Shown: piece after piece, positions 1-64,000 of the stretch
How positions within the stretch are numbered: position 1 is the first letter of the stretch
Layout: each line of letters starts with the position of its first letter
Source: Diplonema japonicum
Lineage: Eukaryota > Protista > Euglenozoa: Diplonemea
Direction of reading: 5' to 3'
DNA: 64,000 bases
Assembly (NCBI GenBank): GCA_964019335.1
Contig: OZ025740.1
Location: forward strand, 310,001 to 374,000
Made by a program: the position numbers and the translations under genes
The notes under the pieces: generated by a model
Database searches by the model: none
Seen by the model: the letters and a program-made list of their open reading frames with translations, nothing else
Told to the model about the DNA's origin: nothing

Positions 1-573
1 CACATACCCTTCTCCCCAGGTCGTCATCTGAGCCAAGTCCCAAAAGCAAAACCCCCCCTAGCACCCCGAGGCCCAAGCGAAAAAAGTAAGGAAGTGTCTA
101 ACCTATGGGTGGGTTTTACAATAAATTTCACTTCAATTCCTTATTCTATTCACTTCCCAGGGCCTTTGAGGGGCGTCTGGGGGTGTTTTTTGTCCCTCCT
201 GGGTGATGTATTTTCTTTTACACAAGCGTCGTTCTATGGTTGCATGCTCGAGGATGTTTTAATTTTAGAAAATAAAAAAGCCGATGGTGACCTTTTTTTT
301 TGCCCAAAAACCCCCATCCTTTAATGTTTAATGGTTAAAACAAAAAACAAAAGCAAAAACAAAAGGAAATAAACTTTTTTCGACACCACACACCCCATTT
401 AGTGTCTTTGCAAATGAGGAAATATAAATGAAGAAGGTAAAAATAGAGACACGGCAAGAAGCTACCTGTCTGATGTCTTGGCGCGGACATCCCATACAGC
501 TCAAAAGCCCCTTCAGCTAAAACAGAAAGTAAAGCTAAACAAGACAAAGCTGCCGCTTTTTTATTTATTTTTT

Positions 574-1764
574 TTAATTACTGTATACCACACATGGTCC
601 CGCTGGTATGCGAAGCTTTAAGAGGCTAAAATTGTCAGTACCTCTTCTTAAAACTATGGTTTCTAGTTTGTCGCACCCATTCAGGAAGCGACAAGCAACA
701 GAAAAAAGTTTGGCCATCGAACTCAAGTCGATGGTTTCTAGCTTTTTGCACCCTGACAAGAAGTGAGAACCAATAGAATAAAGATTGGTCATCGCATTCA
801 AGTCGATGGTTTCTAGGTTTTCGCACCCTGACAAGAAGTAATGACCAATAGAATAAAGTTTGGTCATTGAACTCAAGTCGATGTTTTCTAGTTTGTCGCA
901 CCCTGACAAGAAGAAAGAACCAATAGAATAAAGATTAGTCATCGCATTCAAGTCGATGGTTTCTAGATTTTTGCACCTTGACAAGAAGCTATGACCAATG
1001 GAATAAATATTGGTCATTGAGCTCAAGTCGATGGTTTTTAGTTCTGTGCAACATGACAAGAAGTCATCACCAATGGAAGAAAGATTGGTCAGCGCATTCA
1101 AGTCGATGGTTACTAGTTTGTCGCACCATGACAAGAAGTCATCACCAACGGAAGAAAGATCGGTCATCGCATTCACGGAGATGGTTTCAAGTTTTCTGCA
1201 TTTTGTCAAAAACTTACCACCAATGGTGGAAACATTGGGGAGGATGAGATCAACAGACGTCAGGTGGTCGCACTCTTCAAGAAACTTATTGTCTATTCTT
1301 GTAACACAGCCTGTGGAGTCGGTGACAATGAGGAACCGAAGTCCAGAAGGAAGGTCACTGCTGCTCATGGACAAGACTTCGACAGCTGGAGAGTACCCCA
1401 CCTCCACCACCAGAACCAGCTCAGGGTCAGCTGACACAAGACCCTCAAGCTCAGAAACCACTTCTGAGTTCTTGTCCTTCAGCTCTTCCAGACGGACTGT
1501 TCTCCTCTTGTTCACCTCCACATGGACCACGGAGCCCTCCACAAACCCAAGTGAATGAACCTCTTCACCACCATTCCTGTCCAGGACCTCTCCCTCCCAA
1601 ACCAGTTTGAACTTGCCTTCGAGTAAACTAGCAGCACACCCAGCCTTCTTGTACAGGCTCCCCACCGTCTCCTTCCCTGACACTTCCACATCGTGAGTCC
1701 CGCCTCCCGTCTTCACGAACACTGTCATATCGTTCACCCCTTCATCTGATCTCTTCCCATTCAT
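574..1764 (-). CDS. Ubiquitin-like domain + BspA-type LRR protein, copy 1 (9 LRR units)
   Basis: ORF 574..1851. Likely start MNGKRS at 1764, matching the paralog starts. N-terminal UBL-like pattern (MTVFVKT..HDVEVSGKETVGSL..KLVWEGEVLD..GSVVHV) followed by 25-aa repeats IGxxFLxxCxxLETIDLxxMTNLxS. Confidence 0.88.
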   Translation of the reverse strand: MNGKRSDEGVNDMTVFVKTGGGTHDVEVSGKETVGSLYKKAGCAASLLEGKFKLVWEGEVLDRNGGEEVHSLGFVEGSVVHVEVNKRRTVRLEELKDKNSEVVSELEGLVSADPELVLVVEVGYSPAVEVLSMSSSDLPSGLRFLIVTDSTGCVTRIDNKFLEECDHLTSVDLILPNVSTIGGKFLTKCRKLETISVNAMTDLSSVGDDFLSWCDKLVTIDLNALTNLSSIGDDFLSCCTELKTIDLSSMTNIYSIGHSFLSRCKNLETIDLNAMTNLYSIGSFFLSGCDKLENIDLSSMTKLYSIGHYFLSGCENLETIDLNAMTNLYSIGSHFLSGCKKLETIDLSSMAKLFSVACRFLNGCDKLETIVLRRGTDNFSLLKLRIPAGPCVVYSN

Positions 1765-2346
1765 GTTCTTTTTCTTTTCGTTCTCCCCCCCCCCCCCCCA
1801 AGCCCTTTTTTTTGCTTTGGTTTTTAGTTTCCCTGTGCTTGTCTTTTGCACTGCAGCCGAGTAGCTTCTCCTACTAAAAAATAAATGGGTGTTGGAAAGT
1901 TCTTTTTTTCGGGGGGGGATCGGGAATAGATAAGGCTGCTCACAAACTGCTTTTGTAAATGTCTTCTTTTTTTTTCCCCCCCTCTTTTTATGGCACTCTT
2001 CTTATCCTTACACTAATCTCGACAATTGACCACATGTCATGCCCTCCATTGCATTTCCCATAAGGGCAAATGGAGGAAACATAAAAGATGAAAGCGTAGA
2101 AAGACTTTCTTTTGTACAAAATATATCTTTTTTTTTTTTTTTTTATTTCTGTGTTCTTCCTCCCGGTGGGCACCTTAGCTACTGCTAAAATGTCAGTGCC
2201 TCCTTTTTTAAAATGAGGCATTTTTCCTCTTTTTTTTTTACCCAAACCTCCACCTTTTAATGGTTTTAAAACAAAGGGGCGACGTGTGACATCAGGCCAT
2301 CTGATTTTCATTTAGCTATTTTCTTTTTTTTTTTTTTTCTTTTTTC

Positions 2347-3459
2347 TTAATTACCGTATACTACACATGGTCCCGCTGGTATGCGAAGCTTTAAGAGGCT
2401 AAAATTATCGGTGCCTCTTCTTAAAACTATGGTTTCTAGTTTGTCGCACCCATTCAGGAAGTGAGAACCAATAGAAAAAAGTTTGGCCATCGAACTCAAG
2501 TCGATGGTTTCTAGTTTTTCGCACCCTGACAAGAAGTCATGACCAATAGAATAAAGACTGCTCATCGCATTCAAGTCGATGGTTTCTAGGTTTTCGCACT
2601 TTTCCAAGAAGTGAGAACCAATAGAATAAAGTTTGGTCATTGAACTCAAGTCGATGGTTGCTAGATTTTTGCACTCTGACAAGAAGAAAGAACCAATGGA
2701 ATAAAGATTGGTCATCGAGCACAAGTTGGTGGTTTTTAGTTCTGTGCACCTAAACAAGAAGGAAGAACCAATGGAAGAAAGATTGGTCATCGAACTCAAG
2801 TCGATGGTTTCTAGTTTGTCGCACCATGACAAGAAGTCATCACCAACGGAAGAAAGATCGGTCATCGCATTCACGGAGATGGTTTCAAGTTTTCTGCATT
2901 TTGTTAAAAACTTACCACCAATGGTGGAAACATTGGGGAGGATGAGATCAACAGACGTCAGGTGGTCGCATTTCTGAAGAAAGTTTTCGTTTATTCTTGT
3001 AACACAGCCTGTGGAGTCGGTGACAACGAGGAACCGAAGTCCAGAAGGAAGGTCACTGCTGCTCATGGACAAGACTTCGACAGCTGGAGAGTACCCCACC
3101 TCCACCACCAGAACCAGCTCAGGGTCAGCTGACACAAGACCCTCAAGCTCAGAAACCACTTCTGAGTTCTTGTCCTTCAGCTCTTCCAGACGGACTGTTC
3201 TCCTATTCACCTCCACATGGACCACGGAGCCCTCCACGAGCCCAAGTTCTTGAATCTCTTCACCACCGTTCCTGTCCAGGACCTCTCCCTCCCAAATCAG
3301 TTTGAACCTCCCTTCGAGTAAACCAGCAGCACACCCCGCCTTCTTGTACAGGCTCCCCACCGTCTCCTTCCCTGACACTTCCACATCGTGAGCCTCGCCT
3401 CCCGTCTTCACGAACACTGTCATATCGTTCACCCCTTCATCTGATCTCTTCCCATTCAT
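2347..3459 (-). CDS. UBL + BspA-type LRR protein, copy 2 (8 LRR units)
   Basis: Intact 370-aa ORF, tandem paralog of copy 1 with the same C-terminal cap (LRRGTDNFSLLKLRIPAGPCVVY). Confidence 0.9.
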   Translation of the reverse strand: MNGKRSDEGVNDMTVFVKTGGEAHDVEVSGKETVGSLYKKAGCAAGLLEGRFKLIWEGEVLDRNGGEEIQELGLVEGSVVHVEVNRRTVRLEELKDKNSEVVSELEGLVSADPELVLVVEVGYSPAVEVLSMSSSDLPSGLRFLVVTDSTGCVTRINENFLQKCDHLTSVDLILPNVSTIGGKFLTKCRKLETISVNAMTDLSSVGDDFLSWCDKLETIDLSSMTNLSSIGSSFLFRCTELKTTNLCSMTNLYSIGSFFLSECKNLATIDLSSMTKLYSIGSHFLEKCENLETIDLNAMSSLYSIGHDFLSGCEKLETIDLSSMAKLFSIGSHFLNGCDKLETIVLRRGTDNFSLLKLRIPAGPCVVYGN

Positions 3460-3535
3460 GTTCTTTTATCCTTGTTCTTTCCCCCCCCCCCCCCCCACAC
3501 CCTTTTTGCTTTCTTTATTTCCCCTGTGTGTGTGC

Positions 3536-3569
<34 letters not shown>

Positions 3570-4217
3570 CTGCAGGGGTGCAACATAAAAGAGAAAAAAG
3601 GGAAAAGAAAAGAACATAAAAATAAAAAGATGAAGGAGGCTGTGTGTTGGTGCCCCACTACTTCATTACATGGGGCGGTGCATCTCGAAAGAAAAGAATC
3701 AATCTTTTACGCCGCGGTCAACCACCACAGTCGGCTCCAAATGTTCCCGCCTTTAGGTGGGGGTGGGGGAAACGAGCAAGAAAATGACGGGGGAGTTGAA
3801 GAAAAAAAAGAGAGAAGCGTTCCCATTTGCCATGCATACACGAAGGCTGCTCAGCAGACAAATGTCACTTGTAGGTGTTTGTTTTTAGGTGAAACAAGCA
3901 CCTACTATGGGCAAGATCAACCAGGCTACTTGTCACTTTAACCGCCGATGGTTTACCGAGGTACCCCATATGAGATATGTGACAAAACCCATGAGGTGCC
4001 AATGCGCCCCTTATCGCGGAGAAAAAAAAAAAGAAGAAAAAAGAGGAAGAAGAGTGAGGGATATAACAAAACCCCCACCTGACAAATGTATCACAAGAGG
4101 GAGGAAGGTATTAAAAAAAATAAATAAAAATAAAAAAAGAGGAGAGGGTGGGGCGATTTAATTCTGTTTTTTTTTCTTTTTGTTTTTCTTCCTTTTTTTT
4201 ATTTTCTTTTCTTTCTA

Positions 4218-4248
<31 letters not shown>

Positions 4249-4371
4249 CCAGAGAGAAAAAAAGGAGAAAAAACAAGAATCTATCTATAGAAAGATCCAC
4301 ACCCACCCTCCCCAAAGAAAAAGACTGGAAAAAAAAAAAAGAAAGAATGGGCCGAAGGAACGAGGGTCCTT

Positions 4372-4414
<43 letters not shown>

Positions 4415-4492
4415 CCCTGTTCTTTTTCTTTTTTTTTTTCCATGTCTGTAGAAATAAAATAAATAAATGCCCGAGCCGCAAGAAAAAAAAAA

Positions 4493-4680
4493 GTTGGGTC
4501 TCTTAAGGGAAGTGGGTTAGAGGTTTCGCACTGACTGCGATTTACGGCAAACAATCTTGCCTGTGAAACTCTTTCATTTTTCGGATAATCTTCGGGGGAA
4601 CGAAGACAGGTAACGCAAAGTGGCCTGGTGAAGCTCCTTCAAACCAGTCCGAAAAACGGCAGTCGTTTCTTTCCGTAAAC
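4493..4680 (+). ncRNA. Candidate structured RNA or cis-element, copy 1 (unclassified)
   Basis: Multiple complementary segments: TTTACGG/CCGTAAA, GACTGC/GCAGTC, TTGCCTGT/ACAGGTAA, TTTTTCGGA/TCCGAAAAA, TCTTCG/CGAAGA, CTGGT/ACCAG. A second copy lies at 9325-9491. Confidence 0.4.
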
Positions 4681-4945
4681 AAAAAAAAAAGAAAAAGAAA
4701 AAAAAGGGGGGAAGTGAGAGTTTGGCTTTTTTTTAGCATTTTGTTTGTGCATCACACGAATAAAAAAAAGAAATATTGCATGCTAATCACTTTTTTTTTT
4801 TTTTTTTTTTCTTTTTTAGCAAATAACAATGGGACCCACCAAAAATAGGGGTAGGTTGCGCCGCTTGCAGAAGATCGCCGTTGTAAAGTTTTTTGAAGTA
4901 GCAAGCAAGCCTGGCACCCACTTTTTTTTTTTTATCCCAAGAAAA

Positions 4946-5045
4946 CCGAGTACAGCACTTGTTAAAAAAAGAAGGTGGCGGTTGATGATGTTGTTGATTG
5001 TGAACAGTAGAGGGATAAGCCCAACAATGCTACACCCACTACTAC
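4946..5045 (+). repeat. Diverged copy of the dispersed GGATAAGCCCAACAATG SINE-like repeat
   Basis: Near-identical to 9620-9720. The core is shared with copies at 20551, 58891, 59500 and 61839. Confidence 0.7.
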
Positions 5046-5078
5046 AAAAAAGAAGAAAAAAATTTTAAAAAAAAAGGA

Positions 5079-8000
5079 TTATTTTCCTCTGCTCACCACC
5101 ATGCTGCGGTAAAGCCCATCACACCTCTCCATCAACTCACCTGGGGCCCCAACCTCCACAAGCTTACCCTTGTCCAAAGCAAGGATGAGGGTACTATCTG
5201 CGATGGTTTCCATGCGGTGGGCTATCGTGACGATGGTGGCTTCCTTGAAAACGTCTGCGTCCCTTATGGCGGCCTGTATAATCTTGTCGGTCGAGAAATC
5301 GACATTTGCAGTTCCCTCGTCAATGAGGACCACGCGTGCCTTGCAGAGCATGCAACGGGCGAGCGAGAAGAGCTGCCTGTGACCCGTACTGAGGTTGGCA
5401 CCTCCTTCAGCGATCAGGTCGTCCAAGGAGGAGAAGGTTTCTTTGAGCTGAACCTTCTCTAACACACCCCACAGGTCATCGTCAGAGCACTCCTCAAAGG
5501 GGTCGAGGTTGTACCGCACTGTCCCCGTGAACAAGACAGGCTCCTGGGGGATTAGCGTTATGGCCGACCTTCGTTGCTGTAAAGGCATGGCCGCCACATC
5601 TTTACCATCAAGGAAGACCTGCCCTCCCACAACCTCATTCAGACCCAACAGCGACTGGAAAAACGATGATTTCCCACTGCCCGTCCGCCCGACCACTCCG
5701 ACTCTGCTCCCTTGCGGGATATCCACCGTCATCCCTTGCAACACGACAGGGAGGTCCGAGCGGTACCTCACCGATAGGTTGGCCAGCCGGATCGCCCCTG
5801 TCCTCGGCCACTCCTCGTCCATTGTTTTTATCTGCAGCAAACAACCTTCCTCCTCTTCGGGCGGCAGCGAGGTGTAGTACAAGAGACGTTCCACGGAAGT
5901 CATCATGGTCTCCACCAAGCTTGAGTTCCTTGCCATGTACTGAAGTGTTTCCCCCAAAGACAGGGAGTATGTGAGGGCCAAGGCGTACACAGACGTCGAG
6001 ACCGTGTCCTTCAGGACAAGCCCCATCCCGGAAAGCAGCGTCACGAGAACCGCGCACATGATGTCCAGTCTGAAGCCGATCCATCTGTTCCCGATGAACC
6101 ACCAGTACCACGGCTTGGCCATCGCTTCCAGCCTCATCCCGAAGGCGTGTTGTATCTCGTCTTGTTTCTGAAAGGCTTTGATCGAGGTGATCCCGTTCAG
6201 GTTCGCGGAGAAGGCAGCGAAGACAGGCGACCTGCTCACCCCGTCAAGCCTTTTCAGTTCCCGCAATGAGCTCGTCGCATATGCCCGTAGCCATACAAAG
6301 ATACCGATTAAGAATGGGAGCGCGATTGCGATCCATGGGATAGCAATGCAGACAAGCACCATCACCCCAAGCACCATGAAGGCCATTTGAAGCGTGTCGA
6401 AAAAGAGCACCGGAAGCTGCTCGTCTATTTGCCCGAGGTCCGCACTGAACCTGTTGATGATACGGCCCAAAGGGTTTGATGTGAAGAAGGACATCTTCGT
6501 CCGCAACACCGAGGCAAAGGAAGAGTCGTGGATGTAGCTGTTCGCCCTCACCGTGATGAAGAAGAAGAGAAAAGCACGCATCAGGCCGAGCGAGAAGGTC
6601 GAGGCACAGACACCACCGTAGACTGCGAGGTAAAAGTGGTTCTGCTGCTCGTTTAAATCGTTGTCCGCCCAGCTGCTGAGGAAGTAGTCCCCGTACATCA
6701 TCGACAGCTGCCCGCTGAACAGTCCGACCAACACCACTGTTGCAAGGAACCGTCCCCCCGCTTTGATGTACTCCGCATAGGTCGTCCCTGTGACAGCTCC
6801 CCTTGCACGGTCTTCCGTTTCAACGAGCTTCACGGCAGCGTCCCTTTCTTCCTTTTCGTTTTCTTCTTCGTTTTCGTTTTCCTTTTCGTTTTCATCTGTG
6901 GTTTCATCTTGTGGTTTCAAAACTGTGGTTGGAGCAGCAGCAGCAATGGGCTCATGAGGAGATCCATGGTAAGAAACGGTCCCCTCGTCGGTCAGGGTTA
7001 CAATGCAGTTCGAGTATGACGCTGCCTTGGGCTGGTGGGAAACGAGCAAGATCCCGACTTTCTCCAAGGAGAGGATCGCACGCAGAGACTCGAGCAGGGC
7101 ATCGCAGACGCAAGGGTCCACTGCGGCCAGGGGATCGTCCAGGAGGAGGAGGCAAGCATCGGAGTACAATGCGCGCGCCAAGCTCACCCTCGCCTTCTGT
7201 CCGCCAGAGAGGTTCACCCCGCGTTCACCGATCTCGGTCAAGTCGCCGTTTTGAAGCTGCTTCATATCCGTGTCGATGCATGTTGCCTGCAGCACCTGGT
7301 GGTACCTCTCTTCTTCGAACGTTGAGCCGAACACGATGTTGTCCCTCACCGTACCAGCGATGATCCACGGGCTTTGCGGGCAGTATGCAACGGGGCCCCT
7401 CACCCTCACGCTTCCCTTTGTCACTGCTGCCTCCGACAGGATCGCCGACAATACTGTTGACTTCCCGCATCCGACCGCCCCTGACAGTGTTGCCATCTCC
7501 CCCTTCGCCACCTTCAGGTTCAAGCCAGAGACCACGTCGTCGCCTTCTTCCCACGAGCACGACATGTTTTCAATGTGCAAGACAGTGCTTTCCCCCCTCG
7601 GTAAAGGGTGGTCCGACACACCGTTGTCCTCGCCGGCTTCGAGGAACTCCTGTATACGCAGGATGGCAACGTGCATTTCCGGAACCGCTTCCAAGGCTCT
7701 CGAGAGCTTCTTCCCCATCGAGAAGCGAAGGGCCTGCAGCAGTGCGATGGTTGGGTAGGCGCTGTCTATCTCGAGCCGTTGCCCGTTGACGTAGATATAG
7801 ATGGAGAAGATGGCGAAGGACGCCAGGGCGGGTGCGGAGAAATATATCCCGAGGTTGAAGGCTTTTACCAGCTGCGACTTTAGAATCCACGAGGCCTCCG
7901 TGCGCCGAATGCGGGAAACCATCTTTTGGAAGGGTGTCTCCCACAGGGCCGCCTTCACGCTCAGCATGCCGCTGAGGAGCTGTGCTGTGAGGGACACTCG

Positions 8001-8873
8001 TTTGTCCGTTGCCTGTGCTGTCTCGTGTCGGAACCGCGACAGGAATCTCGCGCTGTTCAGCTGCATCAGGCTCACCATGGCGAGCACCCCGACACCTGCA
8101 GCCGCAGGACCGTAACCGACGTTTACCGACATCAAATAGTAGCAGACAACACAGTCCAAAAGGGACACCCACATGAACTGGACGTATACCATGCCTTGGT
8201 CAAACCTGAGCACGTCCGTCGAGACCAGGTTCATGATCTTCCCGTTCGTGTGCGCCATCCTCCCCGAGTAGCTCGAGTGAAGCAGCTTCTCGTGGATCAA
8301 AGCCGTGCACCCCATTCTGCAGCACCAACCCGTCCGCATCCCGTAGTAGAACAGCTGGTGGTGGATCACGGCGACTAAGAACGAACAGGCAACAAACCCG
8401 GCAGTTAGAAGACTGCCCTCCAGTAGGTCGCTGTCGTCGCCCTTGAACCAGGTCAAGAGGTAGCCTAGCAGAACAGGCTGTCCGATCACACAGGCAGATT
8501 CTCCGAAGGCGTAGAAGGCGGATAGGTAGAACTCCTCCTTGAAGGCGTGGTACAAGGCCCTCCAGAACCTCCATTTGTCCGAGCCCGTTCCCTTCACCTT
8601 GTTCCACCCCATTAGGAGTTTTCGATGCTGCGTGTGGGTGGTGTCGTTGTCGGCTAGCGGGGGCAGATCTTCGGCGTTCAGCGGCCTTGTCCACCCCAAG
8701 GCCAGCAAGGGGTTGATGTACGAATAGTTCACCTTTGACACCCAGCTGCCTTCTTCCCTCGGGGCTTTCTTTTCCTCCTCCGCCTTCTCCCGCCATGATT
8801 GTTGTTGGGTGCCGTTGTTCTTTCTTACGTTCTCTTGCCCCGCCGGAAGCGGGTTCTTTTCGGTTGCAGACAT
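5079..8873 (-). CDS. ABC transporter subfamily C (MRP-like, TMD-NBD-TMD-NBD, no TMD0)
   Basis: Walker A GAVGCGKS and GRTGSGKS, signature GVNLSGGQKAR, LLLDDPLAAVD, NPLGRIINRFSAD, IPQEPVLFTGTVRYNLDPF. Likely start MSATEK at 8873 after an A-run. Confidence 0.95.
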   Translation of the reverse strand: MSATEKNPLPAGQENVRKNNGTQQQSWREKAEEEKKAPREEGSWVSKVNYSYINPLLALGWTRPLNAEDLPPLADNDTTHTQHRKLLMGWNKVKGTGSDKWRFWRALYHAFKEEFYLSAFYAFGESACVIGQPVLLGYLLTWFKGDDSDLLEGSLLTAGFVACSFLVAVIHHQLFYYGMRTGWCCRMGCTALIHEKLLHSSYSGRMAHTNGKIMNLVSTDVLRFDQGMVYVQFMWVSLLDCVVCYYLMSVNVGYGPAAAGVGVLAMVSLMQLNSARFLSRFRHETAQATDKRVSLTAQLLSGMLSVKAALWETPFQKMVSRIRRTEASWILKSQLVKAFNLGIYFSAPALASFAIFSIYIYVNGQRLEIDSAYPTIALLQALRFSMGKKLSRALEAVPEMHVAILRIQEFLEAGEDNGVSDHPLPRGESTVLHIENMSCSWEEGDDVVSGLNLKVAKGEMATLSGAVGCGKSTVLSAILSEAAVTKGSVRVRGPVAYCPQSPWIIAGTVRDNIVFGSTFEEERYHQVLQATCIDTDMKQLQNGDLTEIGERGVNLSGGQKARVSLARALYSDACLLLLDDPLAAVDPCVCDALLESLRAILSLEKVGILLVSHQPKAASYSNCIVTLTDEGTVSYHGSPHEPIAAAAPTTVLKPQDETTDENEKENENEEENEKEERDAAVKLVETEDRARGAVTGTTYAEYIKAGGRFLATVVLVGLFSGQLSMMYGDYFLSSWADNDLNEQQNHFYLAVYGGVCASTFSLGLMRAFLFFFITVRANSYIHDSSFASVLRTKMSFFTSNPLGRIINRFSADLGQIDEQLPVLFFDTLQMAFMVLGVMVLVCIAIPWIAIALPFLIGIFVWLRAYATSSLRELKRLDGVSRSPVFAAFSANLNGITSIKAFQKQDEIQHAFGMRLEAMAKPWYWWFIGNRWIGFRLDIMCAVLVTLLSGMGLVLKDTVSTSVYALALTYSLSLGETLQYMARNSSLVETMMTSVERLLYYTSLPPEEEEGCLLQIKTMDEEWPRTGAIRLANLSVRYRSDLPVVLQGMTVDIPQGSRVGVVGRTGSGKSSFFQSLLGLNEVVGGQVFLDGKDVAAMPLQQRRSAITLIPQEPVLFTGTVRYNLDPFEECSDDDLWGVLEKVQLKETFSSLDDLIAEGGANLSTGHRQLFSLARCMLCKARVVLIDEGTANVDFSTDKIIQAAIRDADVFKEATIVTIAHRMETIADSTLILALDKGKLVEVGAPGELMERCDGLYRSMVVSRGK

Positions 8874-9061
8874 TTTTTTTTTCTTTTCTTCTTTTTTTTT
8901 GATTTTTTGGTTTGTTGTAAAACTAGCTGTGGTGGTGGTGGTGGGGTTTCTTTTTTTTTTTTTGGTGGAAACAAAAGATAATAGGAATAGATATGGGAAA
9001 GGGGGGGGGGGGGGGGGGGGTGTCAACAGACCCCTCCCCACGTAAGAATTTAAAAATAATA

Positions 9062-9112
9062 AAAAAGAAAAGGTGCAGCAAAGCACAGAGAAGAAAAGAA
9101 AATGAGTGCTAG
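9062..9112 (-). promoter_or_regulatory. Pyrimidine-rich upstream motif shared with the ABCG gene (12082-12131)
   Basis: AAAAGAAAAGGTGCA...AAGAAAATGAGTGCTAG is present upstream of both ABC genes and is pyrimidine-rich on the coding strand. Confidence 0.55.
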
Positions 9113-9324
9113 CTAGACACAATGCAGGTGCTAGAACAGTATTGCATGTACTTACTAATCAAAAGGAGGGAGGGAATTTTAAAAAAAAAAAAAAGTGACG
9201 AAGTACTTTTTTCTTTTCTTTTTTTTTTTTAAAAGTTTTGCTGGGTTGTCGAAAACAAAGAAAAAGAAAAAAAAGGAAATAAAAATAAATATCCCGAGCC
9301 GCAAGAACAAAAGAAAAAAAGAAA

Positions 9325-9491
9325 AGTTGGGTCTCTTAAAAAGGGAAGTGGGTTAGAGGTTTCGTACTGACTGCGATTCACGGCGAACAATCTTGCCTGT
9401 GAAACTCTTTCATTTTTCGGATAATCTTCGAGGGAACGAAGACAGGTAACGCAAACCTGTCCAAAAACGGCAGTCGTTTGTTTCTGTGAAC
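9325..9491 (+). ncRNA. Candidate structured RNA or cis-element, copy 2
   Basis: Homolog of 4493-4680. The outer stem reads TTCACGG/CTGTGAA (compensatory change plus G-U), and one internal hairpin is deleted between CAAA microhomologies. Confidence 0.4.
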
Positions 9492-9619
9492 AAAGGGAGA
9501 TAGAAGAGAGAAAGAAAAAGAGGGGGAAAAAAGGAGAGGGGGGAGGGGAAAAAAAGAGTGAGGCTATCACTTGTCTTTTTTTTTTTTTTCTTTTTTTTTT
9601 CCCGCTCTTTACAAGAAAG

Positions 9620-9720
9620 CTGAGTACAGTACTTGTTAAAAAAAGAAGGTGAAAAGTTGATGATGTTGTTGATTGTGAACAGTAGAGGGATAAGCCCAAC
9701 AATGTTACACCCACTACTAT
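9620..9720 (+). repeat. Diverged copy of the dispersed SINE-like repeat
   Basis: Near-identical to 4946-5045. Confidence 0.7.
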
Positions 9721-10017
9721 TCATTCTCTTTTTTTTAATAAAAAAGAAAAGAAAAAGGATTATTTTCGAGCAAAAAAAAAAAGGGGGTTTCTTTGCTCGG
9801 CCATGAGTTTCTCCCCCCCCCCCCCCCCCCCGTTCTCGAGACTTAATTCTTAATTCTTTTCCTCGTGAGGGGGAAATCATAAGAAATTTGATAAACTTCG
9901 GTGTGGGTGCTCACCGTAAGAAAGAAAAAACTATAGTCAGAGAAAGACAACAAGTGTGGTCTTCGGTGTGTTGGGAACATCATGCAGACCACTGTTTGAA
10001 ATCTTTATGTACTGAAA

Positions 10018-10049
<32 letters not shown>

Positions 10050-10176
10050 CAACGAAAAACCAAAATCCACCATGATACGAAAACGACGTGTGGCTAGTAG
10101 CGGCCTACCGCGGTGGTGTTGCCCTACCTTTTGAAAGAAAAAAAACAAAACCAAAAAAAGAAACTCTCAAACTTTT

Positions 10177-12009
10177 TCACTCGAAGTCCCTTGCCCTCCT
10201 CGCCAAGACGAATGCAGCGATAGATCGAATGCCGACGAAGGCCGCAAGCATGATGAGGGTGTAGATCCACCAGTGGTCCCTGTTGATGCTGGAGTCGTGG
10301 ACAAGGGTTGCCACGACGTCCGAAGCCGCAGTGTTGTTGTCTGGGAGGTTCTTCTCCGAGAACTCGACGATGGTGCTGAGGGCCACCCCGTACTTCAGGA
10401 AGCAGCCCCACTGGATCCAACGCATGAAAACAGGGATCGCATCGCTTGTGATGAAGAACCCCGCAAACAGGATCTGAGGGACAAAGATGGCCGGCACAAG
10501 GTTCACTGCCGTCTCCGCACGAGTGGTCGATGCACCAAGCAGCAGCGCCGCCGACCCAGACACAGCTGCGAGGAGGGTCATCGCAAGCACGTGAAGAAAG
10601 AAGTCCCCTTGGTAGTCGACCAAGAAGTACACCGCAATAAGACCTACAAGCTGCTCAAAAAAGGCTACCGGAACGTCGATCATCGTCTTCGCAAGGAAGT
10701 AAGCTGCCGTCCCGTAGGTCCCTGTGATGTACTCCCTGATGAAGACCGGCCGCTCCAAAGGGAACACCAGCAGCAGCGGCTCCGCCGACAGGAACATCGT
10801 GTTGATGGATATGAAGACCAGCGCCCCCCAGTGGTTGTTCACCTCCTTCTCTACGTCCCCGCTGGTTCGGGCGTCCCCCCACTCGTCCCCAGCCCCCAAG
10901 AAGATGAGCCCTATGATGACGGACAGCACGATCGCCATCCCGAACCTGCTCATCAGTGTCATCTTGTCACGCAGCACTTGGTAGAACTCCCGCTTCACCA
11001 GGTGTCGGAACTGTGTCACGAAGGGTGCAGGGTTCGAGTCCCACATCCCAGACGCTGCTGAGGAGACACCTTCGATCTCGCTCCCCTCCTTCATGATGGT
11101 CTGCACGGTCTGGATCAAGGGCTGCACCTTGTCATCTGAGAGGGTCTGCAGGAGGTGCATCGCGAAGTCGGCGGGGTTGTAGTTTGGTTTGCAGTGGTGG
11201 CCGTGTGCCGCGAAGTGCTCCGCCACCCCCTCCACGGGCCCGTTGTACACCATCTGCCCGTAGCGCAGCAGCATCACACGGTGGAACAGGTCGAACACCT
11301 CACTGGAGGGCTGGTGGATCGTGCACACGATGGTGCACCCCGCCTCCGCCAACCCCCGGAGGATCTTCACGAGTTCAAACGCGTTGTGCGAGTCCAGCCC
11401 ACTCGTCGGCTCGTCCAAGAAGATCAGTGACGGTGACGAGATGAGCTCCACAGCCACCGCCGTCCGCTTCATCTCACCACCAGACAGCCCAGGCGACAGG
11501 ACGGACCCGATCAGCGTGTCGGCACAGCGGTCTAGGTTCAGCGAGTTGATCGCCCTGTTCACCAGCTCCTCCCTTTCCTCCTCACTCGAGTCGGGGAGCT
11601 TCAGGGCCGCCGTGAAGTGCAGGCATTCTCGAGGGGTCTGTGTCGCGAACAGAGCGTCCTTCTGCATCACGTAAGCAAGCTTCGTCTTGTACTGCTTCGG
11701 GTCCACAGCCTCCCCGTTCATCGTGATGCTCCCAGAAGCCCTTCCGTAAGGAGCCCTCCCCGCCAGCACGTTCATGAGGGTGCTCTTCCCCGCCCCAGAC
11801 GGGCCCATGATGGCGGTCAGCTCCCCAGGACGCAGCGTCCCACCCAGGTCGCTCAGGATCTGCTTCTTCTCACCCTTGCTCAGGTCCACAACGAAGTCGA
11901 GGTTGCTCCACTTCAGGGTGAGTGGCTCGATGAGCGACTTGTCATGGAAGCTGGTGCTGGTGGGGGCCTCCTCGTCGAAGGGGGCCGTCGTCGTTGGGGC
12001 GGTCGACAT
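10177..12009 (-). CDS. ABC transporter subfamily G half-transporter (NBD-TMD, White-like)
   Basis: GPSGAGKSTL, AYVMQKD, LSGGEMKR, FLDEPTSGLD, CTIHQP, and a C-terminal ABC2 membrane domain (ERPVFIRE, QILFAGFFI). Confidence 0.95.
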   Translation of the reverse strand: MSTAPTTTAPFDEEAPTSTSFHDKSLIEPLTLKWSNLDFVVDLSKGEKKQILSDLGGTLRPGELTAIMGPSGAGKSTLMNVLAGRAPYGRASGSITMNGEAVDPKQYKTKLAYVMQKDALFATQTPRECLHFTAALKLPDSSEEEREELVNRAINSLNLDRCADTLIGSVLSPGLSGGEMKRTAVAVELISSPSLIFLDEPTSGLDSHNAFELVKILRGLAEAGCTIVCTIHQPSSEVFDLFHRVMLLRYGQMVYNGPVEGVAEHFAAHGHHCKPNYNPADFAMHLLQTLSDDKVQPLIQTVQTIMKEGSEIEGVSSAASGMWDSNPAPFVTQFRHLVKREFYQVLRDKMTLMSRFGMAIVLSVIIGLIFLGAGDEWGDARTSGDVEKEVNNHWGALVFISINTMFLSAEPLLLVFPLERPVFIREYITGTYGTAAYFLAKTMIDVPVAFFEQLVGLIAVYFLVDYQGDFFLHVLAMTLLAAVSGSAALLLGASTTRAETAVNLVPAIFVPQILFAGFFITSDAIPVFMRWIQWGCFLKYGVALSTIVEFSEKNLPDNNTAASDVVATLVHDSSINRDHWWIYTLIMLAAFVGIRSIAAFVLARRARDFE

Positions 12010-12030
12010 AGTTTTGCAGTAGTTTATTTC

Positions 12031-12131
12031 CTGGAAGAATTTGGAGGGGGTAGGGTTTATTTAAAGATAATAATAAAAGGAAAAGAAAAGGTGCAATAAA
12101 CGCATAGAAGAAAGAAAATGAGTGCTAGATA
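12031..12131 (-). promoter_or_regulatory. Polypyrimidine tract + AG, candidate trans-splice acceptor of the ABCG gene
   Basis: Coding strand reads ...TTCTTCCAG|GAAATAAACTACTGCAAAACT-ATG. The AG lies at 12031-12032. Confidence 0.5.
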
Positions 12132-12233
12132 GAGTACTTTCTTTTTTTTTTATTTCCTGTATACCACACTTACCCCCGCTGGTAGTTGCTGGTTCTTTTG
12201 CATTTTACTTTTTTTATATTTTTTTTCTTCTTT

Positions 12234-13169
12234 TTACTCACTGTATACTATATTTACCCAAGCTGGTATCTCAGCCTTCAAGCTGTTAAAACTGTCAATA
12301 CCTCTTCTAAAAACGATGGTTTCTAGTTTTTCGCATCTTTTAAAGTTACATAAACCAATGGAAGAGAGATTGGCCATCAAGCTCAAGTCGATGATTTCCA
12401 GTTTTTTGCACCCAGACAAGAAGCAAGAACCAAACGAAGAAAGAGTGACCATGGAACTCAAGTCGATAGTTTCTAGTTTTTTGCACTCTGACAAGAAGTA
12501 AGAACCAATAGAATAAAAATAGGTCATTGCATTCAAGTCGATGGTTTCTAGATTTATGCACCTAAACAAGAAGTAATCACTAATGGAGGTAACATTGGTC
12601 ATCGAATTCAAATTGATGGTTTCTAGATTACTGCACCCTGATAGAAATTCATCGCCAATGGTAGAAACACTGGGGAGGATGAGATCAACAGACGTCAGGT
12701 GTCACATTTCCGAAGAAACGAATATTTTATTCTTGTAACACAGCCTGTGGAGTCGGTGACGACAAGGAACCGAAGTCCAGAAGGAAGGTCACTGCTGCTC
12801 ATGGACAAGACTTCGACAGCTGGAGAGTCCCCCACCTCCACCACCAGAACCAGCTCAGGGTCAGCTGACACAAGACCCTCAAGCTCAGAAACCACTTCTG
12901 AGTTCTTGTCCTTCAGCTCTTCCAGACGGACTGTTCTCCTCTTGTTCACCTCCACATGGACCACGGAGCCCTCCACGAGCCCAAGTGAATGAACCTCTTC
13001 ACCACTGTTCCTGTCCAGGACCTCTCCCTCCCAAACCAGTTTGAACTTGCCTTCGAGTAAACCAGCAGCACACCCAGCCTTCTTGTACAGGCTCCCCACC
13101 GTCTCCTTCCGACACTTCCACATCGTGAACCCCGCCTCCTGTCTTCACGAACACTGTCATATCGTTCAT
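12234..13169 (-). pseudogene. UBL + LRR copy 3, two frameshifts (6 LRR units)
   Basis: 2-nt deletion near 13110 and 1-nt deletion near 12700 relative to paralogs. Pieces lie in ORFs 12999..13202, 12695..13123 and 12234..12611. Confidence 0.85.
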
Positions 13170-13452
13170 TTTTTGATTGTGTTTCTGTTTTGTTAAAGGC
13201 AATTTTCAATGTTCAAGTGGAAATCAATAGGTGGCTGAAGTGATTAAGATAGGGAAAATAAAACTCGATTAAAATATATATGAGATCAACAGACGTCGGG
13301 GGGTATTAAGGTGGCTGAAATGTTGTTGAAAGGGAAAGAATATCTGATCACAAGATTTTTATTGCTTCTCTTTTTCTTTTTCTTTTCATGACACCCTTCT
13401 TATGTTACACTTGGTTCTCTTTTCCTTTTTGTTCTTCCTTTTTCTTTTCTTT

Positions 13453-14859
13453 CATAGTGTCCAGGGTTAACCGATCACCTTCGGGTTTTGAAACCCGACC
13501 CGAGCAATTTTAGATTTTCGATCACAGTCGGGTTAATGATCGGTTTTTTTCTAATTTCGGATCGGTTTGATTGGTTTATGATCGGTTTTTTTCTAATTTC
13601 GGATCGGTCTGATCGGTTTTTTTTAATTTCGGATCGGTTTATGATCGGTTTTTTTAATTTCGGATCGGTTTGATCAATCCAAAACCCATATTTCTGGCAA
13701 AAAATACCAAGACCATGCTCAAATTTTTTTTTTTCAAAAACCCTATTTTGACGATCTGAGCCCATTCCAGCCATTAAAACCCAAAATAGAGCCTTATTTA
13801 AGGCCTTAAATGCAGTTTTGAAAAAACTGGTTTTCGGACTTTTTTATTATTTTCGTAAGAACTCACCCCAAATACTTTTTTTTAGGATAAAATGTCCGAC
13901 ACTTGTTCCTCTTCCTCTTCTGAAGAATCTGTGACTTCTTCAGAGGTGCGATACAAGACTCAGCTCTTGGAGAAGAGCAGGGACCAGCTGGTGGCCCATG
14001 CCAAAAGGAGGAAATTAAGCTCCGTAGTTTCAATGTTTTTCATTATTGACTTTCGTGCCCAGTTAAAAACCCGCCAAAAACAGGGAGAATGCCGATTTTC
14101 GGGAGATAATCCTTTTCTAAGTTGTTTCGATGCAGGCGTTGTGTACCTGGGAGGTCTGGGAGACGAATAGAAGGGTTATAAGTATGGTTGCATGCTCTCC
14201 TCCCGTTCTAATTATTGATTTTTGATTTCGCTCCTATTTAAACAGAAAAAAGAAGAAAAACCGCCAAAAAAAGCGAAAAAACAGCTTTTCGGGAAAATAA
14301 TCCTTTTCTAAGTCGTTTTGATGCTCCCTGGGGTCGGCTTTGTGTATCTGGGGGGCCCGGGGGACGAATAAAAGGGTTATTATATGCATGGTTGCGTGCT
14401 CTCCTCCCGTTTTAATTATTGACTTTTGATTTCGCTCCCAATTAGGATCCTGCCTGAAACAGGGAAGCACCAGCTTTTCGGGAAAATAATCCTTTTCTAT
14501 GTCATTTTGATGCTCCCTGGGGTCGGCTTTGTGTATCTGGGGGCCCGGGGGATGAAACGAAGGGTTTTAAGCATGATTGCATGCTCTCCTCCTGTTTTAA
14601 TTTGATTTTCGATTTTTTTTGTTTTTTCGCTTTTAATTAAAAACCCGTCAAAAAAAGCGAAAAAACAGCTTTTCGAGAAAATAATCCTTTTCTAAGTCGT
14701 TTTGATGCTCCCTGGGGCCGGCTTTGTGTATCTGGGGGGCCCGGGATACGAATATAAGGGTTTTAAGCATGGTTGCATGCTCGCCTTTCATTTGACGTCA
14801 ATTTAAAACCCGATTGTAATTAAAAACCCGCGGGTGATCGGTTAACCCTGGATACTATG
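13453..14859. mobile_element. Non-autonomous DNA transposon with 27-bp TIRs and internal tandem repeats
   Basis: CATAGTGTCCAGGGTTAACCGATCACC ... GGTGATCGGTTAACCCTGGATACTATG (1 mismatch), flanked by direct TTCTTTTCTTT. ATCGGTTT subterminal repeats at 13510-13680 and about 4 long repeats at 14060-14790. Confidence 0.9.
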
Positions 14860-15010
14860 TTCTTTTCTTTTTTATCTCCTTCGTCCTACTCATCTCTATT
14901 CAATTTCAACAATTCCACTATTTTTTTTCTCATCCAGTTGCCTGGGTACTCATCTCTTTCCACAAGCTTTGCTGGTTCTTTAGCACTTTACACTTTCTTC
15001 TTCTTCTTCT

Positions 15011-15040
<30 letters not shown>

Positions 15041-15046
<6 letters not shown>

Positions 15047-16003
15047 ACTGAATGCTATACTTACCCTATCTGGTTTCATAACCTCTAAGATGCTAAAACT
15101 GTTACTGCCTCTTCTCAAAACGATGGTTTCTAGTTTTTCGCACCTTAACAAGAAGGAAGAACCAATGGAATAAAGATTGGTCATCGAGCTCAAGTCGATG
15201 GTTTCTAGTTTTTTGCACCCAGACAAGAAGCCAGCACCAATGGAATAAATATTGGTCATCTCATTCAAGTCAATGGTTTCTAGATTTCTGCACCCTGACA
15301 AGAAACCAGCACCAATAGAATAAATATTGGTCATCCCATTCAAGTTGATGGTTCTTAGATTTGCACACCTTGACAAGAAGTAATGACCAATGGAATAAAG
15401 ATTGGTCATTGAGCTCAAGTCGATGGTTTCTATTTTAGTGCACCCTGATAGAAATTCATCACCAATGGTAGAAACATTGGGGAGGATGAGATCAACAGAT
15501 GTCAGGTAATAGCTATCAAGAAGAAACAAAGATTTTATTCTTGTAACACAGCCTGTGGAGTCGGTGACAACAAGGAACCGAAGTCCAGAAGGAAGGTCAC
15601 TGCTGCTCATGGACAAGACTTCGACAGCTGGAGAGTCCCCCACCTCCACCACCAGAACCAGCTCAGGGTCAGCTGACACAAGACCCTCAAGCTCAGAAAC
15701 CACTTCTGAGTTCTTGTCCTTCAGCTCTTCCAGACGGACTGTTCTCCTCTTGTTCACCTCCACATGGACCACGGAGCCCTCCACGAGCCCAAGTGAATGA
15801 ACCTCTTCACCACCGTTCCTGTCCAGGACCTCTCCCTCCCAAACCAGTTTGAACCTGCCTTCGAGTAAACCAGCAGCACACCCAGCCTTCTTGTACAGGC
15901 TCCCCACCGTCTCCTTCCCCGACACTTCCACATCGTGAGCCTCGCCTCCCGTCTTCACGAACACTGTCATATCGTTCACCCCTTCATCTGATCCCCCGTT
16001 CAT
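15041..16003 (-). CDS. UBL + BspA-type LRR protein, copy 4 (6 LRR units)
   Basis: Intact 320-aa ORF with the same N-terminus and a distinct C-terminal cap. Confidence 0.9.
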
Positions 16004-16199
16004 GTTCTTTTCTTTTCGTTCCTTTTCCTCACAAAAACCTTTTTTTGCTTGTGTTGAAGGCTTCAGAAGTGAAATGATGAAGAAAATTCACGATGATAGG
16101 AACGAAGTGGTTAGCAACAGCCTGCCGAGGAAAAAAAAAAAAGAAGAAGAAGAAAAAAAAAGAGACATTTAAGGGTACCTGCTGTATGTGGCAGGACGC

Positions 16200-16692
16200 C
16201 TAAAAAGAATGGTTAGAATGCTTTGATTGCAACACTAGGTGGCGTTAAAGGTCGCGAGAAACAGGATGGTACACTCAGGGATGGGATCTCGGGATTCTGA
16301 ATGAATCATAAGTGCCTCAGCCGCCTTTTGACTGGCATGCTACTTCGGCAGGTTAGTTGGTTGTTGTAGAGTTGTTGCGGAGGGGCAGGTCCCCGGTGTC
16401 TTCGAGATATTGGATTGCCTTTCGTGGGTTCTCCACAAGGATGTGTCTCAGCGTGTCGAAGTGTTTGTCCCTGCTTGCTTTGGATGACGGGCAGTCTAGG
16501 AAGAGATGTTGGAGGGTTCTCTTCGTGTTGAAGTAGTTGCAGGGCATTTCAGGAGGAGGTGTTCGAGCGTTCTCTCTGTTGCAGGTCTCCTTTTGCAAGT
16601 GCGTTGCTTGAAGGCAGAGAGCGCTCTCTGTTGCGGGTCCAACAGCCAAATCGGCGCACTTTGTTTTCCCACATAGGTGCTTCTACATTTGA
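16200..16692 (-). mobile_element. 3' fragment of a non-LTR retrotransposon (Ingi/I-clade-like zinc-knuckle tail); left boundary approximate
   Basis: Peptides TCKRRPATERTLEHLLLKCPA and CNYFNTKRTLQHLFLDCP in overlapping frames resemble the CCHC tails of LINE ORF2. Abrupt junction with the LRR sequence near 16693. Confidence 0.6.
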
Positions 16693-17457
16693 AGAATGAC
16701 CAATGGAACAAAGATTGGTCATCGCATTCAAGTTGATGGGTTCTAGGTATCTGCACCCAGCCAAGAAGTAATCACCAATGGAAAAAAGATTGGTCATCGC
16801 ATTCAAGTTGATGGTTTCTAGTTTGCCGCACTCACACAAGAAGTAATTACCAATGGAAGAAACATTGGTCATCGAATTCAAGTTGATGGTTTTTAGGCTA
16901 CAACACCCCTCTAAAAAGGATTTTTCAATAGTGGAAACATTGGGGAGGATGAGATCAACAGACGTCAGGTGGTGGCTATCTTTAAGAAACCTACTGCCTA
17001 TACTTGTAACACAGCCTGTGGAGTCGGTGACAACGAGGAACCGAAGTCCAGAAGGAAGGTCCTTCCTGTCCATGGACAAGACTTCGACAGCTGGAGAGTA
17101 CCCCACCTCCACCACCAGAACCAGCTCAGGGTCAGCTGACACAAGACCCTCAAGCTCAGAAACCACTTCTGAGCTCTTCAGCTCCTCCAGCTGAACTGTT
17201 TTCCTATTCACCTCCACATGGACCACGGAGCCCTCCACGAGCCCAAGTGAATGAACCTCTTCACCACCGTTCCTGTCCAGGACCTCTCCCTCCCAAACCA
17301 GTTTGAACTTGCCTTCGAGTAAACCAGCAGCACACCCAGCCTTCTTGTACAGGCTCCCCACCGTCTCCTTCCCCAACACTTCCACATCGTGAACCCCGCC
17401 TCCAGTCTTCACGAACACTGTCATATCGTTCACCCCTTCATCTGATCCCCCGTTCAT
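16693..17457 (-). pseudogene. UBL + LRR copy 5, truncated in its 5th LRR by the retroelement fragment
   Basis: Homology ends at ...MTNLCSIGH. The ORF reads into foreign sequence to 16549 and the C-terminal cap is absent. Confidence 0.8.
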
Positions 17458-17938
17458 GTTCTTTTCTTTTCGTTCCTTTTCCTCACAAAAACCTTTTTTT
17501 TGCTTGTGTTGAAGGCTTCAGAAGAATGAACAAGAATATCCTCTAGAAAATAATAACTTGTACTGCAAGGCGAACATTTTCACCCGTTCTAGGGAATACC
17601 CCGACGTTCCCGAGTGCGTCCCAAAGCGGGCTCTGTGTCAACTAAGCGGCGAAAACTACAGGGTACAGCAGCGAAGGAGGAACTTGATCTTTCGTACTTT
17701 CTGTTCTTGTGTCACTCTCAGAGATGCTCCACACTGTCACCTCTGACGTCACCCATTTCAGATCTCAGCAACGACTCTGTGTCTATTTGCAGTATTCACT
17801 TGTTGTCCTAACTTCGGTGTCAGGCACTTCCACACAACATTTGATCAGCTTCTCATCCCGTTTCGCAACTACAACCTGTGCAACTTCTCCAGGTGTGCGA
17901 ATCCGTTCCCCTCAGCAGGAAGCAGGCGAGGCGAAGTC

Positions 17939-18910
17939 CTAACCTTCGCATAAGACGAGCACCTTGCTGTCCCCTGTCACGAAGTACCCGTGGGTGGGGG
18001 TGGTGGTGATCCCTACGACGCTTGCCATGTCGATATCTCCAAGGCGCTCCAAGGCTTCCGGTTTCCTAATGGAGTACACCACCACACCATCGGGCTTACT
18101 AGCATAGAGCACAGTGCCAGAGAGGGAAATAGTCGAAGAAGGCAGGTAGTGGGTGGCCAGCGCGTCACCAGCGTGAGAGAAGATGGACAAGATGTCCCGC
18201 CCAAGAATAACAAAATAGGTCTCGGAGATAGAAATATCACCGCATGGGGTAGAAATGCGCATGCCAAAAGGGATCACCTCGGTGGGACCTTGCATTTTGT
18301 ACAGCATTGCGCTCCACCCAGAGGACACTATTAAGTGTGGATACTTCACCACCACGTGGAGGGACGTGTCGTGTGTGATGGACCCCACGTGCTTGAAGCT
18401 GCCGTGGTCGGTGGTGGGGAGAAAGACGTGCACTCCATAGGACCCAAGTGCAATGTACAAGTAATCGCCGTAAGTGGCCATTGCGAACTGTGGGGCATCA
18501 GGGAAGCCTTCTAAGGGGAAGATTCTGGCTTCTTGTTCGTTGAACAGCAATAGGCCTCCATTTGCGTTCGGCCTGCTCACCGCCACCCACTCCCTTCCTG
18601 TGGCGTGATAAGGTATCGCACTGTGAGCGTTTGCCACTTCAGCCTCGAAACGCACTCCATAGCTGACGTCGAGTCTCACACCGTCTGCCCTTCTCCGGAC
18701 GTGTAGCTCTTCCCCATCAGTGAGCGAGAGGTCCGACACCTTCTCTTCCTCTCGATCCAGAACCACATCCTGCCACAGCAAGTCATATAGGTCGCTGCTT
18801 AAATGCGCCTTCTTCTCCACTTCTCTTCTTAAGTCTCCCACTACCCAGCTGTGCTCGACTTCGATGCCCACTGACTCGGGGCCCACCTTGACAATCACTG
18901 AGATGGGCAT
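17939..18910 (-). CDS. Ubiquitin-like domain + putative beta-propeller (LVIVD-like) protein
   Basis: N-terminal UBL-like pattern (ISVIVKVG..IEVEHSWVVGDLR..LLWQDVVLD..LTDGEELHV). Beta-rich blades such as GDYLYIALGSYGVHVF and GTVLYASKPDGVVVYSI. Confidence 0.7.
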   Translation of the reverse strand: MPISVIVKVGPESVGIEVEHSWVVGDLRREVEKKAHLSSDLYDLLWQDVVLDREEEKVSDLSLTDGEELHVRRRADGVRLDVSYGVRFEAEVANAHSAIPYHATGREWVAVSRPNANGGLLLFNEQEARIFPLEGFPDAPQFAMATYGDYLYIALGSYGVHVFLPTTDHGSFKHVGSITHDTSLHVVVKYPHLIVSSGWSAMLYKMQGPTEVIPFGMRISTPCGDISISETYFVILGRDILSIFSHAGDALATHYLPSSTISLSGTVLYASKPDGVVVYSIRKPEALERLGDIDMASVVGITTTPTHGYFVTGDSKVLVLCEG

Positions 18911-18940
18911 GGTGGTGCGCCTCCCTTTGCGGTGAGCGAA

Positions 18941-19020
18941 ATTTTACCTAATAAAAATTGCTCATCACGCTGCCATCAAACTAGTTTTTTTTATTCTCGA
19001 CAATATCATTTGTTAAAAAC
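18941..19020. repeat. Dispersed short repeat TTTACCTAATAAAA..GCTCAT.ACGCTGCCATCAAACTA
   Basis: Other copies at about 21789-21865, partial at 22877-22905, and the GCTGCCATCAAAC core at 38564. Confidence 0.65.
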
Positions 19021-19487
19021 AAAAGAAAGGAGGAGGAGGAGGGGGGGGGGGGGGGGGGAGGAAACGAAGAATAAAAAAGGGGGGGGGGTGCTAACGTAAC
19101 AACACTAAACACAATAGTGGTGTTCCTGAAGCCACAGTTTCATTCTCGCAGGCAAGTAGAGATAATATGAAAGATTTTTTTTTTATTTTTTTTTATTATA
19201 TATATGTCATCATTGGGAGGGCTGTCCGGTCCATGTCCCACGGAGCTGGGCCTTCAATCTTCTTGTGTCGATCTTCCGTATCTTGATGTGAAGTGGACGA
19301 ATACGTTCCTAAGCACAACTACACATGCTGCAGACCCACCACAGGGAGGCCTGGAAGCGAATTGAAGGAGCTCCTCACCGTATTCCACGAGATCTTCTTT
19401 CGCCGACACGGGTTGAACGCAACTACCCATGTGCATAGGTGCAAATAGGAATTCCCCCATTTTCTCTCCAGAAATTTTCGCTTTATA

Positions 19488-19518
<31 letters not shown>

Positions 19519-19562
19519 CTTTAAATTTTATTTGTGCTTCCCACACAGTGTAAGATAAGGGG

Positions 19563-20124
19563 TCATGCGCCAGGGCATCTCCCAAGGCACAGTGTGTTGC
19601 ACCACTTGGCGTGGCCCCGCTGGGAGACCATGAACTGCCGCTGCCATGCAGCTGCGTCGTGGTGCAGTGCATCAACGGCCGCTGCGATGTGTTGCGGCGT
19701 GGCAGGGTGCGGGAGGGTGTCGTGCGGGGGAAGCCTGTCGTGGGACCTGTCCTTGCGCAAAACGAGAAAAGACGTGAATCGCATCCACTGCCCAGGCGCC
19801 AGACGGCCTGCCACCCCTACCACAGCCCGTAAGGGCAACGAGTACAAAACCCCAGGCACAAACCGCAACGCATGCCCAGCAACCGTCTCAGCCCCGTCCG
19901 CAAAGTTGCGAAAAGACAACACAGTCCCACACTTGACACAGGAATCGACTTCATACAAAGATGCTCCATCTTGCAAGGAGTGGCACTGAGGACATGAATA
20001 CATTTTTGCAGACACCACAGAGACCTTCACACACGCCGACCGCCTGCGGTGCACACCAGCTACAAAATTCTGCAGCAAGATAGCAGCTGCCTGGAACACC
20101 ATGCCCGCCCCTTCAGCGACAACG
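19563..20124 (-). CDS. Partial gene running out of the assembly gap; IQ-like motif and CxxC...CxxC zinc ribbon
   Basis: AAILLQNFVAGVHRRR, CPQC...CVKC. GC-rich and open up to the N gap. Confidence 0.45.
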
Positions 20125-20324
20125 NNNNNNNNNNNNNNNNNNNNNNNNNNNNNNNNNNNNNNNNNNNNNNNNNNNNNNNNNNNNNNNNNNNNNNNNNNNN
20201 NNNNNNNNNNNNNNNNNNNNNNNNNNNNNNNNNNNNNNNNNNNNNNNNNNNNNNNNNNNNNNNNNNNNNNNNNNNNNNNNNNNNNNNNNNNNNNNNNNNN
20301 NNNNNNNNNNNNNNNNNNNNNNNN
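20125..20324. other. Assembly gap (200 N)
   Basis: Run of N. Confidence 1.
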
Positions 20325-20507
20325 CGACTACACCTAGGCCGAGGTGCGCCCCTGTAATCAAGTAGACAGTTTTTGTCCAACCTCCACACTGTATCCTGTA
20401 TATAAATTATCGAATTTATTTTTTTTTTCTTTTTTTCTTTTTGTTCCTTGTGTTGTCTCTATTCTTTTTTTTTTTTTTTTAATTTTTGGGGGAAAGAGTA
20501 TTTTCTC

Positions 20508-20541
<34 letters not shown>

Positions 20542-20550
20542 GAGAGAGTC

Positions 20551-20687
20551 GGTTGATTGTTGTTTGTGCACAGCCGGGATTAACCTGTAGAAGGATAAGC
20601 CCAACAATGCCACCACTACTCTTTTTAGCACTAACAATTCAAATTTCAATATATTGTTTTTCTTGTTCATGCAAAGAAAAAAAAAAA
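20551..20687 (+). mobile_element. Short poly(A)-tailed SINE-like repeat
   Basis: TTGTTTGTGCACAG..TTAACCTGTAGAAGGATAAGCCCAACAATGCCACCACTACTC...TTGTTCATGC followed by an A-rich tail. Six copies in the window, in both orientations. Confidence 0.65.
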
Positions 20688-20795
20688 TTCACTATGATAG
20701 GAACGAAGTGGTTAGCAACGGCCCACCAAAAAAAGAAAAAAAAAACCCCCTACAAGGGCACAAATCTCACAACAGGAAAAGAGAAATTAATTTCT

Positions 20796-20836
<41 letters not shown>

Positions 20837-21112
20837 CCAGCACCCTGAAAATTAGAAGGAAAAAAGAGTCGATTTTCAGCATTTGTTCGGAAATCCTAAG
20901 ATAAATAATATGCATATTACCACTACTCTTTTTTTTACCTCATACAAGCAAACTGAGTTGGAAAAAAAAAGAACCAGGCTGAAGACAACAAGAAATTAAG
21001 GGGCATTTCAGAGGGGGAAAGGCTATTTTAAGGCAAATCCACTTGAGGACCACCCTTGAAGAAAAGAAAAATACATAAAGGTGTCTAACTACTCTAACAT
21101 GTAAATTTTGGA

Positions 21113-21143
<31 letters not shown>

Positions 21144-21345
21144 GCTTTTTGCTCAGCACAATACAAATAAATTATGTCTTTTTTTTTTTTTTTTTTTTTT
21201 TTCCTCTTTTTTTTCAGGATAAATAAATGCAACAAAAAGAAAGAGAGAGGGGGGGGGGGGGGGGGAAACGGTTGGAGAGAAAGAGGTAACACGGGGTTGG
21301 AACGAAAGAAAAAGAACAAAATGAATGATGAAAAAAGCAGGCTTA

Positions 21346-21382
<37 letters not shown>

Positions 21383-22216
21383 CAGGGAGGAAATCAAAGG
21401 GGTCGAAATTAGGCCAAAACTGTGTCTCGCACATATGTGACACAAAGGCGCAAAAAAAACCACTTGTACCCTGAAATCCATTTCCCGGCCGAGTCTCAAC
21501 GACAACATGCAACTTAGATACCTAAAACGCCATTTTAATTTTTTTTTTTTTTTTTTTTACGACAGAAGCGGTACTTTTACTGTTATGTTTAAGCAATACT
21601 CAAGACTGAACACGGCTCAACAGTTCTGGCACGGCCGCTCAAAATTGTGAATACGTCACATAGAAGTCAGATAGATGCACAAAAAAAAACCCCCCCAAAT
21701 AGCGGTTGGTACGGGTGCGTTCTTTCTTTGTGCATCAGGTTTAAAAAAAACGAAAATTCAAGCGAAATAGCACATTCACAAGTGGGACTTTACCTAATAA
21801 AATAGCTCATTACGCTGCCATCAAACTATTTTTTAAAAGTCTCGACAACAATATTGTTTTAAAAAAAAAAAAAAAAAAAAAAGAAATTGGTACTTCATTT
21901 TGTTTGTGTGCACGAGTGGTATTTCACCTAATTAAAAAAAAGAACTACAAACGAGAAGATGACAGAGTGGGGGGTGGGGGGGGGGCATAATGCAAACCAT
22001 GTTAGAAGCAGGTATACTCAACACCCCCCCCCCCCCCCCCCCACAGACTAAGAGGAACATACTCTTTACCGTAATACAAAAAAAAAAGAGAGAACGTCCA
22101 GACATTCAATGCAAAGATGACTTCACCTGTGTGATGGGGGGGGGGATGGTTTTTTTCTTTTTCTTTTATTTATGGTGTTGCTACAAGTGGACCAAGCCCA
22201 ACACGCAAGGAGGCAC

Positions 22217-22269
<53 letters not shown>

Positions 22270-22665
22270 TTAGACGGAAGAAAAAAAAAAGAAAAGAGAG
22301 AAAAAAAAAGGGGGAAGGAAAAAAAAAATCCCCCCCCTTTCGAAAAGAACGGCTAGAGGCCACACCAAATTGCAGTCCCCCCTCCCCCTTTTTTTTGCTC
22401 AAATGTTCAAGGGGGGGAAAAAAAAAAGAGTGGAAAAAAAACCAAGGTATGGGCCATTTCTTTCTATAGACTACAAATCCCTAGGGGGAAAAAAAACCCT
22501 AATCTTTGGCATTCGTTCGTGCACACAGTACAAATCCTGAGATAAGGACTGCATACCACTCTTTTTTTTTTGTGTTTAAGCAGCTGAGCAGCCTAAAGGG
22601 GGTAGGGGGGTAGGTGGCTCTCAATTTCAGCCACCATATCTTGCGACTGTTGATGTTGATCTTAC

Positions 22666-22702
<37 letters not shown>

Positions 22703-22936
22703 CACAGGGGAGGTGTTAATCTTTGCTGTCAAGAGAGTGGGGTTGGACAAATATGGGTGGAAAGGGAGAAAAAATAGTGGGGGGTTTGTATTGAAATTTT
22801 CCGCTCCCCCCCCCCCCCCCGTGGGTGTGAATAAAAAATACTAGCGCTTCATTCTACTTGTGTGCATGAGCGTTATTTTTACCTAATAAAATCTCACTCA
22901 TTACACTAAGCAATCTTTTTTTTTTTCTTTTTTTTC

Positions 22937-24472
22937 CTATTCGCTCTCGTCCAAAGGAGGCAACATTGTTGCATTCTCACTGCACGTGACAGCGCCCCTA
23001 CAGTCCGGGCTCCTTCGGTTGGCAACCGGGTCCTCCCGCCACCGGGCCATCACACGTTCCTCGTCTTCTGCACTACAAGGCAGCTTCGGGTACCAAAGGC
23101 CAAGCCCGTCACACATAACGTTCAGGAGCACCTCCCCCGCCCCAAGCAGACCCTCCCCGTACATGTGAAGCCCATCAGGCGAATCGCTGGGGTACTGCTT
23201 TTGTATAGGGTACACGTTGAAGACAGGGAGGTTCAGACAGGACGCCACCTGCAGCATGATCTCCCGGTACACAGTAAGCTTGCCAACAGGGTTGCATGTC
23301 CTTATCCATGAGGCCTTGTCATGGTGGATGTAAGGTAGCATGTACAGGGCCATCGTGGTGTTCGGGCCTGCGAGGTTCCTGTACCTCGAGACGTGATCCT
23401 TGAGCCCAGTGTAGTATTGGTCTGTTCCACAGAAATGGGCACCCACGTCCCACGAGCCGACGGAGTAAAGGATGAACTTCGCTTTTGTTTTCAAGAAGCT
23501 CGAGACGTCGACAGGCGTTGTGGCCTTGTTGCCCCTCGTCATGGTCCCGAACTCGGTCATGGTGGACGGTGTCCAGATGTGTGCAGTGTGGTCAGGCCCC
23601 GCGATCTTGTCCTCCCTTATCTTCGACCGCCAGAACTTCACAATGAAGCTGTCGTGGTAGCTCCTCGACAGGGTGTCCCCGATGGACAGGAATGGGACGC
23701 TCTTCACACATAACGCACCTGAGGTGTCGTTGTACTGCTTGATGTCGCAGTTGTCGGGCACCCAGTGGGTGTCCACTAACTTCCCGGGGAAGACCTGTTC
23801 CGCTGTCTGGCATGCATTCTTCACACCACGTGGTTCAGAGGCATCCTGCACAACAGGGGGTGGTGGTGGGACTGGGTTCGTTGGTACCAACTGGACCACC
23901 TGTCGGACTGGCTGGTACATTGCGACTGCCTTCGCGCAAGCAACCTTGACGTCACCATCGTACCTCCAGAACTCTTCATGCCCTCCAACACAGATGGATT
24001 CTTGAATAGCGATAACAGTTGGCGTGCCTATCACCTGTGGGATGAACCCGATGCCTGAGCATTGTGCTGCGTATTGCAGCATCTCGTTGAGAGTAGGGTC
24101 TGTGTAGTGTCCCTTCAGGCCTATTCTCACGTCGTTCTTCAGTAGATGCCTGTAGTCGTCGATCTTTCCCATGATTGTGAGGTACTTGGCCTCCTTGTCC
24201 ATGCTTATCCCGAAGGCCCGCTCGGGGATCTCGATGGTCGACCACATCACGACAGGGCTGTTTGCGCTTGTCTTCCTGTCCCACAGAGTGTCCCGCACCC
24301 CGAGGGGTAAGTACCCAACGCCCCTTGGGTCCCCGTCTTGGCAGATGCTCTCCCGTTTAATAGCAACCAGCTGTTGCTGCTGCTGCACCACCTCAGGCGT
24401 CATCCACTTGCAGGTCGCCACTGTCAGGCCGTACAAGAACACCCCAGCAACCATGATCTTTATGAGTTCCAT
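22937..24472 (-). CDS. PC-esterase/TBL-like (SGNH-type) type II membrane protein, paralog 1
   Basis: N-terminal hydrophobic anchor from MELIKIM, then WVPDNCDI, FLSIGDTLSR and SPDGLHMY (DxxH). Confidence 0.8.
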   Translation of the reverse strand: MELIKIMVAGVFLYGLTVATCKWMTPEVVQQQQQLVAIKRESICQDGDPRGVGYLPLGVRDTLWDRKTSANSPVVMWSTIEIPERAFGISMDKEAKYLTIMGKIDDYRHLLKNDVRIGLKGHYTDPTLNEMLQYAAQCSGIGFIPQVIGTPTVIAIQESICVGGHEEFWRYDGDVKVACAKAVAMYQPVRQVVQLVPTNPVPPPPPVVQDASEPRGVKNACQTAEQVFPGKLVDTHWVPDNCDIKQYNDTSGALCVKSVPFLSIGDTLSRSYHDSFIVKFWRSKIREDKIAGPDHTAHIWTPSTMTEFGTMTRGNKATTPVDVSSFLKTKAKFILYSVGSWDVGAHFCGTDQYYTGLKDHVSRYRNLAGPNTTMALYMLPYIHHDKASWIRTCNPVGKLTVYREIMLQVASCLNLPVFNVYPIQKQYPSDSPDGLHMYGEGLLGAGEVLLNVMCDGLGLWYPKLPCSAEDEERVMARWREDPVANRRSPDCRGAVTCSENATMLPPLDESE

Positions 24473-24516
24473 TTTTTTTTTTTTTTTTTTTTTTTCCACC
24501 TCCCTCCCTCCTACTT

Positions 24517-24558
<42 letters not shown>

Positions 24559-24629
24559 CTTGAGGGATGTTTAATACTAATAAGAAACCCAGGGGGAGGG
24601 AGGTGGGGGACGAAAATATTCGAAACATC

Positions 24630-26695
24630 TCAGCCCCGAGGAAGCGGGGGCAGGACCGTGGAGTTATCTATGCAGACCCTAGTGGTTGGGAGGTCACATC
24701 CCGGGCTGAATCGGTTCGCAACAGGGTGGGCCCGCCAGCGTGCCTTGGCTCGGTCCTCGTCCTCAGGGGAGCAGGGAAGGTTGGGATGGATGAGCTCAAG
24801 CCCATCACACATGACATTGAGCAGCACCTCATCTGCCGCCAGTAGCGCACCATGGTACACATGCAGACCGTCAGAGAACTTTTCTGACTGTTTCTGCAAC
24901 TCATATATACTGAAGACGCCAAGCCCTGTGCATGATGCAAGCTGGAGGGTCATTTCTCTGAAGACCTCCAGCTTCTGTACAGGGTTGCAAATTCTCACCC
25001 ACTTGGCATTCCCCTCAAAGTGCACGAAAGGTAACGTCTCCAGCACCAGCCTTGTGTCCTCACCCAGAAGCCTTTTGTACTTCGCAATCTTCTGCTTGAT
25101 GACACTGTAGTACTGGTCCGTCCCACAGAAATGTGAACCCGAGTCCCACGCCGTGACAGAGTACAGTGCGAGCTTCGCTGTGTTCTTCATGAAACCCGAG
25201 ACGTCAACTGAAGGTGCGCCCTTTTTGCTAAGCGTTTTTGTTGAGAAGCGTTCAGCCGACGATGGGTTCCACACGTGGGTGGTGTACTGCGATGCGTTCT
25301 TGTCGCCCATCTCTGCAAACATCTTCGTGAAGCTGTCGGAGAAGAACCTGGACAGCGAGTCCCCCATCGCGAGGAAGGGGGTGCGCTTCACGCACTGCAC
25401 TGCGCGCTTGTCATCGTACTTCTCAATATCGCAGTTCTTCGGCACCCAATGCCGCCCCTGCACTTCCCCAGGGTATATGTCCTCGAGTCCCTTGCACTTT
25501 CTTCGTGGCTTGGCATCGCTAGCATTCACCGCTTCCCCCTGGTCCATTGCATTTGAAGGCTGTCGTTCTGTCGCGTTCCTGTCAGCCTTCGGCACTCGTT
25601 CCTCGTTGTGGGTTGCAAACCTGCCGCCGCCTTCTCCCATTTGTGTGGCGTTCCTGACCTGTGGGTTCTGTTCCTTATTTTTGTCCTCCATCTCGTGTAC
25701 TGTCTTCTCCTTCATGTCCTCAGTGACTTGCGGTTTTTGTTCTTTGTTCTTGTTCTCGTCTTTGTGCACCGCCTTCTCTTGCACGTCCTCAGCGACTTGC
25801 GGTTTTTGTTCCTTCTTGTCCTCCCCCTCGTGCACTGTCTTCTCTTTCATGTCCTCAGTGACTTGCGGTTTTTGTTCCTTCTTGTCCTCCCCCTCGTGCA
25901 CTGCCTTCTCCTTCATATCCTCAGTGACTTGTTCTTTGTTCGTATTCTTCACTTCTTGCATCGTCTTCTCCGCATCCGTAGTGATCTGCGGCTTCTGTGA
26001 GTTCGCATGTGGGTTTTCCTGTTCATGCCCCGGTCGGGGTTTGTCTTCGTGTGCCTTGGGCTTGATATCCATCGGCAGTGTGTTGGGTTGCTTTCCCAGA
26101 GGTGGTGCATGTCGTGGCTCGTTTATCTGAGGGTCGGTGATGTCTAGTAATTCAGGTTTGCGCTCCTGGAACAGCGCCAAAGCTGTTGTGCACGCTTCCT
26201 GCAGACTGCCGTTGTACTCCCAGAAGGCCTCGTTGCCCCCTCCGCAGATCGACCGCCGTATTGCTAGCACAGTGGGCCTGTTCCGGGTCTGCGGTATGAA
26301 CCCCGCCCCAGCACACCTTGCAGCATGGACCAACACTTCGTTCAACTTTGGGTTTGCAGCGTTCCCCTTCAGCCCTATTTTCGCCCGCTCAGGTAGGAGG
26401 TTCCTGTACCCCTCTATCCGCCCCAGTACGGAGTGAAATAGTTCCTTCCGCTGCCAGCTGCTGTACTCTCTATCGTGCAACTCGATAGCTGCCCACCGCA
26501 CTTTGCTTATCACGTCCTCTGTCTCCTTATCCCACATGGAGTCCCGCACGCCTAAGGGGAGGTACCCTGCACCAACAGGGTTCCCATCTGTGCATATCGT
26601 GCTCTGCGGCTTCTTCTTCACCTTGATCTCTGTGGGCACCATCATCGTGATAGCCGACACCATGACAAGCAGGAAAACGATCTGTTTGATGTCCA

Positions 26696-26696
<1 letters not shown>
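24630..26696 (-). CDS. PC-esterase/TBL-like type II membrane protein, paralog 2, with a repetitive stem
   Basis: Anchor from MDIKQIV, then WVPKNCDI, FLAMGDSLSR and SDGLHVY. About 5 copies of EQKPQVTEDMKEKTVHEGEDKK. Confidence 0.82.
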
Positions 26697-26727
<31 letters not shown>

Positions 26728-26915
26728 CCGTGGCTGGGGTGAAGTGGTAGGTAAGCTAACAAAAAAAAGGGGGGGGGGCATCTTTTACAAAAGAAAAAAA
26801 GTAGCTTTTCAAGTCAGTAAAAAAAAAGGGGGGGTAAGGAATCGTATCAACTAGTTAAAACCAGTTTGTGCAGAAATAACGAGAGAAAATGAAAAAAGAA
26901 GAAAAAGGATAACAT

Positions 26916-28292
26916 CTAGTCCTTCTTTTTCTTCTTTTTCTTAGCAAAGTGGGTGTTCACGTGTGCATGCATTGCAGACTCCGATGTGCCTACATCGAAG
27001 GTGCTTCCGCACATAGGGCAGGCGTGGGACACGAGTTTAGCTTTATCATGTGTAGGGTTTGCCTTGTCTTGTTTTTCGTGCTGTTCTTCAGGCTGGGGCT
27101 CCTTTGCAGCATGGCACACAGAACACGTACTTGCATCTTCCATGTTGATGAGGGTGCAGTTGGGACACGCCCAGCAGCCAAACACACTGAGAGCCTTGGC
27201 AATCACACCTTCTTGCTTACCTTTTGCGGTTTGTTTAAGCGCAGTATGAAATGCCTCAATGAGGGCGGGCTTTGGGACGGTGGACAACCGGGGATCCTTG
27301 ACAGCACCATGAACAGCCTTTATGAAACCCTCCTCAGTAGAGGAGAGCTTGTCAGCACAAGCGACCCGCTTTGCAATGATCCCTCCTGCATCAGTTGGGT
27401 CGGTGAACAGGCCCATGCGCACCCACATGATGAAGCGGGTCACGTCGGCGACAGAATACTTCAGCTTGTTTGTCAACTGGAAGAAGAGGTCTGCCTTGTG
27501 CATTGTGTCTAGCTTTCCTGGATCGGTCCCGGTACTGCTGAGCCGTTGCTTGCACTCTGTGATCATCTTGCTCCTCCCTTCTCTGTTTGTCACATCTATC
27601 GCTACCTTCTCTTGTGGTGCCGTGTTGCGTATTTCATACGACTCTGCTGAGAAGCTGCTCACCTGCCCAGCGCCTCGTGTGACCTTCTGTCTTTTCGGAG
27701 CGGGGGGTGATGGAAGGCGTGGTTTTTCTTGCTCTTCTTCTTTTTTGGTTTTCTTGCGTTTCTTCTCTTTCTTCTCTTTCTTCTCTTTTTTTTCTGTCGA
27801 CGAAACCGCCTTCTTCTTCGTCACGCACTCTGCACAGTATAGCCCTGCAGGGGGTGGGTCTTCTTGCAGTGTCGGGGTACTGCAGTAGGTGTGCTGCCGG
27901 TTGTTGCAAATGAAGCATTTTAAAAGCAAGGCATCGTTGTCGGCAGCACCGCAGGCAAAGCACACAACCCAGTCATCGTCGGAGGACGGGTAAGCTCCAC
28001 CGCCCCCACCTTCAGTCGAGTCGTCCGAGTCAGAAGAGTCCTCGAAGGTTTGTTTCTTGATGGTTTTAACCTTTCCTACCTGTTCCCCTGTTGCCACCAC
28101 CACTTTTGCTACTTTGTTGAACTCCGTTCGGCATAATGGGCACTGGCTGCTTCTTTCGGACCACTGGCATATGCATTCGTGGCAAAATGTATGGCCGCAC
28201 GCTTTCTTTACTCGACCCCTCACATAGCTCACCACCCCTTGCACTTTGCTCTCTTCTTGGCACACTGCACATGTTATCTTTCCATCAGACAT
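26916..28292 (-). CDS. RING + PHD + RanBP2-type ZnF + UBZ-like protein (probable nuclear E3 ligase)
   Basis: CAVC..CGHTFCHECI..CPLC; CFAC..CFIC..HTYC..CAEC; WACPNCTLIN..CSVC; CPMC..HVNTH; Lys-rich segments. Confidence 0.88.
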   Translation of the reverse strand: MSDGKITCAVCQEESKVQGVVSYVRGRVKKACGHTFCHECICQWSERSSQCPLCRTEFNKVAKVVVATGEQVGKVKTIKKQTFEDSSDSDDSTEGGGGGAYPSSDDDWVVCFACGAADNDALLLKCFICNNRQHTYCSTPTLQEDPPPAGLYCAECVTKKKAVSSTEKKEKKEKKEKKRKKTKKEEEQEKPRLPSPPAPKRQKVTRGAGQVSSFSAESYEIRNTAPQEKVAIDVTNREGRSKMITECKQRLSSTGTDPGKLDTMHKADLFFQLTNKLKYSVADVTRFIMWVRMGLFTDPTDAGGIIAKRVACADKLSSTEEGFIKAVHGAVKDPRLSTVPKPALIEAFHTALKQTAKGKQEGVIAKALSVFGCWACPNCTLINMEDASTCSVCHAAKEPQPEEQHEKQDKANPTHDKAKLVSHACPMCGSTFDVGTSESAMHAHVNTHFAKKKKKKKD

Positions 28293-28738
28293 TCTTCTGG
28301 ACGCGAATGTGTACAGGGAGTGGGGGGGGGGGGGGGGGGGCTACTTATACTTAGAATTTCGAGGGGGGGGAGAGAAAGAAAATAAAGAAAAGGAAGGGTA
28401 TGTGTGTAAATACTTTAAAATAACGAGAAAGCCCACTACCCTCCCCCAAGCGGAGATTTAAGGGGATCTTTAGCTGAACGATTGCCGGTATTTTGTCATG
28501 AACTCGAGTTTCCTTAAAGCGTGAATTAAAGAGCCCACAAGTGTGTGAAGTAATTTCAGAAGAGTGTAATAAAACCAATAATTGTTAGGAGACCCAGGGG
28601 GAAGGGGTTATTTGGGATTGTAAGAACTTTTCTTTTGATGAAGTATTTATTAAAAGATAACTTAAAAAATAGTTTAAAAAAAAAAAAAGAAAATACAGAA
28701 AGAAAAACATGTTGCCATGCGATCCTATTTTATTACTT

Positions 28739-28784
<46 letters not shown>

Positions 28785-28856
28785 AGAAAGGAAAGAAAAA
28801 GAAAAAGAAAATAGAAAACACAATGCAAGGCAGAAGGGGTGATGTGACTAAAAACA

Positions 28857-30155
28857 TCACAATGTGCATCTTGAGTTCTTCTTCTGGTTCTGGACGGCTA
28901 CGAAGGCGACAACACCCGCAACTAGCATACCGAAAACAGGTAGATACCCAAGTGTAGGATGCTGGAACGCATGTGCGGTGAAGCGAGGAACAGCGCCCTG
29001 TGTCTCCTTGCTCGGACCACCAGCACCACTCCCAACAAGCACTGTGTTGCGATCGACCAGCTCCAACGAGGCAGTGTAGTTCCACAACAACACACTGCCA
29101 GAGTCCTTGAACTCCAGCAAGGTGGACGGCCTCGTCGCCACTGTGACCACCTTGACAGAAGTGACATAGTCTTTCAAATCGGCAGCCGCACAGTCCTTGA
29201 ACCCAAGCCTCTTGTCGTGGTTCCCCACCACCAGAACCTTGTTGTCGCTCCCACAGGTGTATGTGTAGTACTGTGCCGAATCAGGGTGGTCACGAAGGAA
29301 CACGGTGTTGAAGGTGGTTGCCATGCATTCCGGCTTGAGATGTCTCTGCGCGAAGTTCAAACTTTTGTGTTGGTCCCACCAACAGCTTTTCAACGGGAGC
29401 GCGGTGGGCGGTCCTGTGTACGAAATATGGTTGACATGCCCAAGAGAGATCGCGTCCCGTAAGATGACAGCAGCATGCAAGGCATCCAGCCCCTTGATGT
29501 CGGCAGGTGTGGGCAACCTTCCCACGGTGAGTTCCTCTGGTACATACACAACGTTGAAGCCGATGGTGGCGAAGACTCTGTAACCGGATTTCTTGAGGTG
29601 CTTTTCGATGTTGTCCTTGTTGGACAGCACTTCGATGATCAGTGCTTTTGGGCGGCATGTTCTCAAATCGACAGAATTCAAGACAGTCAACTCATGCCTC
29701 TCGACATCGATAGATAGTAGGTCAATGGTGTTGTTGAGGATACGCTTGCAGATATCGCCAAGGCTCACAGTCAGGACCTGCTCGGTTTCCTTATCATGCT
29801 TATTGGACGGTTCTAATGAGGCGAGCTGGCCTGAGCTCCAGAGCTTCATTCGTTTCAGGGTTTCTGAGCTGACGGCATTTCGTAGATGTATGTCACCCTC
29901 ACGGTCTGCGATATGGGTTCTGATGTGCACCAGGCTTGGGTCCACCACCACGCCATTCCACCCTAGTGTATGGAACAGCTTTGAGTTGCTGTGCAGGAAG
30001 GCGTGGTTTGCACCGACGTCGATATATCTCCCACGGACCACTCCAAGCCTTTCGAAAATCCACCGTCTCACAAGGATATCTTCGTGGTCTGCTGAGAACG
30101 AAATATCCACGTGTCCCACTAGTGTGCATGCAATCACAGTCATGAATAGTAGCAT
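28857..30155 (-). CDS. FkbM-family SAM methyltransferase with signal peptide and C-terminal TM
   Basis: YIDVGANH..SNS..LGWNGVVVDP, IDLLSIDVERHELTVL, PKALIIE, and a hydrophobic C-terminal segment. Confidence 0.85.
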   Translation of the reverse strand: MLLFMTVIACTLVGHVDISFSADHEDILVRRWIFERLGVVRGRYIDVGANHAFLHSNSKLFHTLGWNGVVVDPSLVHIRTHIADREGDIHLRNAVSSETLKRMKLWSSGQLASLEPSNKHDKETEQVLTVSLGDICKRILNNTIDLLSIDVERHELTVLNSVDLRTCRPKALIIEVLSNKDNIEKHLKKSGYRVFATIGFNVVYVPEELTVGRLPTPADIKGLDALHAAVILRDAISLGHVNHISYTGPPTALPLKSCWWDQHKSLNFAQRHLKPECMATTFNTVFLRDHPDSAQYYTYTCGSDNKVLVVGNHDKRLGFKDCAAADLKDYVTSVKVVTVATRPSTLLEFKDSGSVLLWNYTASLELVDRNTVLVGSGAGGPSKETQGAVPRFTAHAFQHPTLGYLPVFGMLVAGVVAFVAVQNQKKNSRCTL

Positions 30156-30175
30156 TTCTTTTTCTTTCCTTTTTT

Positions 30176-30210
<35 letters not shown>

Positions 30211-30369
30211 TATCTGGGGGTTTTTTTTCTGGCTCTTTCAATATTAAAAAAAAAAAAAAGAAGAAGAAGAAGCTTGATGATTTAAAGGAAGCCGGTGGGG
30301 GCACCCTGCACAAGCACCATATACTTGAAGAAGCAAAATAACCGTATATACCCAGAAACGACATGTTTT

Positions 30370-30745
30370 GTTTCACTTATCAAAGGTGGCAACGACCTCA
30401 GAAGCAGTGGTTGCATTTATCGAACCCTCTTCCTGTGATTCCTGCAACACCGCAAACTTCACATGCCACCATGGCCATACCTGCTGTGTCCCCTTGCACA
30501 CGATCTGTTGCCACTGCAAAGGGGTGGCAATTCGGATGGTGAACTCAAGCTCTCTATAAAACTCGGGACTGACACCTACAATATACTCCTTCAGAGTTTA
30601 AATGGACTTCATTGTTTCATAAAATGAAGTCCAGCGGGTCTTTGTGTATCTTCTGATTTGTCGTTTTTGTCAGGGTGTATCCCATGTGATACCTGGACAG
30701 TGTGGAGTACCACTCGTCCGGTTTTTGGTGTCCACTTTTTTATAA
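30370..30745 (-). mobile_element. Degenerate hAT transposase fragment (second copy)
   Basis: Reads LHTVQVSHG..RQIRRYTKTRWTSFYETMKS..PFAVATDRVQG, paralogous to 33400-33650. Confidence 0.75.
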
Positions 30746-30747
30746 CA

Positions 30748-31876
30748 CTCTATATTCGCTAAGTGACCCACCAGAACCCGCATTTTGAAGAGCTAAAAAA
30801 ATTTCTAATTGCTTTTTCTAGGGCTGGAATGGATTTATTTGCGTCCAGGGCCCAATGTTCGACATATGGAATTCTTTTTTGTAATAAATTTTTTTTTGGT
30901 GATTTGCCTTACTTTGTACTTTACAAAATGAAGCAGCTCCAGTGGAAAAAACACAGCACAAGTGGGGTTCTTGAAATGATTTTAAGTCAGAATAGAGAAG
31001 TGAAAAAATAGATAAAAAGGGGTGGGAAAGAATAAATACTGCATACGAAAACAGAGAGTCGAATAAAAAAGGAAAAAGGTGACTGACATCCTCAAGAGGA
31101 GCCTCTCACATACCAGGAATTAAGCAGAGGTTGCTTCCATGGCCTGTATCAGTCTATCGCTGGAAAGAATAATGAAAATAACGAATGAAGCGAAAAAGGA
31201 AAAGAGAAAAGACGGCCTGGTCACCAGGAAGTGCTGGTTCAGATGCGTCGGCGGATGCAGCTTAACGTCATACCCAGGACTGAAAACATGTAGGAAAAGG
31301 AAAAAGCAGAAAGGGTAATAACAAGCTTAAAATTGGAAAGAAAATGGAAAGGGTGGAAACTAAATAATAGGGTGCAAGGTCTGTGAAACCTTGCATAGCC
31401 TATCACCCTCATAGCATGCCAGGCTGGCACTCCTACATTGTAGGGTTGTTTCCAATAGTTCCTAGTTGTAGGAATGCAGGACAGTCGACCACTGTGATTC
31501 GTTGTAATAGAGGGTCCTGGCCCCTACAAAGCCAGCAGCAGGGCTGCCATGGTCGAGTAGGACTTGTCCCCAAACCCTTGGGTTTGCAGCAGAAAGCCCT
31601 GTTCCTGGTGGGATGCATAGTGCCACGTTGAGCTGTGACAGACCAGCAGGCACGGGATCACAACTTATGTGTCAAGGGGGACCGTGACCAGGGGCCTCAC
31701 CCAAGAAGTGAGTGCACACCCTGGACATGCAATTGGGGTCAAAAATGCAGCACAAGTGGGGTTTGAACCCTGATGAAAAAACCACTGTGTCAGGATTCAA
31801 ACCCACGACTCCTGGAACAAGGGGGCCTGACAGGTGAGAATGGTAACCACTCTACCACACAGGAATTCAAAACTCT
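30748..31876 (-). mobile_element. tRNA-derived SINE-like element interrupted by a 0.78-kb insert
   Basis: 30748-30969 plus 31748-31876 together equal the intact copy at 40355-40681. Confidence 0.7.
30970..31747 (-). mobile_element. Probable 5'-truncated non-LTR retroelement inserted in the SINE
   Basis: CAGCACAAGTGGGGTT is duplicated at 30954-30969 and 31748-31763. Degenerate CWLC...DCPAF knuckle-like peptide. Confidence 0.5.
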
Positions 31877-31892
31877 TTAACTAAACTAACTA

Positions 31893-32450
31893 AAACACCT
31901 GAAAAGTGGTTTTTTACCTCAGAAAAATTGATTTTTTTCCATAAGGGTACCTATATCAGGCCTAGTAATGGTCTATCTGTTGGTTTTCTCTCCTTTATGA
32001 CTTACCCTTCTCATTCTTTGTATTTACCCCCCTTTTTTTTACTGTACTTTATTGGGTGCATGGGGTGCTGGAAAAAAAAAAAAAAAATAGTGTCCAAAAA
32101 ATTGTTTTTCCTCCCAAAAAAAGTGGCCAAAAACACCCTTAAATTGATTTTTTCTCAAAAAAAAAATTTTTTCCCTCAAAAATACCTATTCTAGACCTCA
32201 ATGAGGCTAATAGTGAAAGTGAGATGGTCATGGGTCAAAAAAAAAGGGCCCAAAGAATTTTTTTCCTCACAAAAAAAATTGTCAAAAACACCTGGAAAGT
32301 GATATTTTACCTCAGAAAAAAAGATTTTTTTCACAAAGGGCACCTGTACTTAGCCTAGTAATGGTCCATCTGTCATTTTTCTTTCCTTTATAACTTACCT
32401 TTCTCATTCTTTGTATTTCCCCCCCCCCTGTTTTTACTGTACTTTATTGG
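31893..32450. repeat. Diverged tandem duplication (about 390-bp period)
   Basis: AAAACACCTG.AAAGTG...CTGTACTTTATTGG at 31893-32055 and 32285-32450. Confidence 0.75.
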
Positions 32451-32530
32451 CAAGTTGTTTTAAAAAATAACCTAACCCAACAAGACACCCCAATAGAACC
32501 AGCAAATCTGTCAGAAAAGACTACCTGATA

Positions 32531-32686
32531 CAGTGATGGGTGAATCTGGTCTGGTCCGGTGTACCCATTTTACCAGACTGACCAGACTGACCGGATCAGC
32601 CAGACTGACCGGACTGACCAGACTCAAAAATTTTCTGCAATTTTTGACACACCTGCAAACACTTTTTTTTCAAATATTTTTGGACA

Positions 32687-32717
<31 letters not shown>

Positions 32718-33234
32718 GCCTTTTTTTTTTTTTTTTTTTTTTTTTTCTTTTTCTTCTTCTTCTTGCATTCTGCATCGTGTCCTTAATCACTGTGGCCAAG
32801 TTGTAGCTTCTTCTGTACTCCATGTCATATCCTTAATGTGTGTGGGGTTCAGCTCAACCCTAGCTGTGGCACCTTGGGTAACCAAGATTCTGCACTATTT
32901 GGCTAGGCCTTGTTCCCAGTTTCTGTGGGTAACTCTTCTGTGGGTAAGGGTACTTAGTCAGCTTACCCAAGCACCCCAAAAGACTTCAAAATACTGAAGC
33001 AGCAGAAAAAAAGGAGCCAGTGGCCATGCCAGGTATGGGAAGGCCTGATTAGAGATGGTGACAGTGGCAATGCCAGCAACAGTGGCAGCTCTTACTCAAC
33101 AAAAGGAGGGAAAACAACTTGTATTGTAACCTATCTTGTATGGCCCAGTTCAGTCCAGTCCAGTCCGGTCTGGTCTGGTCTGGTCCAGTCTGGTCCAGTC
33201 CGGTCTAGTCCTAATTAGGATTCACCCATCACTG
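32531..33234. mobile_element. MITE, TIR CAGTGATGGGTGAATC, 7-bp TSD CCTGATA
   Basis: Perfect 16-bp TIRs. CCTGATA at 32524-32530 and 33235-33241. CCAGA/CCGGA subterminal repeats. Confidence 0.92.
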
Positions 33235-34108
33235 CCTGATAGACAGGCAGTAATAGTGGGGTCAAAACTTTCCATTGGCTGTTCAGAATTCCATTTTTGG
33301 GACAAAATTGGGTGTTCAAAACCCCTGACCCCTCCACCTGGGGTTCAAGGAATTTCTTCAGGCTCTTTCCAACAATGAAAATTTCATATGCCACCATAGC
33401 CATGCCAGATGTGTCCCCTTGCACACGATCTGTTGCAACTGTGAAGGGTGTGGAAATCTGTATCGCGAATTCCAGCTCTGCCCCAAACCCTGCCTCTATG
33501 CCTGGAAAGAATTCTAGGAGATCAAGGATGGACTTCATCATTTCAAAAAACGAATTCCATCTGGTCTTTGTGTACCTCTTGATCTGTCTCGTCTTTTCAC
33601 AGCATACTCCATGTGAGACCTGTACGGTGTGGAGTGCCAACTGCCCAGCTTTCGAGGTCCATCTCTTGATCAGCGTTTTCACTTTGGCTCTAATGTTAGC
33701 CAGTCGCTCAATCTTGAAGATGAATGAATACATGTACAACATGGCTCCAAAGTTCCAGTATCATTTCACAGATGTGGGACGAAATGACAGCAGCAGTGGC
33801 ACTCACTTTTGTAAGGTCTATCATCTTGCAAAAGTAGCTGTTCTTCCCATCTGACATACTAATGCCAAGGATGCTTCGACGGTTTATTGTGGCTCCATCA
33901 ACAAGGAGGTACACATTCTGCCCTTGGAGCCTGTTTAGGACAGCAGCGTATGTCTCCTGTCCAAGTTCAACAACACGGCTTTGCATGTGTTTCCTGTTGA
34001 TTCCTTTCAATTTGCCTGCATTGAAAAAGCTGTGAAAGAACTTTCGATCACACAAAACAAACGGCAGGCAATACAGGCAAAGGAAAATGGACACACGATC
34101 CACCATAC

Positions 34109-35501
34109 CAGTGTTGGTCAGTCCTGTCCCATCCCCTAAAACGGAATATGGGCCTGGATGGGACCATGGGACTCCACGGGACAGGACTCACGGGACTTTC
34201 CCCAACACTGTCATTATTTTTGATAGTTTTGCAACTTTTTTTTTTTTTTTTCTTTTTTTCCCTTTGGGAAAAAAAAAAAAAAAAAAAATGGGGAAAAAAA
34301 AAAAAGAGAAAAAAATCCTTGATTTTTTTTGACATACATGATGTGTTTACCTTTTTTTTTTTCCCTTCTTTTTTTCTTGTCTTCTCACATTTTTTCACAC
34401 ACCTAAGCCAAGCTGTTGTTTCTGCTTTCCACATCAAATGTTGTATTTGGATGTAATAGAAAAGGGTGGAAATAATAAATAATATGTACAAGAGGAGGAT
34501 GTGTATGTTTATACAACCTGTGTAAACAGATCAGTTCCTTGCTTTCAGCACCGTGCCCCTAATGCGTGCGATGTACAGCTCAACCCCTGTATCACACTGC
34601 CTGTTTGTTGCACATATTTTCATGTTGTCCCCCCCCCCCCCCCCCCCACCTGAAAATAATATATAGGAGATAAATATATGAGTTAAAGGAGGCTGGGGTT
34701 GGCAGCACCCTGCACAAGAACTGTCTACTTGATTACAGGGGGGCACACCACAGCCGAGTTGTAGCTTCTTCTGCATTCTGCATCGTTTCCTTAATCACCA
34801 TGGCCAGGATGTTGCTTCTTCTGCATTCCACATCGTGCCCTTAATCACTACAGCCAGGTTGTAACTTCTTGCATTCCGTGTCATTTCCTTAACCACCACG
34901 GCTGGGTTGTAGCTTCTTCTGCATTCTGCATTGTGTCCTTAATCACCATGGCCGAGTTGTAGCTTTTTGTGTTCCATGTCATTTCCTTAATCACAATGGC
35001 CAGACGGCCGGGTTGTAGCTTCTTCTGTGTTCTGTGTCGTGTCCTTAATGTGTGTGGTGTTCAGCTCAACCCCAGCCAGGGCACCCCAGGTAACCAAGAT
35101 TCTGCGCTTGTGTTGTTTGCTCAGTGATGACAGATGAGGAGGTCAACAGCAAACAACACATCTGATGTTTTTCTTATATTTTCATGTTATCCCCACCACC
35201 TGAAAAAGAAGATAGAAGATTTTTTTTTTTTTTTTTTTTACTAACAGTCAGCACCCCCATGCACACTGAAATTTTATTGTTTTTTTTTTTTTCTTTTTTT
35301 TTTTTTTTTCTATATTGTTCACCAGGAGGTGCACATGTGACACCTGCTTTTCCCTGTGCAGCATAGTGGTACATGTTATAAAACACGTGCTGTGTTGTGC
35401 ACCCTGTGTTGCATACATCATGTGTGTCGAAAATTTGCAGTGTTGGGGTGGTTTGTGGGCCAGACCTCAGACCACCAGTCTGGCCAACATTGCCCATCCA
35501 A

Positions 35502-35544
<43 letters not shown>

Positions 35545-35909
35545 ATTGTACTTTTCTTGCAAAGGCCTCTTTTTAATATTTTTTTCAAAGCAGGTCTCCA
35601 AACCCCCTGACATTTTTTTAATTTTTTTTTTTTTTTTTTTTTTTTTTACATAGTCACAACAAGGTAGTATGAGCCTTGCCTCACATCCCACCCAAACCTA
35701 GGACCTCTTTTTTTGAACCTTTGAAACCAAAAGTACCAAAAAAATGCAAGCCCCAGCCTAAATTTGGGCCTTTGTGACACAAAAAACACAAAGAAATTTT
35801 TTGGTCCCAAGAGTCCCCTGAGTCCCCTCCAGACCCCTGAAAATTTCAGGGGACTCCTGTCCTGTCCCTTGGAGTCCCCTGAGTCCCTCAAGGGTCTGGA
35901 CCAACACTG
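34109..35909. mobile_element. Non-autonomous DNA transposon, TIR CAGTGTTGGTC, 7-bp TSD ACCATAC
   Basis: TIRs at 34109-34119 and 35899-35909. ACCATAC at 34102-34108 and 35910-35916. GGGAC/GTCCC subterminal motifs. Confidence 0.9.
34748..35050. repeat. About 49-bp minisatellite (about 6 units), also present inside the 32531 MITE
   Basis: Unit GTTGTAGCTTCTTCTGCATTCTGCATCGTGTCCTTAATCACCA(C/T)GGCC. Homolog at 32755-32895. Confidence 0.85.
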
Positions 35910-37393
35910 ACCATACTCAGGGCTTACATCTCTTAGACAACACATCTCTTTGCTGTGAGATTTGAGCCTTGAGAATGAGGTGAACCCTGTGACAGTGACA
36001 ACCCTGGCATTGGCTCAGAGATTGGACTGCACTTTTCTTTCGCTGGCTTGGGGATCTTTGCAGCTGTCTTCTTCTTCAGCTTTTCTGCCAATTTCGCTTT
36101 CACACCAGGGCTGTGTCTGCACTCCCAGTGCTCCTTCAACTTCCCTGATCTTGACTGGATGGTCACTGCACGTTCAACACACTCAGGAGCAAGACACGGC
36201 CGCTTCTCCATGACCATGCCATCCTTTTCCTTTGTCACTATCTTGCCAAAGTAGTACTCCTTAGAAGGGTCGATACCATGTGCATCACCAACAGACCATG
36301 TCTTGTTGTCCCAGATGGATGTCTTGGGTGTTGTAGAACATTCCTTAGCAGGTGCTTCCAACATGACTAGTGCGTTTCCAGACGAGGTGTGTGTTGCCTT
36401 AGGTTGTAAGGCTTCAGCCTTCAGAACTTTGATGGTGTCTTGTAGCTCTGTGATTCGTGCTTTTGCAAGACCAAGTTTTGCCATGGTATCACAAAGCTGG
36501 TATGGGTTGTGGTTTATTGTCTTTATGGCCTCAAGATGATAAACCTGTTCATCTTCCACATTTGGGGGGAAGTGGTGCAGGTACCCAGGATCCTGTGCAT
36601 ACTCACACAAAACAGCAACACAGCAAGATGCCAACAATCTTCCCATCCCAGACAGAAACCATGTCGTCCTGTGTTGGTTTCTTGTGTCGCTCCCCTCTGG
36701 TGCCCCAGAAGTGGGCTCTGAAGGTTGTGCCTTCTCCTTTCCCCTTCATGAAATGCAACATTTCATCATGGCTGAGGCCATTCTTGTTGCCAGTCTGGGT
36801 AAGGTCTTGTGTTTTCACATATTTCTGTGAGAACACAGTTTTGTATTGATTTCCTCCTCTTCTTCCTCCTCCTCTAGTTCAGATTTACCTGAACATAGCC
36901 CATGCCTGCCATGTTGAGTTGGCAGTCATGTTTCTGGTGCTTATCCTCTGCACCCCTTTCACCTTCTTCGCTACTTGGCACAGCTTCAGTGTCAGGAACA
37001 AAGAACAGAAGCAGAACAAGTACCACAATCATTTTATCTGTTAATTGTAAAAAATAATACAAAGAAAATGATAAACAAAGGCTAAATACTGTATAAATAC
37101 ACATCGACTCTGACAGTAATGCAACACAATGTGAAGCAACATGATGTGTTTTCTGTTCACATTTCATTCACTTGACACAAAAAATGTGAAGTAACACAAC
37201 ACAACACACCAAAGTGTCGTTTTATATTGTACCATACAGTTTATAAAATATTTTCTGTGTCGAAATTTCTAAAAAAAACTCCAGAAGGGCTGCCCTTTCA
37301 TAACTGAAAGTTAGATTTTTTCTTCTTCTTTTTTTTTTTTTTTTTTACATAATTTGTGTTGTACTTTTGTCATGATAAGGAATACATGCCAGG

Positions 37394-37399
<6 letters not shown>

Positions 37400-37430
<31 letters not shown>

Positions 37431-37504
37431 ATTGTACTTTTCTTGCAAGCCTCTTTTTAATATTATTTTTCAAAGCTGGTCCCCAAACCCTAAGACATTT
37501 TTTT

Positions 37505-37539
<35 letters not shown>

Positions 37540-38070
37540 TAGTCACAACAAAGGTAGTATGAGCCTTGCCTAAGATCCCACCCAAACCTAGGACCTCTTT
37601 TTTTGAACTTTTGAAACCAAAAGTACCAAAAAAATGCAAGCCCCAGCCTAAATTTGGGTCTTTGTGACACAAAAAACACAAAGAAATTTTTTAGTCCCAA
37701 GAGTCCCCTGAGTCCCCTCCAGACCCCTGAGTCCCTTGAGCCAGTCCAAATACAACATTTGATGTGGAAAGCAGAAACAACAGCTTGGCTTAGGTGTGCA
37801 AAAAAATGTGAGAAGACAAGAAAAAAAGAAGGGGAAAAAAAAAAAAGGTAAACACATCATGTATGTCAAAAAAAAGCAAGGATTTTTTTCTCTTTTTTTT
37901 TTCCCCATTTTTTTTTTTTTTTTTCCAAAAAAGTTGCAAAACTATCAAAAATAATGACAGTGTTGGGGAGAGTCCTGTGAGTCCTGTCAAGTCCCGTCCC
38001 GTGGAGTCCCATGAGTCCCATCCAGGCCTGTATTCCGTTTTAGGGGATGGGATGGGACTGACCAACACTG
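37400..38070. mobile_element. Rearranged fragments of the CAGTGTTGGTC element
   Basis: 37400-37740 is a direct copy of 35505-35840. 37745-38070 is an inverted copy of 34109-34452 ending in GACCAACACTG. No matching TSD. Confidence 0.8.
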
Positions 38071-38936
38071 CCCCAATAAAGTACAGAGCACTGATCACAA
38101 ACTTGCAAGAAACATGAGGAAAAAAATAAAGTTACTTTTTTTGATGTTTCTAGCCAAAACAAGGGAAAATAAATAAAGTCTACTTTATTTATGGGGTCCC
38201 CAGCCAAAAACACTAGGGGGGGGGGGCAAAAAGATAAATAAAAAAAGAAAGAAAGAACGAGAAAGAAAAGGGAACCAAGAGGCATGTGAGCAGCCAACCA
38301 CCTTGTCTATTTTAGTTTTCAAGATGTTTACCCTCTCCCCCCCCAAAAAAAATGAGTGAAAAAGAAAAGGGAAAAATAAGTGTAAAATAAGTTATATTCC
38401 GTGTACACTGAGTAGATGAAACCAACAACGCAAAACTGTACTCTGCCGTCAACCTTTATTCTTTTTTGTTCGACTCTCTGTTTTCGTATGCAGTACTTAT
38501 CCTTCTTCACCCCTTTTTATTTTACTTTTTCGCTTTTTACTACCCACTTGCAAAATCATTTCAGCTGCCATCAAACGGTAGCAACACCCTAAAGAGCCGC
38601 GTTCAAAAGGAGGTACAAGCCATGTCAAGTACTCGTCTTTCAGGAAGATGCCCAAAAGTTGGATTAGGTGGCTCCAGTACTCTGCACTGGCAAAATTGAA
38701 AAAAAAAAAAAAAAAACCATTTTACCCATTACCATGTGACCCCCTGCCTCCCCAAATTTTCAACACATTTGAACGATTGGTACAATCAGGTCTTTATTTT
38801 CGGGAGGATATTCTTCTTTTTCTTCATCATTTCACTTCTGAAGTCTTCACGACAAGCACACGAAAAATAACAACACACAAGCAAAAAAAGGTTTTTGTGG
38901 GGGAAAAGGAGGGGAAAGGAACGAAAAGAAAAGAAC

Positions 38937-39896
38937 ATGAATGGGAAGAGATCAGATGAAGGGGTGAACGATATGACAGTGTTCGTGAAGACAGGAGGCG
39001 AGGCTCACGATGTGGAAGTGTCGGGGAAGGAGACGGTGGGGAGCCTGTACAAGAAGGCGGGGTGTGCTGCTGGTTTACTCGAAGGCAGGTTCAAACTGGT
39101 TTGGGAGGGAGAGGTCCTGGACAGGAACAGTGGTGAAGAGGTTCATTCACTTGGGCTCGTGGAGGGCTCCGTGGTCCATGTGGAGGTGAACAAGAGGAGA
39201 ACAGTCCGTCTGGAAGAGCTGAAGGACAAGAACTCAGAAGTGGTTTCTGAGCTTGAGGGTCTTGTGTCAGCTGACCCTGAGCTTGTTCTGGTGGTGGAGG
39301 TGGGGTACTCTCCAGCTGTCGAAGTCTTGTCCATGAGCAGCAGTGACCTTCCTTCTGGACTTCGGTTCCTTGTTGTCACCGACTCCACAGGCTGTGTTAC
39401 AAGAATAAAATCTTCGTTTCTTCTTGATAGCTATTACCTGACGTCTGTTGATCTCATCCTCCCCAATGTTTCTACCATTGGTGATCAATTTTTATCACTG
39501 TGTGAAAATCTTGAAACCATCGACTTGAATGGGATGACCAATCTTTATTCCATTGGTCATCGCTTCTTGTCAGGGTGTGCAAATCTAAGAACCATCAACT
39601 TGAATGCGATGACCAATCTTTCTTCCATTGGTGATGACTTCTTGTTAGAGTGCGAAAAGTTAGAAACCATCGACTTGAGTTCCATGATCACTCTTTCTTC
39701 CTTTGGTTCTTCCTTCTTGTCAGGGTGCGAAAAATTAAAAATCGTCGACTTGAGCTCGATGACCAATCTCTCTTCTGTTAGTTTTTGCTACTTTGCAGGC
39801 TGCCACAGACTAGAAACCCTCATTCTGAGAAGAAGTATTGACAAGTTTAACAAGGCTGAGATGCCAGCTAGGATAAGTGTAGTATACAATGAGTAA
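38937..39896 (+). CDS. UBL + BspA-type LRR protein, copy 6 (6 LRR units)
   Basis: ATG at 38937 (MNGKRS). Intact ORF and first gene of the plus-strand cluster. Confidence 0.9.
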   Translation: MNGKRSDEGVNDMTVFVKTGGEAHDVEVSGKETVGSLYKKAGCAAGLLEGRFKLVWEGEVLDRNSGEEVHSLGLVEGSVVHVEVNKRRTVRLEELKDKNSEVVSELEGLVSADPELVLVVEVGYSPAVEVLSMSSSDLPSGLRFLVVTDSTGCVTRIKSSFLLDSYYLTSVDLILPNVSTIGDQFLSLCENLETIDLNGMTNLYSIGHRFLSGCANLRTINLNAMTNLSSIGDDFLLECEKLETIDLSSMITLSSFGSSFLSGCEKLKIVDLSSMTNLSSVSFCYFAGCHRLETLILRRSIDKFNKAEMPARISVVYNE

Positions 39897-39903
39897 AAAG
39901 AAG

Positions 39904-39937
<34 letters not shown>

Positions 39938-40118
39938 AAAGTGCAAAAGAACCAGCAAAGCTTATGGAAAGAGATAAATTTTTCATTTGGTTTTCGGTTC
40001 CATTTTCGTTTTGATTTTATAGTTTGTGGTTTTAGACTTATTATTTTCTATTTATTGTCCACAGAGCGAATGCGGAGGCCATGGTCGGGAACGGTACTCT
40101 CCAAACCTGCTGGGACGC

Positions 40119-40195
40119 TAGTAGGAGCCATTGAAGGGTGCCTCTCGCCTGATGAGGACAGCACCTGGAGGAGTTGCGAGATATGTCCGAAACTG
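40119..40195 (+). ncRNA. Hammerhead ribozyme candidate
   Basis: CTGATGA (40149-40155), stem II GGACA/TGTCC (40156-40160/40184-40188), GAAA (40189-40192). Candidate NUH strands at 40119-40127 and 40172-40181. Confidence 0.6.
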
Positions 40196-40354
40196 AGAGA
40201 TGCCTAGTACTGACCAAACCCCTCCCCTTCTTCTAGGGGCCTGTGGCTCTCACACGGAGTTTGCATGTGACATCATCTCTATTTATTTAATTTGGGTTTG
40301 CTAGTCTGGAAAAAGAAAAAAAAAAAAAAAAAAAAAAAAAAGCAATTGTTTGTG

Positions 40355-40681
40355 CTCTATATTCGCTAAGTGACCCACCAGATTTGAAGAGCTAAAAAAA
40401 TTTCTAATTGCTTTTTCTAGGGTTGGAATGGATTTATTTGCGTCTGGGGCCCAATGTTCGACATATGGAATTTTTTTTTGTAATAAAAACTTTTTTGGTG
40501 ATTTGCCTTACTTTGTACTATACAAAATGAAGCAGCTCCAGTGGAAAAAACACGGCACAAGTGGGGTTCGAACCCTGATGAAAAAACCACTGCGTCGGGA
40601 TTCGAACCCGCGACTCCTCTGGAACAAGGGGGCCTGACAGGTGAGCATGGTAACCACTCTACCACAGGAATTCAAAACTCT
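40355..40681 (-). mobile_element. tRNA(Asp)-derived SINE-like element
   Basis: Minus strand: A-box TGGTAGAGTGG, CCTGTCAG anticodon-like loop, B-box GGTTCGAATCC, second GGTTCGAACC. The cloverleaf is broken. Second copy at 30748-31876. Confidence 0.7.
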
Positions 40682-40940
40682 GACCCCCCATCTTTACTCA
40701 CGCATCCGGCTTAGTGGGTGGAGTAGGTCCCTTCTTTTCACACCAGATATCCTCGCGATACACACTCACGACGTGCCTCAGCCCATCAACACTGTGATGA
40801 AATAAACACAGAATAAGAGATGAGATAAAGGAGGTTCCTGTTCTGGAACGTCCTTGTCTACTTATCTCTACTTATCTACCCCTTTCCCTGTTTTCGAAGT
40901 CTAGTATGAGTTCCATTGTCTTATATTCACTAAATAAATA

Positions 40941-42280
40941 CTGTAAAACGAAAAACTCCTGGACGGAAAAATGTCCGAGTTTTTTTGGTGTCCGGGAATT
41001 TTTCCGTCCAGGAGTTTTTCCGTCCGGGGGTTTTTTTTAGGTAAGGCCGTCAGGGGGCCTGGTCCACTACTACCTACATACTATACTGGCCCGGGCTGCA
41101 AGCGGCAACCGCGCGAAGAAACCCCCAGGGTTTGCTGCCCCTGAGGCAATCAGCTTGTCGAGCCTTCGTGTGACCCACTATTTATAACCTTTCTTAATAG
41201 ATGCTTTACAGCTGCGTTCAACCCAATATCCATCGGTTGAACCATGTAGGTGAGCCCAGGGGGCACGTTTGTGCCTGCGAACAACTCTACGAACCCATAG
41301 GCATAGGTCGTATGAGAGTTGTGGTCGGCGACAAGCAGCAGAATCGGCCTGTTTGGCAAAACCATGGGAATCGATGATTTATAACAAAAAGGAAGAAACA
41401 GCTCCGTAACCCAGATACCGAGTGTATCATACTTAGCCCAATGATTGGGCGATGCCGTTAGGCTCCATTCGGTGGGCAGGTGCTTGACTGGGGCACGGAT
41501 AATCCCTGCCAGTTGTGTTCCCGCTTTGCCTTTGTATTTAAGTTGCGGATGCAACCCATCCAGCCAAGGAAACAGCCAGCTGTTCGGTTATAGCCCGTTT
41601 TGTCCCCCAAGCCACGGACTTTTACGACCTTAGCACCCCCTTTTCGTTTTGGTTTTTAACTCCGTATTCCAGACCAATTCCGGCCTTACTTTATGGCCTG
41701 AATTCCATGGTGAAACAGCGTGCCCTCTCTTCTCGTTTCCGGGCTTTCCGGAGGTGGCTTGCGGCTTTTGTTTTTCTTGCTGCAAAGTTTGTCAGCCCAG
41801 CTAGTGGAAAAGGACAGTGCCCCACCAAAGTCTACCAGGTCTGTCTTTCGGGCTGGATTGGCGCACAACAGCCCTTCTGTATAGGTGCATATTTGTTGTG
41901 CTGGGATAGGCTCGCCAAGCCCGTTTTACCTATCGACTCAAGTAAAAACCTTGGCAGTCCCTGCCTCGGTCAGAAGAGGTTTGCGGCCGACGGTAAAGGG
42001 CAGCAACAGGTTCAACAGAGCCTCCAGTTTCTTCCAGACGGAAATACTGGACGTTGCTATTCCACCCTACCACACCCTGGCCGCCGCGACGCCGTGATAG
42101 CAGCGCCGGGATTTAGCATCCTTCGGGGCTGAAGCTGCTTTCGGGGGTTTGTTTGGCCTTCTCGGCCCAGTGTAAGGAGTTTATCTCCTTCTTCCCAGAA
42201 AAACTCCCAGACGGAAAAATGTCCGGGTTTTTTTGGTGTCCAGGGGTTTTTCCGCCCGGGAGTTTTTCCGTCCGAGAATT
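40941..42280 (-). mobile_element. Degenerate pogo/Tigger-like (DDE_1) transposon with palindromic end units
   Basis: PILLLVADHNSH..PPGLTYMVQPMDIGLN (41150..41554) and FSTSWADK (CENP-B-type HTH-like). Homologous palindromes at 40950-41020 and 42198-42268. Confidence 0.8.
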
Positions 42281-42458
42281 TTCCAAAAGAAAAACAAGAG
42301 TTTCCATTCCATTTTTTCCCATTCTCTTCTTTATTTCTCGCTAGCTGAACAAAGCTGCCTCTCGACTCTTTTTTTTAAAGCTATAATAACACTTCATATA
42401 CAGTTCAAGCAAGGATAAAAAGAAAGAGAAGGAAGAAGTAAAACAAATAAAGTAAAAT

Positions 42459-44855
42459 ATGCGTCTGCTTGCGTTGTTGTCGCTGCTGGCGACCTGTTGC
42501 GGGAAGCGGTACTTCGCCGACACAGCACTGTGGCACCAAGACCGGTCCGGGTCTGCGAAGCACCCCGACTCCGACAGGGTGATAGCGTGGATGGAGGCGG
42601 GGAACGGGTTCGGGACGGCGAACCAGTTTCGAGCGGACCTGTCGTTCCATCTGTTTGAGGTGAACGGGAGCACACCGTGGCGGGCCTTCACGAAGACGTC
42701 GGAGTTCTACGACAGGGAGTGCGACCATGCGGTGATGCCGGTTCCCGAGTTTGGGAGGATCGAGGGGGAGGCGGACTACCACTGCGCAGGGGGCGGGGAC
42801 TGCCACCTCCTCGCAGTCGACTACTCGAAGAACAAGATCTACGAGATGTGGAGGGCGGAGATCGGGAACGGGCGCTACAACGGGAACCCCTTCCACGGGG
42901 GGTGCACGTCGGTGTGGGACATGTCGGAGGCCTATGGGTGGGACGTTCCGGTGTCGGATTTTTCGAACTACGGGAGGGGGCTGGACTGCACGAGCGCGGA
43001 CGCGGCGGGGATCCCGATCACCCCGATGCTCTTCACGGCGGACGAGCTCGCGAGCGGGGTGATCGACCACGCCCTGCGCTTCGTGCTCCCGAACAAGAAC
43101 CTGCGGGCCCGAAAGTACGTGTACCCGGCGACCCACTCGACGAACCCGACGAGGGGCCCGGACTCGGCACCACCCTACGGGGCGCACCTCCGTCTGAAGT
43201 CGATGGCGGACCTGCAGGCGCGAAACCCGTCTGTCGACTTCGGGAAGCTCCCTTCGGGGGCACAGGTCATCATCACCGCCCTGCAGACGTATGGGATGTT
43301 CATGGCAGACGGGGGAAACGTCCCGCTCATCGGGCTGAGCGACCACTACACGACCGCGAAGTACTGGGACCGCGCGAACTACGCCTACGGGGACGAGGAC
43401 CCCAACAGGCTCTTCCACGAGCACGACCTGAAGTTCCTCTCCCCGGGCGACTTCGACATGCTCGACAACGGTGGGCCCGTCCGCTCCCTCGGTGACGTCG
43501 GTTGCTCCCTCCGCTTTCCCTGGTCGGAGCCCACCAACGCTCCCCCGGTTCCCCTCTCTCCTTCTCCCGACACACCTGCCCCGGCCACTCCTTCTCCTGC
43601 AACACCAGCTCCTCTGACACCTTCTCCGAACACACCTGCACCGGTCACACCTTCTCCAGACACACCTGCTCCGAACACACCAGCTCCTCTGACACCTTCT
43701 CCGAACACACCTGCACCAGTTACTCCTTTTCCTGCAACACCAGCACCTTTGACACCTTCCCCTGGTACACCTGCTCCGGAAACAGCCCTCCCTGCAACTG
43801 CACCACCGCAGACACCTTCCCCTAACACACCTGCTCCCATGACGCCTGTAACACAGCCACCTGTGACCCCAGCACCTCTGACATCTTCCCCTGACACGCC
43901 TTCTCCTGCTACCCCACAAACAACTGCTCCTGAAACAGGAGCCCCCCACACACCTGCTCCAGAAACAAGAGCACCAGACACTCTGGCTCCAGTGACTGGC
44001 CTTCCAGTTACACAGACGACAGCAATTACCCAACCACCCGTAACTGGCCTTCCAGTTACGCAGCCCGGCATCCCTGCCACACTTTCTCCAAGCACACCTA
44101 TTCCTCACAGTGTCACTTTAGCTCCGATCACTGGTCTACCAAGTGCAACTATGAACCCCTCGCCTGTAACTGCAGTACCCCTGACCCTGGCACCCTCCAC
44201 ACTGGGACCTCTTCCTGCAGGGACCACTTACTCACCTGGGACAACAGCCCTTCCTGCAACACAGGCACCTGACACGAGCTCACCTTCAACGGCAGCACCT
44301 TCCACCCTTTCCCCACTCCCTCCTGGAACCACCTATGCACCTGGGACAACAGCCCTTCCTGCAACACAGGCACCTGACACGAGCCCACCTTCCACAAGTG
44401 TGCCCAAAACATCAGAACCTTCAACCCTTGCCCCCCTGCCCCCCGGGGTAACCTATGCACCAGGGACAACGGCATCCCCCACGACACGGGCCACAGACCC
44501 TCCTCCTCCTGGGGCAACAACTGTACCTGCTGGGTCTGCCACAAAGGTGCCGAGGACGACGACAGGTTCTCCTGCTGCTGCGACAGATGCCCCGAAGACG
44601 GATTCCCCTGTTGTCGGTGGGGAGAAGACGGAGGCACCTCAGACTGAAGCTCCCGATGGTGGTGATGGGGTGGCGTGGTGGGTCATTGTCCTCATTGCGG
44701 CCTTGGTGCTGGGGTCGTGTGGTGCTTTGCTGTGGAGGCAGAGGAGGAAGAAGGAAGAGGTGACACTTACCGAGATGCTGAAGGAAGTAGATAACGATCT
44801 TAACCAGGGAGTCCAACTAACAGCTGAGCCGAGATACGCCCCTGCACAAATCTAA
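42459..44855 (+). CDS. Type I membrane surface protein: signal peptide, ~340-aa bacterial-like domain, Pro/Thr stalk, TM (798 aa)
   Basis: MRLLALLSLLATCCG signal; ADAAGIPI..DE..GVIDHALRF..YPATH..GAHLRLK..ALQTYGMFMADGG; TPAP/TPSP repeats; WWVIVLIAALVLG TM. Confidence 0.88.
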   Translation: MRLLALLSLLATCCGKRYFADTALWHQDRSGSAKHPDSDRVIAWMEAGNGFGTANQFRADLSFHLFEVNGSTPWRAFTKTSEFYDRECDHAVMPVPEFGRIEGEADYHCAGGGDCHLLAVDYSKNKIYEMWRAEIGNGRYNGNPFHGGCTSVWDMSEAYGWDVPVSDFSNYGRGLDCTSADAAGIPITPMLFTADELASGVIDHALRFVLPNKNLRARKYVYPATHSTNPTRGPDSAPPYGAHLRLKSMADLQARNPSVDFGKLPSGAQVIITALQTYGMFMADGGNVPLIGLSDHYTTAKYWDRANYAYGDEDPNRLFHEHDLKFLSPGDFDMLDNGGPVRSLGDVGCSLRFPWSEPTNAPPVPLSPSPDTPAPATPSPATPAPLTPSPNTPAPVTPSPDTPAPNTPAPLTPSPNTPAPVTPFPATPAPLTPSPGTPAPETALPATAPPQTPSPNTPAPMTPVTQPPVTPAPLTSSPDTPSPATPQTTAPETGAPHTPAPETRAPDTLAPVTGLPVTQTTAITQPPVTGLPVTQPGIPATLSPSTPIPHSVTLAPITGLPSATMNPSPVTAVPLTLAPSTLGPLPAGTTYSPGTTALPATQAPDTSSPSTAAPSTLSPLPPGTTYAPGTTALPATQAPDTSPPSTSVPKTSEPSTLAPLPPGVTYAPGTTASPTTRATDPPPPGATTVPAGSATKVPRTTTGSPAAATDAPKTDSPVVGGEKTEAPQTEAPDGGDGVAWWVIVLIAALVLGSCGALLWRQRRKKEEVTLTEMLKEVDNDLNQGVQLTAEPRYAPAQI

Positions 44856-45440
44856 GCTCTCTGCAATTTCCCATTCTTCTTTTTTTGTTTTCTTTGAGCG
44901 GAGTAATCGTACGTATTGTGTATATTTTGTGTGCTTGACATTGTTTTCTCCTTTAACAGCAAAGCAAGTGACCACCACCATCATGTCTACTGCACACACC
45001 TCCTTATCTGGAGCCTGTGTCCGATATTTCATGCACAGATCCCTATCTGGTAGGTAATATTGACTGGATGTCTCCATATGGTGGCCGTTTGCACTGCAAG
45101 AAATAGATTGGATTTCTTTTTCTTTCCCCCCTCCACCCCCCCACACCAAACGATGCTAAAGTTTGTTTCTTATACTTTTCTTTCCCCCTTGTTATTTTGT
45201 TAGTTGGTAGCAGGGAGGGCCACCCTCCACCCCCCTCTTCTTTTCTTTTCCTTTGAAAAAGAATAATTAGGAAAGAGAGAAACATTGAATATTATGATGA
45301 ACTTTTTTTTCTTTTTTTTTTCTTCTCAGTGAGCACCCCCATGCACACTGAAATTTTATCGAGTTTCTTTTTTTTTCTCATCAGCGAGCACCCCCCATGC
45401 ACACTGAAACTTATATGAATTTTCTTGCAATCCGGTGTGG

Positions 45441-45474
<34 letters not shown>

Positions 45475-46800
45475 AATATATTAGTGAACGGAACAACCTT
45501 CCAGGCATGGTACCCACACTTGACGTGCTGAAGCATTCATGGCGGCACAATTTTTGTTTATTTTGCTTTTTCTTTTTTTTCTTTTCTTGACCATTGTGGC
45601 CAAGTGTGGATAAATTCCAGGATCTTGTTTTTCTGTTTGACAACCTTGGCTAAAATACCCCTCCCTCCCTTTGAGTAAGAGGACCGGGGGCTCCGGTTGC
45701 AATTTGGGGTAGCCATAAATGTAGCCCAACTTGCAAACCGTTTTTTACCTTTTTCTTCCTACTTTCTTCGCCTTCTTTGCACTAACTCCTTTTCATTCTT
45801 CTTTTCCAGCTGCTTGGTTTATATTATGAAATGCGAAGGCGGCCCTCCCCCCTTTTGCCCTCTTCCTTCAGTTGGCTTCCTACGATACTTTGCGTTGCAT
45901 GCCACCCCCTCCCTCCATTCGTTTTTTCATTTTTACAGTTTTTCTTTTCCGTTCTCTAATTTTTTTTTTTTTTTTCCTCTTTTTATATTGGGTCGGTGAC
46001 GACCGACTCTGTGCTCTGGGGGCCGATGTTCAAGATGCAGTCGCCAAACGTGATTGCATGCATGCATCCTGTGGGGTCACATGATGGCGCCCTACCGACT
46101 GCTGGGCTGCTGTGCACGGTGGCAAGTTGGGAGAATCGAACGTACGACTGTGGGAACGGATGGTACACGTGCCGGCCACTACTAGCTGAGCGACATGGAG
46201 CTTACCGGGTCTTGTGGGAGTAGGAGCCCCGCGTGTTGTACCTGACCCTGAAGAATGCGAGGTGTATGCGAGGCAGACCAGTCCCACCCTGGCGGATGCT
46301 CACGGTGGGAAGTGCGCGTCCGATGAGGAGAGTTCTGCTCAGGCCGCTCCACTTCGCTGCATCGGTGGCCCGACCACAAATGGATACGACAGGAGGCCAT
46401 TTGCCGGAGTTGAAGACAATGCTGTGCATGGAAGCCCTGTGGGAGAGATTCTGGTCGATGACCCCCCCCCCCCCCCCCCCCCCCCCGACGAGACTGCCAT
46501 GCAGTCTGACCACAAGCCCCCAGAACGTGGACAACGGTGAGCGCTAAAACGCATACCTCAAAAGATATAGTGTTTTTTTTTTTTTTTTTTTTTTTTTTGC
46601 AAGAACGAGTCTTTGACTTGTCTAAAACAAAGGAGAACGTTGGCAACGTGTTTCGGTTGAGAAACTTCTCCAGGTTTTACCCGGCACGTACAAACAACGG
46701 CCAGTTCTTATTTTTCTTTTTTCTTTCTTACCATCACTTTTGTTCAAAAGATTAAAAACAAAAAAAAAAAAAAAAAAAAAAAAACAAAAAAGAAGTAAAT

Positions 46801-49800
46801 ATGCGTCTGCTTGCGTTGTTGTCGCTGCTGGCGACCTGTTGTGGGAAGCGGTACTTCGCCGACACAGCACTGTGGCACCAAGACCGGTCCGGGTCTGCGA
46901 AGCACCCCGACTCCGACAGGGTGATAGCGTGGATGGAGGCGGGGAACGGGTTCGGGACGGCGAACCAGTTTCGAGCGGACCTGTCGTTCCATCTGTTTGA
47001 GGTGAACGGGAGCACACCGTGGCGGGCCTTCACGAAGACGTCGGAGTTCTACGACGGGGAGTGCGACCATGCGGTGATGCCGGTTCCCGAGTTTGGGAGG
47101 ATCGAGGGGGAGGCGGACTACCACTGCGCAGGGGGCGGGGACTGCCACCTCCTCGCAGTCGACTACTCGAAGAACAAGATCTACGAGATGTGGAGGGCGG
47201 AGATCGGGAACGGGCGCTACAACGGGAACCCCTTCCACGGGGGGTGCACGTCGGTGTGGGACATGTCGGAGGCCTATGGGTGGGACGTTCCGGTGTCGGA
47301 TTTTTCGAACTACGGGAGGGGGCTGGACTGCACGAGCGCGGACGCGGCGGGGATCCCGATCACCCCGATGCTCTTCACGGCGGACGAGCTCGCGAGCGGG
47401 GTGATCGACCACGCCCTGCGCTTCGTGCTCCCGAACAAGAACCTGCGGGCCCGAAAGTACGTGTACCCGGCGACCCACTCGACGAACCCGACGAGGGGCC
47501 CGGACTCGGCACCACCCTACGGGGCGCACCTCCGTCTGAAGTCGATGGCGGACCTGCAGGCGCGAAACCCGTCTGTCGACTTCGGGAAGCTCCCTTCGGG
47601 GGCACAGGTCATCATCACCGCCCTGCAGACGTATGGGATGTTCATGGCAGACGGGGGAAACGTCCCGCTCATCGGGCTGAGCGACCACTACACGACCGCG
47701 AAGTACTGGGACCGCGCGAACTACGCCTACGGGGACGAGGACCCCAACAGGCTCTTCCACGAGCACGACCTGAAGTTCCTCTCCCCGGGCGACTTCGACA
47801 TGCTCGACAACGGTGGGCCCGTCCGCTCCCTCGGTGACGTCGGTTGCTCCCTCCGCTTTCCCTGGTCGGAGCCCACCAACGCTCCCCCGGTTCCCCTCTC
47901 TCCTTCTCCCGACACACCTGCCCCGGCCACTCCTTCTCCTGCAACACCAGCTCCTCTGACACCTTCTCCGAACACACCTGCACCGGTCACACCTTCTCCA
48001 GACACACCTGCTCCGAACACACCAGCTCCTCTGACACCTTCTCCGAACACACCTGCACCAGTTACTCCTTTTCCTGCAACACCAGCACCTTTGACACCTT
48101 CTCCTGACACTCTTTCTCCAGTCACCCCTTCTCCCGACACACCTGCCCCGGCCACTCTTTCTCCTGCAACACCAGCTCCTCTGACACTTGCCCCGGTCAC
48201 TCCTTCTCCAGACACACCTGCTCCGGCCACTCCATTTCCCTCTACCCCAACACCTCTGACACCTTCTCCGAACACTCCTGCACCGGTTACCCCTTCTCCC
48301 AACACACATGCTCCAGTCACTCCTTCTCCCGACACACCTGCCCCGGCCACACCAGTTCCTCTGACACCTTCTCCCAACACACCTGCTCCGACCACTCCAT
48401 TTCCCTCTACCCCAACACCTCTGACACCTTCTCCGAACACTCCTGCACCAGTTACTCCTTTTCCTGCTACACCAGCACCTTTGACAGCTTCCCCTGACAC
48501 TCGTGCTCCAGTCACTCCTTCTCCCGACACACCTGCCCCGGCCACACCAGTTCCTCTGACACCTTCTCCGAACACTCCTGCCCGAGTCACTCGTTCTCCC
48601 GACACATCTGCTCCGGCCACTCCTTTTCCTGCTACACCAACACCTCTGACACCTTCCCCTGACACTTCTGCTCCAGTCACCCCTTTTCCTGTAACACCAA
48701 CACCTCTATCACCTTCCCCTGACACCACTGCTCCGGTCACTCCTTCTCCCGACACTCCTTTTCCTGCTACACCAACACCTCTGACATCTTCCCCTGACAC
48801 TCCTGCTCCAGTCACCCCTTCTCCCAACACTCCTGCTCCCATCACTCCTTCTCCTGATACCCCTTTTCCTGCTACCCCAGCTCCTCTGACACCTTCCCCA
48901 GAGACACCTGCTCCTGACACGGAAGCACCCGACACACTTGTTCCGGTTACAAGTCTTCCTGTAACACAGCCACCTGTGACCCCAGCTCCGCTCACTCCTT
49001 CTCCGAAAACACCTGCCCCCAACACACCTTCCCCTGCAACTCCATCACCCGAGACACCTACTCCTCCTACTCCAGCACCCCAGACACCTGCTCCTGACAC
49101 ACCAACTCCTGCTACCCCAGCACCTCAAACACCTCCTTCCACTCCCGAACCACAGACACCTGCTCCTGACACTCCTGCCCCGGTCACTCCCTTTCCTGTT
49201 ACAGCACCTTTGACACCTTCTCCAGAGACATCTGCTCCTGACACACCTGTTCCGATTACAGGTCACCCTGCAACACAGCCACCTGTGACCCCAGCTCCGC
49301 TCACTCCTTCTCCGAAAACACCTGCCCCCGACACACCTTCCCCTGCAACTTCATCACCGCAGATGCCTTCTCCTGCAACCCCAACACCTACTCCTAGCAC
49401 CCCAGAACCACAGACACCAACTCCTGCTACTCCAGCACCCTTGACACCTTTCCCTAACACACCTTTCCCTGCACCCCAGACACCAACTCCTTATACACCG
49501 GAACCGCAGATGACACCTGCTCCTGACACACCAACTCCTGCTACCCCAGCGCCCCAGACACCTCTTTCCACTCCTGAACCACAGAAGACACCTGTTCCTG
49601 ACACCCCAGAACCACAGACACCTACTCCTTCTCCTGCTACTGCAGCTGCAACAGGAGCCCCCTACACACCTTCTCCGGTGACCCCTTCCCCAGAAACAAG
49701 CGCGCCAGACACTCTGGCACCCGTGACTGGCCTTCCAACAAGTGCAACCATGAACCCCTCACCTGTGACCCTGGCACCCTCCACACTGGGACCTCTTCCT

Positions 49801-50418
49801 GCAGGGACCACTTACTCCCCTGGGACAACAGCCCTTCCTGCAACACAGGCACCTGACACGAGCTCACCTTCATCCTCAGTTCCCAAGACAGCAACACCTT
49901 CAACCCTCGCACCACTTCCACCTGGAACCACTAACTCCCCAAGGGCAACAGCAGTCCCTACAATGCAACCTGACACGAGTGCTCCTTTGACTTCAGTTCC
50001 CAAGACAGCAACACCTTCAACACTCGCGCCCCTGTCCCCTGGAACCACCTATGCACCTGGGACAACAGCCCTTCCTGCAACACAGGCACCTGACACGAGC
50101 TCACCTTCCACAACTGCTGCTGCGACAGATGCCCCGAAGACGGATTCCCCTGTTGTCGGTGGGGAGAAGACGGAGGCACCTCAGACCGAAGCTCCCGATG
50201 GTGGTGATGGGGTGGCGTGGTGGGTCATTGTCCTCATTGCGGCCTTGGTGCTGGGGTCGTGTGGTGGTGCTACCTTGCTGTGGAAGCAGAGGGGGAGGAA
50301 GGGAGAGGTGACACTTGCCGAGATGCTGAGGGAAATAGAAGCCACGGAGCTCAGCCTGCCACGCCAAGATGGGCACCAGCTGATGGCAGGGACAGGGTAC
50401 GTCCCCACCCGTATCTAA
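46801..50418 (+). CDS. Surface protein paralog 2 (1205 aa, longest stalk)
   Basis: Head nearly identical to paralog 1 with an expanded Pro/Thr stalk. Confidence 0.88.
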   Translation: MRLLALLSLLATCCGKRYFADTALWHQDRSGSAKHPDSDRVIAWMEAGNGFGTANQFRADLSFHLFEVNGSTPWRAFTKTSEFYDGECDHAVMPVPEFGRIEGEADYHCAGGGDCHLLAVDYSKNKIYEMWRAEIGNGRYNGNPFHGGCTSVWDMSEAYGWDVPVSDFSNYGRGLDCTSADAAGIPITPMLFTADELASGVIDHALRFVLPNKNLRARKYVYPATHSTNPTRGPDSAPPYGAHLRLKSMADLQARNPSVDFGKLPSGAQVIITALQTYGMFMADGGNVPLIGLSDHYTTAKYWDRANYAYGDEDPNRLFHEHDLKFLSPGDFDMLDNGGPVRSLGDVGCSLRFPWSEPTNAPPVPLSPSPDTPAPATPSPATPAPLTPSPNTPAPVTPSPDTPAPNTPAPLTPSPNTPAPVTPFPATPAPLTPSPDTLSPVTPSPDTPAPATLSPATPAPLTLAPVTPSPDTPAPATPFPSTPTPLTPSPNTPAPVTPSPNTHAPVTPSPDTPAPATPVPLTPSPNTPAPTTPFPSTPTPLTPSPNTPAPVTPFPATPAPLTASPDTRAPVTPSPDTPAPATPVPLTPSPNTPARVTRSPDTSAPATPFPATPTPLTPSPDTSAPVTPFPVTPTPLSPSPDTTAPVTPSPDTPFPATPTPLTSSPDTPAPVTPSPNTPAPITPSPDTPFPATPAPLTPSPETPAPDTEAPDTLVPVTSLPVTQPPVTPAPLTPSPKTPAPNTPSPATPSPETPTPPTPAPQTPAPDTPTPATPAPQTPPSTPEPQTPAPDTPAPVTPFPVTAPLTPSPETSAPDTPVPITGHPATQPPVTPAPLTPSPKTPAPDTPSPATSSPQMPSPATPTPTPSTPEPQTPTPATPAPLTPFPNTPFPAPQTPTPYTPEPQMTPAPDTPTPATPAPQTPLSTPEPQKTPVPDTPEPQTPTPSPATAAATGAPYTPSPVTPSPETSAPDTLAPVTGLPTSATMNPSPVTLAPSTLGPLPAGTTYSPGTTALPATQAPDTSSPSSSVPKTATPSTLAPLPPGTTNSPRATAVPTMQPDTSAPLTSVPKTATPSTLAPLSPGTTYAPGTTALPATQAPDTSSPSTTAAATDAPKTDSPVVGGEKTEAPQTEAPDGGDGVAWWVIVLIAALVLGSCGGATLLWKQRGRKGEVTLAEMLREIEATELSLPRQDGHQLMAGTGYVPTRI

Positions 50419-51490
50419 AGTTGTTCTTATTTCCCAACCTTTCCACCCCTCCTCTGACCCTTGAGACCTGACTGAACTTAGTTTCGGGCACTTCGAGGAC
50501 ATAGAGACTTATTAAACTTTCCCGCCTCTTTACTTTTTTCGTTTTCTGTTTGGGTTGAGGGGAAAGCAAGTAAAAGAAAAGCTGTTTGTCAATTTCGAAT
50601 CTTTGTGTGATAATGTATTTGTTAAAGTTCCTTCCTCTCTTTTATAAGCAGCGATTCTATCTTGTTTTTCTTCTCTCCTTCGTCTTGCTTTTTTAGCGTA
50701 AAGAAAAGAGCCATATCTTCTTCATCTATTAGTAGTTGTTTTCTCTCTTCCACTGTTTTAATTTCTACTTTTGTTTTTTTTATAGTGAATTCTTTTTTCT
50801 TCTCGGTTCCAACTGGAAAACTCCCCCACCTTTAAAAGGGTCCACCCTTCTCCTTAAACGGAAAAAGGGAAAATAACAGAATGAAAAAGAAAAATAAGAG
50901 GTATTTCTGAGAAAACGAAAGCCTTTTAATGTTATGCATTTAATTCTTGCAAAAAAAAAAAACTTTTTTTCTTCTCCAGTTTCATTCCTTTCTGCTGTTT
51001 TGAAGACCCCTCAGGGGTTTGTTTACAAGAACAAAGCAGAGAGCCTGGACACTCTTTTTTTTTAAATTCTTTTTATGCGTATTCTTTTCCCCTTAACCTT
51101 TACCATCGAAAGAAAAAAGAAGGAAAAAAAAAAAAAAAAAAAAAGGCAAATATCGCTGTATGTTTTTTTTTTTTCCCTTCCTTTTTTTTTTGATACTGAT
51201 TCGAAAGGGATCAAAGAAGAAACAAAAAACAAAAACACCCTCTAGCCCATGTGCCGCTCCTTCCCATTGGGTAAGGAGGACGGTATCACAGCACACGGCA
51301 GCCCCAATTGGGGGGCTCCGGTTGCAGGATTTCGGGTAGCTATAAATGTAGGTACCCCCAAAACCAACAATCTATCAGAGAGGAGGCCTTCTTCCCTCTT
51401 TCTCTTTTCTATTTATTTTTCCTCCTCCCCCCAGAAAATCTAACTCCTTTTATTTCTGTAAAAAAAACAATATAAAATACGATTACTCCC
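50419..51490. repeat. Recent tandem segmental duplication, non-coding part (matches 55190-56265)
   Basis: Essentially identical apart from homopolymer lengths. Confidence 0.92.
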
Positions 51491-51618
51491 CCCTTCCCCT
51501 TCCCCTTCCCCTTCCCCTTCCCCCTTCCCCTTCCCCTTCCCCTTCCCCTTCCCCTTCCCCTTCCCCTTCCCCTTCCCCCTTCCCCTTCCCCTTCCCCTTC
51601 CCCTTCCCCCTCCCCCTC
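51488..51618. repeat. (CCCCTT)n microsatellite
   Basis: About 20 hexamers. Absent at the homologous position near 56260. Confidence 0.95.
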
Positions 51619-51792
51619 CTGCTAGACGTCACAAAACAAAAATATCTTTTTTGTTAAGACAGCAAAAGGAAAAAGAAATCCTACCTCCCTCTCCCCTTTC
51701 CTCTCTCCCTTTATATTCCGTTATGGTACAATCAAGCAAAAAAAAAAAAAAAGAAGGAAAAAAAAAGGAGATTTACACAAATACAATTAAAA

Positions 51793-52040
51793 TGAAAAGG
51801 CAACGAAAAGGCCATGCATCACTTGCCTTGGCATTGTTGTTCCTGTCTGTGACATGTGCGGGTGACAACAGCCAGTGGTTGGAGTTCAGCAAGGATGACA
51901 GCAACATGAACAGGTTAAGGTGCAGTGTGTGCCTGCGGACGATGGAAGACGTGGCGGCACACCTGCAAGCTATCAAAGAAGACCTGCACGCTGAAGTCCC
52001 TCGAGCCGCCAAGCTATGAATATCGCTACCTTCAAGGACG
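51793..52040 (+). pseudogene. Truncated, internally deleted copy of the saposin-like gene
   Basis: Matches 56538-56697 up to ATCAAAGAA, then only short patches of the downstream CDS. Confidence 0.8.
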
Positions 52041-52479
52041 ACATCCGTGGGTGTTCCTTCAGTCCTCGCGTCTCATGGCGGAGACCAGCGGAGCACCTCG
52101 TCTCTAGTCTCTACCAGACTTACAACGTTGAGTCTAGGAGTTTCCATCACCCTTCTTCGCCGGACAGTACCCTGGTCTGCCTCGTGTTCACTGTCTTAGG
52201 GTGGGGAGACTGTAGCCTTGACTGGAGCCTTCACGTTAGCTGGTGGAACGGAATGTCTCCTTCGAAATGTCCCCAAAGTGAGAAGGCGCGCTCGTACGCT
52301 ACCGCCCTGGCCCTCCCATCATGGAGAAGTGTAAGCAGCGGTGCCTCACTGCCTCGATGCTGTTCATGAACACACAAGGAGGCGTAGCAATGCACACACC
52401 CCTCCATTCGTTTTTTCAATTTTTAAAGTTTTCTGCTCCTTTGCCTTTTCTTTTTTAAAACATCACTCTTTTGTTAAAG

Positions 52480-52514
<35 letters not shown>

Positions 52515-52519
52515 AAGCG

Positions 52520-55189
52520 ATGCGTCTGCTTGCGTTGTTGTCGCTGCTGGCGACCTGTTGTGGGAAGCGGTACTTCGCCGACACAGCACTGTGGCACCAA
52601 GACCGGTCCGGGTCTGCGAAGCACCCCGACTCCGACAGGGTGATAGCGTGGATGGAGGCGGGGAACGGGTTCGGGACGGCGAACCAGTTTCGAGCGGACC
52701 TGTCGTTCCATCTGTTTGAGGTGAACGGGAGCACACCGTGGCGGGCCTTCACGAAGACGTCGGAGTTCTACGACGGGGAGTGCGACCATGCGGTGATGCC
52801 GGTTCCCGAGTTTGGGAGGATCGAGGGGGAGGCGGACTACCACTGCGCAGGGGGCGGGGACTGCCACCTCCTCGCAGTCGACTACTCGAAGAACAAGATC
52901 TACGAGATGTGGAGGGCGGAGATCGGGAACGGGCGCTACAACGGGAACCCCTTCCACGGGGGGTGCACGTCGGTGTGGGACATGTCGGAGGCCTATGGGT
53001 GGGACGTTCCGGTGTCGGATTTTTCGAACTACGGGAGGGGGCTGGACTGCACGAGCGCGGACGCGGCGGGGATCCCGATCACCCCGATGCTCTTCACGGC
53101 GGACGAGCTCGCGAGCGGGGTGATCGACCACGCCCTGCGCTTCGTGCTCCCGAACAAGAACCTGCGGGCCCGAAAGTACGTGTACCCGGCGACCCACTCG
53201 ACGAACCCGACGAGGGGCCCGGACTCGGCACCACCCTACGGGGCGCACCTCCGTCTGAAGTCGATGGCGGACCTGCAGGCGCGAAACCCGTCTGTCGACT
53301 TCGGGAAGCTCCCTTCGGGGGCACAGGTCATCATCACCGCCCTGCAGACGTATGGGATGTTCATGGCAGACGGGGGAAACGTCCCGCTCATCGGGCTGAG
53401 CGACCACTACACGACCGCGAAGTACTGGGACCGCGCGAACTACGCCTACGGGGACGAGGACCCCAACAGGCTCTTCCACGAGCACGACCTGAAGTTCCTC
53501 TCCCCGGGCGACTTCGACATGCTCGACAACGGTGGGCCCGTCCGCTCCCTCGGTGACGTCGGTTGCTCCCTCCGCTTTCCCTGGTCGGAGCCCACCAACG
53601 CTCCCCCGGTTCCCCTCTCTCCTTCTCCCGACACACCTGCCCCGGCCACTCCTTCTCCTGCAACACCAGCTCCTCTGACACCTTCTCCGAACACACCTGC
53701 ACCGGTCACACCTTCTCCAGACACACCTGCTCCGAACACACCAGCTCCTCTGACACCTTCTCCGAACACACCTGCACCAGTTACTCCTTTTCCTGCAACA
53801 CCAGCACCTTTGACACCTTCTCCTGACACTCTTTCTCCAGTCACCCCTTCTCCCGACACACCTGCCCCAGTCACTCCTTCTCTAGACACACCTGCTCCGG
53901 CCACTTTAGCTCCTCTGACACCTTCTCCGAACACACCTGCTCCTCTGACACCTGCCCCGGTCACTCCTTTTCCTGCAACACCAGCTCCTCTGACACCTGC
54001 ACCGGTCACTCCTTCTCCCAACACACCCGCTCCGGCCACTCCATTTCCCTCTACCCCAACACCTCTGACACCTTCTCCGAACACTCCTGCTCCAGTTACT
54101 CCCTCTCCAGACACCCCTTTTCCTGCAACACCAACACCTCTGTCAGCTTCCCCAAAGACATCTGCTCCTGACACACCTGTTCCGGTTACAGGTCACCCTA
54201 CGTCACAGCTACCTGTGACCCCAGCTCCGCTCACTCCTTCTCCGAAAACACCTGCCCCCGACACACCTTCCCCTGCTACTCCATCACCCCCAACACCTTC
54301 CCCTAACAAACCTTCTCCTGCTACTCCAGCACCCTTGACACCTTCTCCCGACACACCAACTCCTGCTACCGCACCTTCTCCGGTGACCCCTTCCCCAGAA
54401 ACAAGCGCACCAGACACTCTGGCACCCGTGACTGGCCTTCCAACAAGTGCAACCATGAACCCCTCACCTGTGACCCTGGCACCCTCCACACTGGGACCTC
54501 TTCCTGCAGGGACCACTTACTCCCCTGGGACAACAGCCCTTCTTGCAACACAGGCACCTGACACGAGCTCACCTTCATCCTCAGTTCCCAAGACGGCAAC
54601 ACCTTCAACCCTCGCACCACTCCCCCCTGGAACCACTAACTCCCCAGGGACAACAGCAGTCCCTGCACCACAAGCACCTGACACGAGTGCTCCTTTGACT
54701 TCAGTTCCCACGACAGCATCATCTTCAACACTCGCACCGTCACCCCCTGGAACCACCTATGCACCTGGGACAACAGCCCTTCCTGCAACACAGGCACCTG
54801 ACACGAGCTCACCTTCCACAAGTGTGCCAACAGCTGTACCTGCTGGGTCTGCCACAAAGGTGCCGAGGACGACGACAGGTTCTCCTGCTGCTGCGACAGA
54901 TGCCCCGAAGACGGATTCCCCTGTTGTCGGTGGGGAGAAGACGGAGGCACCTCAGACCGAAGCTCCCGATGGTGGTGATGGGGTGGCGTGGTGGGTCATT
55001 GTCCTCATTGCGGCCTTGGTGCTGGGGTCGTGTGGTGGTGCTACCTTGCTGTGGAAGCAGAGGGGGAGGAAGGGAGAGGTGACACTTACCGAGATGCTGA
55101 AGGAAGTAGAAGCCACGGAGCTCAGCCTGCCACGCCAAGATGGGCACCAGCTGATGGCAGGGACAGGGTACGTCCCCACCCGTATCTAA
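52520..55189 (+). CDS. Surface protein paralog 3 (889 aa)
   Basis: Head apparently identical to paralog 2, intermediate stalk, tail as in paralog 2. Confidence 0.88.
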   Translation: MRLLALLSLLATCCGKRYFADTALWHQDRSGSAKHPDSDRVIAWMEAGNGFGTANQFRADLSFHLFEVNGSTPWRAFTKTSEFYDGECDHAVMPVPEFGRIEGEADYHCAGGGDCHLLAVDYSKNKIYEMWRAEIGNGRYNGNPFHGGCTSVWDMSEAYGWDVPVSDFSNYGRGLDCTSADAAGIPITPMLFTADELASGVIDHALRFVLPNKNLRARKYVYPATHSTNPTRGPDSAPPYGAHLRLKSMADLQARNPSVDFGKLPSGAQVIITALQTYGMFMADGGNVPLIGLSDHYTTAKYWDRANYAYGDEDPNRLFHEHDLKFLSPGDFDMLDNGGPVRSLGDVGCSLRFPWSEPTNAPPVPLSPSPDTPAPATPSPATPAPLTPSPNTPAPVTPSPDTPAPNTPAPLTPSPNTPAPVTPFPATPAPLTPSPDTLSPVTPSPDTPAPVTPSLDTPAPATLAPLTPSPNTPAPLTPAPVTPFPATPAPLTPAPVTPSPNTPAPATPFPSTPTPLTPSPNTPAPVTPSPDTPFPATPTPLSASPKTSAPDTPVPVTGHPTSQLPVTPAPLTPSPKTPAPDTPSPATPSPPTPSPNKPSPATPAPLTPSPDTPTPATAPSPVTPSPETSAPDTLAPVTGLPTSATMNPSPVTLAPSTLGPLPAGTTYSPGTTALLATQAPDTSSPSSSVPKTATPSTLAPLPPGTTNSPGTTAVPAPQAPDTSAPLTSVPTTASSSTLAPSPPGTTYAPGTTALPATQAPDTSSPSTSVPTAVPAGSATKVPRTTTGSPAAATDAPKTDSPVVGGEKTEAPQTEAPDGGDGVAWWVIVLIAALVLGSCGGATLLWKQRGRKGEVTLTEMLKEVEATELSLPRQDGHQLMAGTGYVPTRI

Positions 55190-56343
55190 AGTTGTTCTTA
55201 TTTCCCAACCTTTCCACCCCTCCTCTGACCCTTGAGACCTGACTGAACTTAGTTTCGGGCACTTCGAGGACATAGAGACTTATTAAACTTTCCCGCCTCT
55301 TTACTTTTTTCGTTTTCTGTTTGGGTTGAGGGGAAAGCAAGTAAAAGAAAAGCTGTTTGTCAATTTCGAATCTTTGTGTGATAATGTATTTGTTAAAGTT
55401 CCTTCCTCTCTTTTATAAGCAGCGATTCTATCTTGTTTTTCTTCTCTCCTTCGTCTTGCTTTTTTAGCGTAAAGAAAAGAGCCATATCTTCTTCATCTAT
55501 TAGTAGTTGTTTTCTCTCTTCCACTGTTTTAATTTCTACTTTTGTTTTTTTTATAGTGAATTCTTTTTTCTTCTCGGTTCCAACTGGAAAACTCCCCCAC
55601 CTTTAAAAGGGTCCACCCTTCTCCTTAAACGGAAAAAGGGAAAATAACAGAATGAAAAAGAAAAATAAGAGGTATTTCTGAGAAAACGAAAGCCTTTTAA
55701 TGTTATGCATTTAATTCTTGCAAAAAAAAAAAACTTTTTTTCTTCTCCAGTTTCATTCCTTTCTGCTGTTTTGAAGACCCCTCAGGGGTTTGTTTACAAG
55801 AACAAAGCAGAGAGCCTGGACACTCTTTTTTTTTAAATTCTTTTTATGCGTATTCTTTTCCCCTTAACCTTTACCATCGAAAGAAAAAAGAAGGAAAAAA
55901 AAAAAAAAAAAAAAAAGGCAAATATCGCTGTATGTTTTTTTTTTTTCCCTTCCTTTTTTTTTTGATACTGATTCGAAAGGGATCAAAGAAGAAACAAAAA
56001 ACAAAAACACCCTCTAGCCCATGTGCCGCTCCTTCCCATTGGGTAAGGAGGACGGTATCACAGCACACGGCAGCCCCAATTGGGGGGCTCCGGTTGCAGG
56101 ATTTCGGGTAGCTATAAATGTAGGTACCCCCAAAACCAACAATCTATCAGAGAGGAGGCCTTCTTCCCTCTTTCTCTTTTCTATTTATTTTTCCTCCTCC
56201 CCCCAGAAAATCTAACTCCTTTTATTTCTGTAAAAAAAACAATATAAAATACGATTACTCCCCCCCTCCTCCCCTCCTGCTAGACGGCGCAAAACAAAAA
56301 TTCTTTTATTTTTTGTTAAGACTGAAGGTTCCAGAGACTGAAG

Positions 56344-56379
<36 letters not shown>

Positions 56380-56526
56380 ATCCGTCCCTTCCCTCTCCCT
56401 TTTTCCTCTCCCCTGTTATACTCCTTTATTATGGTACCATCATAATCATCCAAAAAAAAAAAAAAAAAAAAAAAAAGGAATTACACAAATAATAAAATAA
56501 ATAAAAAACAAGGCGACGAAAAGGCC

Positions 56527-57123
56527 ATGCATGCCCCACTTGCCTTGGCATTGTTGTTCCTGTCTGTGACATGTGCGGGTGACAACAGCCAGTGGTTGGA
56601 GTTCAGCAAGGATGACAGCAACATGAACAGGTTAAGGTGCAGTGTGTGCCTGCGGACGATGGAAGACGTGGCGGCACACCTGCAAGCTATCAAAGAAATG
56701 CGCGGTGCTGGCGTCTCGGGGGAGATGGTGGAGCGCTCCCTCAAGAATATGTGTGAGAAGGCGGAACATCAGTTCTGGGCCATGAAGTGGACCCCTGCAG
56801 GACCTGCTGAGCTAAAGTACCTCAAGAGGTACGACATCCACGAGGAGGAGGCACGCACCACTGCAGAGCTAGCCAACCTCGGTGCTGATATGGATATCCC
56901 TACCTTCAAGGACCCCGAGTCTTACTTCGGCACGCAGGCACAGCAGCAGTGGGCAAAGAAGCTTTACTTGTCAACCTGCAACGAGGTGCTTCAGAAGATG
57001 CCCTACACGAAGTGGGCCGCAGAAGGGACAACACCTGTGTACCCAAAGGACTGCCCTCTAGACACGTGTAAGAATGACCCCTCACTGCATGCGGTGTTCG
57101 TGGACGTGAACGGCCGGTCTTGA
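56527..57123 (+). CDS. Secreted saposin-B/Canopy-like protein
   Basis: Signal peptide plus six-Cys pattern CSVC...MC...TCNEV...DCPLDTC. Confidence 0.65.
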   Translation: MHAPLALALLFLSVTCAGDNSQWLEFSKDDSNMNRLRCSVCLRTMEDVAAHLQAIKEMRGAGVSGEMVERSLKNMCEKAEHQFWAMKWTPAGPAELKYLKRYDIHEEEARTTAELANLGADMDIPTFKDPESYFGTQAQQQWAKKLYLSTCNEVLQKMPYTKWAAEGTTPVYPKDCPLDTCKNDPSLHAVFVDVNGRS

Positions 57124-58886
57124 AGACATGAGGATTACCTATTTCCCTCTCCTTAGCAGGAAAAAAAAAAAAAAAAAAAAGTTAAAAAAGTTCTGGTTTT
57201 TTTTTTTTTTTTTTTTTTAAATTTCTTTTTTAAAGTTTTTCTTTTTTCTTTTTTACTCTCATTTCTTGAGATGCAAACCGGCTTATAAATAGTGTCCTTG
57301 ACGGTGAGAACTCTGTTGTTCCTTGGTTTTGTTTTATCAAGCTGTTCTCCTTGTCGTGGCGTTGCAAGCATGGCAAAGGGCTTGGGCTCCCCGTGTCTGG
57401 GGTCCCTTCACCTTGCTGTGGGGATGCAGCCACGGCACCCACAAGAACCAGCCAGCTAGAAATCAACTGAGGCAAAAGCATGTTTTCAGTTCCCCGGGTT
57501 ACTTTCAGTTATAATACCCAACAAACAAAGCTGACTGCTGCATGATGTTCCGACACGGCACGGTAGGGGCTGGGGGATCCCAATTAGGTGTCCTGTTCCT
57601 TGCTGTTGCACCATATGGTCGGTTTTGCATCTAATGAGGTGACCATTGGCAGCGAGAATTCTGTTACCCTGGTTTTTGTTTTTTTCAAGTTGTTGCCACA
57701 TGTCGTGGCGTTGCGTGCTTATCTTTTTTTTTTGTTTTAAAGCTCCAAGCGTATGATGTTCCGTCACAGCATGGCAGGGGCTGGGGGATGCCATTAGGTA
57801 TCCTGTTCCTTGCTGTTGCATCAATGTCGGATGCATCTATGATGAGGTGATGAGGCAGCGAGATGTCCTTTTTCGTCTTTTTTGTTTTTATGGCATTACA
57901 AACATGGCAAGGGGCAGCAAGAATTCTGTTGTTCCTTGGATTTGTTTTTATTATTTTTTCAAGCTGTTGCCACTTGTTGTGGCGTTGCAAGCATGGCAAA
58001 GGGCTTGACCCCCCCCCCCCCCCCCCGTGTCTGGGGTCCTTTCATCCTTGCTGTGGTAGGAGCCACAAGAACCAGCCAGCTAGATATCAACTGAGGCAAA
58101 AGCATTCAGTTCTCCCCAGTACTTTCAGTTATTATACCCAACAAAGCTGACTGCTGCATGATGTTCCGACACGGCACGGTAGGGGCTGGGGGATCCCAAT
58201 TAGGTGTCCTGTTCCTTGCTGTTGCACCATATGGTCGGTTTTGCATCTAATGAGGTGACCATTGGCAGCGAGAATTCTGTTACCCTGGTTTTTGTTTTTT
58301 TCAAGTTGTTACCACATGTCGTGGCGTTGCAGGGCTTGGGCTCCCCGTGTCTGGGGTCCCTTCACCCTTGCTGAGGTAGGATGCAGCCACGGCACCCACA
58401 AGAACCAGCCAGCTAGATATCAACTGAGGCAAAAGCATGCTTTCAGTTCTCCCCGGTTTACTTTCAGTTATAATACCCAACAAAGCTGACTGCTGCATGA
58501 TGTTCCGACACGGCACGGTAGGGGCTGGGGGATCCCAATTAGGTGTCCTGTTCCTTGCTGTTGCACCATATGGTCGGTTTTGCATCTAATGAGGTGACCA
58601 TTGGCAGCAAGAACTCCGTTCCTAGTTTTTTTGTTTTTATCATGTTGTCGTGGCATTGCAAGCATGGCAAAGGGCTTGGGTCCCGCTATCTTTTTTTTTG
58701 TTTTAAAGCTCCAAGCGTATGATGTTCCGTCACAGCATGGCAGGGGCTGGGGGATGCCATTAGGTATCCTGTTCCTTGCTGTTGCATCAATGTCGGATGC
58801 ATCTATGATGAGGTGATGAGGCAGCGAGATGTCCTTTTTGTTTTTATGGCATTGCAAACATGGCAAGGAGCAGCGATGATTCTGTT

Positions 58887-58890
<4 letters not shown>

Positions 58891-58923
<33 letters not shown>

Positions 58924-59040
58924 TGAACAAGAAAAACAACATAATATTATTGATAATGAATTGTTATTGCTAAAAAGAGTAGTGGTAGCATTGTTGGGCT
59001 TATCCTTCTACAGGTTAACCCCCCTGCTGTGCACAAACAA
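58891..59040 (-). mobile_element. Poly(A)-tailed SINE-like repeat, inverted
   Basis: Reverse complement of the 20551 element, preceded by a 30-nt T run. Confidence 0.65.
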
Positions 59041-59495
59041 AAAATTTACCCGCCAGCTAGATATCAACTGAGGCAAAATACCCAACAAACAAAGCTGACT
59101 GCTGCATGATGTTCCGACACGGCACGGTAGGGGCTGGGGGATCCCAATTAGGTGTCCTGTTCCTTGCTGTTGCACCATATGGTCGGTTTTGCATCTAATG
59201 AGGTGACCATTGGCAGCAAGAACTCCGTTCCTAGTTTTTTTGTTTTTATCATGTTGTCGTGGCATTGCAAGCATGGCAAAGGGCTTGGGTCCCGCTATCT
59301 TTTTTTTTGTTTTAAAGCTCCAAGCGTATGATGTTCCGTCACAGCATGGCAGGGGCTGGGGGATGCCATTAGGTATCCTGTTCCTTGCTGTTGCATCAAT
59401 GTCGGATGCATCTATGATGAGGTGATGAGGCAGCGAGATGTCCTTTTTGTTTTTATGGCATTGCAAACATGGCAAGGAGCAGCGATGATTCTGTT

Positions 59496-59499
<4 letters not shown>

Positions 59500-59532
<33 letters not shown>

Positions 59533-59649
59533 TGAACAAGAAAAACAACATAATATTATTGATAATGAATTGTTATTGCTAAAAAGAGTAGTGGTAGCAT
59601 TGTTGGGCTTATCCTTCTACAGGTTAACCCCCCTGCTGTGCACAAACAA
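59500..59649 (-). mobile_element. Poly(A)-tailed SINE-like repeat, co-duplicated with the 609-bp unit
   Basis: Identical to 58891-59040. Confidence 0.65.
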
Positions 59650-60754
59650 AAAATTTACCCGCCAGCTAGATATCAACTGAGGCAAAATACCCAACAAACA
59701 AAGCTGACTGCTGCATGATGTTCCGACACGGCACGGTAGGGGCTGGGGGATCCCAATTAGGTGTCCTGTTCCTTGCTGTTGCACTAATCTCGGTTTGCAT
59801 CTAATAAGTGTCCATTGGCAGCGAGAAAATCCTCGAAGTTTTGTGTTCCTTTCCCCCTGCACACTGAAACCTTATCGAATTTATGTTTTTATCACACTGT
59901 TCACACGCGGGATGCACCCACGGGGTGTTGTGCAATTTCCGGCAGCTTGGAGAGAGCCAACAAGGTTTGCAGAAAACGACGGATGAGACGCCCTTTCCCC
60001 GCGGACGGGGCCAAGGGTCAGGTCGGAGGCAAGCCTGCGATAGGTTTCAGCAGTTTACTTTGAGTTATATTTTTAAAGCTGACTGCTGCATGATGTTCCG
60101 ACACGGCACGGTAGGGGCTGGGGGATCCCAATTAGGTGTCCTGTTCCTTGCTGTTGCACCATATGATCGGTTTTGCATCTAATGAGGTGACCATTGGCAG
60201 CGAGAATTCTTTTCCTGATTTTTTTAGGCGATCCTGTCACATACTGCAGGTTCCCTCAAAGACATCTTTTTTGTTTTTTTCAAGTTGTTACCACATGTCG
60301 TGGCGTTGCAGGGCTTGGGCTCCCCGTGTCTGGGGTCCCTTCACCCTTGCTGTGTGGTAGGATGTTTTCAGTTCCCCGGTTTACTTTCAGTTAAAATACC
60401 CAACAAACAAAGCTGACTGCTGCATGATGTTCCGACACGGCACGGTAGGGGCTGGGGGATCCCAATTAGGTGTCCTGTTCCTTGCTGTTGCACCACATGA
60501 TCGGTTTTGCATCTAATGAGGTGACCATTGGCAGCGAGAATTCTTTTCCTGATTTTTATTTTTTTTTCAAAGCTGTTGCCACATGTCGCGACACGGCAAA
60601 GGGTTTGGGTCCCGCTATTTCTTGTTTATTTAAAAGGGTATGGTGTTCCAACACGGCATGGCAGGGGCTCTCATTAGGTGTAGCTCAGGTACTCCACAGG
60701 TGGCAAAGGGAGGAGGAAAAAAAAAAAAAAAAAAAAAAAAAGAAAAAGGAAATA

Positions 60755-61348
60755 ATGACAGCTGCTGAGATAGAGCTTACCCGTCTGCGGGAGGCGGAGG
60801 CAGACATTCGTGCTAAGATTCGTGAGGTTGAAACCAAGGTAATTGATGAGAAATCACGCTCCCCTGACCGAGCCAGGCAGTACACCACTGTGGACGGTTC
60901 CGTGGGCTTGCAGCCCATCAGGGGCTCAGTCATGGCAGAGAGGGAGGCAAGCTTCGACCCTTCCCCGAGAAGAACCCGCAGAGGTGACAGCGAGATACCC
61001 AACACCTTCACAGGAAAGGTGCTTTGCAGAGATGAGTTTGGGTCGATCTCTCCTAAGAGAGAATACACCGACAGTACCTCACCTCTGAAGGCAAGCCCGG
61101 TGAACCCCACTACCCAGAAGCAGACACGTGCTGGGCTGTGGGATCAAGGAAAGGGGGCAAAAACACCTCAAAACTCCGTCCGTATGTTTTTGCTTTTCTT
61201 TTTTTTTTTTTTTTTTTTTTAAAGGGTAAAAGGTTTTTTTGTGATTTTGGTGGGGGGAACAAAAAAAAGAAATAACACAGCTTCAGCTCACAAGCGTACC
61301 TACCGTTCTTATGGTGACACCGAGAGGGCAGTACCTCCTCCTTTTTAG
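60755..61348 (+). CDS. Hypothetical protein (N-terminal coiled coil), 2 exons: 60755-61181 and 61281-61348
   Basis: ATG after an A-run. The GTATGT...CACAG intron 61182-61280 joins in frame to PSAHKRTYRSYGDTERAVPPPF*. Confidence 0.7.
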
Positions 61349-61622
61349 AATTGAGAGGAATGTTTTTACTTTTTTATTGTTGTTGTAAGTACCAAAAAAA
61401 AGGACCCCCCCCAATCCACTTTCGCCTCCCAACTTTATTTTCTTTTACCCCCGCCCCTTTCTTGTTTTATTTTTTACTGTGTTAAGCTACCTTGCCCCCC
61501 CCCCCCCCCCCCCCCCCTTCCTTTTTTTCGGAAAAAAAATAAAACCCTCCTGTATACGTTTTTTCTTCTTTTCTTCTTCTTCTTTTTTTTCTTTTCTCCA
61601 ACAAAAAAACAAAAGTCAGTTG

Positions 61623-61838
61623 ATGCAGTTTGTGCCCCGCCGTGAACGTCTTCTCCGCCTTCTTCAGGGTGGCCTTCAAGCAGGAGGTACTACCTATTTT
61701 TATACAACGACTGCAATTGTACCGCTGTGACTCTTTTCACACCCAGGAACACGCAATCCTCTACCGGATGAGCCTTCTCTCGTGGAGTGGGTACTCCATA
61801 ACGGAGAGAAGCTCGAGCTTCTCACCCTCGATAGGGAT
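61623..61838 (+). other. Two short coding-like exons joined by a 60-nt GT-AG intron (61687-61746), cut by a SINE-like insertion
   Basis: MQFVPRRERLLRLLQGGLQAG|GTRNPLPDEPSLVEWVLHNGEKLELLTLD. The intron contains an in-frame TGA. Confidence 0.5.
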
Positions 61839-61928
61839 AGCCGGGGGTTAACCTGTAGAAGGATAAGCCCAACAATGCCACCACTACTCCTTTTAGCACT
61901 AACAATTCATTGTCAATATATCCTTGTT

Positions 61929-61973
<45 letters not shown>
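61839..61973 (+). mobile_element. Poly(A)-tailed SINE-like repeat
   Basis: Same core as 20551, followed by a long A tail. Confidence 0.65.
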
Positions 61974-61976
<3 letters not shown>

Positions 61977-61997
61977 CAGCACACAAGAAAAAAAAAA

Positions 61998-63257
61998 ATG
62001 TTTCAATACCTACCACCTACTGGGAGTGCGCTGGTTGCGTGTGATGTCAATACGCCGCCTGCAAAGGTGGCAGGATGCCTGCGATTAGTGTGTCTATCCG
62101 ACACGCACTTGCAAGAGGAGAAGTTTGCGGTCCCAGCCGGGGATGTGCTGATTCACAGCGGGGACATACTGCTTCAGAGCTCTGAGCACAGTGCGGAACA
62201 TGCCGACCAACACTTCAGGAAGTTCTGCAAATGGCTGGAAGCGCAGCCGCACGAGAAGGTCATCGTGGTGTGCGGCAACCACGACGCCAAGCTCCTCGAC
62301 TTTGGCAAGCACTACATGCAGGAGACCCTTCCGAAGAAAGCTACTTACCTTGAGAACGAGACAACCACAATCTCAGGGCTCACCTTCTTCGGCTCCCCCC
62401 ACAGCGTGGGAGGGTCTACCAACTACGCATGGCAGCGCAGATCTGCCAAAGGGCTGTGGGATGACATCCCCTCCGAGGTCGATGTTGTGATCTCGCACGG
62501 CCCCGCGTACGTCAAGGGGCACTGCAAGTTCTCCAAGGAACCAGAATGGATCGCCGCGTTGCAGGACTCGAAAGCCTCGTATCACATCTGCGGGCACCTT
62601 CACTGGGCATACGGCTTGCTGCATCTTCCCGCCAACGATCCTTCAACTTTGATATCTTGCGTCTGTGCCTCCAGCATGGACGGCTCGTACCAACCCACCA
62701 ACCAGGCAGTCGTCATCGATGTGCCTGTGAACCGGTCGGAACGCATCCACCCGCTCAGCCCGATCGGGAAGAAGGTGTTACTGTTCTGCGTGAACCGCAA
62801 CAAGGATTATGACACTATCATATACGTGTTGAGAAAGACCTTGCAGACGCTGTTCACCGTGTACATAGCTAAGGGACCTGAAGATGCGGCAAGTGTTGTG
62901 TCGAAAGTGCACAGTGAGGGGAGAACCGTCGCTGCCTTCATCGGATTCGGCGAGGATTCCATCGGAGTCTTGGAGTGCTTCAAAGGCTACGGGACGCCGC
63001 CCCACATAACGGTGATGAGCCGGTACTGTTGCGGGTCGGGGGAGAAGCGAAAGCGTGCGCACTCACGTGGTGTCCACCTTGTTGCCTACAAGGACTCAGC
63101 GGAGAACGACATTGCAGGGTTCTGTTGTCTTGCCTATGATGTCGGGCGTACTGCGGCCCCTGCACAGCTGTCCATTCGTAGCAGTAATGTGTCGTTTATG
63201 CATCCTGTGATAAAGGCATGCAGACATCCCGTCCTTGCCCCTGGGGTTAGCATTTGA
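61998..63257 (+). CDS. Calcineurin-like metallophosphoesterase (MPPED/239FB-like) with an extra C-terminal alpha/beta domain
   Basis: LSDTH, HSGD, CGNHD, SHGP and CGHLH motifs. Likely start MFQYL at 61998. Confidence 0.88.
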   Translation: MFQYLPPTGSALVACDVNTPPAKVAGCLRLVCLSDTHLQEEKFAVPAGDVLIHSGDILLQSSEHSAEHADQHFRKFCKWLEAQPHEKVIVVCGNHDAKLLDFGKHYMQETLPKKATYLENETTTISGLTFFGSPHSVGGSTNYAWQRRSAKGLWDDIPSEVDVVISHGPAYVKGHCKFSKEPEWIAALQDSKASYHICGHLHWAYGLLHLPANDPSTLISCVCASSMDGSYQPTNQAVVIDVPVNRSERIHPLSPIGKKVLLFCVNRNKDYDTIIYVLRKTLQTLFTVYIAKGPEDAASVVSKVHSEGRTVAAFIGFGEDSIGVLECFKGYGTPPHITVMSRYCCGSGEKRKRAHSRGVHLVAYKDSAENDIAGFCCLAYDVGRTAAPAQLSIRSSNVSFMHPVIKACRHPVLAPGVSI

Positions 63258-63847
63258 ATAATTTCTGCGCTTTTTTTCCCCTATTTTTTTTTTCCCTTCT
63301 GAACAACAATACGGTGCTGTAAACCAAGAAGTCAAAGATAACCGGGAAAACTAATTTCCCAATTTCCCCTCCCACTATTTTTTGGGTGAATTATTGGAGT
63401 TTTTCGTTTTTGTTTTGATGTTGGTGTGTGTACATGGTTCCTCGTCTAGCCTACCTTCATTAACCCCAAGAAGTATCCCAGCGTGTCTTGGTTGGAGCCA
63501 AACAGGGCGTAAAACTCCCCCGAAAAAGATTTCACTACGAATCACAATTCTTTTCTTGGTTTACAGTATTGCTATAAAAAGAAAAAAAAGGGTCGAGGCA
63601 CCCCCCCCCCGACTTTTGCACAAACAACTCTTTTTTTCTTTTTTCCCGTTCTCTCTGCTTCTTTATCCCTATCCTGCTTTTTTCCGTCTCCATATTACCC
63701 TGAGAATCGGAATTCTTTTATTTCCTTCGCCTTTTTCGGGTTTGCGGGCTTTCTATTTTTTCTTCTGCTTCCCGTTTCTTTTCCTTATGTGTTTTTTTTT
63801 TTTCCCCCCCCTCCAATTTATTTTCGCCCCTTTCCTCAGGTCCCTTC

Positions 63848-64000
63848 ATGTGGCTACTACTTCTGGCGCTGCTCGGCCGGTGTGCTGCCCAGGGCGTCCT
63901 GACCCCATATAAGGTGGGCACACCCGTCACGGAGGATCTTAAGAATAAATGTTTCGATACCGAATCGTGGTGCAGATGCTCTACAGGGATGATGACGGGG
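63848..64000 (+). CDS. 5' end of a secreted or membrane protein (runs off the window)
   Basis: Long polypyrimidine tract + CAG at 63839, then MWLLLLALLGRCAAQGVLTPYK... open to the window end. Confidence 0.65.
   Translation, partial: MWLLLLALLGRCAAQGVLTPYKVGTPVTEDLKNKCFDTESWCRCSTGMMTG

Follow-up and report, generated by a model that had tools for sequence, protein, structure and literature searches.

Ubiquitin-like heads on diversifying leucine-rich repeats: a large gene family of Diplonema japonicum with candidate intracellular binders

BspA-like/TpLRR proteins (PF13306) include bacterial surface LRR proteins (4gt6, 4fs7 and PcpA, 4cp6) and, among protists, the TvBspA family of Trichomonas vaginalis with its 911 members (PMC2843621). 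The D. japonicum genes described here share with them the repeat core IGxxAFxxCxxL, and with TvBspA in particular a huge lineage-specific protist expansion, a variable repeat number, and the fact that most members lack a signal peptide. They differ from TvBspA in an N-terminal ubiquitin-like (UBL) head and a capping linker, neither of which is reported for TvBspA in the literature searched, and from BspA-like proteins in general in a strict period of 25 residues with near-identical DNA units, in hypervariability confined to five positions, in a predicted intracellular location instead of a role as surface adhesins, and in their host, a free-living euglenozoan (genome note: PMC13598402). In their mode of evolution they resemble the fungal HNWD genes, among them het-d and het-e (PMC1805685, PMC2873952, PMC4986451), in which repeats evolve in concert within and between loci, repeat number varies, positive selection acts on four to five surface codons in each repeat, and pseudogenes occur. 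This resemblance is one of evolutionary mode, not homology: an LRR solenoid stands in place of the fungal WD40 propeller and a UBL head in place of HET/NACHT, there are hundreds of loci instead of ten, and the D. japonicum genes have no known phenotype.

Two further comparisons concern the separate halves of the protein. The proteasomal shuttles Rad23, Dsk2 and Ddi1 likewise carry an integral N-terminal beta-grasp lacking the Gly-Gly required for conjugation, and lamprey VLRs, plant NLRs and F-box-LRR adaptors likewise use an LRR scaffold as an evolvable binding surface, in large families with positive selection at solvent-exposed repeat positions. No paper describing a UBL-LRR family was found in the literature searched.

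Six copies in the window and their domain architecture

A tblastn search of the window (the whole stretch of 64,000 nucleotides analysed here) recovered exactly six family copies, plus the UBL of a neighbouring gene (Table 1). The six paralogs lie where the original prediction, made from the sequence alone, had put them. Four (c1, c2, c4 and c6) are intact; the broken state of c3 had not been mentioned. In c3, two deletions, of 2 nt near 13110 and of 1 nt near 12711, leave three pieces in two frames. The LRR array of c5 ends after 4+ modules because a dispersed repeat cuts it with its 3′ end, and the open frame (to 16549) continues into unrelated sequence. At least 40 copies of this repeat, 80-96% identical, occur in the genome; they share their 3′ end and differ in their 5′ ends, as 5′-truncated non-LTR retroelements do. 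Upstream of c1 the open frame extends to a GTG at 1851, and the first modules of c1 and c2 are identical. The neighbouring gene matches PF00240 with an E-value of 0.006, and the transcriptome set of D. japonicum contains its protein as an exact match. The assignment to this species rests on an exact match in EukProt and on EP01064 accessions. The assembly gap sits between c5 (end 17457) and c6 (start 38937) and affects none of the six copies. No family homology touches it in the tblastn search of the window, though a copy hidden inside it could still exist; the closest open reading frame (19563-20102, minus strand) starts 23 nt from its left edge.

Table 1 Positions of the family copies and adjoining features in the window.
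Feature	Position	Strand	State	Description
c1	574..1764	-	intact, 396 aa	UBL, linker, N-cap, 8 modules, cap
c2	2347..3459	-	intact, 370 aa	tandem neighbour of c1
c3	12234..13169	-	pseudogene	6 modules and cap
c4	15041..16003	-	intact, 320 aa	copy used for the structure model
Dispersed repeat, 3′ end	16340..16692	-		cuts c5
c5	16693..17457	-	truncated	head and 4+ modules present
Neighbouring gene	17939..18910	-	323 aa	related but weak UBL head, non-LRR all-beta tail
Assembly gap	20125..20324			sole N run of the window; outside all family copies
c6	38937..39896	+	intact, 319 aa	strand opposite to the other copies

The repeats are of the BspA type with 25 residues each, corresponding to a 75-bp period with 77-87% matches (TRF), and the predicted module counts of 9, 8, 6, 6, 4+ and 6 are reproduced if the N-cap module is included. 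All five translatable copies exceed the PF13306 (LRR_5) gathering cut-off of 27.7 bits, with scores of 42.8-87 bits (87 in c1, 77.7 in c2). For PF00240 (cut-off 25.4 bits) the scores are borderline: c2 (31.4), c6 (27.0) and c4 (26.5) lie above and c5 (23.6) and c1 (22.7) just below. Of the four kinds of C-terminal cap that had been proposed, four variants are indeed seen, but they belong to one homologous cap (LET[IL][IV][LF]RR..).

An AF2 model of c4 (pLDDT 84) comprises the UBL (11-83), linker and N-cap (86-165), LRR (166-290) and cap (291-320). Residues 11-83 (pLDDT 59-82) follow the beta-beta-alpha-beta-beta-3(10)-beta order of a grasp fold, so that the beta-grasp expected of the N-terminus appears in the model; it superposes on ubiquitin, NEDD8, ISG15 and the Dsk2 UBL with an rmsd of 1.2-1.7 A and a target TM of 0.78-0.87. 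The modelled LRR part (pLDDT 86-97) finds 4gt6, 4fs7 and 4cp6 with Foldseek (E 2e-4 to 1e-3). Over the whole chain the TM-scores stay low, the model being made up of two domains.

The UBL ends in ..HVEVNKRRTV and runs on into the linker, with no Gly-Gly after the beta-grasp such as would mark a conjugatable modifier. As had also been foreseen, signal peptide and transmembrane segment are absent from the window copies, whose N-terminus is not hydrophobic and whose maximum Kyte-Doolittle value over 19 residues is 1.45. A cytosolic location fits these copies but does not extend to their relatives: divergent, expressed relatives end in CaaX motifs or transmembrane anchors, and long-array members in NLS-like basic tails (SV40-like KRKKRKV), so that the family probably serves several compartments.

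The head invites a reading in which the UBL docks on proteasome ubiquitin receptors in the manner of Rad23 and Dsk2 while the LRR delivers foreign proteins for degradation. Its N-terminal integral position, the missing Gly-Gly, the presence of the Dsk2 UBL among the best sequence and fold matches, and the diversifying recognition surface all speak for such a shuttle. Rad23, Dsk2 and Ddi1 differ, however, in ways that make us think this unlikely. The window copies have no UBA match in Pfam at E≤0.1, nor does Pfam reveal any other ubiquitin-binding domain, and at their C-terminus they carry a variable LRR where the shuttles bind ubiquitin chains. In the sequence alignment, residues that we take to correspond to ubiquitin Leu8, Val70 and Lys48 by the known ubiquitin numbering are replaced by Gly, Glu and Glu; Ile44 alone is kept, as a conservative Val. 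This altered hydrophobic patch would argue mildly against docking. The CaaX, transmembrane and NLS-like ends of relatives suit fixed locations and not a soluble shuttle.

Hypervariable positions, selection and exchange

The heads of the six copies are near-identical (89-99% over 145 aa), as predicted, but this constancy does not reflect strong constraint: pN/pS is 0.5 in the UBL and 0.65-1.1 in the linker (about 1 among the window copies). It reflects, for the most part, the youth or homogenisation of the copies, whose heads differ by a dS of 0.03-0.09. For head and framework pN/pS is 0.5-0.65, high for a constrained protein, which suggests that many copies are drifting.

Variation within the modules was analysed in 57 distinct genes with 500 modules, and concentrates at positions 17, 18, 21, 22 and 24, which flank the buried residues F19, L20 and C23. 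The two di-residues previously named are both variable but give an incomplete picture, position 24 after the Cys being equally so. At these five positions pN, taken position by position and set against global pS, is 1.9-3.2, as opposed to 0.04-0.5 at framework positions. On the same codons, 184 disjoint module pairs give pN 0.424 against pS 0.216 (pN/pS ~2; Fisher 1e-20), and the variable sites of the tandem pair c1/c2 give pN 0.356 against pS 0.07 (pN/pS ~5), compared with 0.5 for framework codons; these values come from pairwise counting on recombining paralogs, not from a codon model on partitioned trees. The diversifying selection anticipated at the named residues is thus borne out, with the first codon base free and the third nearly fixed. 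At about five surface residues per repeat, change appears to outpace that at silent sites, as in a repertoire of binding proteins.

Lamprey VLRs and plant NLRs had been proposed as parallels, which fails as to the binding face. The variable residues of D. japonicum come after the second short strand and lie around the FLxxC core, off the concave LxxLxL sheet used by VLRs and plant NLRs, which is here conserved (E2, T3, D/N5). Nor do the copies contain an NB-ARC, TIR or F-box domain. No VLR-type cassette arrays were seen in the window, where germline copies are complete open reading frames with no sign of somatic assembly.

The codons themselves bear on a different origin of the variation, by templated hypermutation (DGR-like or other) directed at fixed nucleotides instead of selection on ordinary mutations. 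In variable codons the first base occurs in all four states and the third is 92-96% fixed; positions 17 and 18 read N-R-T or N-R-C, superficially like the NNY outcome of adenine mutagenesis. We consider this very unlikely: the second base is only A or G, a constant third base is expected anyway at dS ~0.1-0.2, the variation is found in the germline at hundreds of loci, where ordinary substitutions in the framework accompany it, and in the window no template repeat or dedicated reverse transcriptase adjoins the genes.

The residues encoded are polar and aromatic (D, H, N, S, Y, G, R, C, F, E). Regular repeats each with a hypervariable di-residue, together with the SV40-like tails of long-array members, recall TALE- or PPR-like proteins that read one nucleic-acid base per repeat. 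With 67 kinds of di-residue of low mutual information and 273 distinct five-residue signatures in 341 unique modules, however, the diversity goes far beyond a four-letter code, and the structural matches of the LRR_5 solenoid include no known DNA-binding members, leaving such a reader hardly credible.

Copies also exchange modules. All four mosaic strings cited earlier are present as given, and the mosaic exchange they had suggested is upheld by a runs test on module histories (p<0.0002) and by the pair c4/c6, whose heads are 99% identical (pS 0.026) against a pS of 0.19 in the LRR framework. Homology between copies ends ~85 nt upstream and ~90 nt downstream of the coding sequence.

Family size, decay and a candidate role

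The 62.5-Mb genome yielded 191 matches among 644 candidates, and solenoid length across the family ranges from 2 to 28 modules. Birth-and-death evolution, as originally proposed, is seen in the broken c3 and c5 and in the aberrant C-termini of 21 of 56 sampled genes. No window copy has an exact transcript in the D. japonicum transcriptome set. The sole transcripts of the hypervariable subfamilies are P0001 and P0004, to which no genomic copy comes closer than 69-72%, so that expression of individual copies can only be presumed. An ENA assembly of a second organism encodes at least 313 proteins of UBL-LRR architecture, with identical variable positions.

These data allow for another reading, in which the family is for the most part without function and amplifies itself. 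Recombination and retroelement activity would spread and homogenise a BspA-like gene, most copies would be decaying, and the apparent selection would result from the comparison of paralogous repeats itself. The two broken copies of the window and the 21 sampled genes with aberrant ends would fit, as would the pN/pS of 0.5-1.1 in framework and head, the retroelement tails that adjoin many family copies, and the missing exact transcripts of window copies. Relaxed constraint cannot, however, raise pN over pS, and the observed ratios are 2-5 at five fixed positions and 0.04-0.2 at buried ones; the longest frames, up to 882 aa, stay open; and the variable positions are the same in the second organism. 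We therefore give this explanation little credence.

The features of HNWD-type evolution are present in repeat identity (TRF 77-87%), repeat number (2-28 modules), mosaic tests and pN/pS (2-5). Allorecognition as in het-d/het-e, in which the repeats would discriminate conspecific cells or genotypes and not pathogens, could be expected to evolve in just this mode, with near-identical repeats of variable number, exchange within and between loci and few selected surface codons per repeat (PMC1805685). It is nevertheless improbable here: Pfam finds no NACHT or NB-ARC NTPase in any window copy, nor is there a death-effector domain, cell fusion or sex in D. japonicum is undocumented in the literature examined, and the loci number in the hundreds as against a fungal family of ten.

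On balance we favour an intracellular binder repertoire composed of a UBL head, a capping linker and a diversifying LRR_5 solenoid, encoded by a young, very large, intronless D. japonicum family with at least 190 matching loci. Such a protein would have three parts: an integral, non-conjugatable UBL beta-grasp, a helical linker capping the solenoid, and a BspA/TpLRR-type solenoid of 2-28 near-identical 25-residue turns. Tandem duplication, frameshifts, retroelement hits and a changing number of repeats make the family grow and decay; copies swap repeat units and gene segments, and five putatively outward-facing residues per turn gain amino-acid changes 2-5 times faster than silent ones. Since equivalent positions stack in a solenoid, the variable residues would be expected to form a single continuous hypervariable stripe along it, an argument from periodicity and the secondary structure of the model, not from coordinates. 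This stripe may serve to bind ligands, most probably proteins, in a combinatorial manner, and the shared UBL head would link the bound ligand to a common partner recognising ubiquitin folds; plain cap, NLS-like basic tail, CaaX motif or transmembrane anchor would place the binders of each subfamily in different compartments.

A bolder version, which we put forward tentatively and regard as doubtful, sees in the UBL-LRR proteins an unrecognised class of protist intracellular recognition receptors, with independent expansions, each of hundreds of genes, in two organisms or more. Their LRR_5 stripe would bind fast-evolving foreign or selfish partners (viral, Holosporales-type endosymbiont or transposon products), and at defined sites in the cell the head, instead of a NOD or F-box, would pass the complex on to the machinery of ubiquitin, proteasome or autophagy. 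D. japonicum harbours Holosporales-type endosymbionts; that viruses or endosymbionts are the targets is pure conjecture.

If hundreds of intracellular binders are indeed under strong diversifying selection, they would be the first candidate for a recognition or immunity-like repertoire in Euglenozoa and, if true, an independent instance of the route taken by fungal NLRs, in which copies exchange near-identical repeats and selection acts on a small number of surface codons. Fusion to a UBL suggests that a variable binder can be wired to the ubiquitin system in a new way. The scaffold is akin to a natural repeat-protein library, in which the core is fixed, each turn has five randomised positions and the number of turns is free.

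Domain architecture of the family and its setting in the window

All six gene copies proposed from the window (c1 to c6, see table) were confirmed at their predicted positions, and a tblastn search of the window with c4 returned no further ones. The module counts attributed to them and the four sequence strings listed as common to several copies were likewise correct. An intact gene combines a ubiquitin-like (UBL) head, a linker, an N-cap, 25-residue leucine-rich repeat (LRR) modules and a C-terminal cap, with head identities of 89-99% between copies (tblastn). The two deletions in c3 leave its pieces in two reading frames. Pfam assigned the repeats to the BspA-type LRR_5 family (43-87 bits), and the heads scored on both sides of the 25.4-bit cut-off of the ubiquitin family (22.7-31.4 bits).

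Against solved ubiquitin-like chains the head sequence gave marginal matches (E 0.07-0.7). An AlphaFold2 model of c4, calculated with a 29-member family alignment as input, reached a mean pLDDT of 84; residues 11-83 show the beta-grasp order of elements and superpose on ubiquitin, NEDD8, ISG15 and the Dsk2 UBL at 1.2-1.7 Å, bearing out the original prediction of a ubiquitin-like beta-grasp at the N-terminus. The LRR part of the model matches the solved LRR_5 proteins 4gt6, 4fs7 and 4cp6, and each turn has a strand at module positions 3-5 and a short one at 14-15. As had been read from the sequence, the window copies possess neither Gly-Gly after the UBL, nor a hydrophobic N-terminus, nor a segment of transmembrane grade. 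By standard ubiquitin numbering on the head alignments, Ile44 presumably corresponds to a kept Val, and Leu8, Val70 and Lys48 to Gly, Glu and Glu.

Features of the window considered in this analysis
Feature	Coordinates	Strand	Remarks
c1	574-1764	-	intact
c2	2347-3459	-	intact
c3	12234-13169	-	2-nt and 1-nt deletions relative to c4
c4	15041-16003	-	intact
c5	about 16693		array lost at this point, where the 3' end of the dispersed repeat begins
Dispersed repeat cutting c5	16340-16692	-	at least 40 genomic copies; common 3' end, variable 5' starts
Neighbour gene with related UBL head	17939-18910	-	323 aa; weak UBL head, non-LRR and mostly beta tail
Adjacent paralogous ORF pair	22937-24628, 24630-26762	-	563 and 710 aa
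RING, PHD and RanBP2-type zinc-finger gene	26916-28292	-	C-terminal autophagy-receptor-type C2H2 zinc finger (PF18112)
Assembly gap	between c5 and c6		200 N; touches no family sequence, interrupts no ORF
c6	38937-39896	+	intact
Paralogous GC-rich ORF trio	42459-44855, 46801-50418, 52520-55189	+	798, 1205 and 889 aa

Genes in the window are long ORFs without introns, with A- or T-runs in between, and the family copies are interspersed with ordinary genes, namely two ABC transporters, an FkbM-type methyltransferase and the RING-PHD protein, a ubiquitin-system gene situated between family copies. Since the 323-aa neighbour protein joins its UBL head to a non-LRR tail, this head occurs on a second scaffold too; the protein occurs with identical sequence in the EukProt D. 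japonicum transcriptome, has a 100% genome match, and gave a pLDDT of 39 in a single-sequence AF2 model. No Pfam match was found for the adjacent ORF pair or for the GC-rich trio. Both members of the pair start with a hydrophobic N-terminal segment and are conserved between each other in their N- and C-terminal regions, and a 66-bp tandem repeat (25681-25931) encodes a K/E-rich insert in the longer one. Each ORF of the trio is accompanied by long antisense ORFs, and the region around 48-50 kb shows a strong GC skew.

To judge from its sequence, the dispersed repeat at c5 has the pattern of a 5'-truncated non-LTR element and resembles a retroelement tail, its ORF ending in ..DLPLRNNSTTTN. Further copies occur elsewhere in the genome, for example at 434708-434824 of contig C66 and 262939-263055 of contig C95.

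Positive selection on five positions of the LRR module

The genome searched comprised 62.5 Mb in 132 contigs, with the window at 310001-374000 of contig C93; this size is consistent with the 62.3 Mb of the published assembly of D. japonicum YPF1604 (PMC13598402). From the genome searched, 76 loci were sampled, which gave 57 different coding sequences (287-882 aa) carrying 2-28 canonical modules each, 500 modules in total. Amino-acid entropy over these modules was maximal at positions 17, 18, 21, 22 and 24 (1.9-3.0 bits), with L1, I4, L6, F19, L20 and C23 fixed at 93-99% and the concave-strand residues E2, T3 and D/N5 conserved.

Nonsynonymous divergence at the five variable positions was 1.9-3.2 times the overall synonymous divergence, compared with 0.04-0.5 at framework positions. 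In 184 disjoint module pairs matched by framework similarity, pN and pS, both taken over the variable codons, were 0.424 and 0.216, a ratio of 1.97 (Fisher 1e-20), and framework pN/pS was 0.51. The tandem pair c1/c2, of recent origin, had a pS of about 0.07 throughout and a pN of 0.356 at the variable codons. Obtained by counting on paralogs that recombine, these estimates show strong positive selection on five outward-facing positions per turn and agree with the diversifying selection, with dN/dS above 1 at the variable sites, that had been proposed. The third codon base is T in 96% of cases at position 17 and C in 92% at position 18, and all four bases occur at the first codon position; positions 17-18 carry 67 di-residues, and 341 unique modules carry 273 five-residue signatures with little mutual information. 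After weighing codon-base usage and these signature counts, both a TALE-like code and DGR-like mutagenesis were judged unlikely.

The head, described in the original prediction as constant, is indeed nearly identical between window copies, but with head dS of only 0.03-0.09 and a pooled pN/pS of 0.50 for the UBL this near-identity largely reflects age or homogenisation. The linker gave a pooled pN/pS of 0.65, and the N-cap, with variable residues of its own, gave 1.18.

Family turnover and module exchange

Nucleotide identity between copies is 93-100% over the head and 65-90% in the array, and beyond the coding sequence it declines to background over some 85 nt on the 5' side and some 90 nt on the 3' side. 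The common unit is roughly the size of a mature mRNA. In the flanks of c1-c6 (e.g. 15000-15040 and 39897-39990) an A-rich run comes after each stop codon. An origin of the dispersed copies by retroposition is not supported, as in c3, c4 and c6 conserved sequence, ..GTGCWAAAGAACCAGCAA.., continues 3' of the A-run, which is thus internal to the conserved sequence; neither target-site duplications nor other marks of retroposition were seen at family copies.

Exchange between arrays was assessed by a runs test and a dS contrast, used in place of a nearest-neighbour analysis of modules. Along the arrays of c3, c4 and c6 the odd-one-out copy switches blockwise (70 runs against 93.9 +/- 5.2 expected, p<0.0002), and c4 and c6 differ by a pS of 0.026 in the head versus 0.19 in the LRR framework. 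For 178 of the 500 modules the nearest DNA neighbour belongs to a different gene and has a different ordinal position there; with modules only 5-15 nt apart, this count is no more than suggestive of exchange. Module histories thus depart from gene histories, as the proposed mosaic exchange implied. Within the head, 38% of informative site pairs failed a PHI-like four-gamete test, with no decay over distance (p 0.33). N-terminal leader type and C-terminal type remain correlated among sampled genes, so subfamilies persist. Overall, the family is large and young, and undergoes birth, death and exchange.

The C-termini of 56 young sampled genes are of three kinds: a short-array cap class of 4-8 modules, which includes the window copies; a long-array class of 6-27 modules ending in LNLKRK(KRK)VGV, a tail which we take to resemble a monopartite NLS; and aberrant C-termini (21 genes). 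Just 3' of many long-array, polybasic genes lies a 115-nt piece of the dispersed repeat, into which one sampled gene (L051) reads.

Relatives, transcripts and a putative binding surface

A head-profile search of 1.84 billion representative proteins gave 61 matches, and those spanning UBL and linker were UBL-LRR_5 proteins. Of these matches, 20 were traced to their source, and all 20, like database protein P0001, proved to be D. japonicum transcripts. In EukProt, each of the 22 family relatives checked for source carries an EP01064_Diplonema_japonicum accession. Older expressed members share 25-60% identity with the window copies. Many of them terminate in a CaaX box (CSIL, CVVS, CLLM, CCIA, CCIS, CCVM), and P0009, P0017 and P0020 in hydrophobic tail anchors. 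The old member P0014 has a 100% genome match, so transcriptome and assembly agree and old members are expressed. Transcripts P0001 and P0004, which belong to the hypervariable subfamilies, have no genomic match better than 69% and 72%, and may be chimeric Trinity contigs or derive from copies lost at haplotig purging; transcription is therefore shown at the level of the family and not for individual copies.

A search with the LRR portion of c1 found many metagenome LRR_5 proteins, among them P0071 and P0086, whose heads match PF00240 weakly and which are colinear with c4 starting at the first residue of the UBL. The P0086 head, used as query in turn, identified at least 313 proteins (including P0184-P0302), all on ENA contigs of 0.15-2.16 Mb and with heads 62-92% identical to that of P0086; their modules are also most variable at positions 17, 18, 21, 22 and 24, and their tails are bipartite-NLS-like (..KRSRDESPEQSQKRQRHAQ). 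In the D. japonicum genome P0086 reaches no more than 33-38% identity, so this set belongs to another organism. Compared by their heads alone, the two organisms show weak similarity (E 0.005 in hhalign, over 50 residues), and the fusion may have arisen once or twice. An LRR_5 gene array at 12000-150000 of D. japonicum contig C77 matched the query in the LRR part only, and its genes probably carry other heads. The head of another database protein, P0068, is a coiled-coil.

Neither the D. japonicum assembly paper (PMC13598402), nor the genome paper of D. papillatum, nor a preprint on diplonemids with symbionts mentions LRR or ubiquitin-like genes, and full-text searches pairing BspA with diplonemids or ubiquitin turned up no account of a UBL-BspA fusion. 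The closest analogue in evolutionary mode is the fungal HNWD/het-e family (PMC1805685), and in sequence the family comes nearest to BspA-like proteins, for example TvBspA (PMC2843621); the UBL head is absent from both and present in the D. japonicum family.

In the c4 model the variable residues come after the second short strand, alternating with the buried F19, L20 and C23. The geometry of a solenoid would line them up as a single stripe, on a different face from that of the conserved concave sheet. These sites use residues (D, H, N, S, Y, G, R and C) of the kind enriched in protein-binding sites. Delivery to the proteasome, as in the recognise-and-degrade role originally predicted, is one possibility among several, and no result here favours it. 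Given the single predicted stripe and this alphabet, the LRR array would provide a combinatorial binding surface, and the UBL head would act as a common coupling module.
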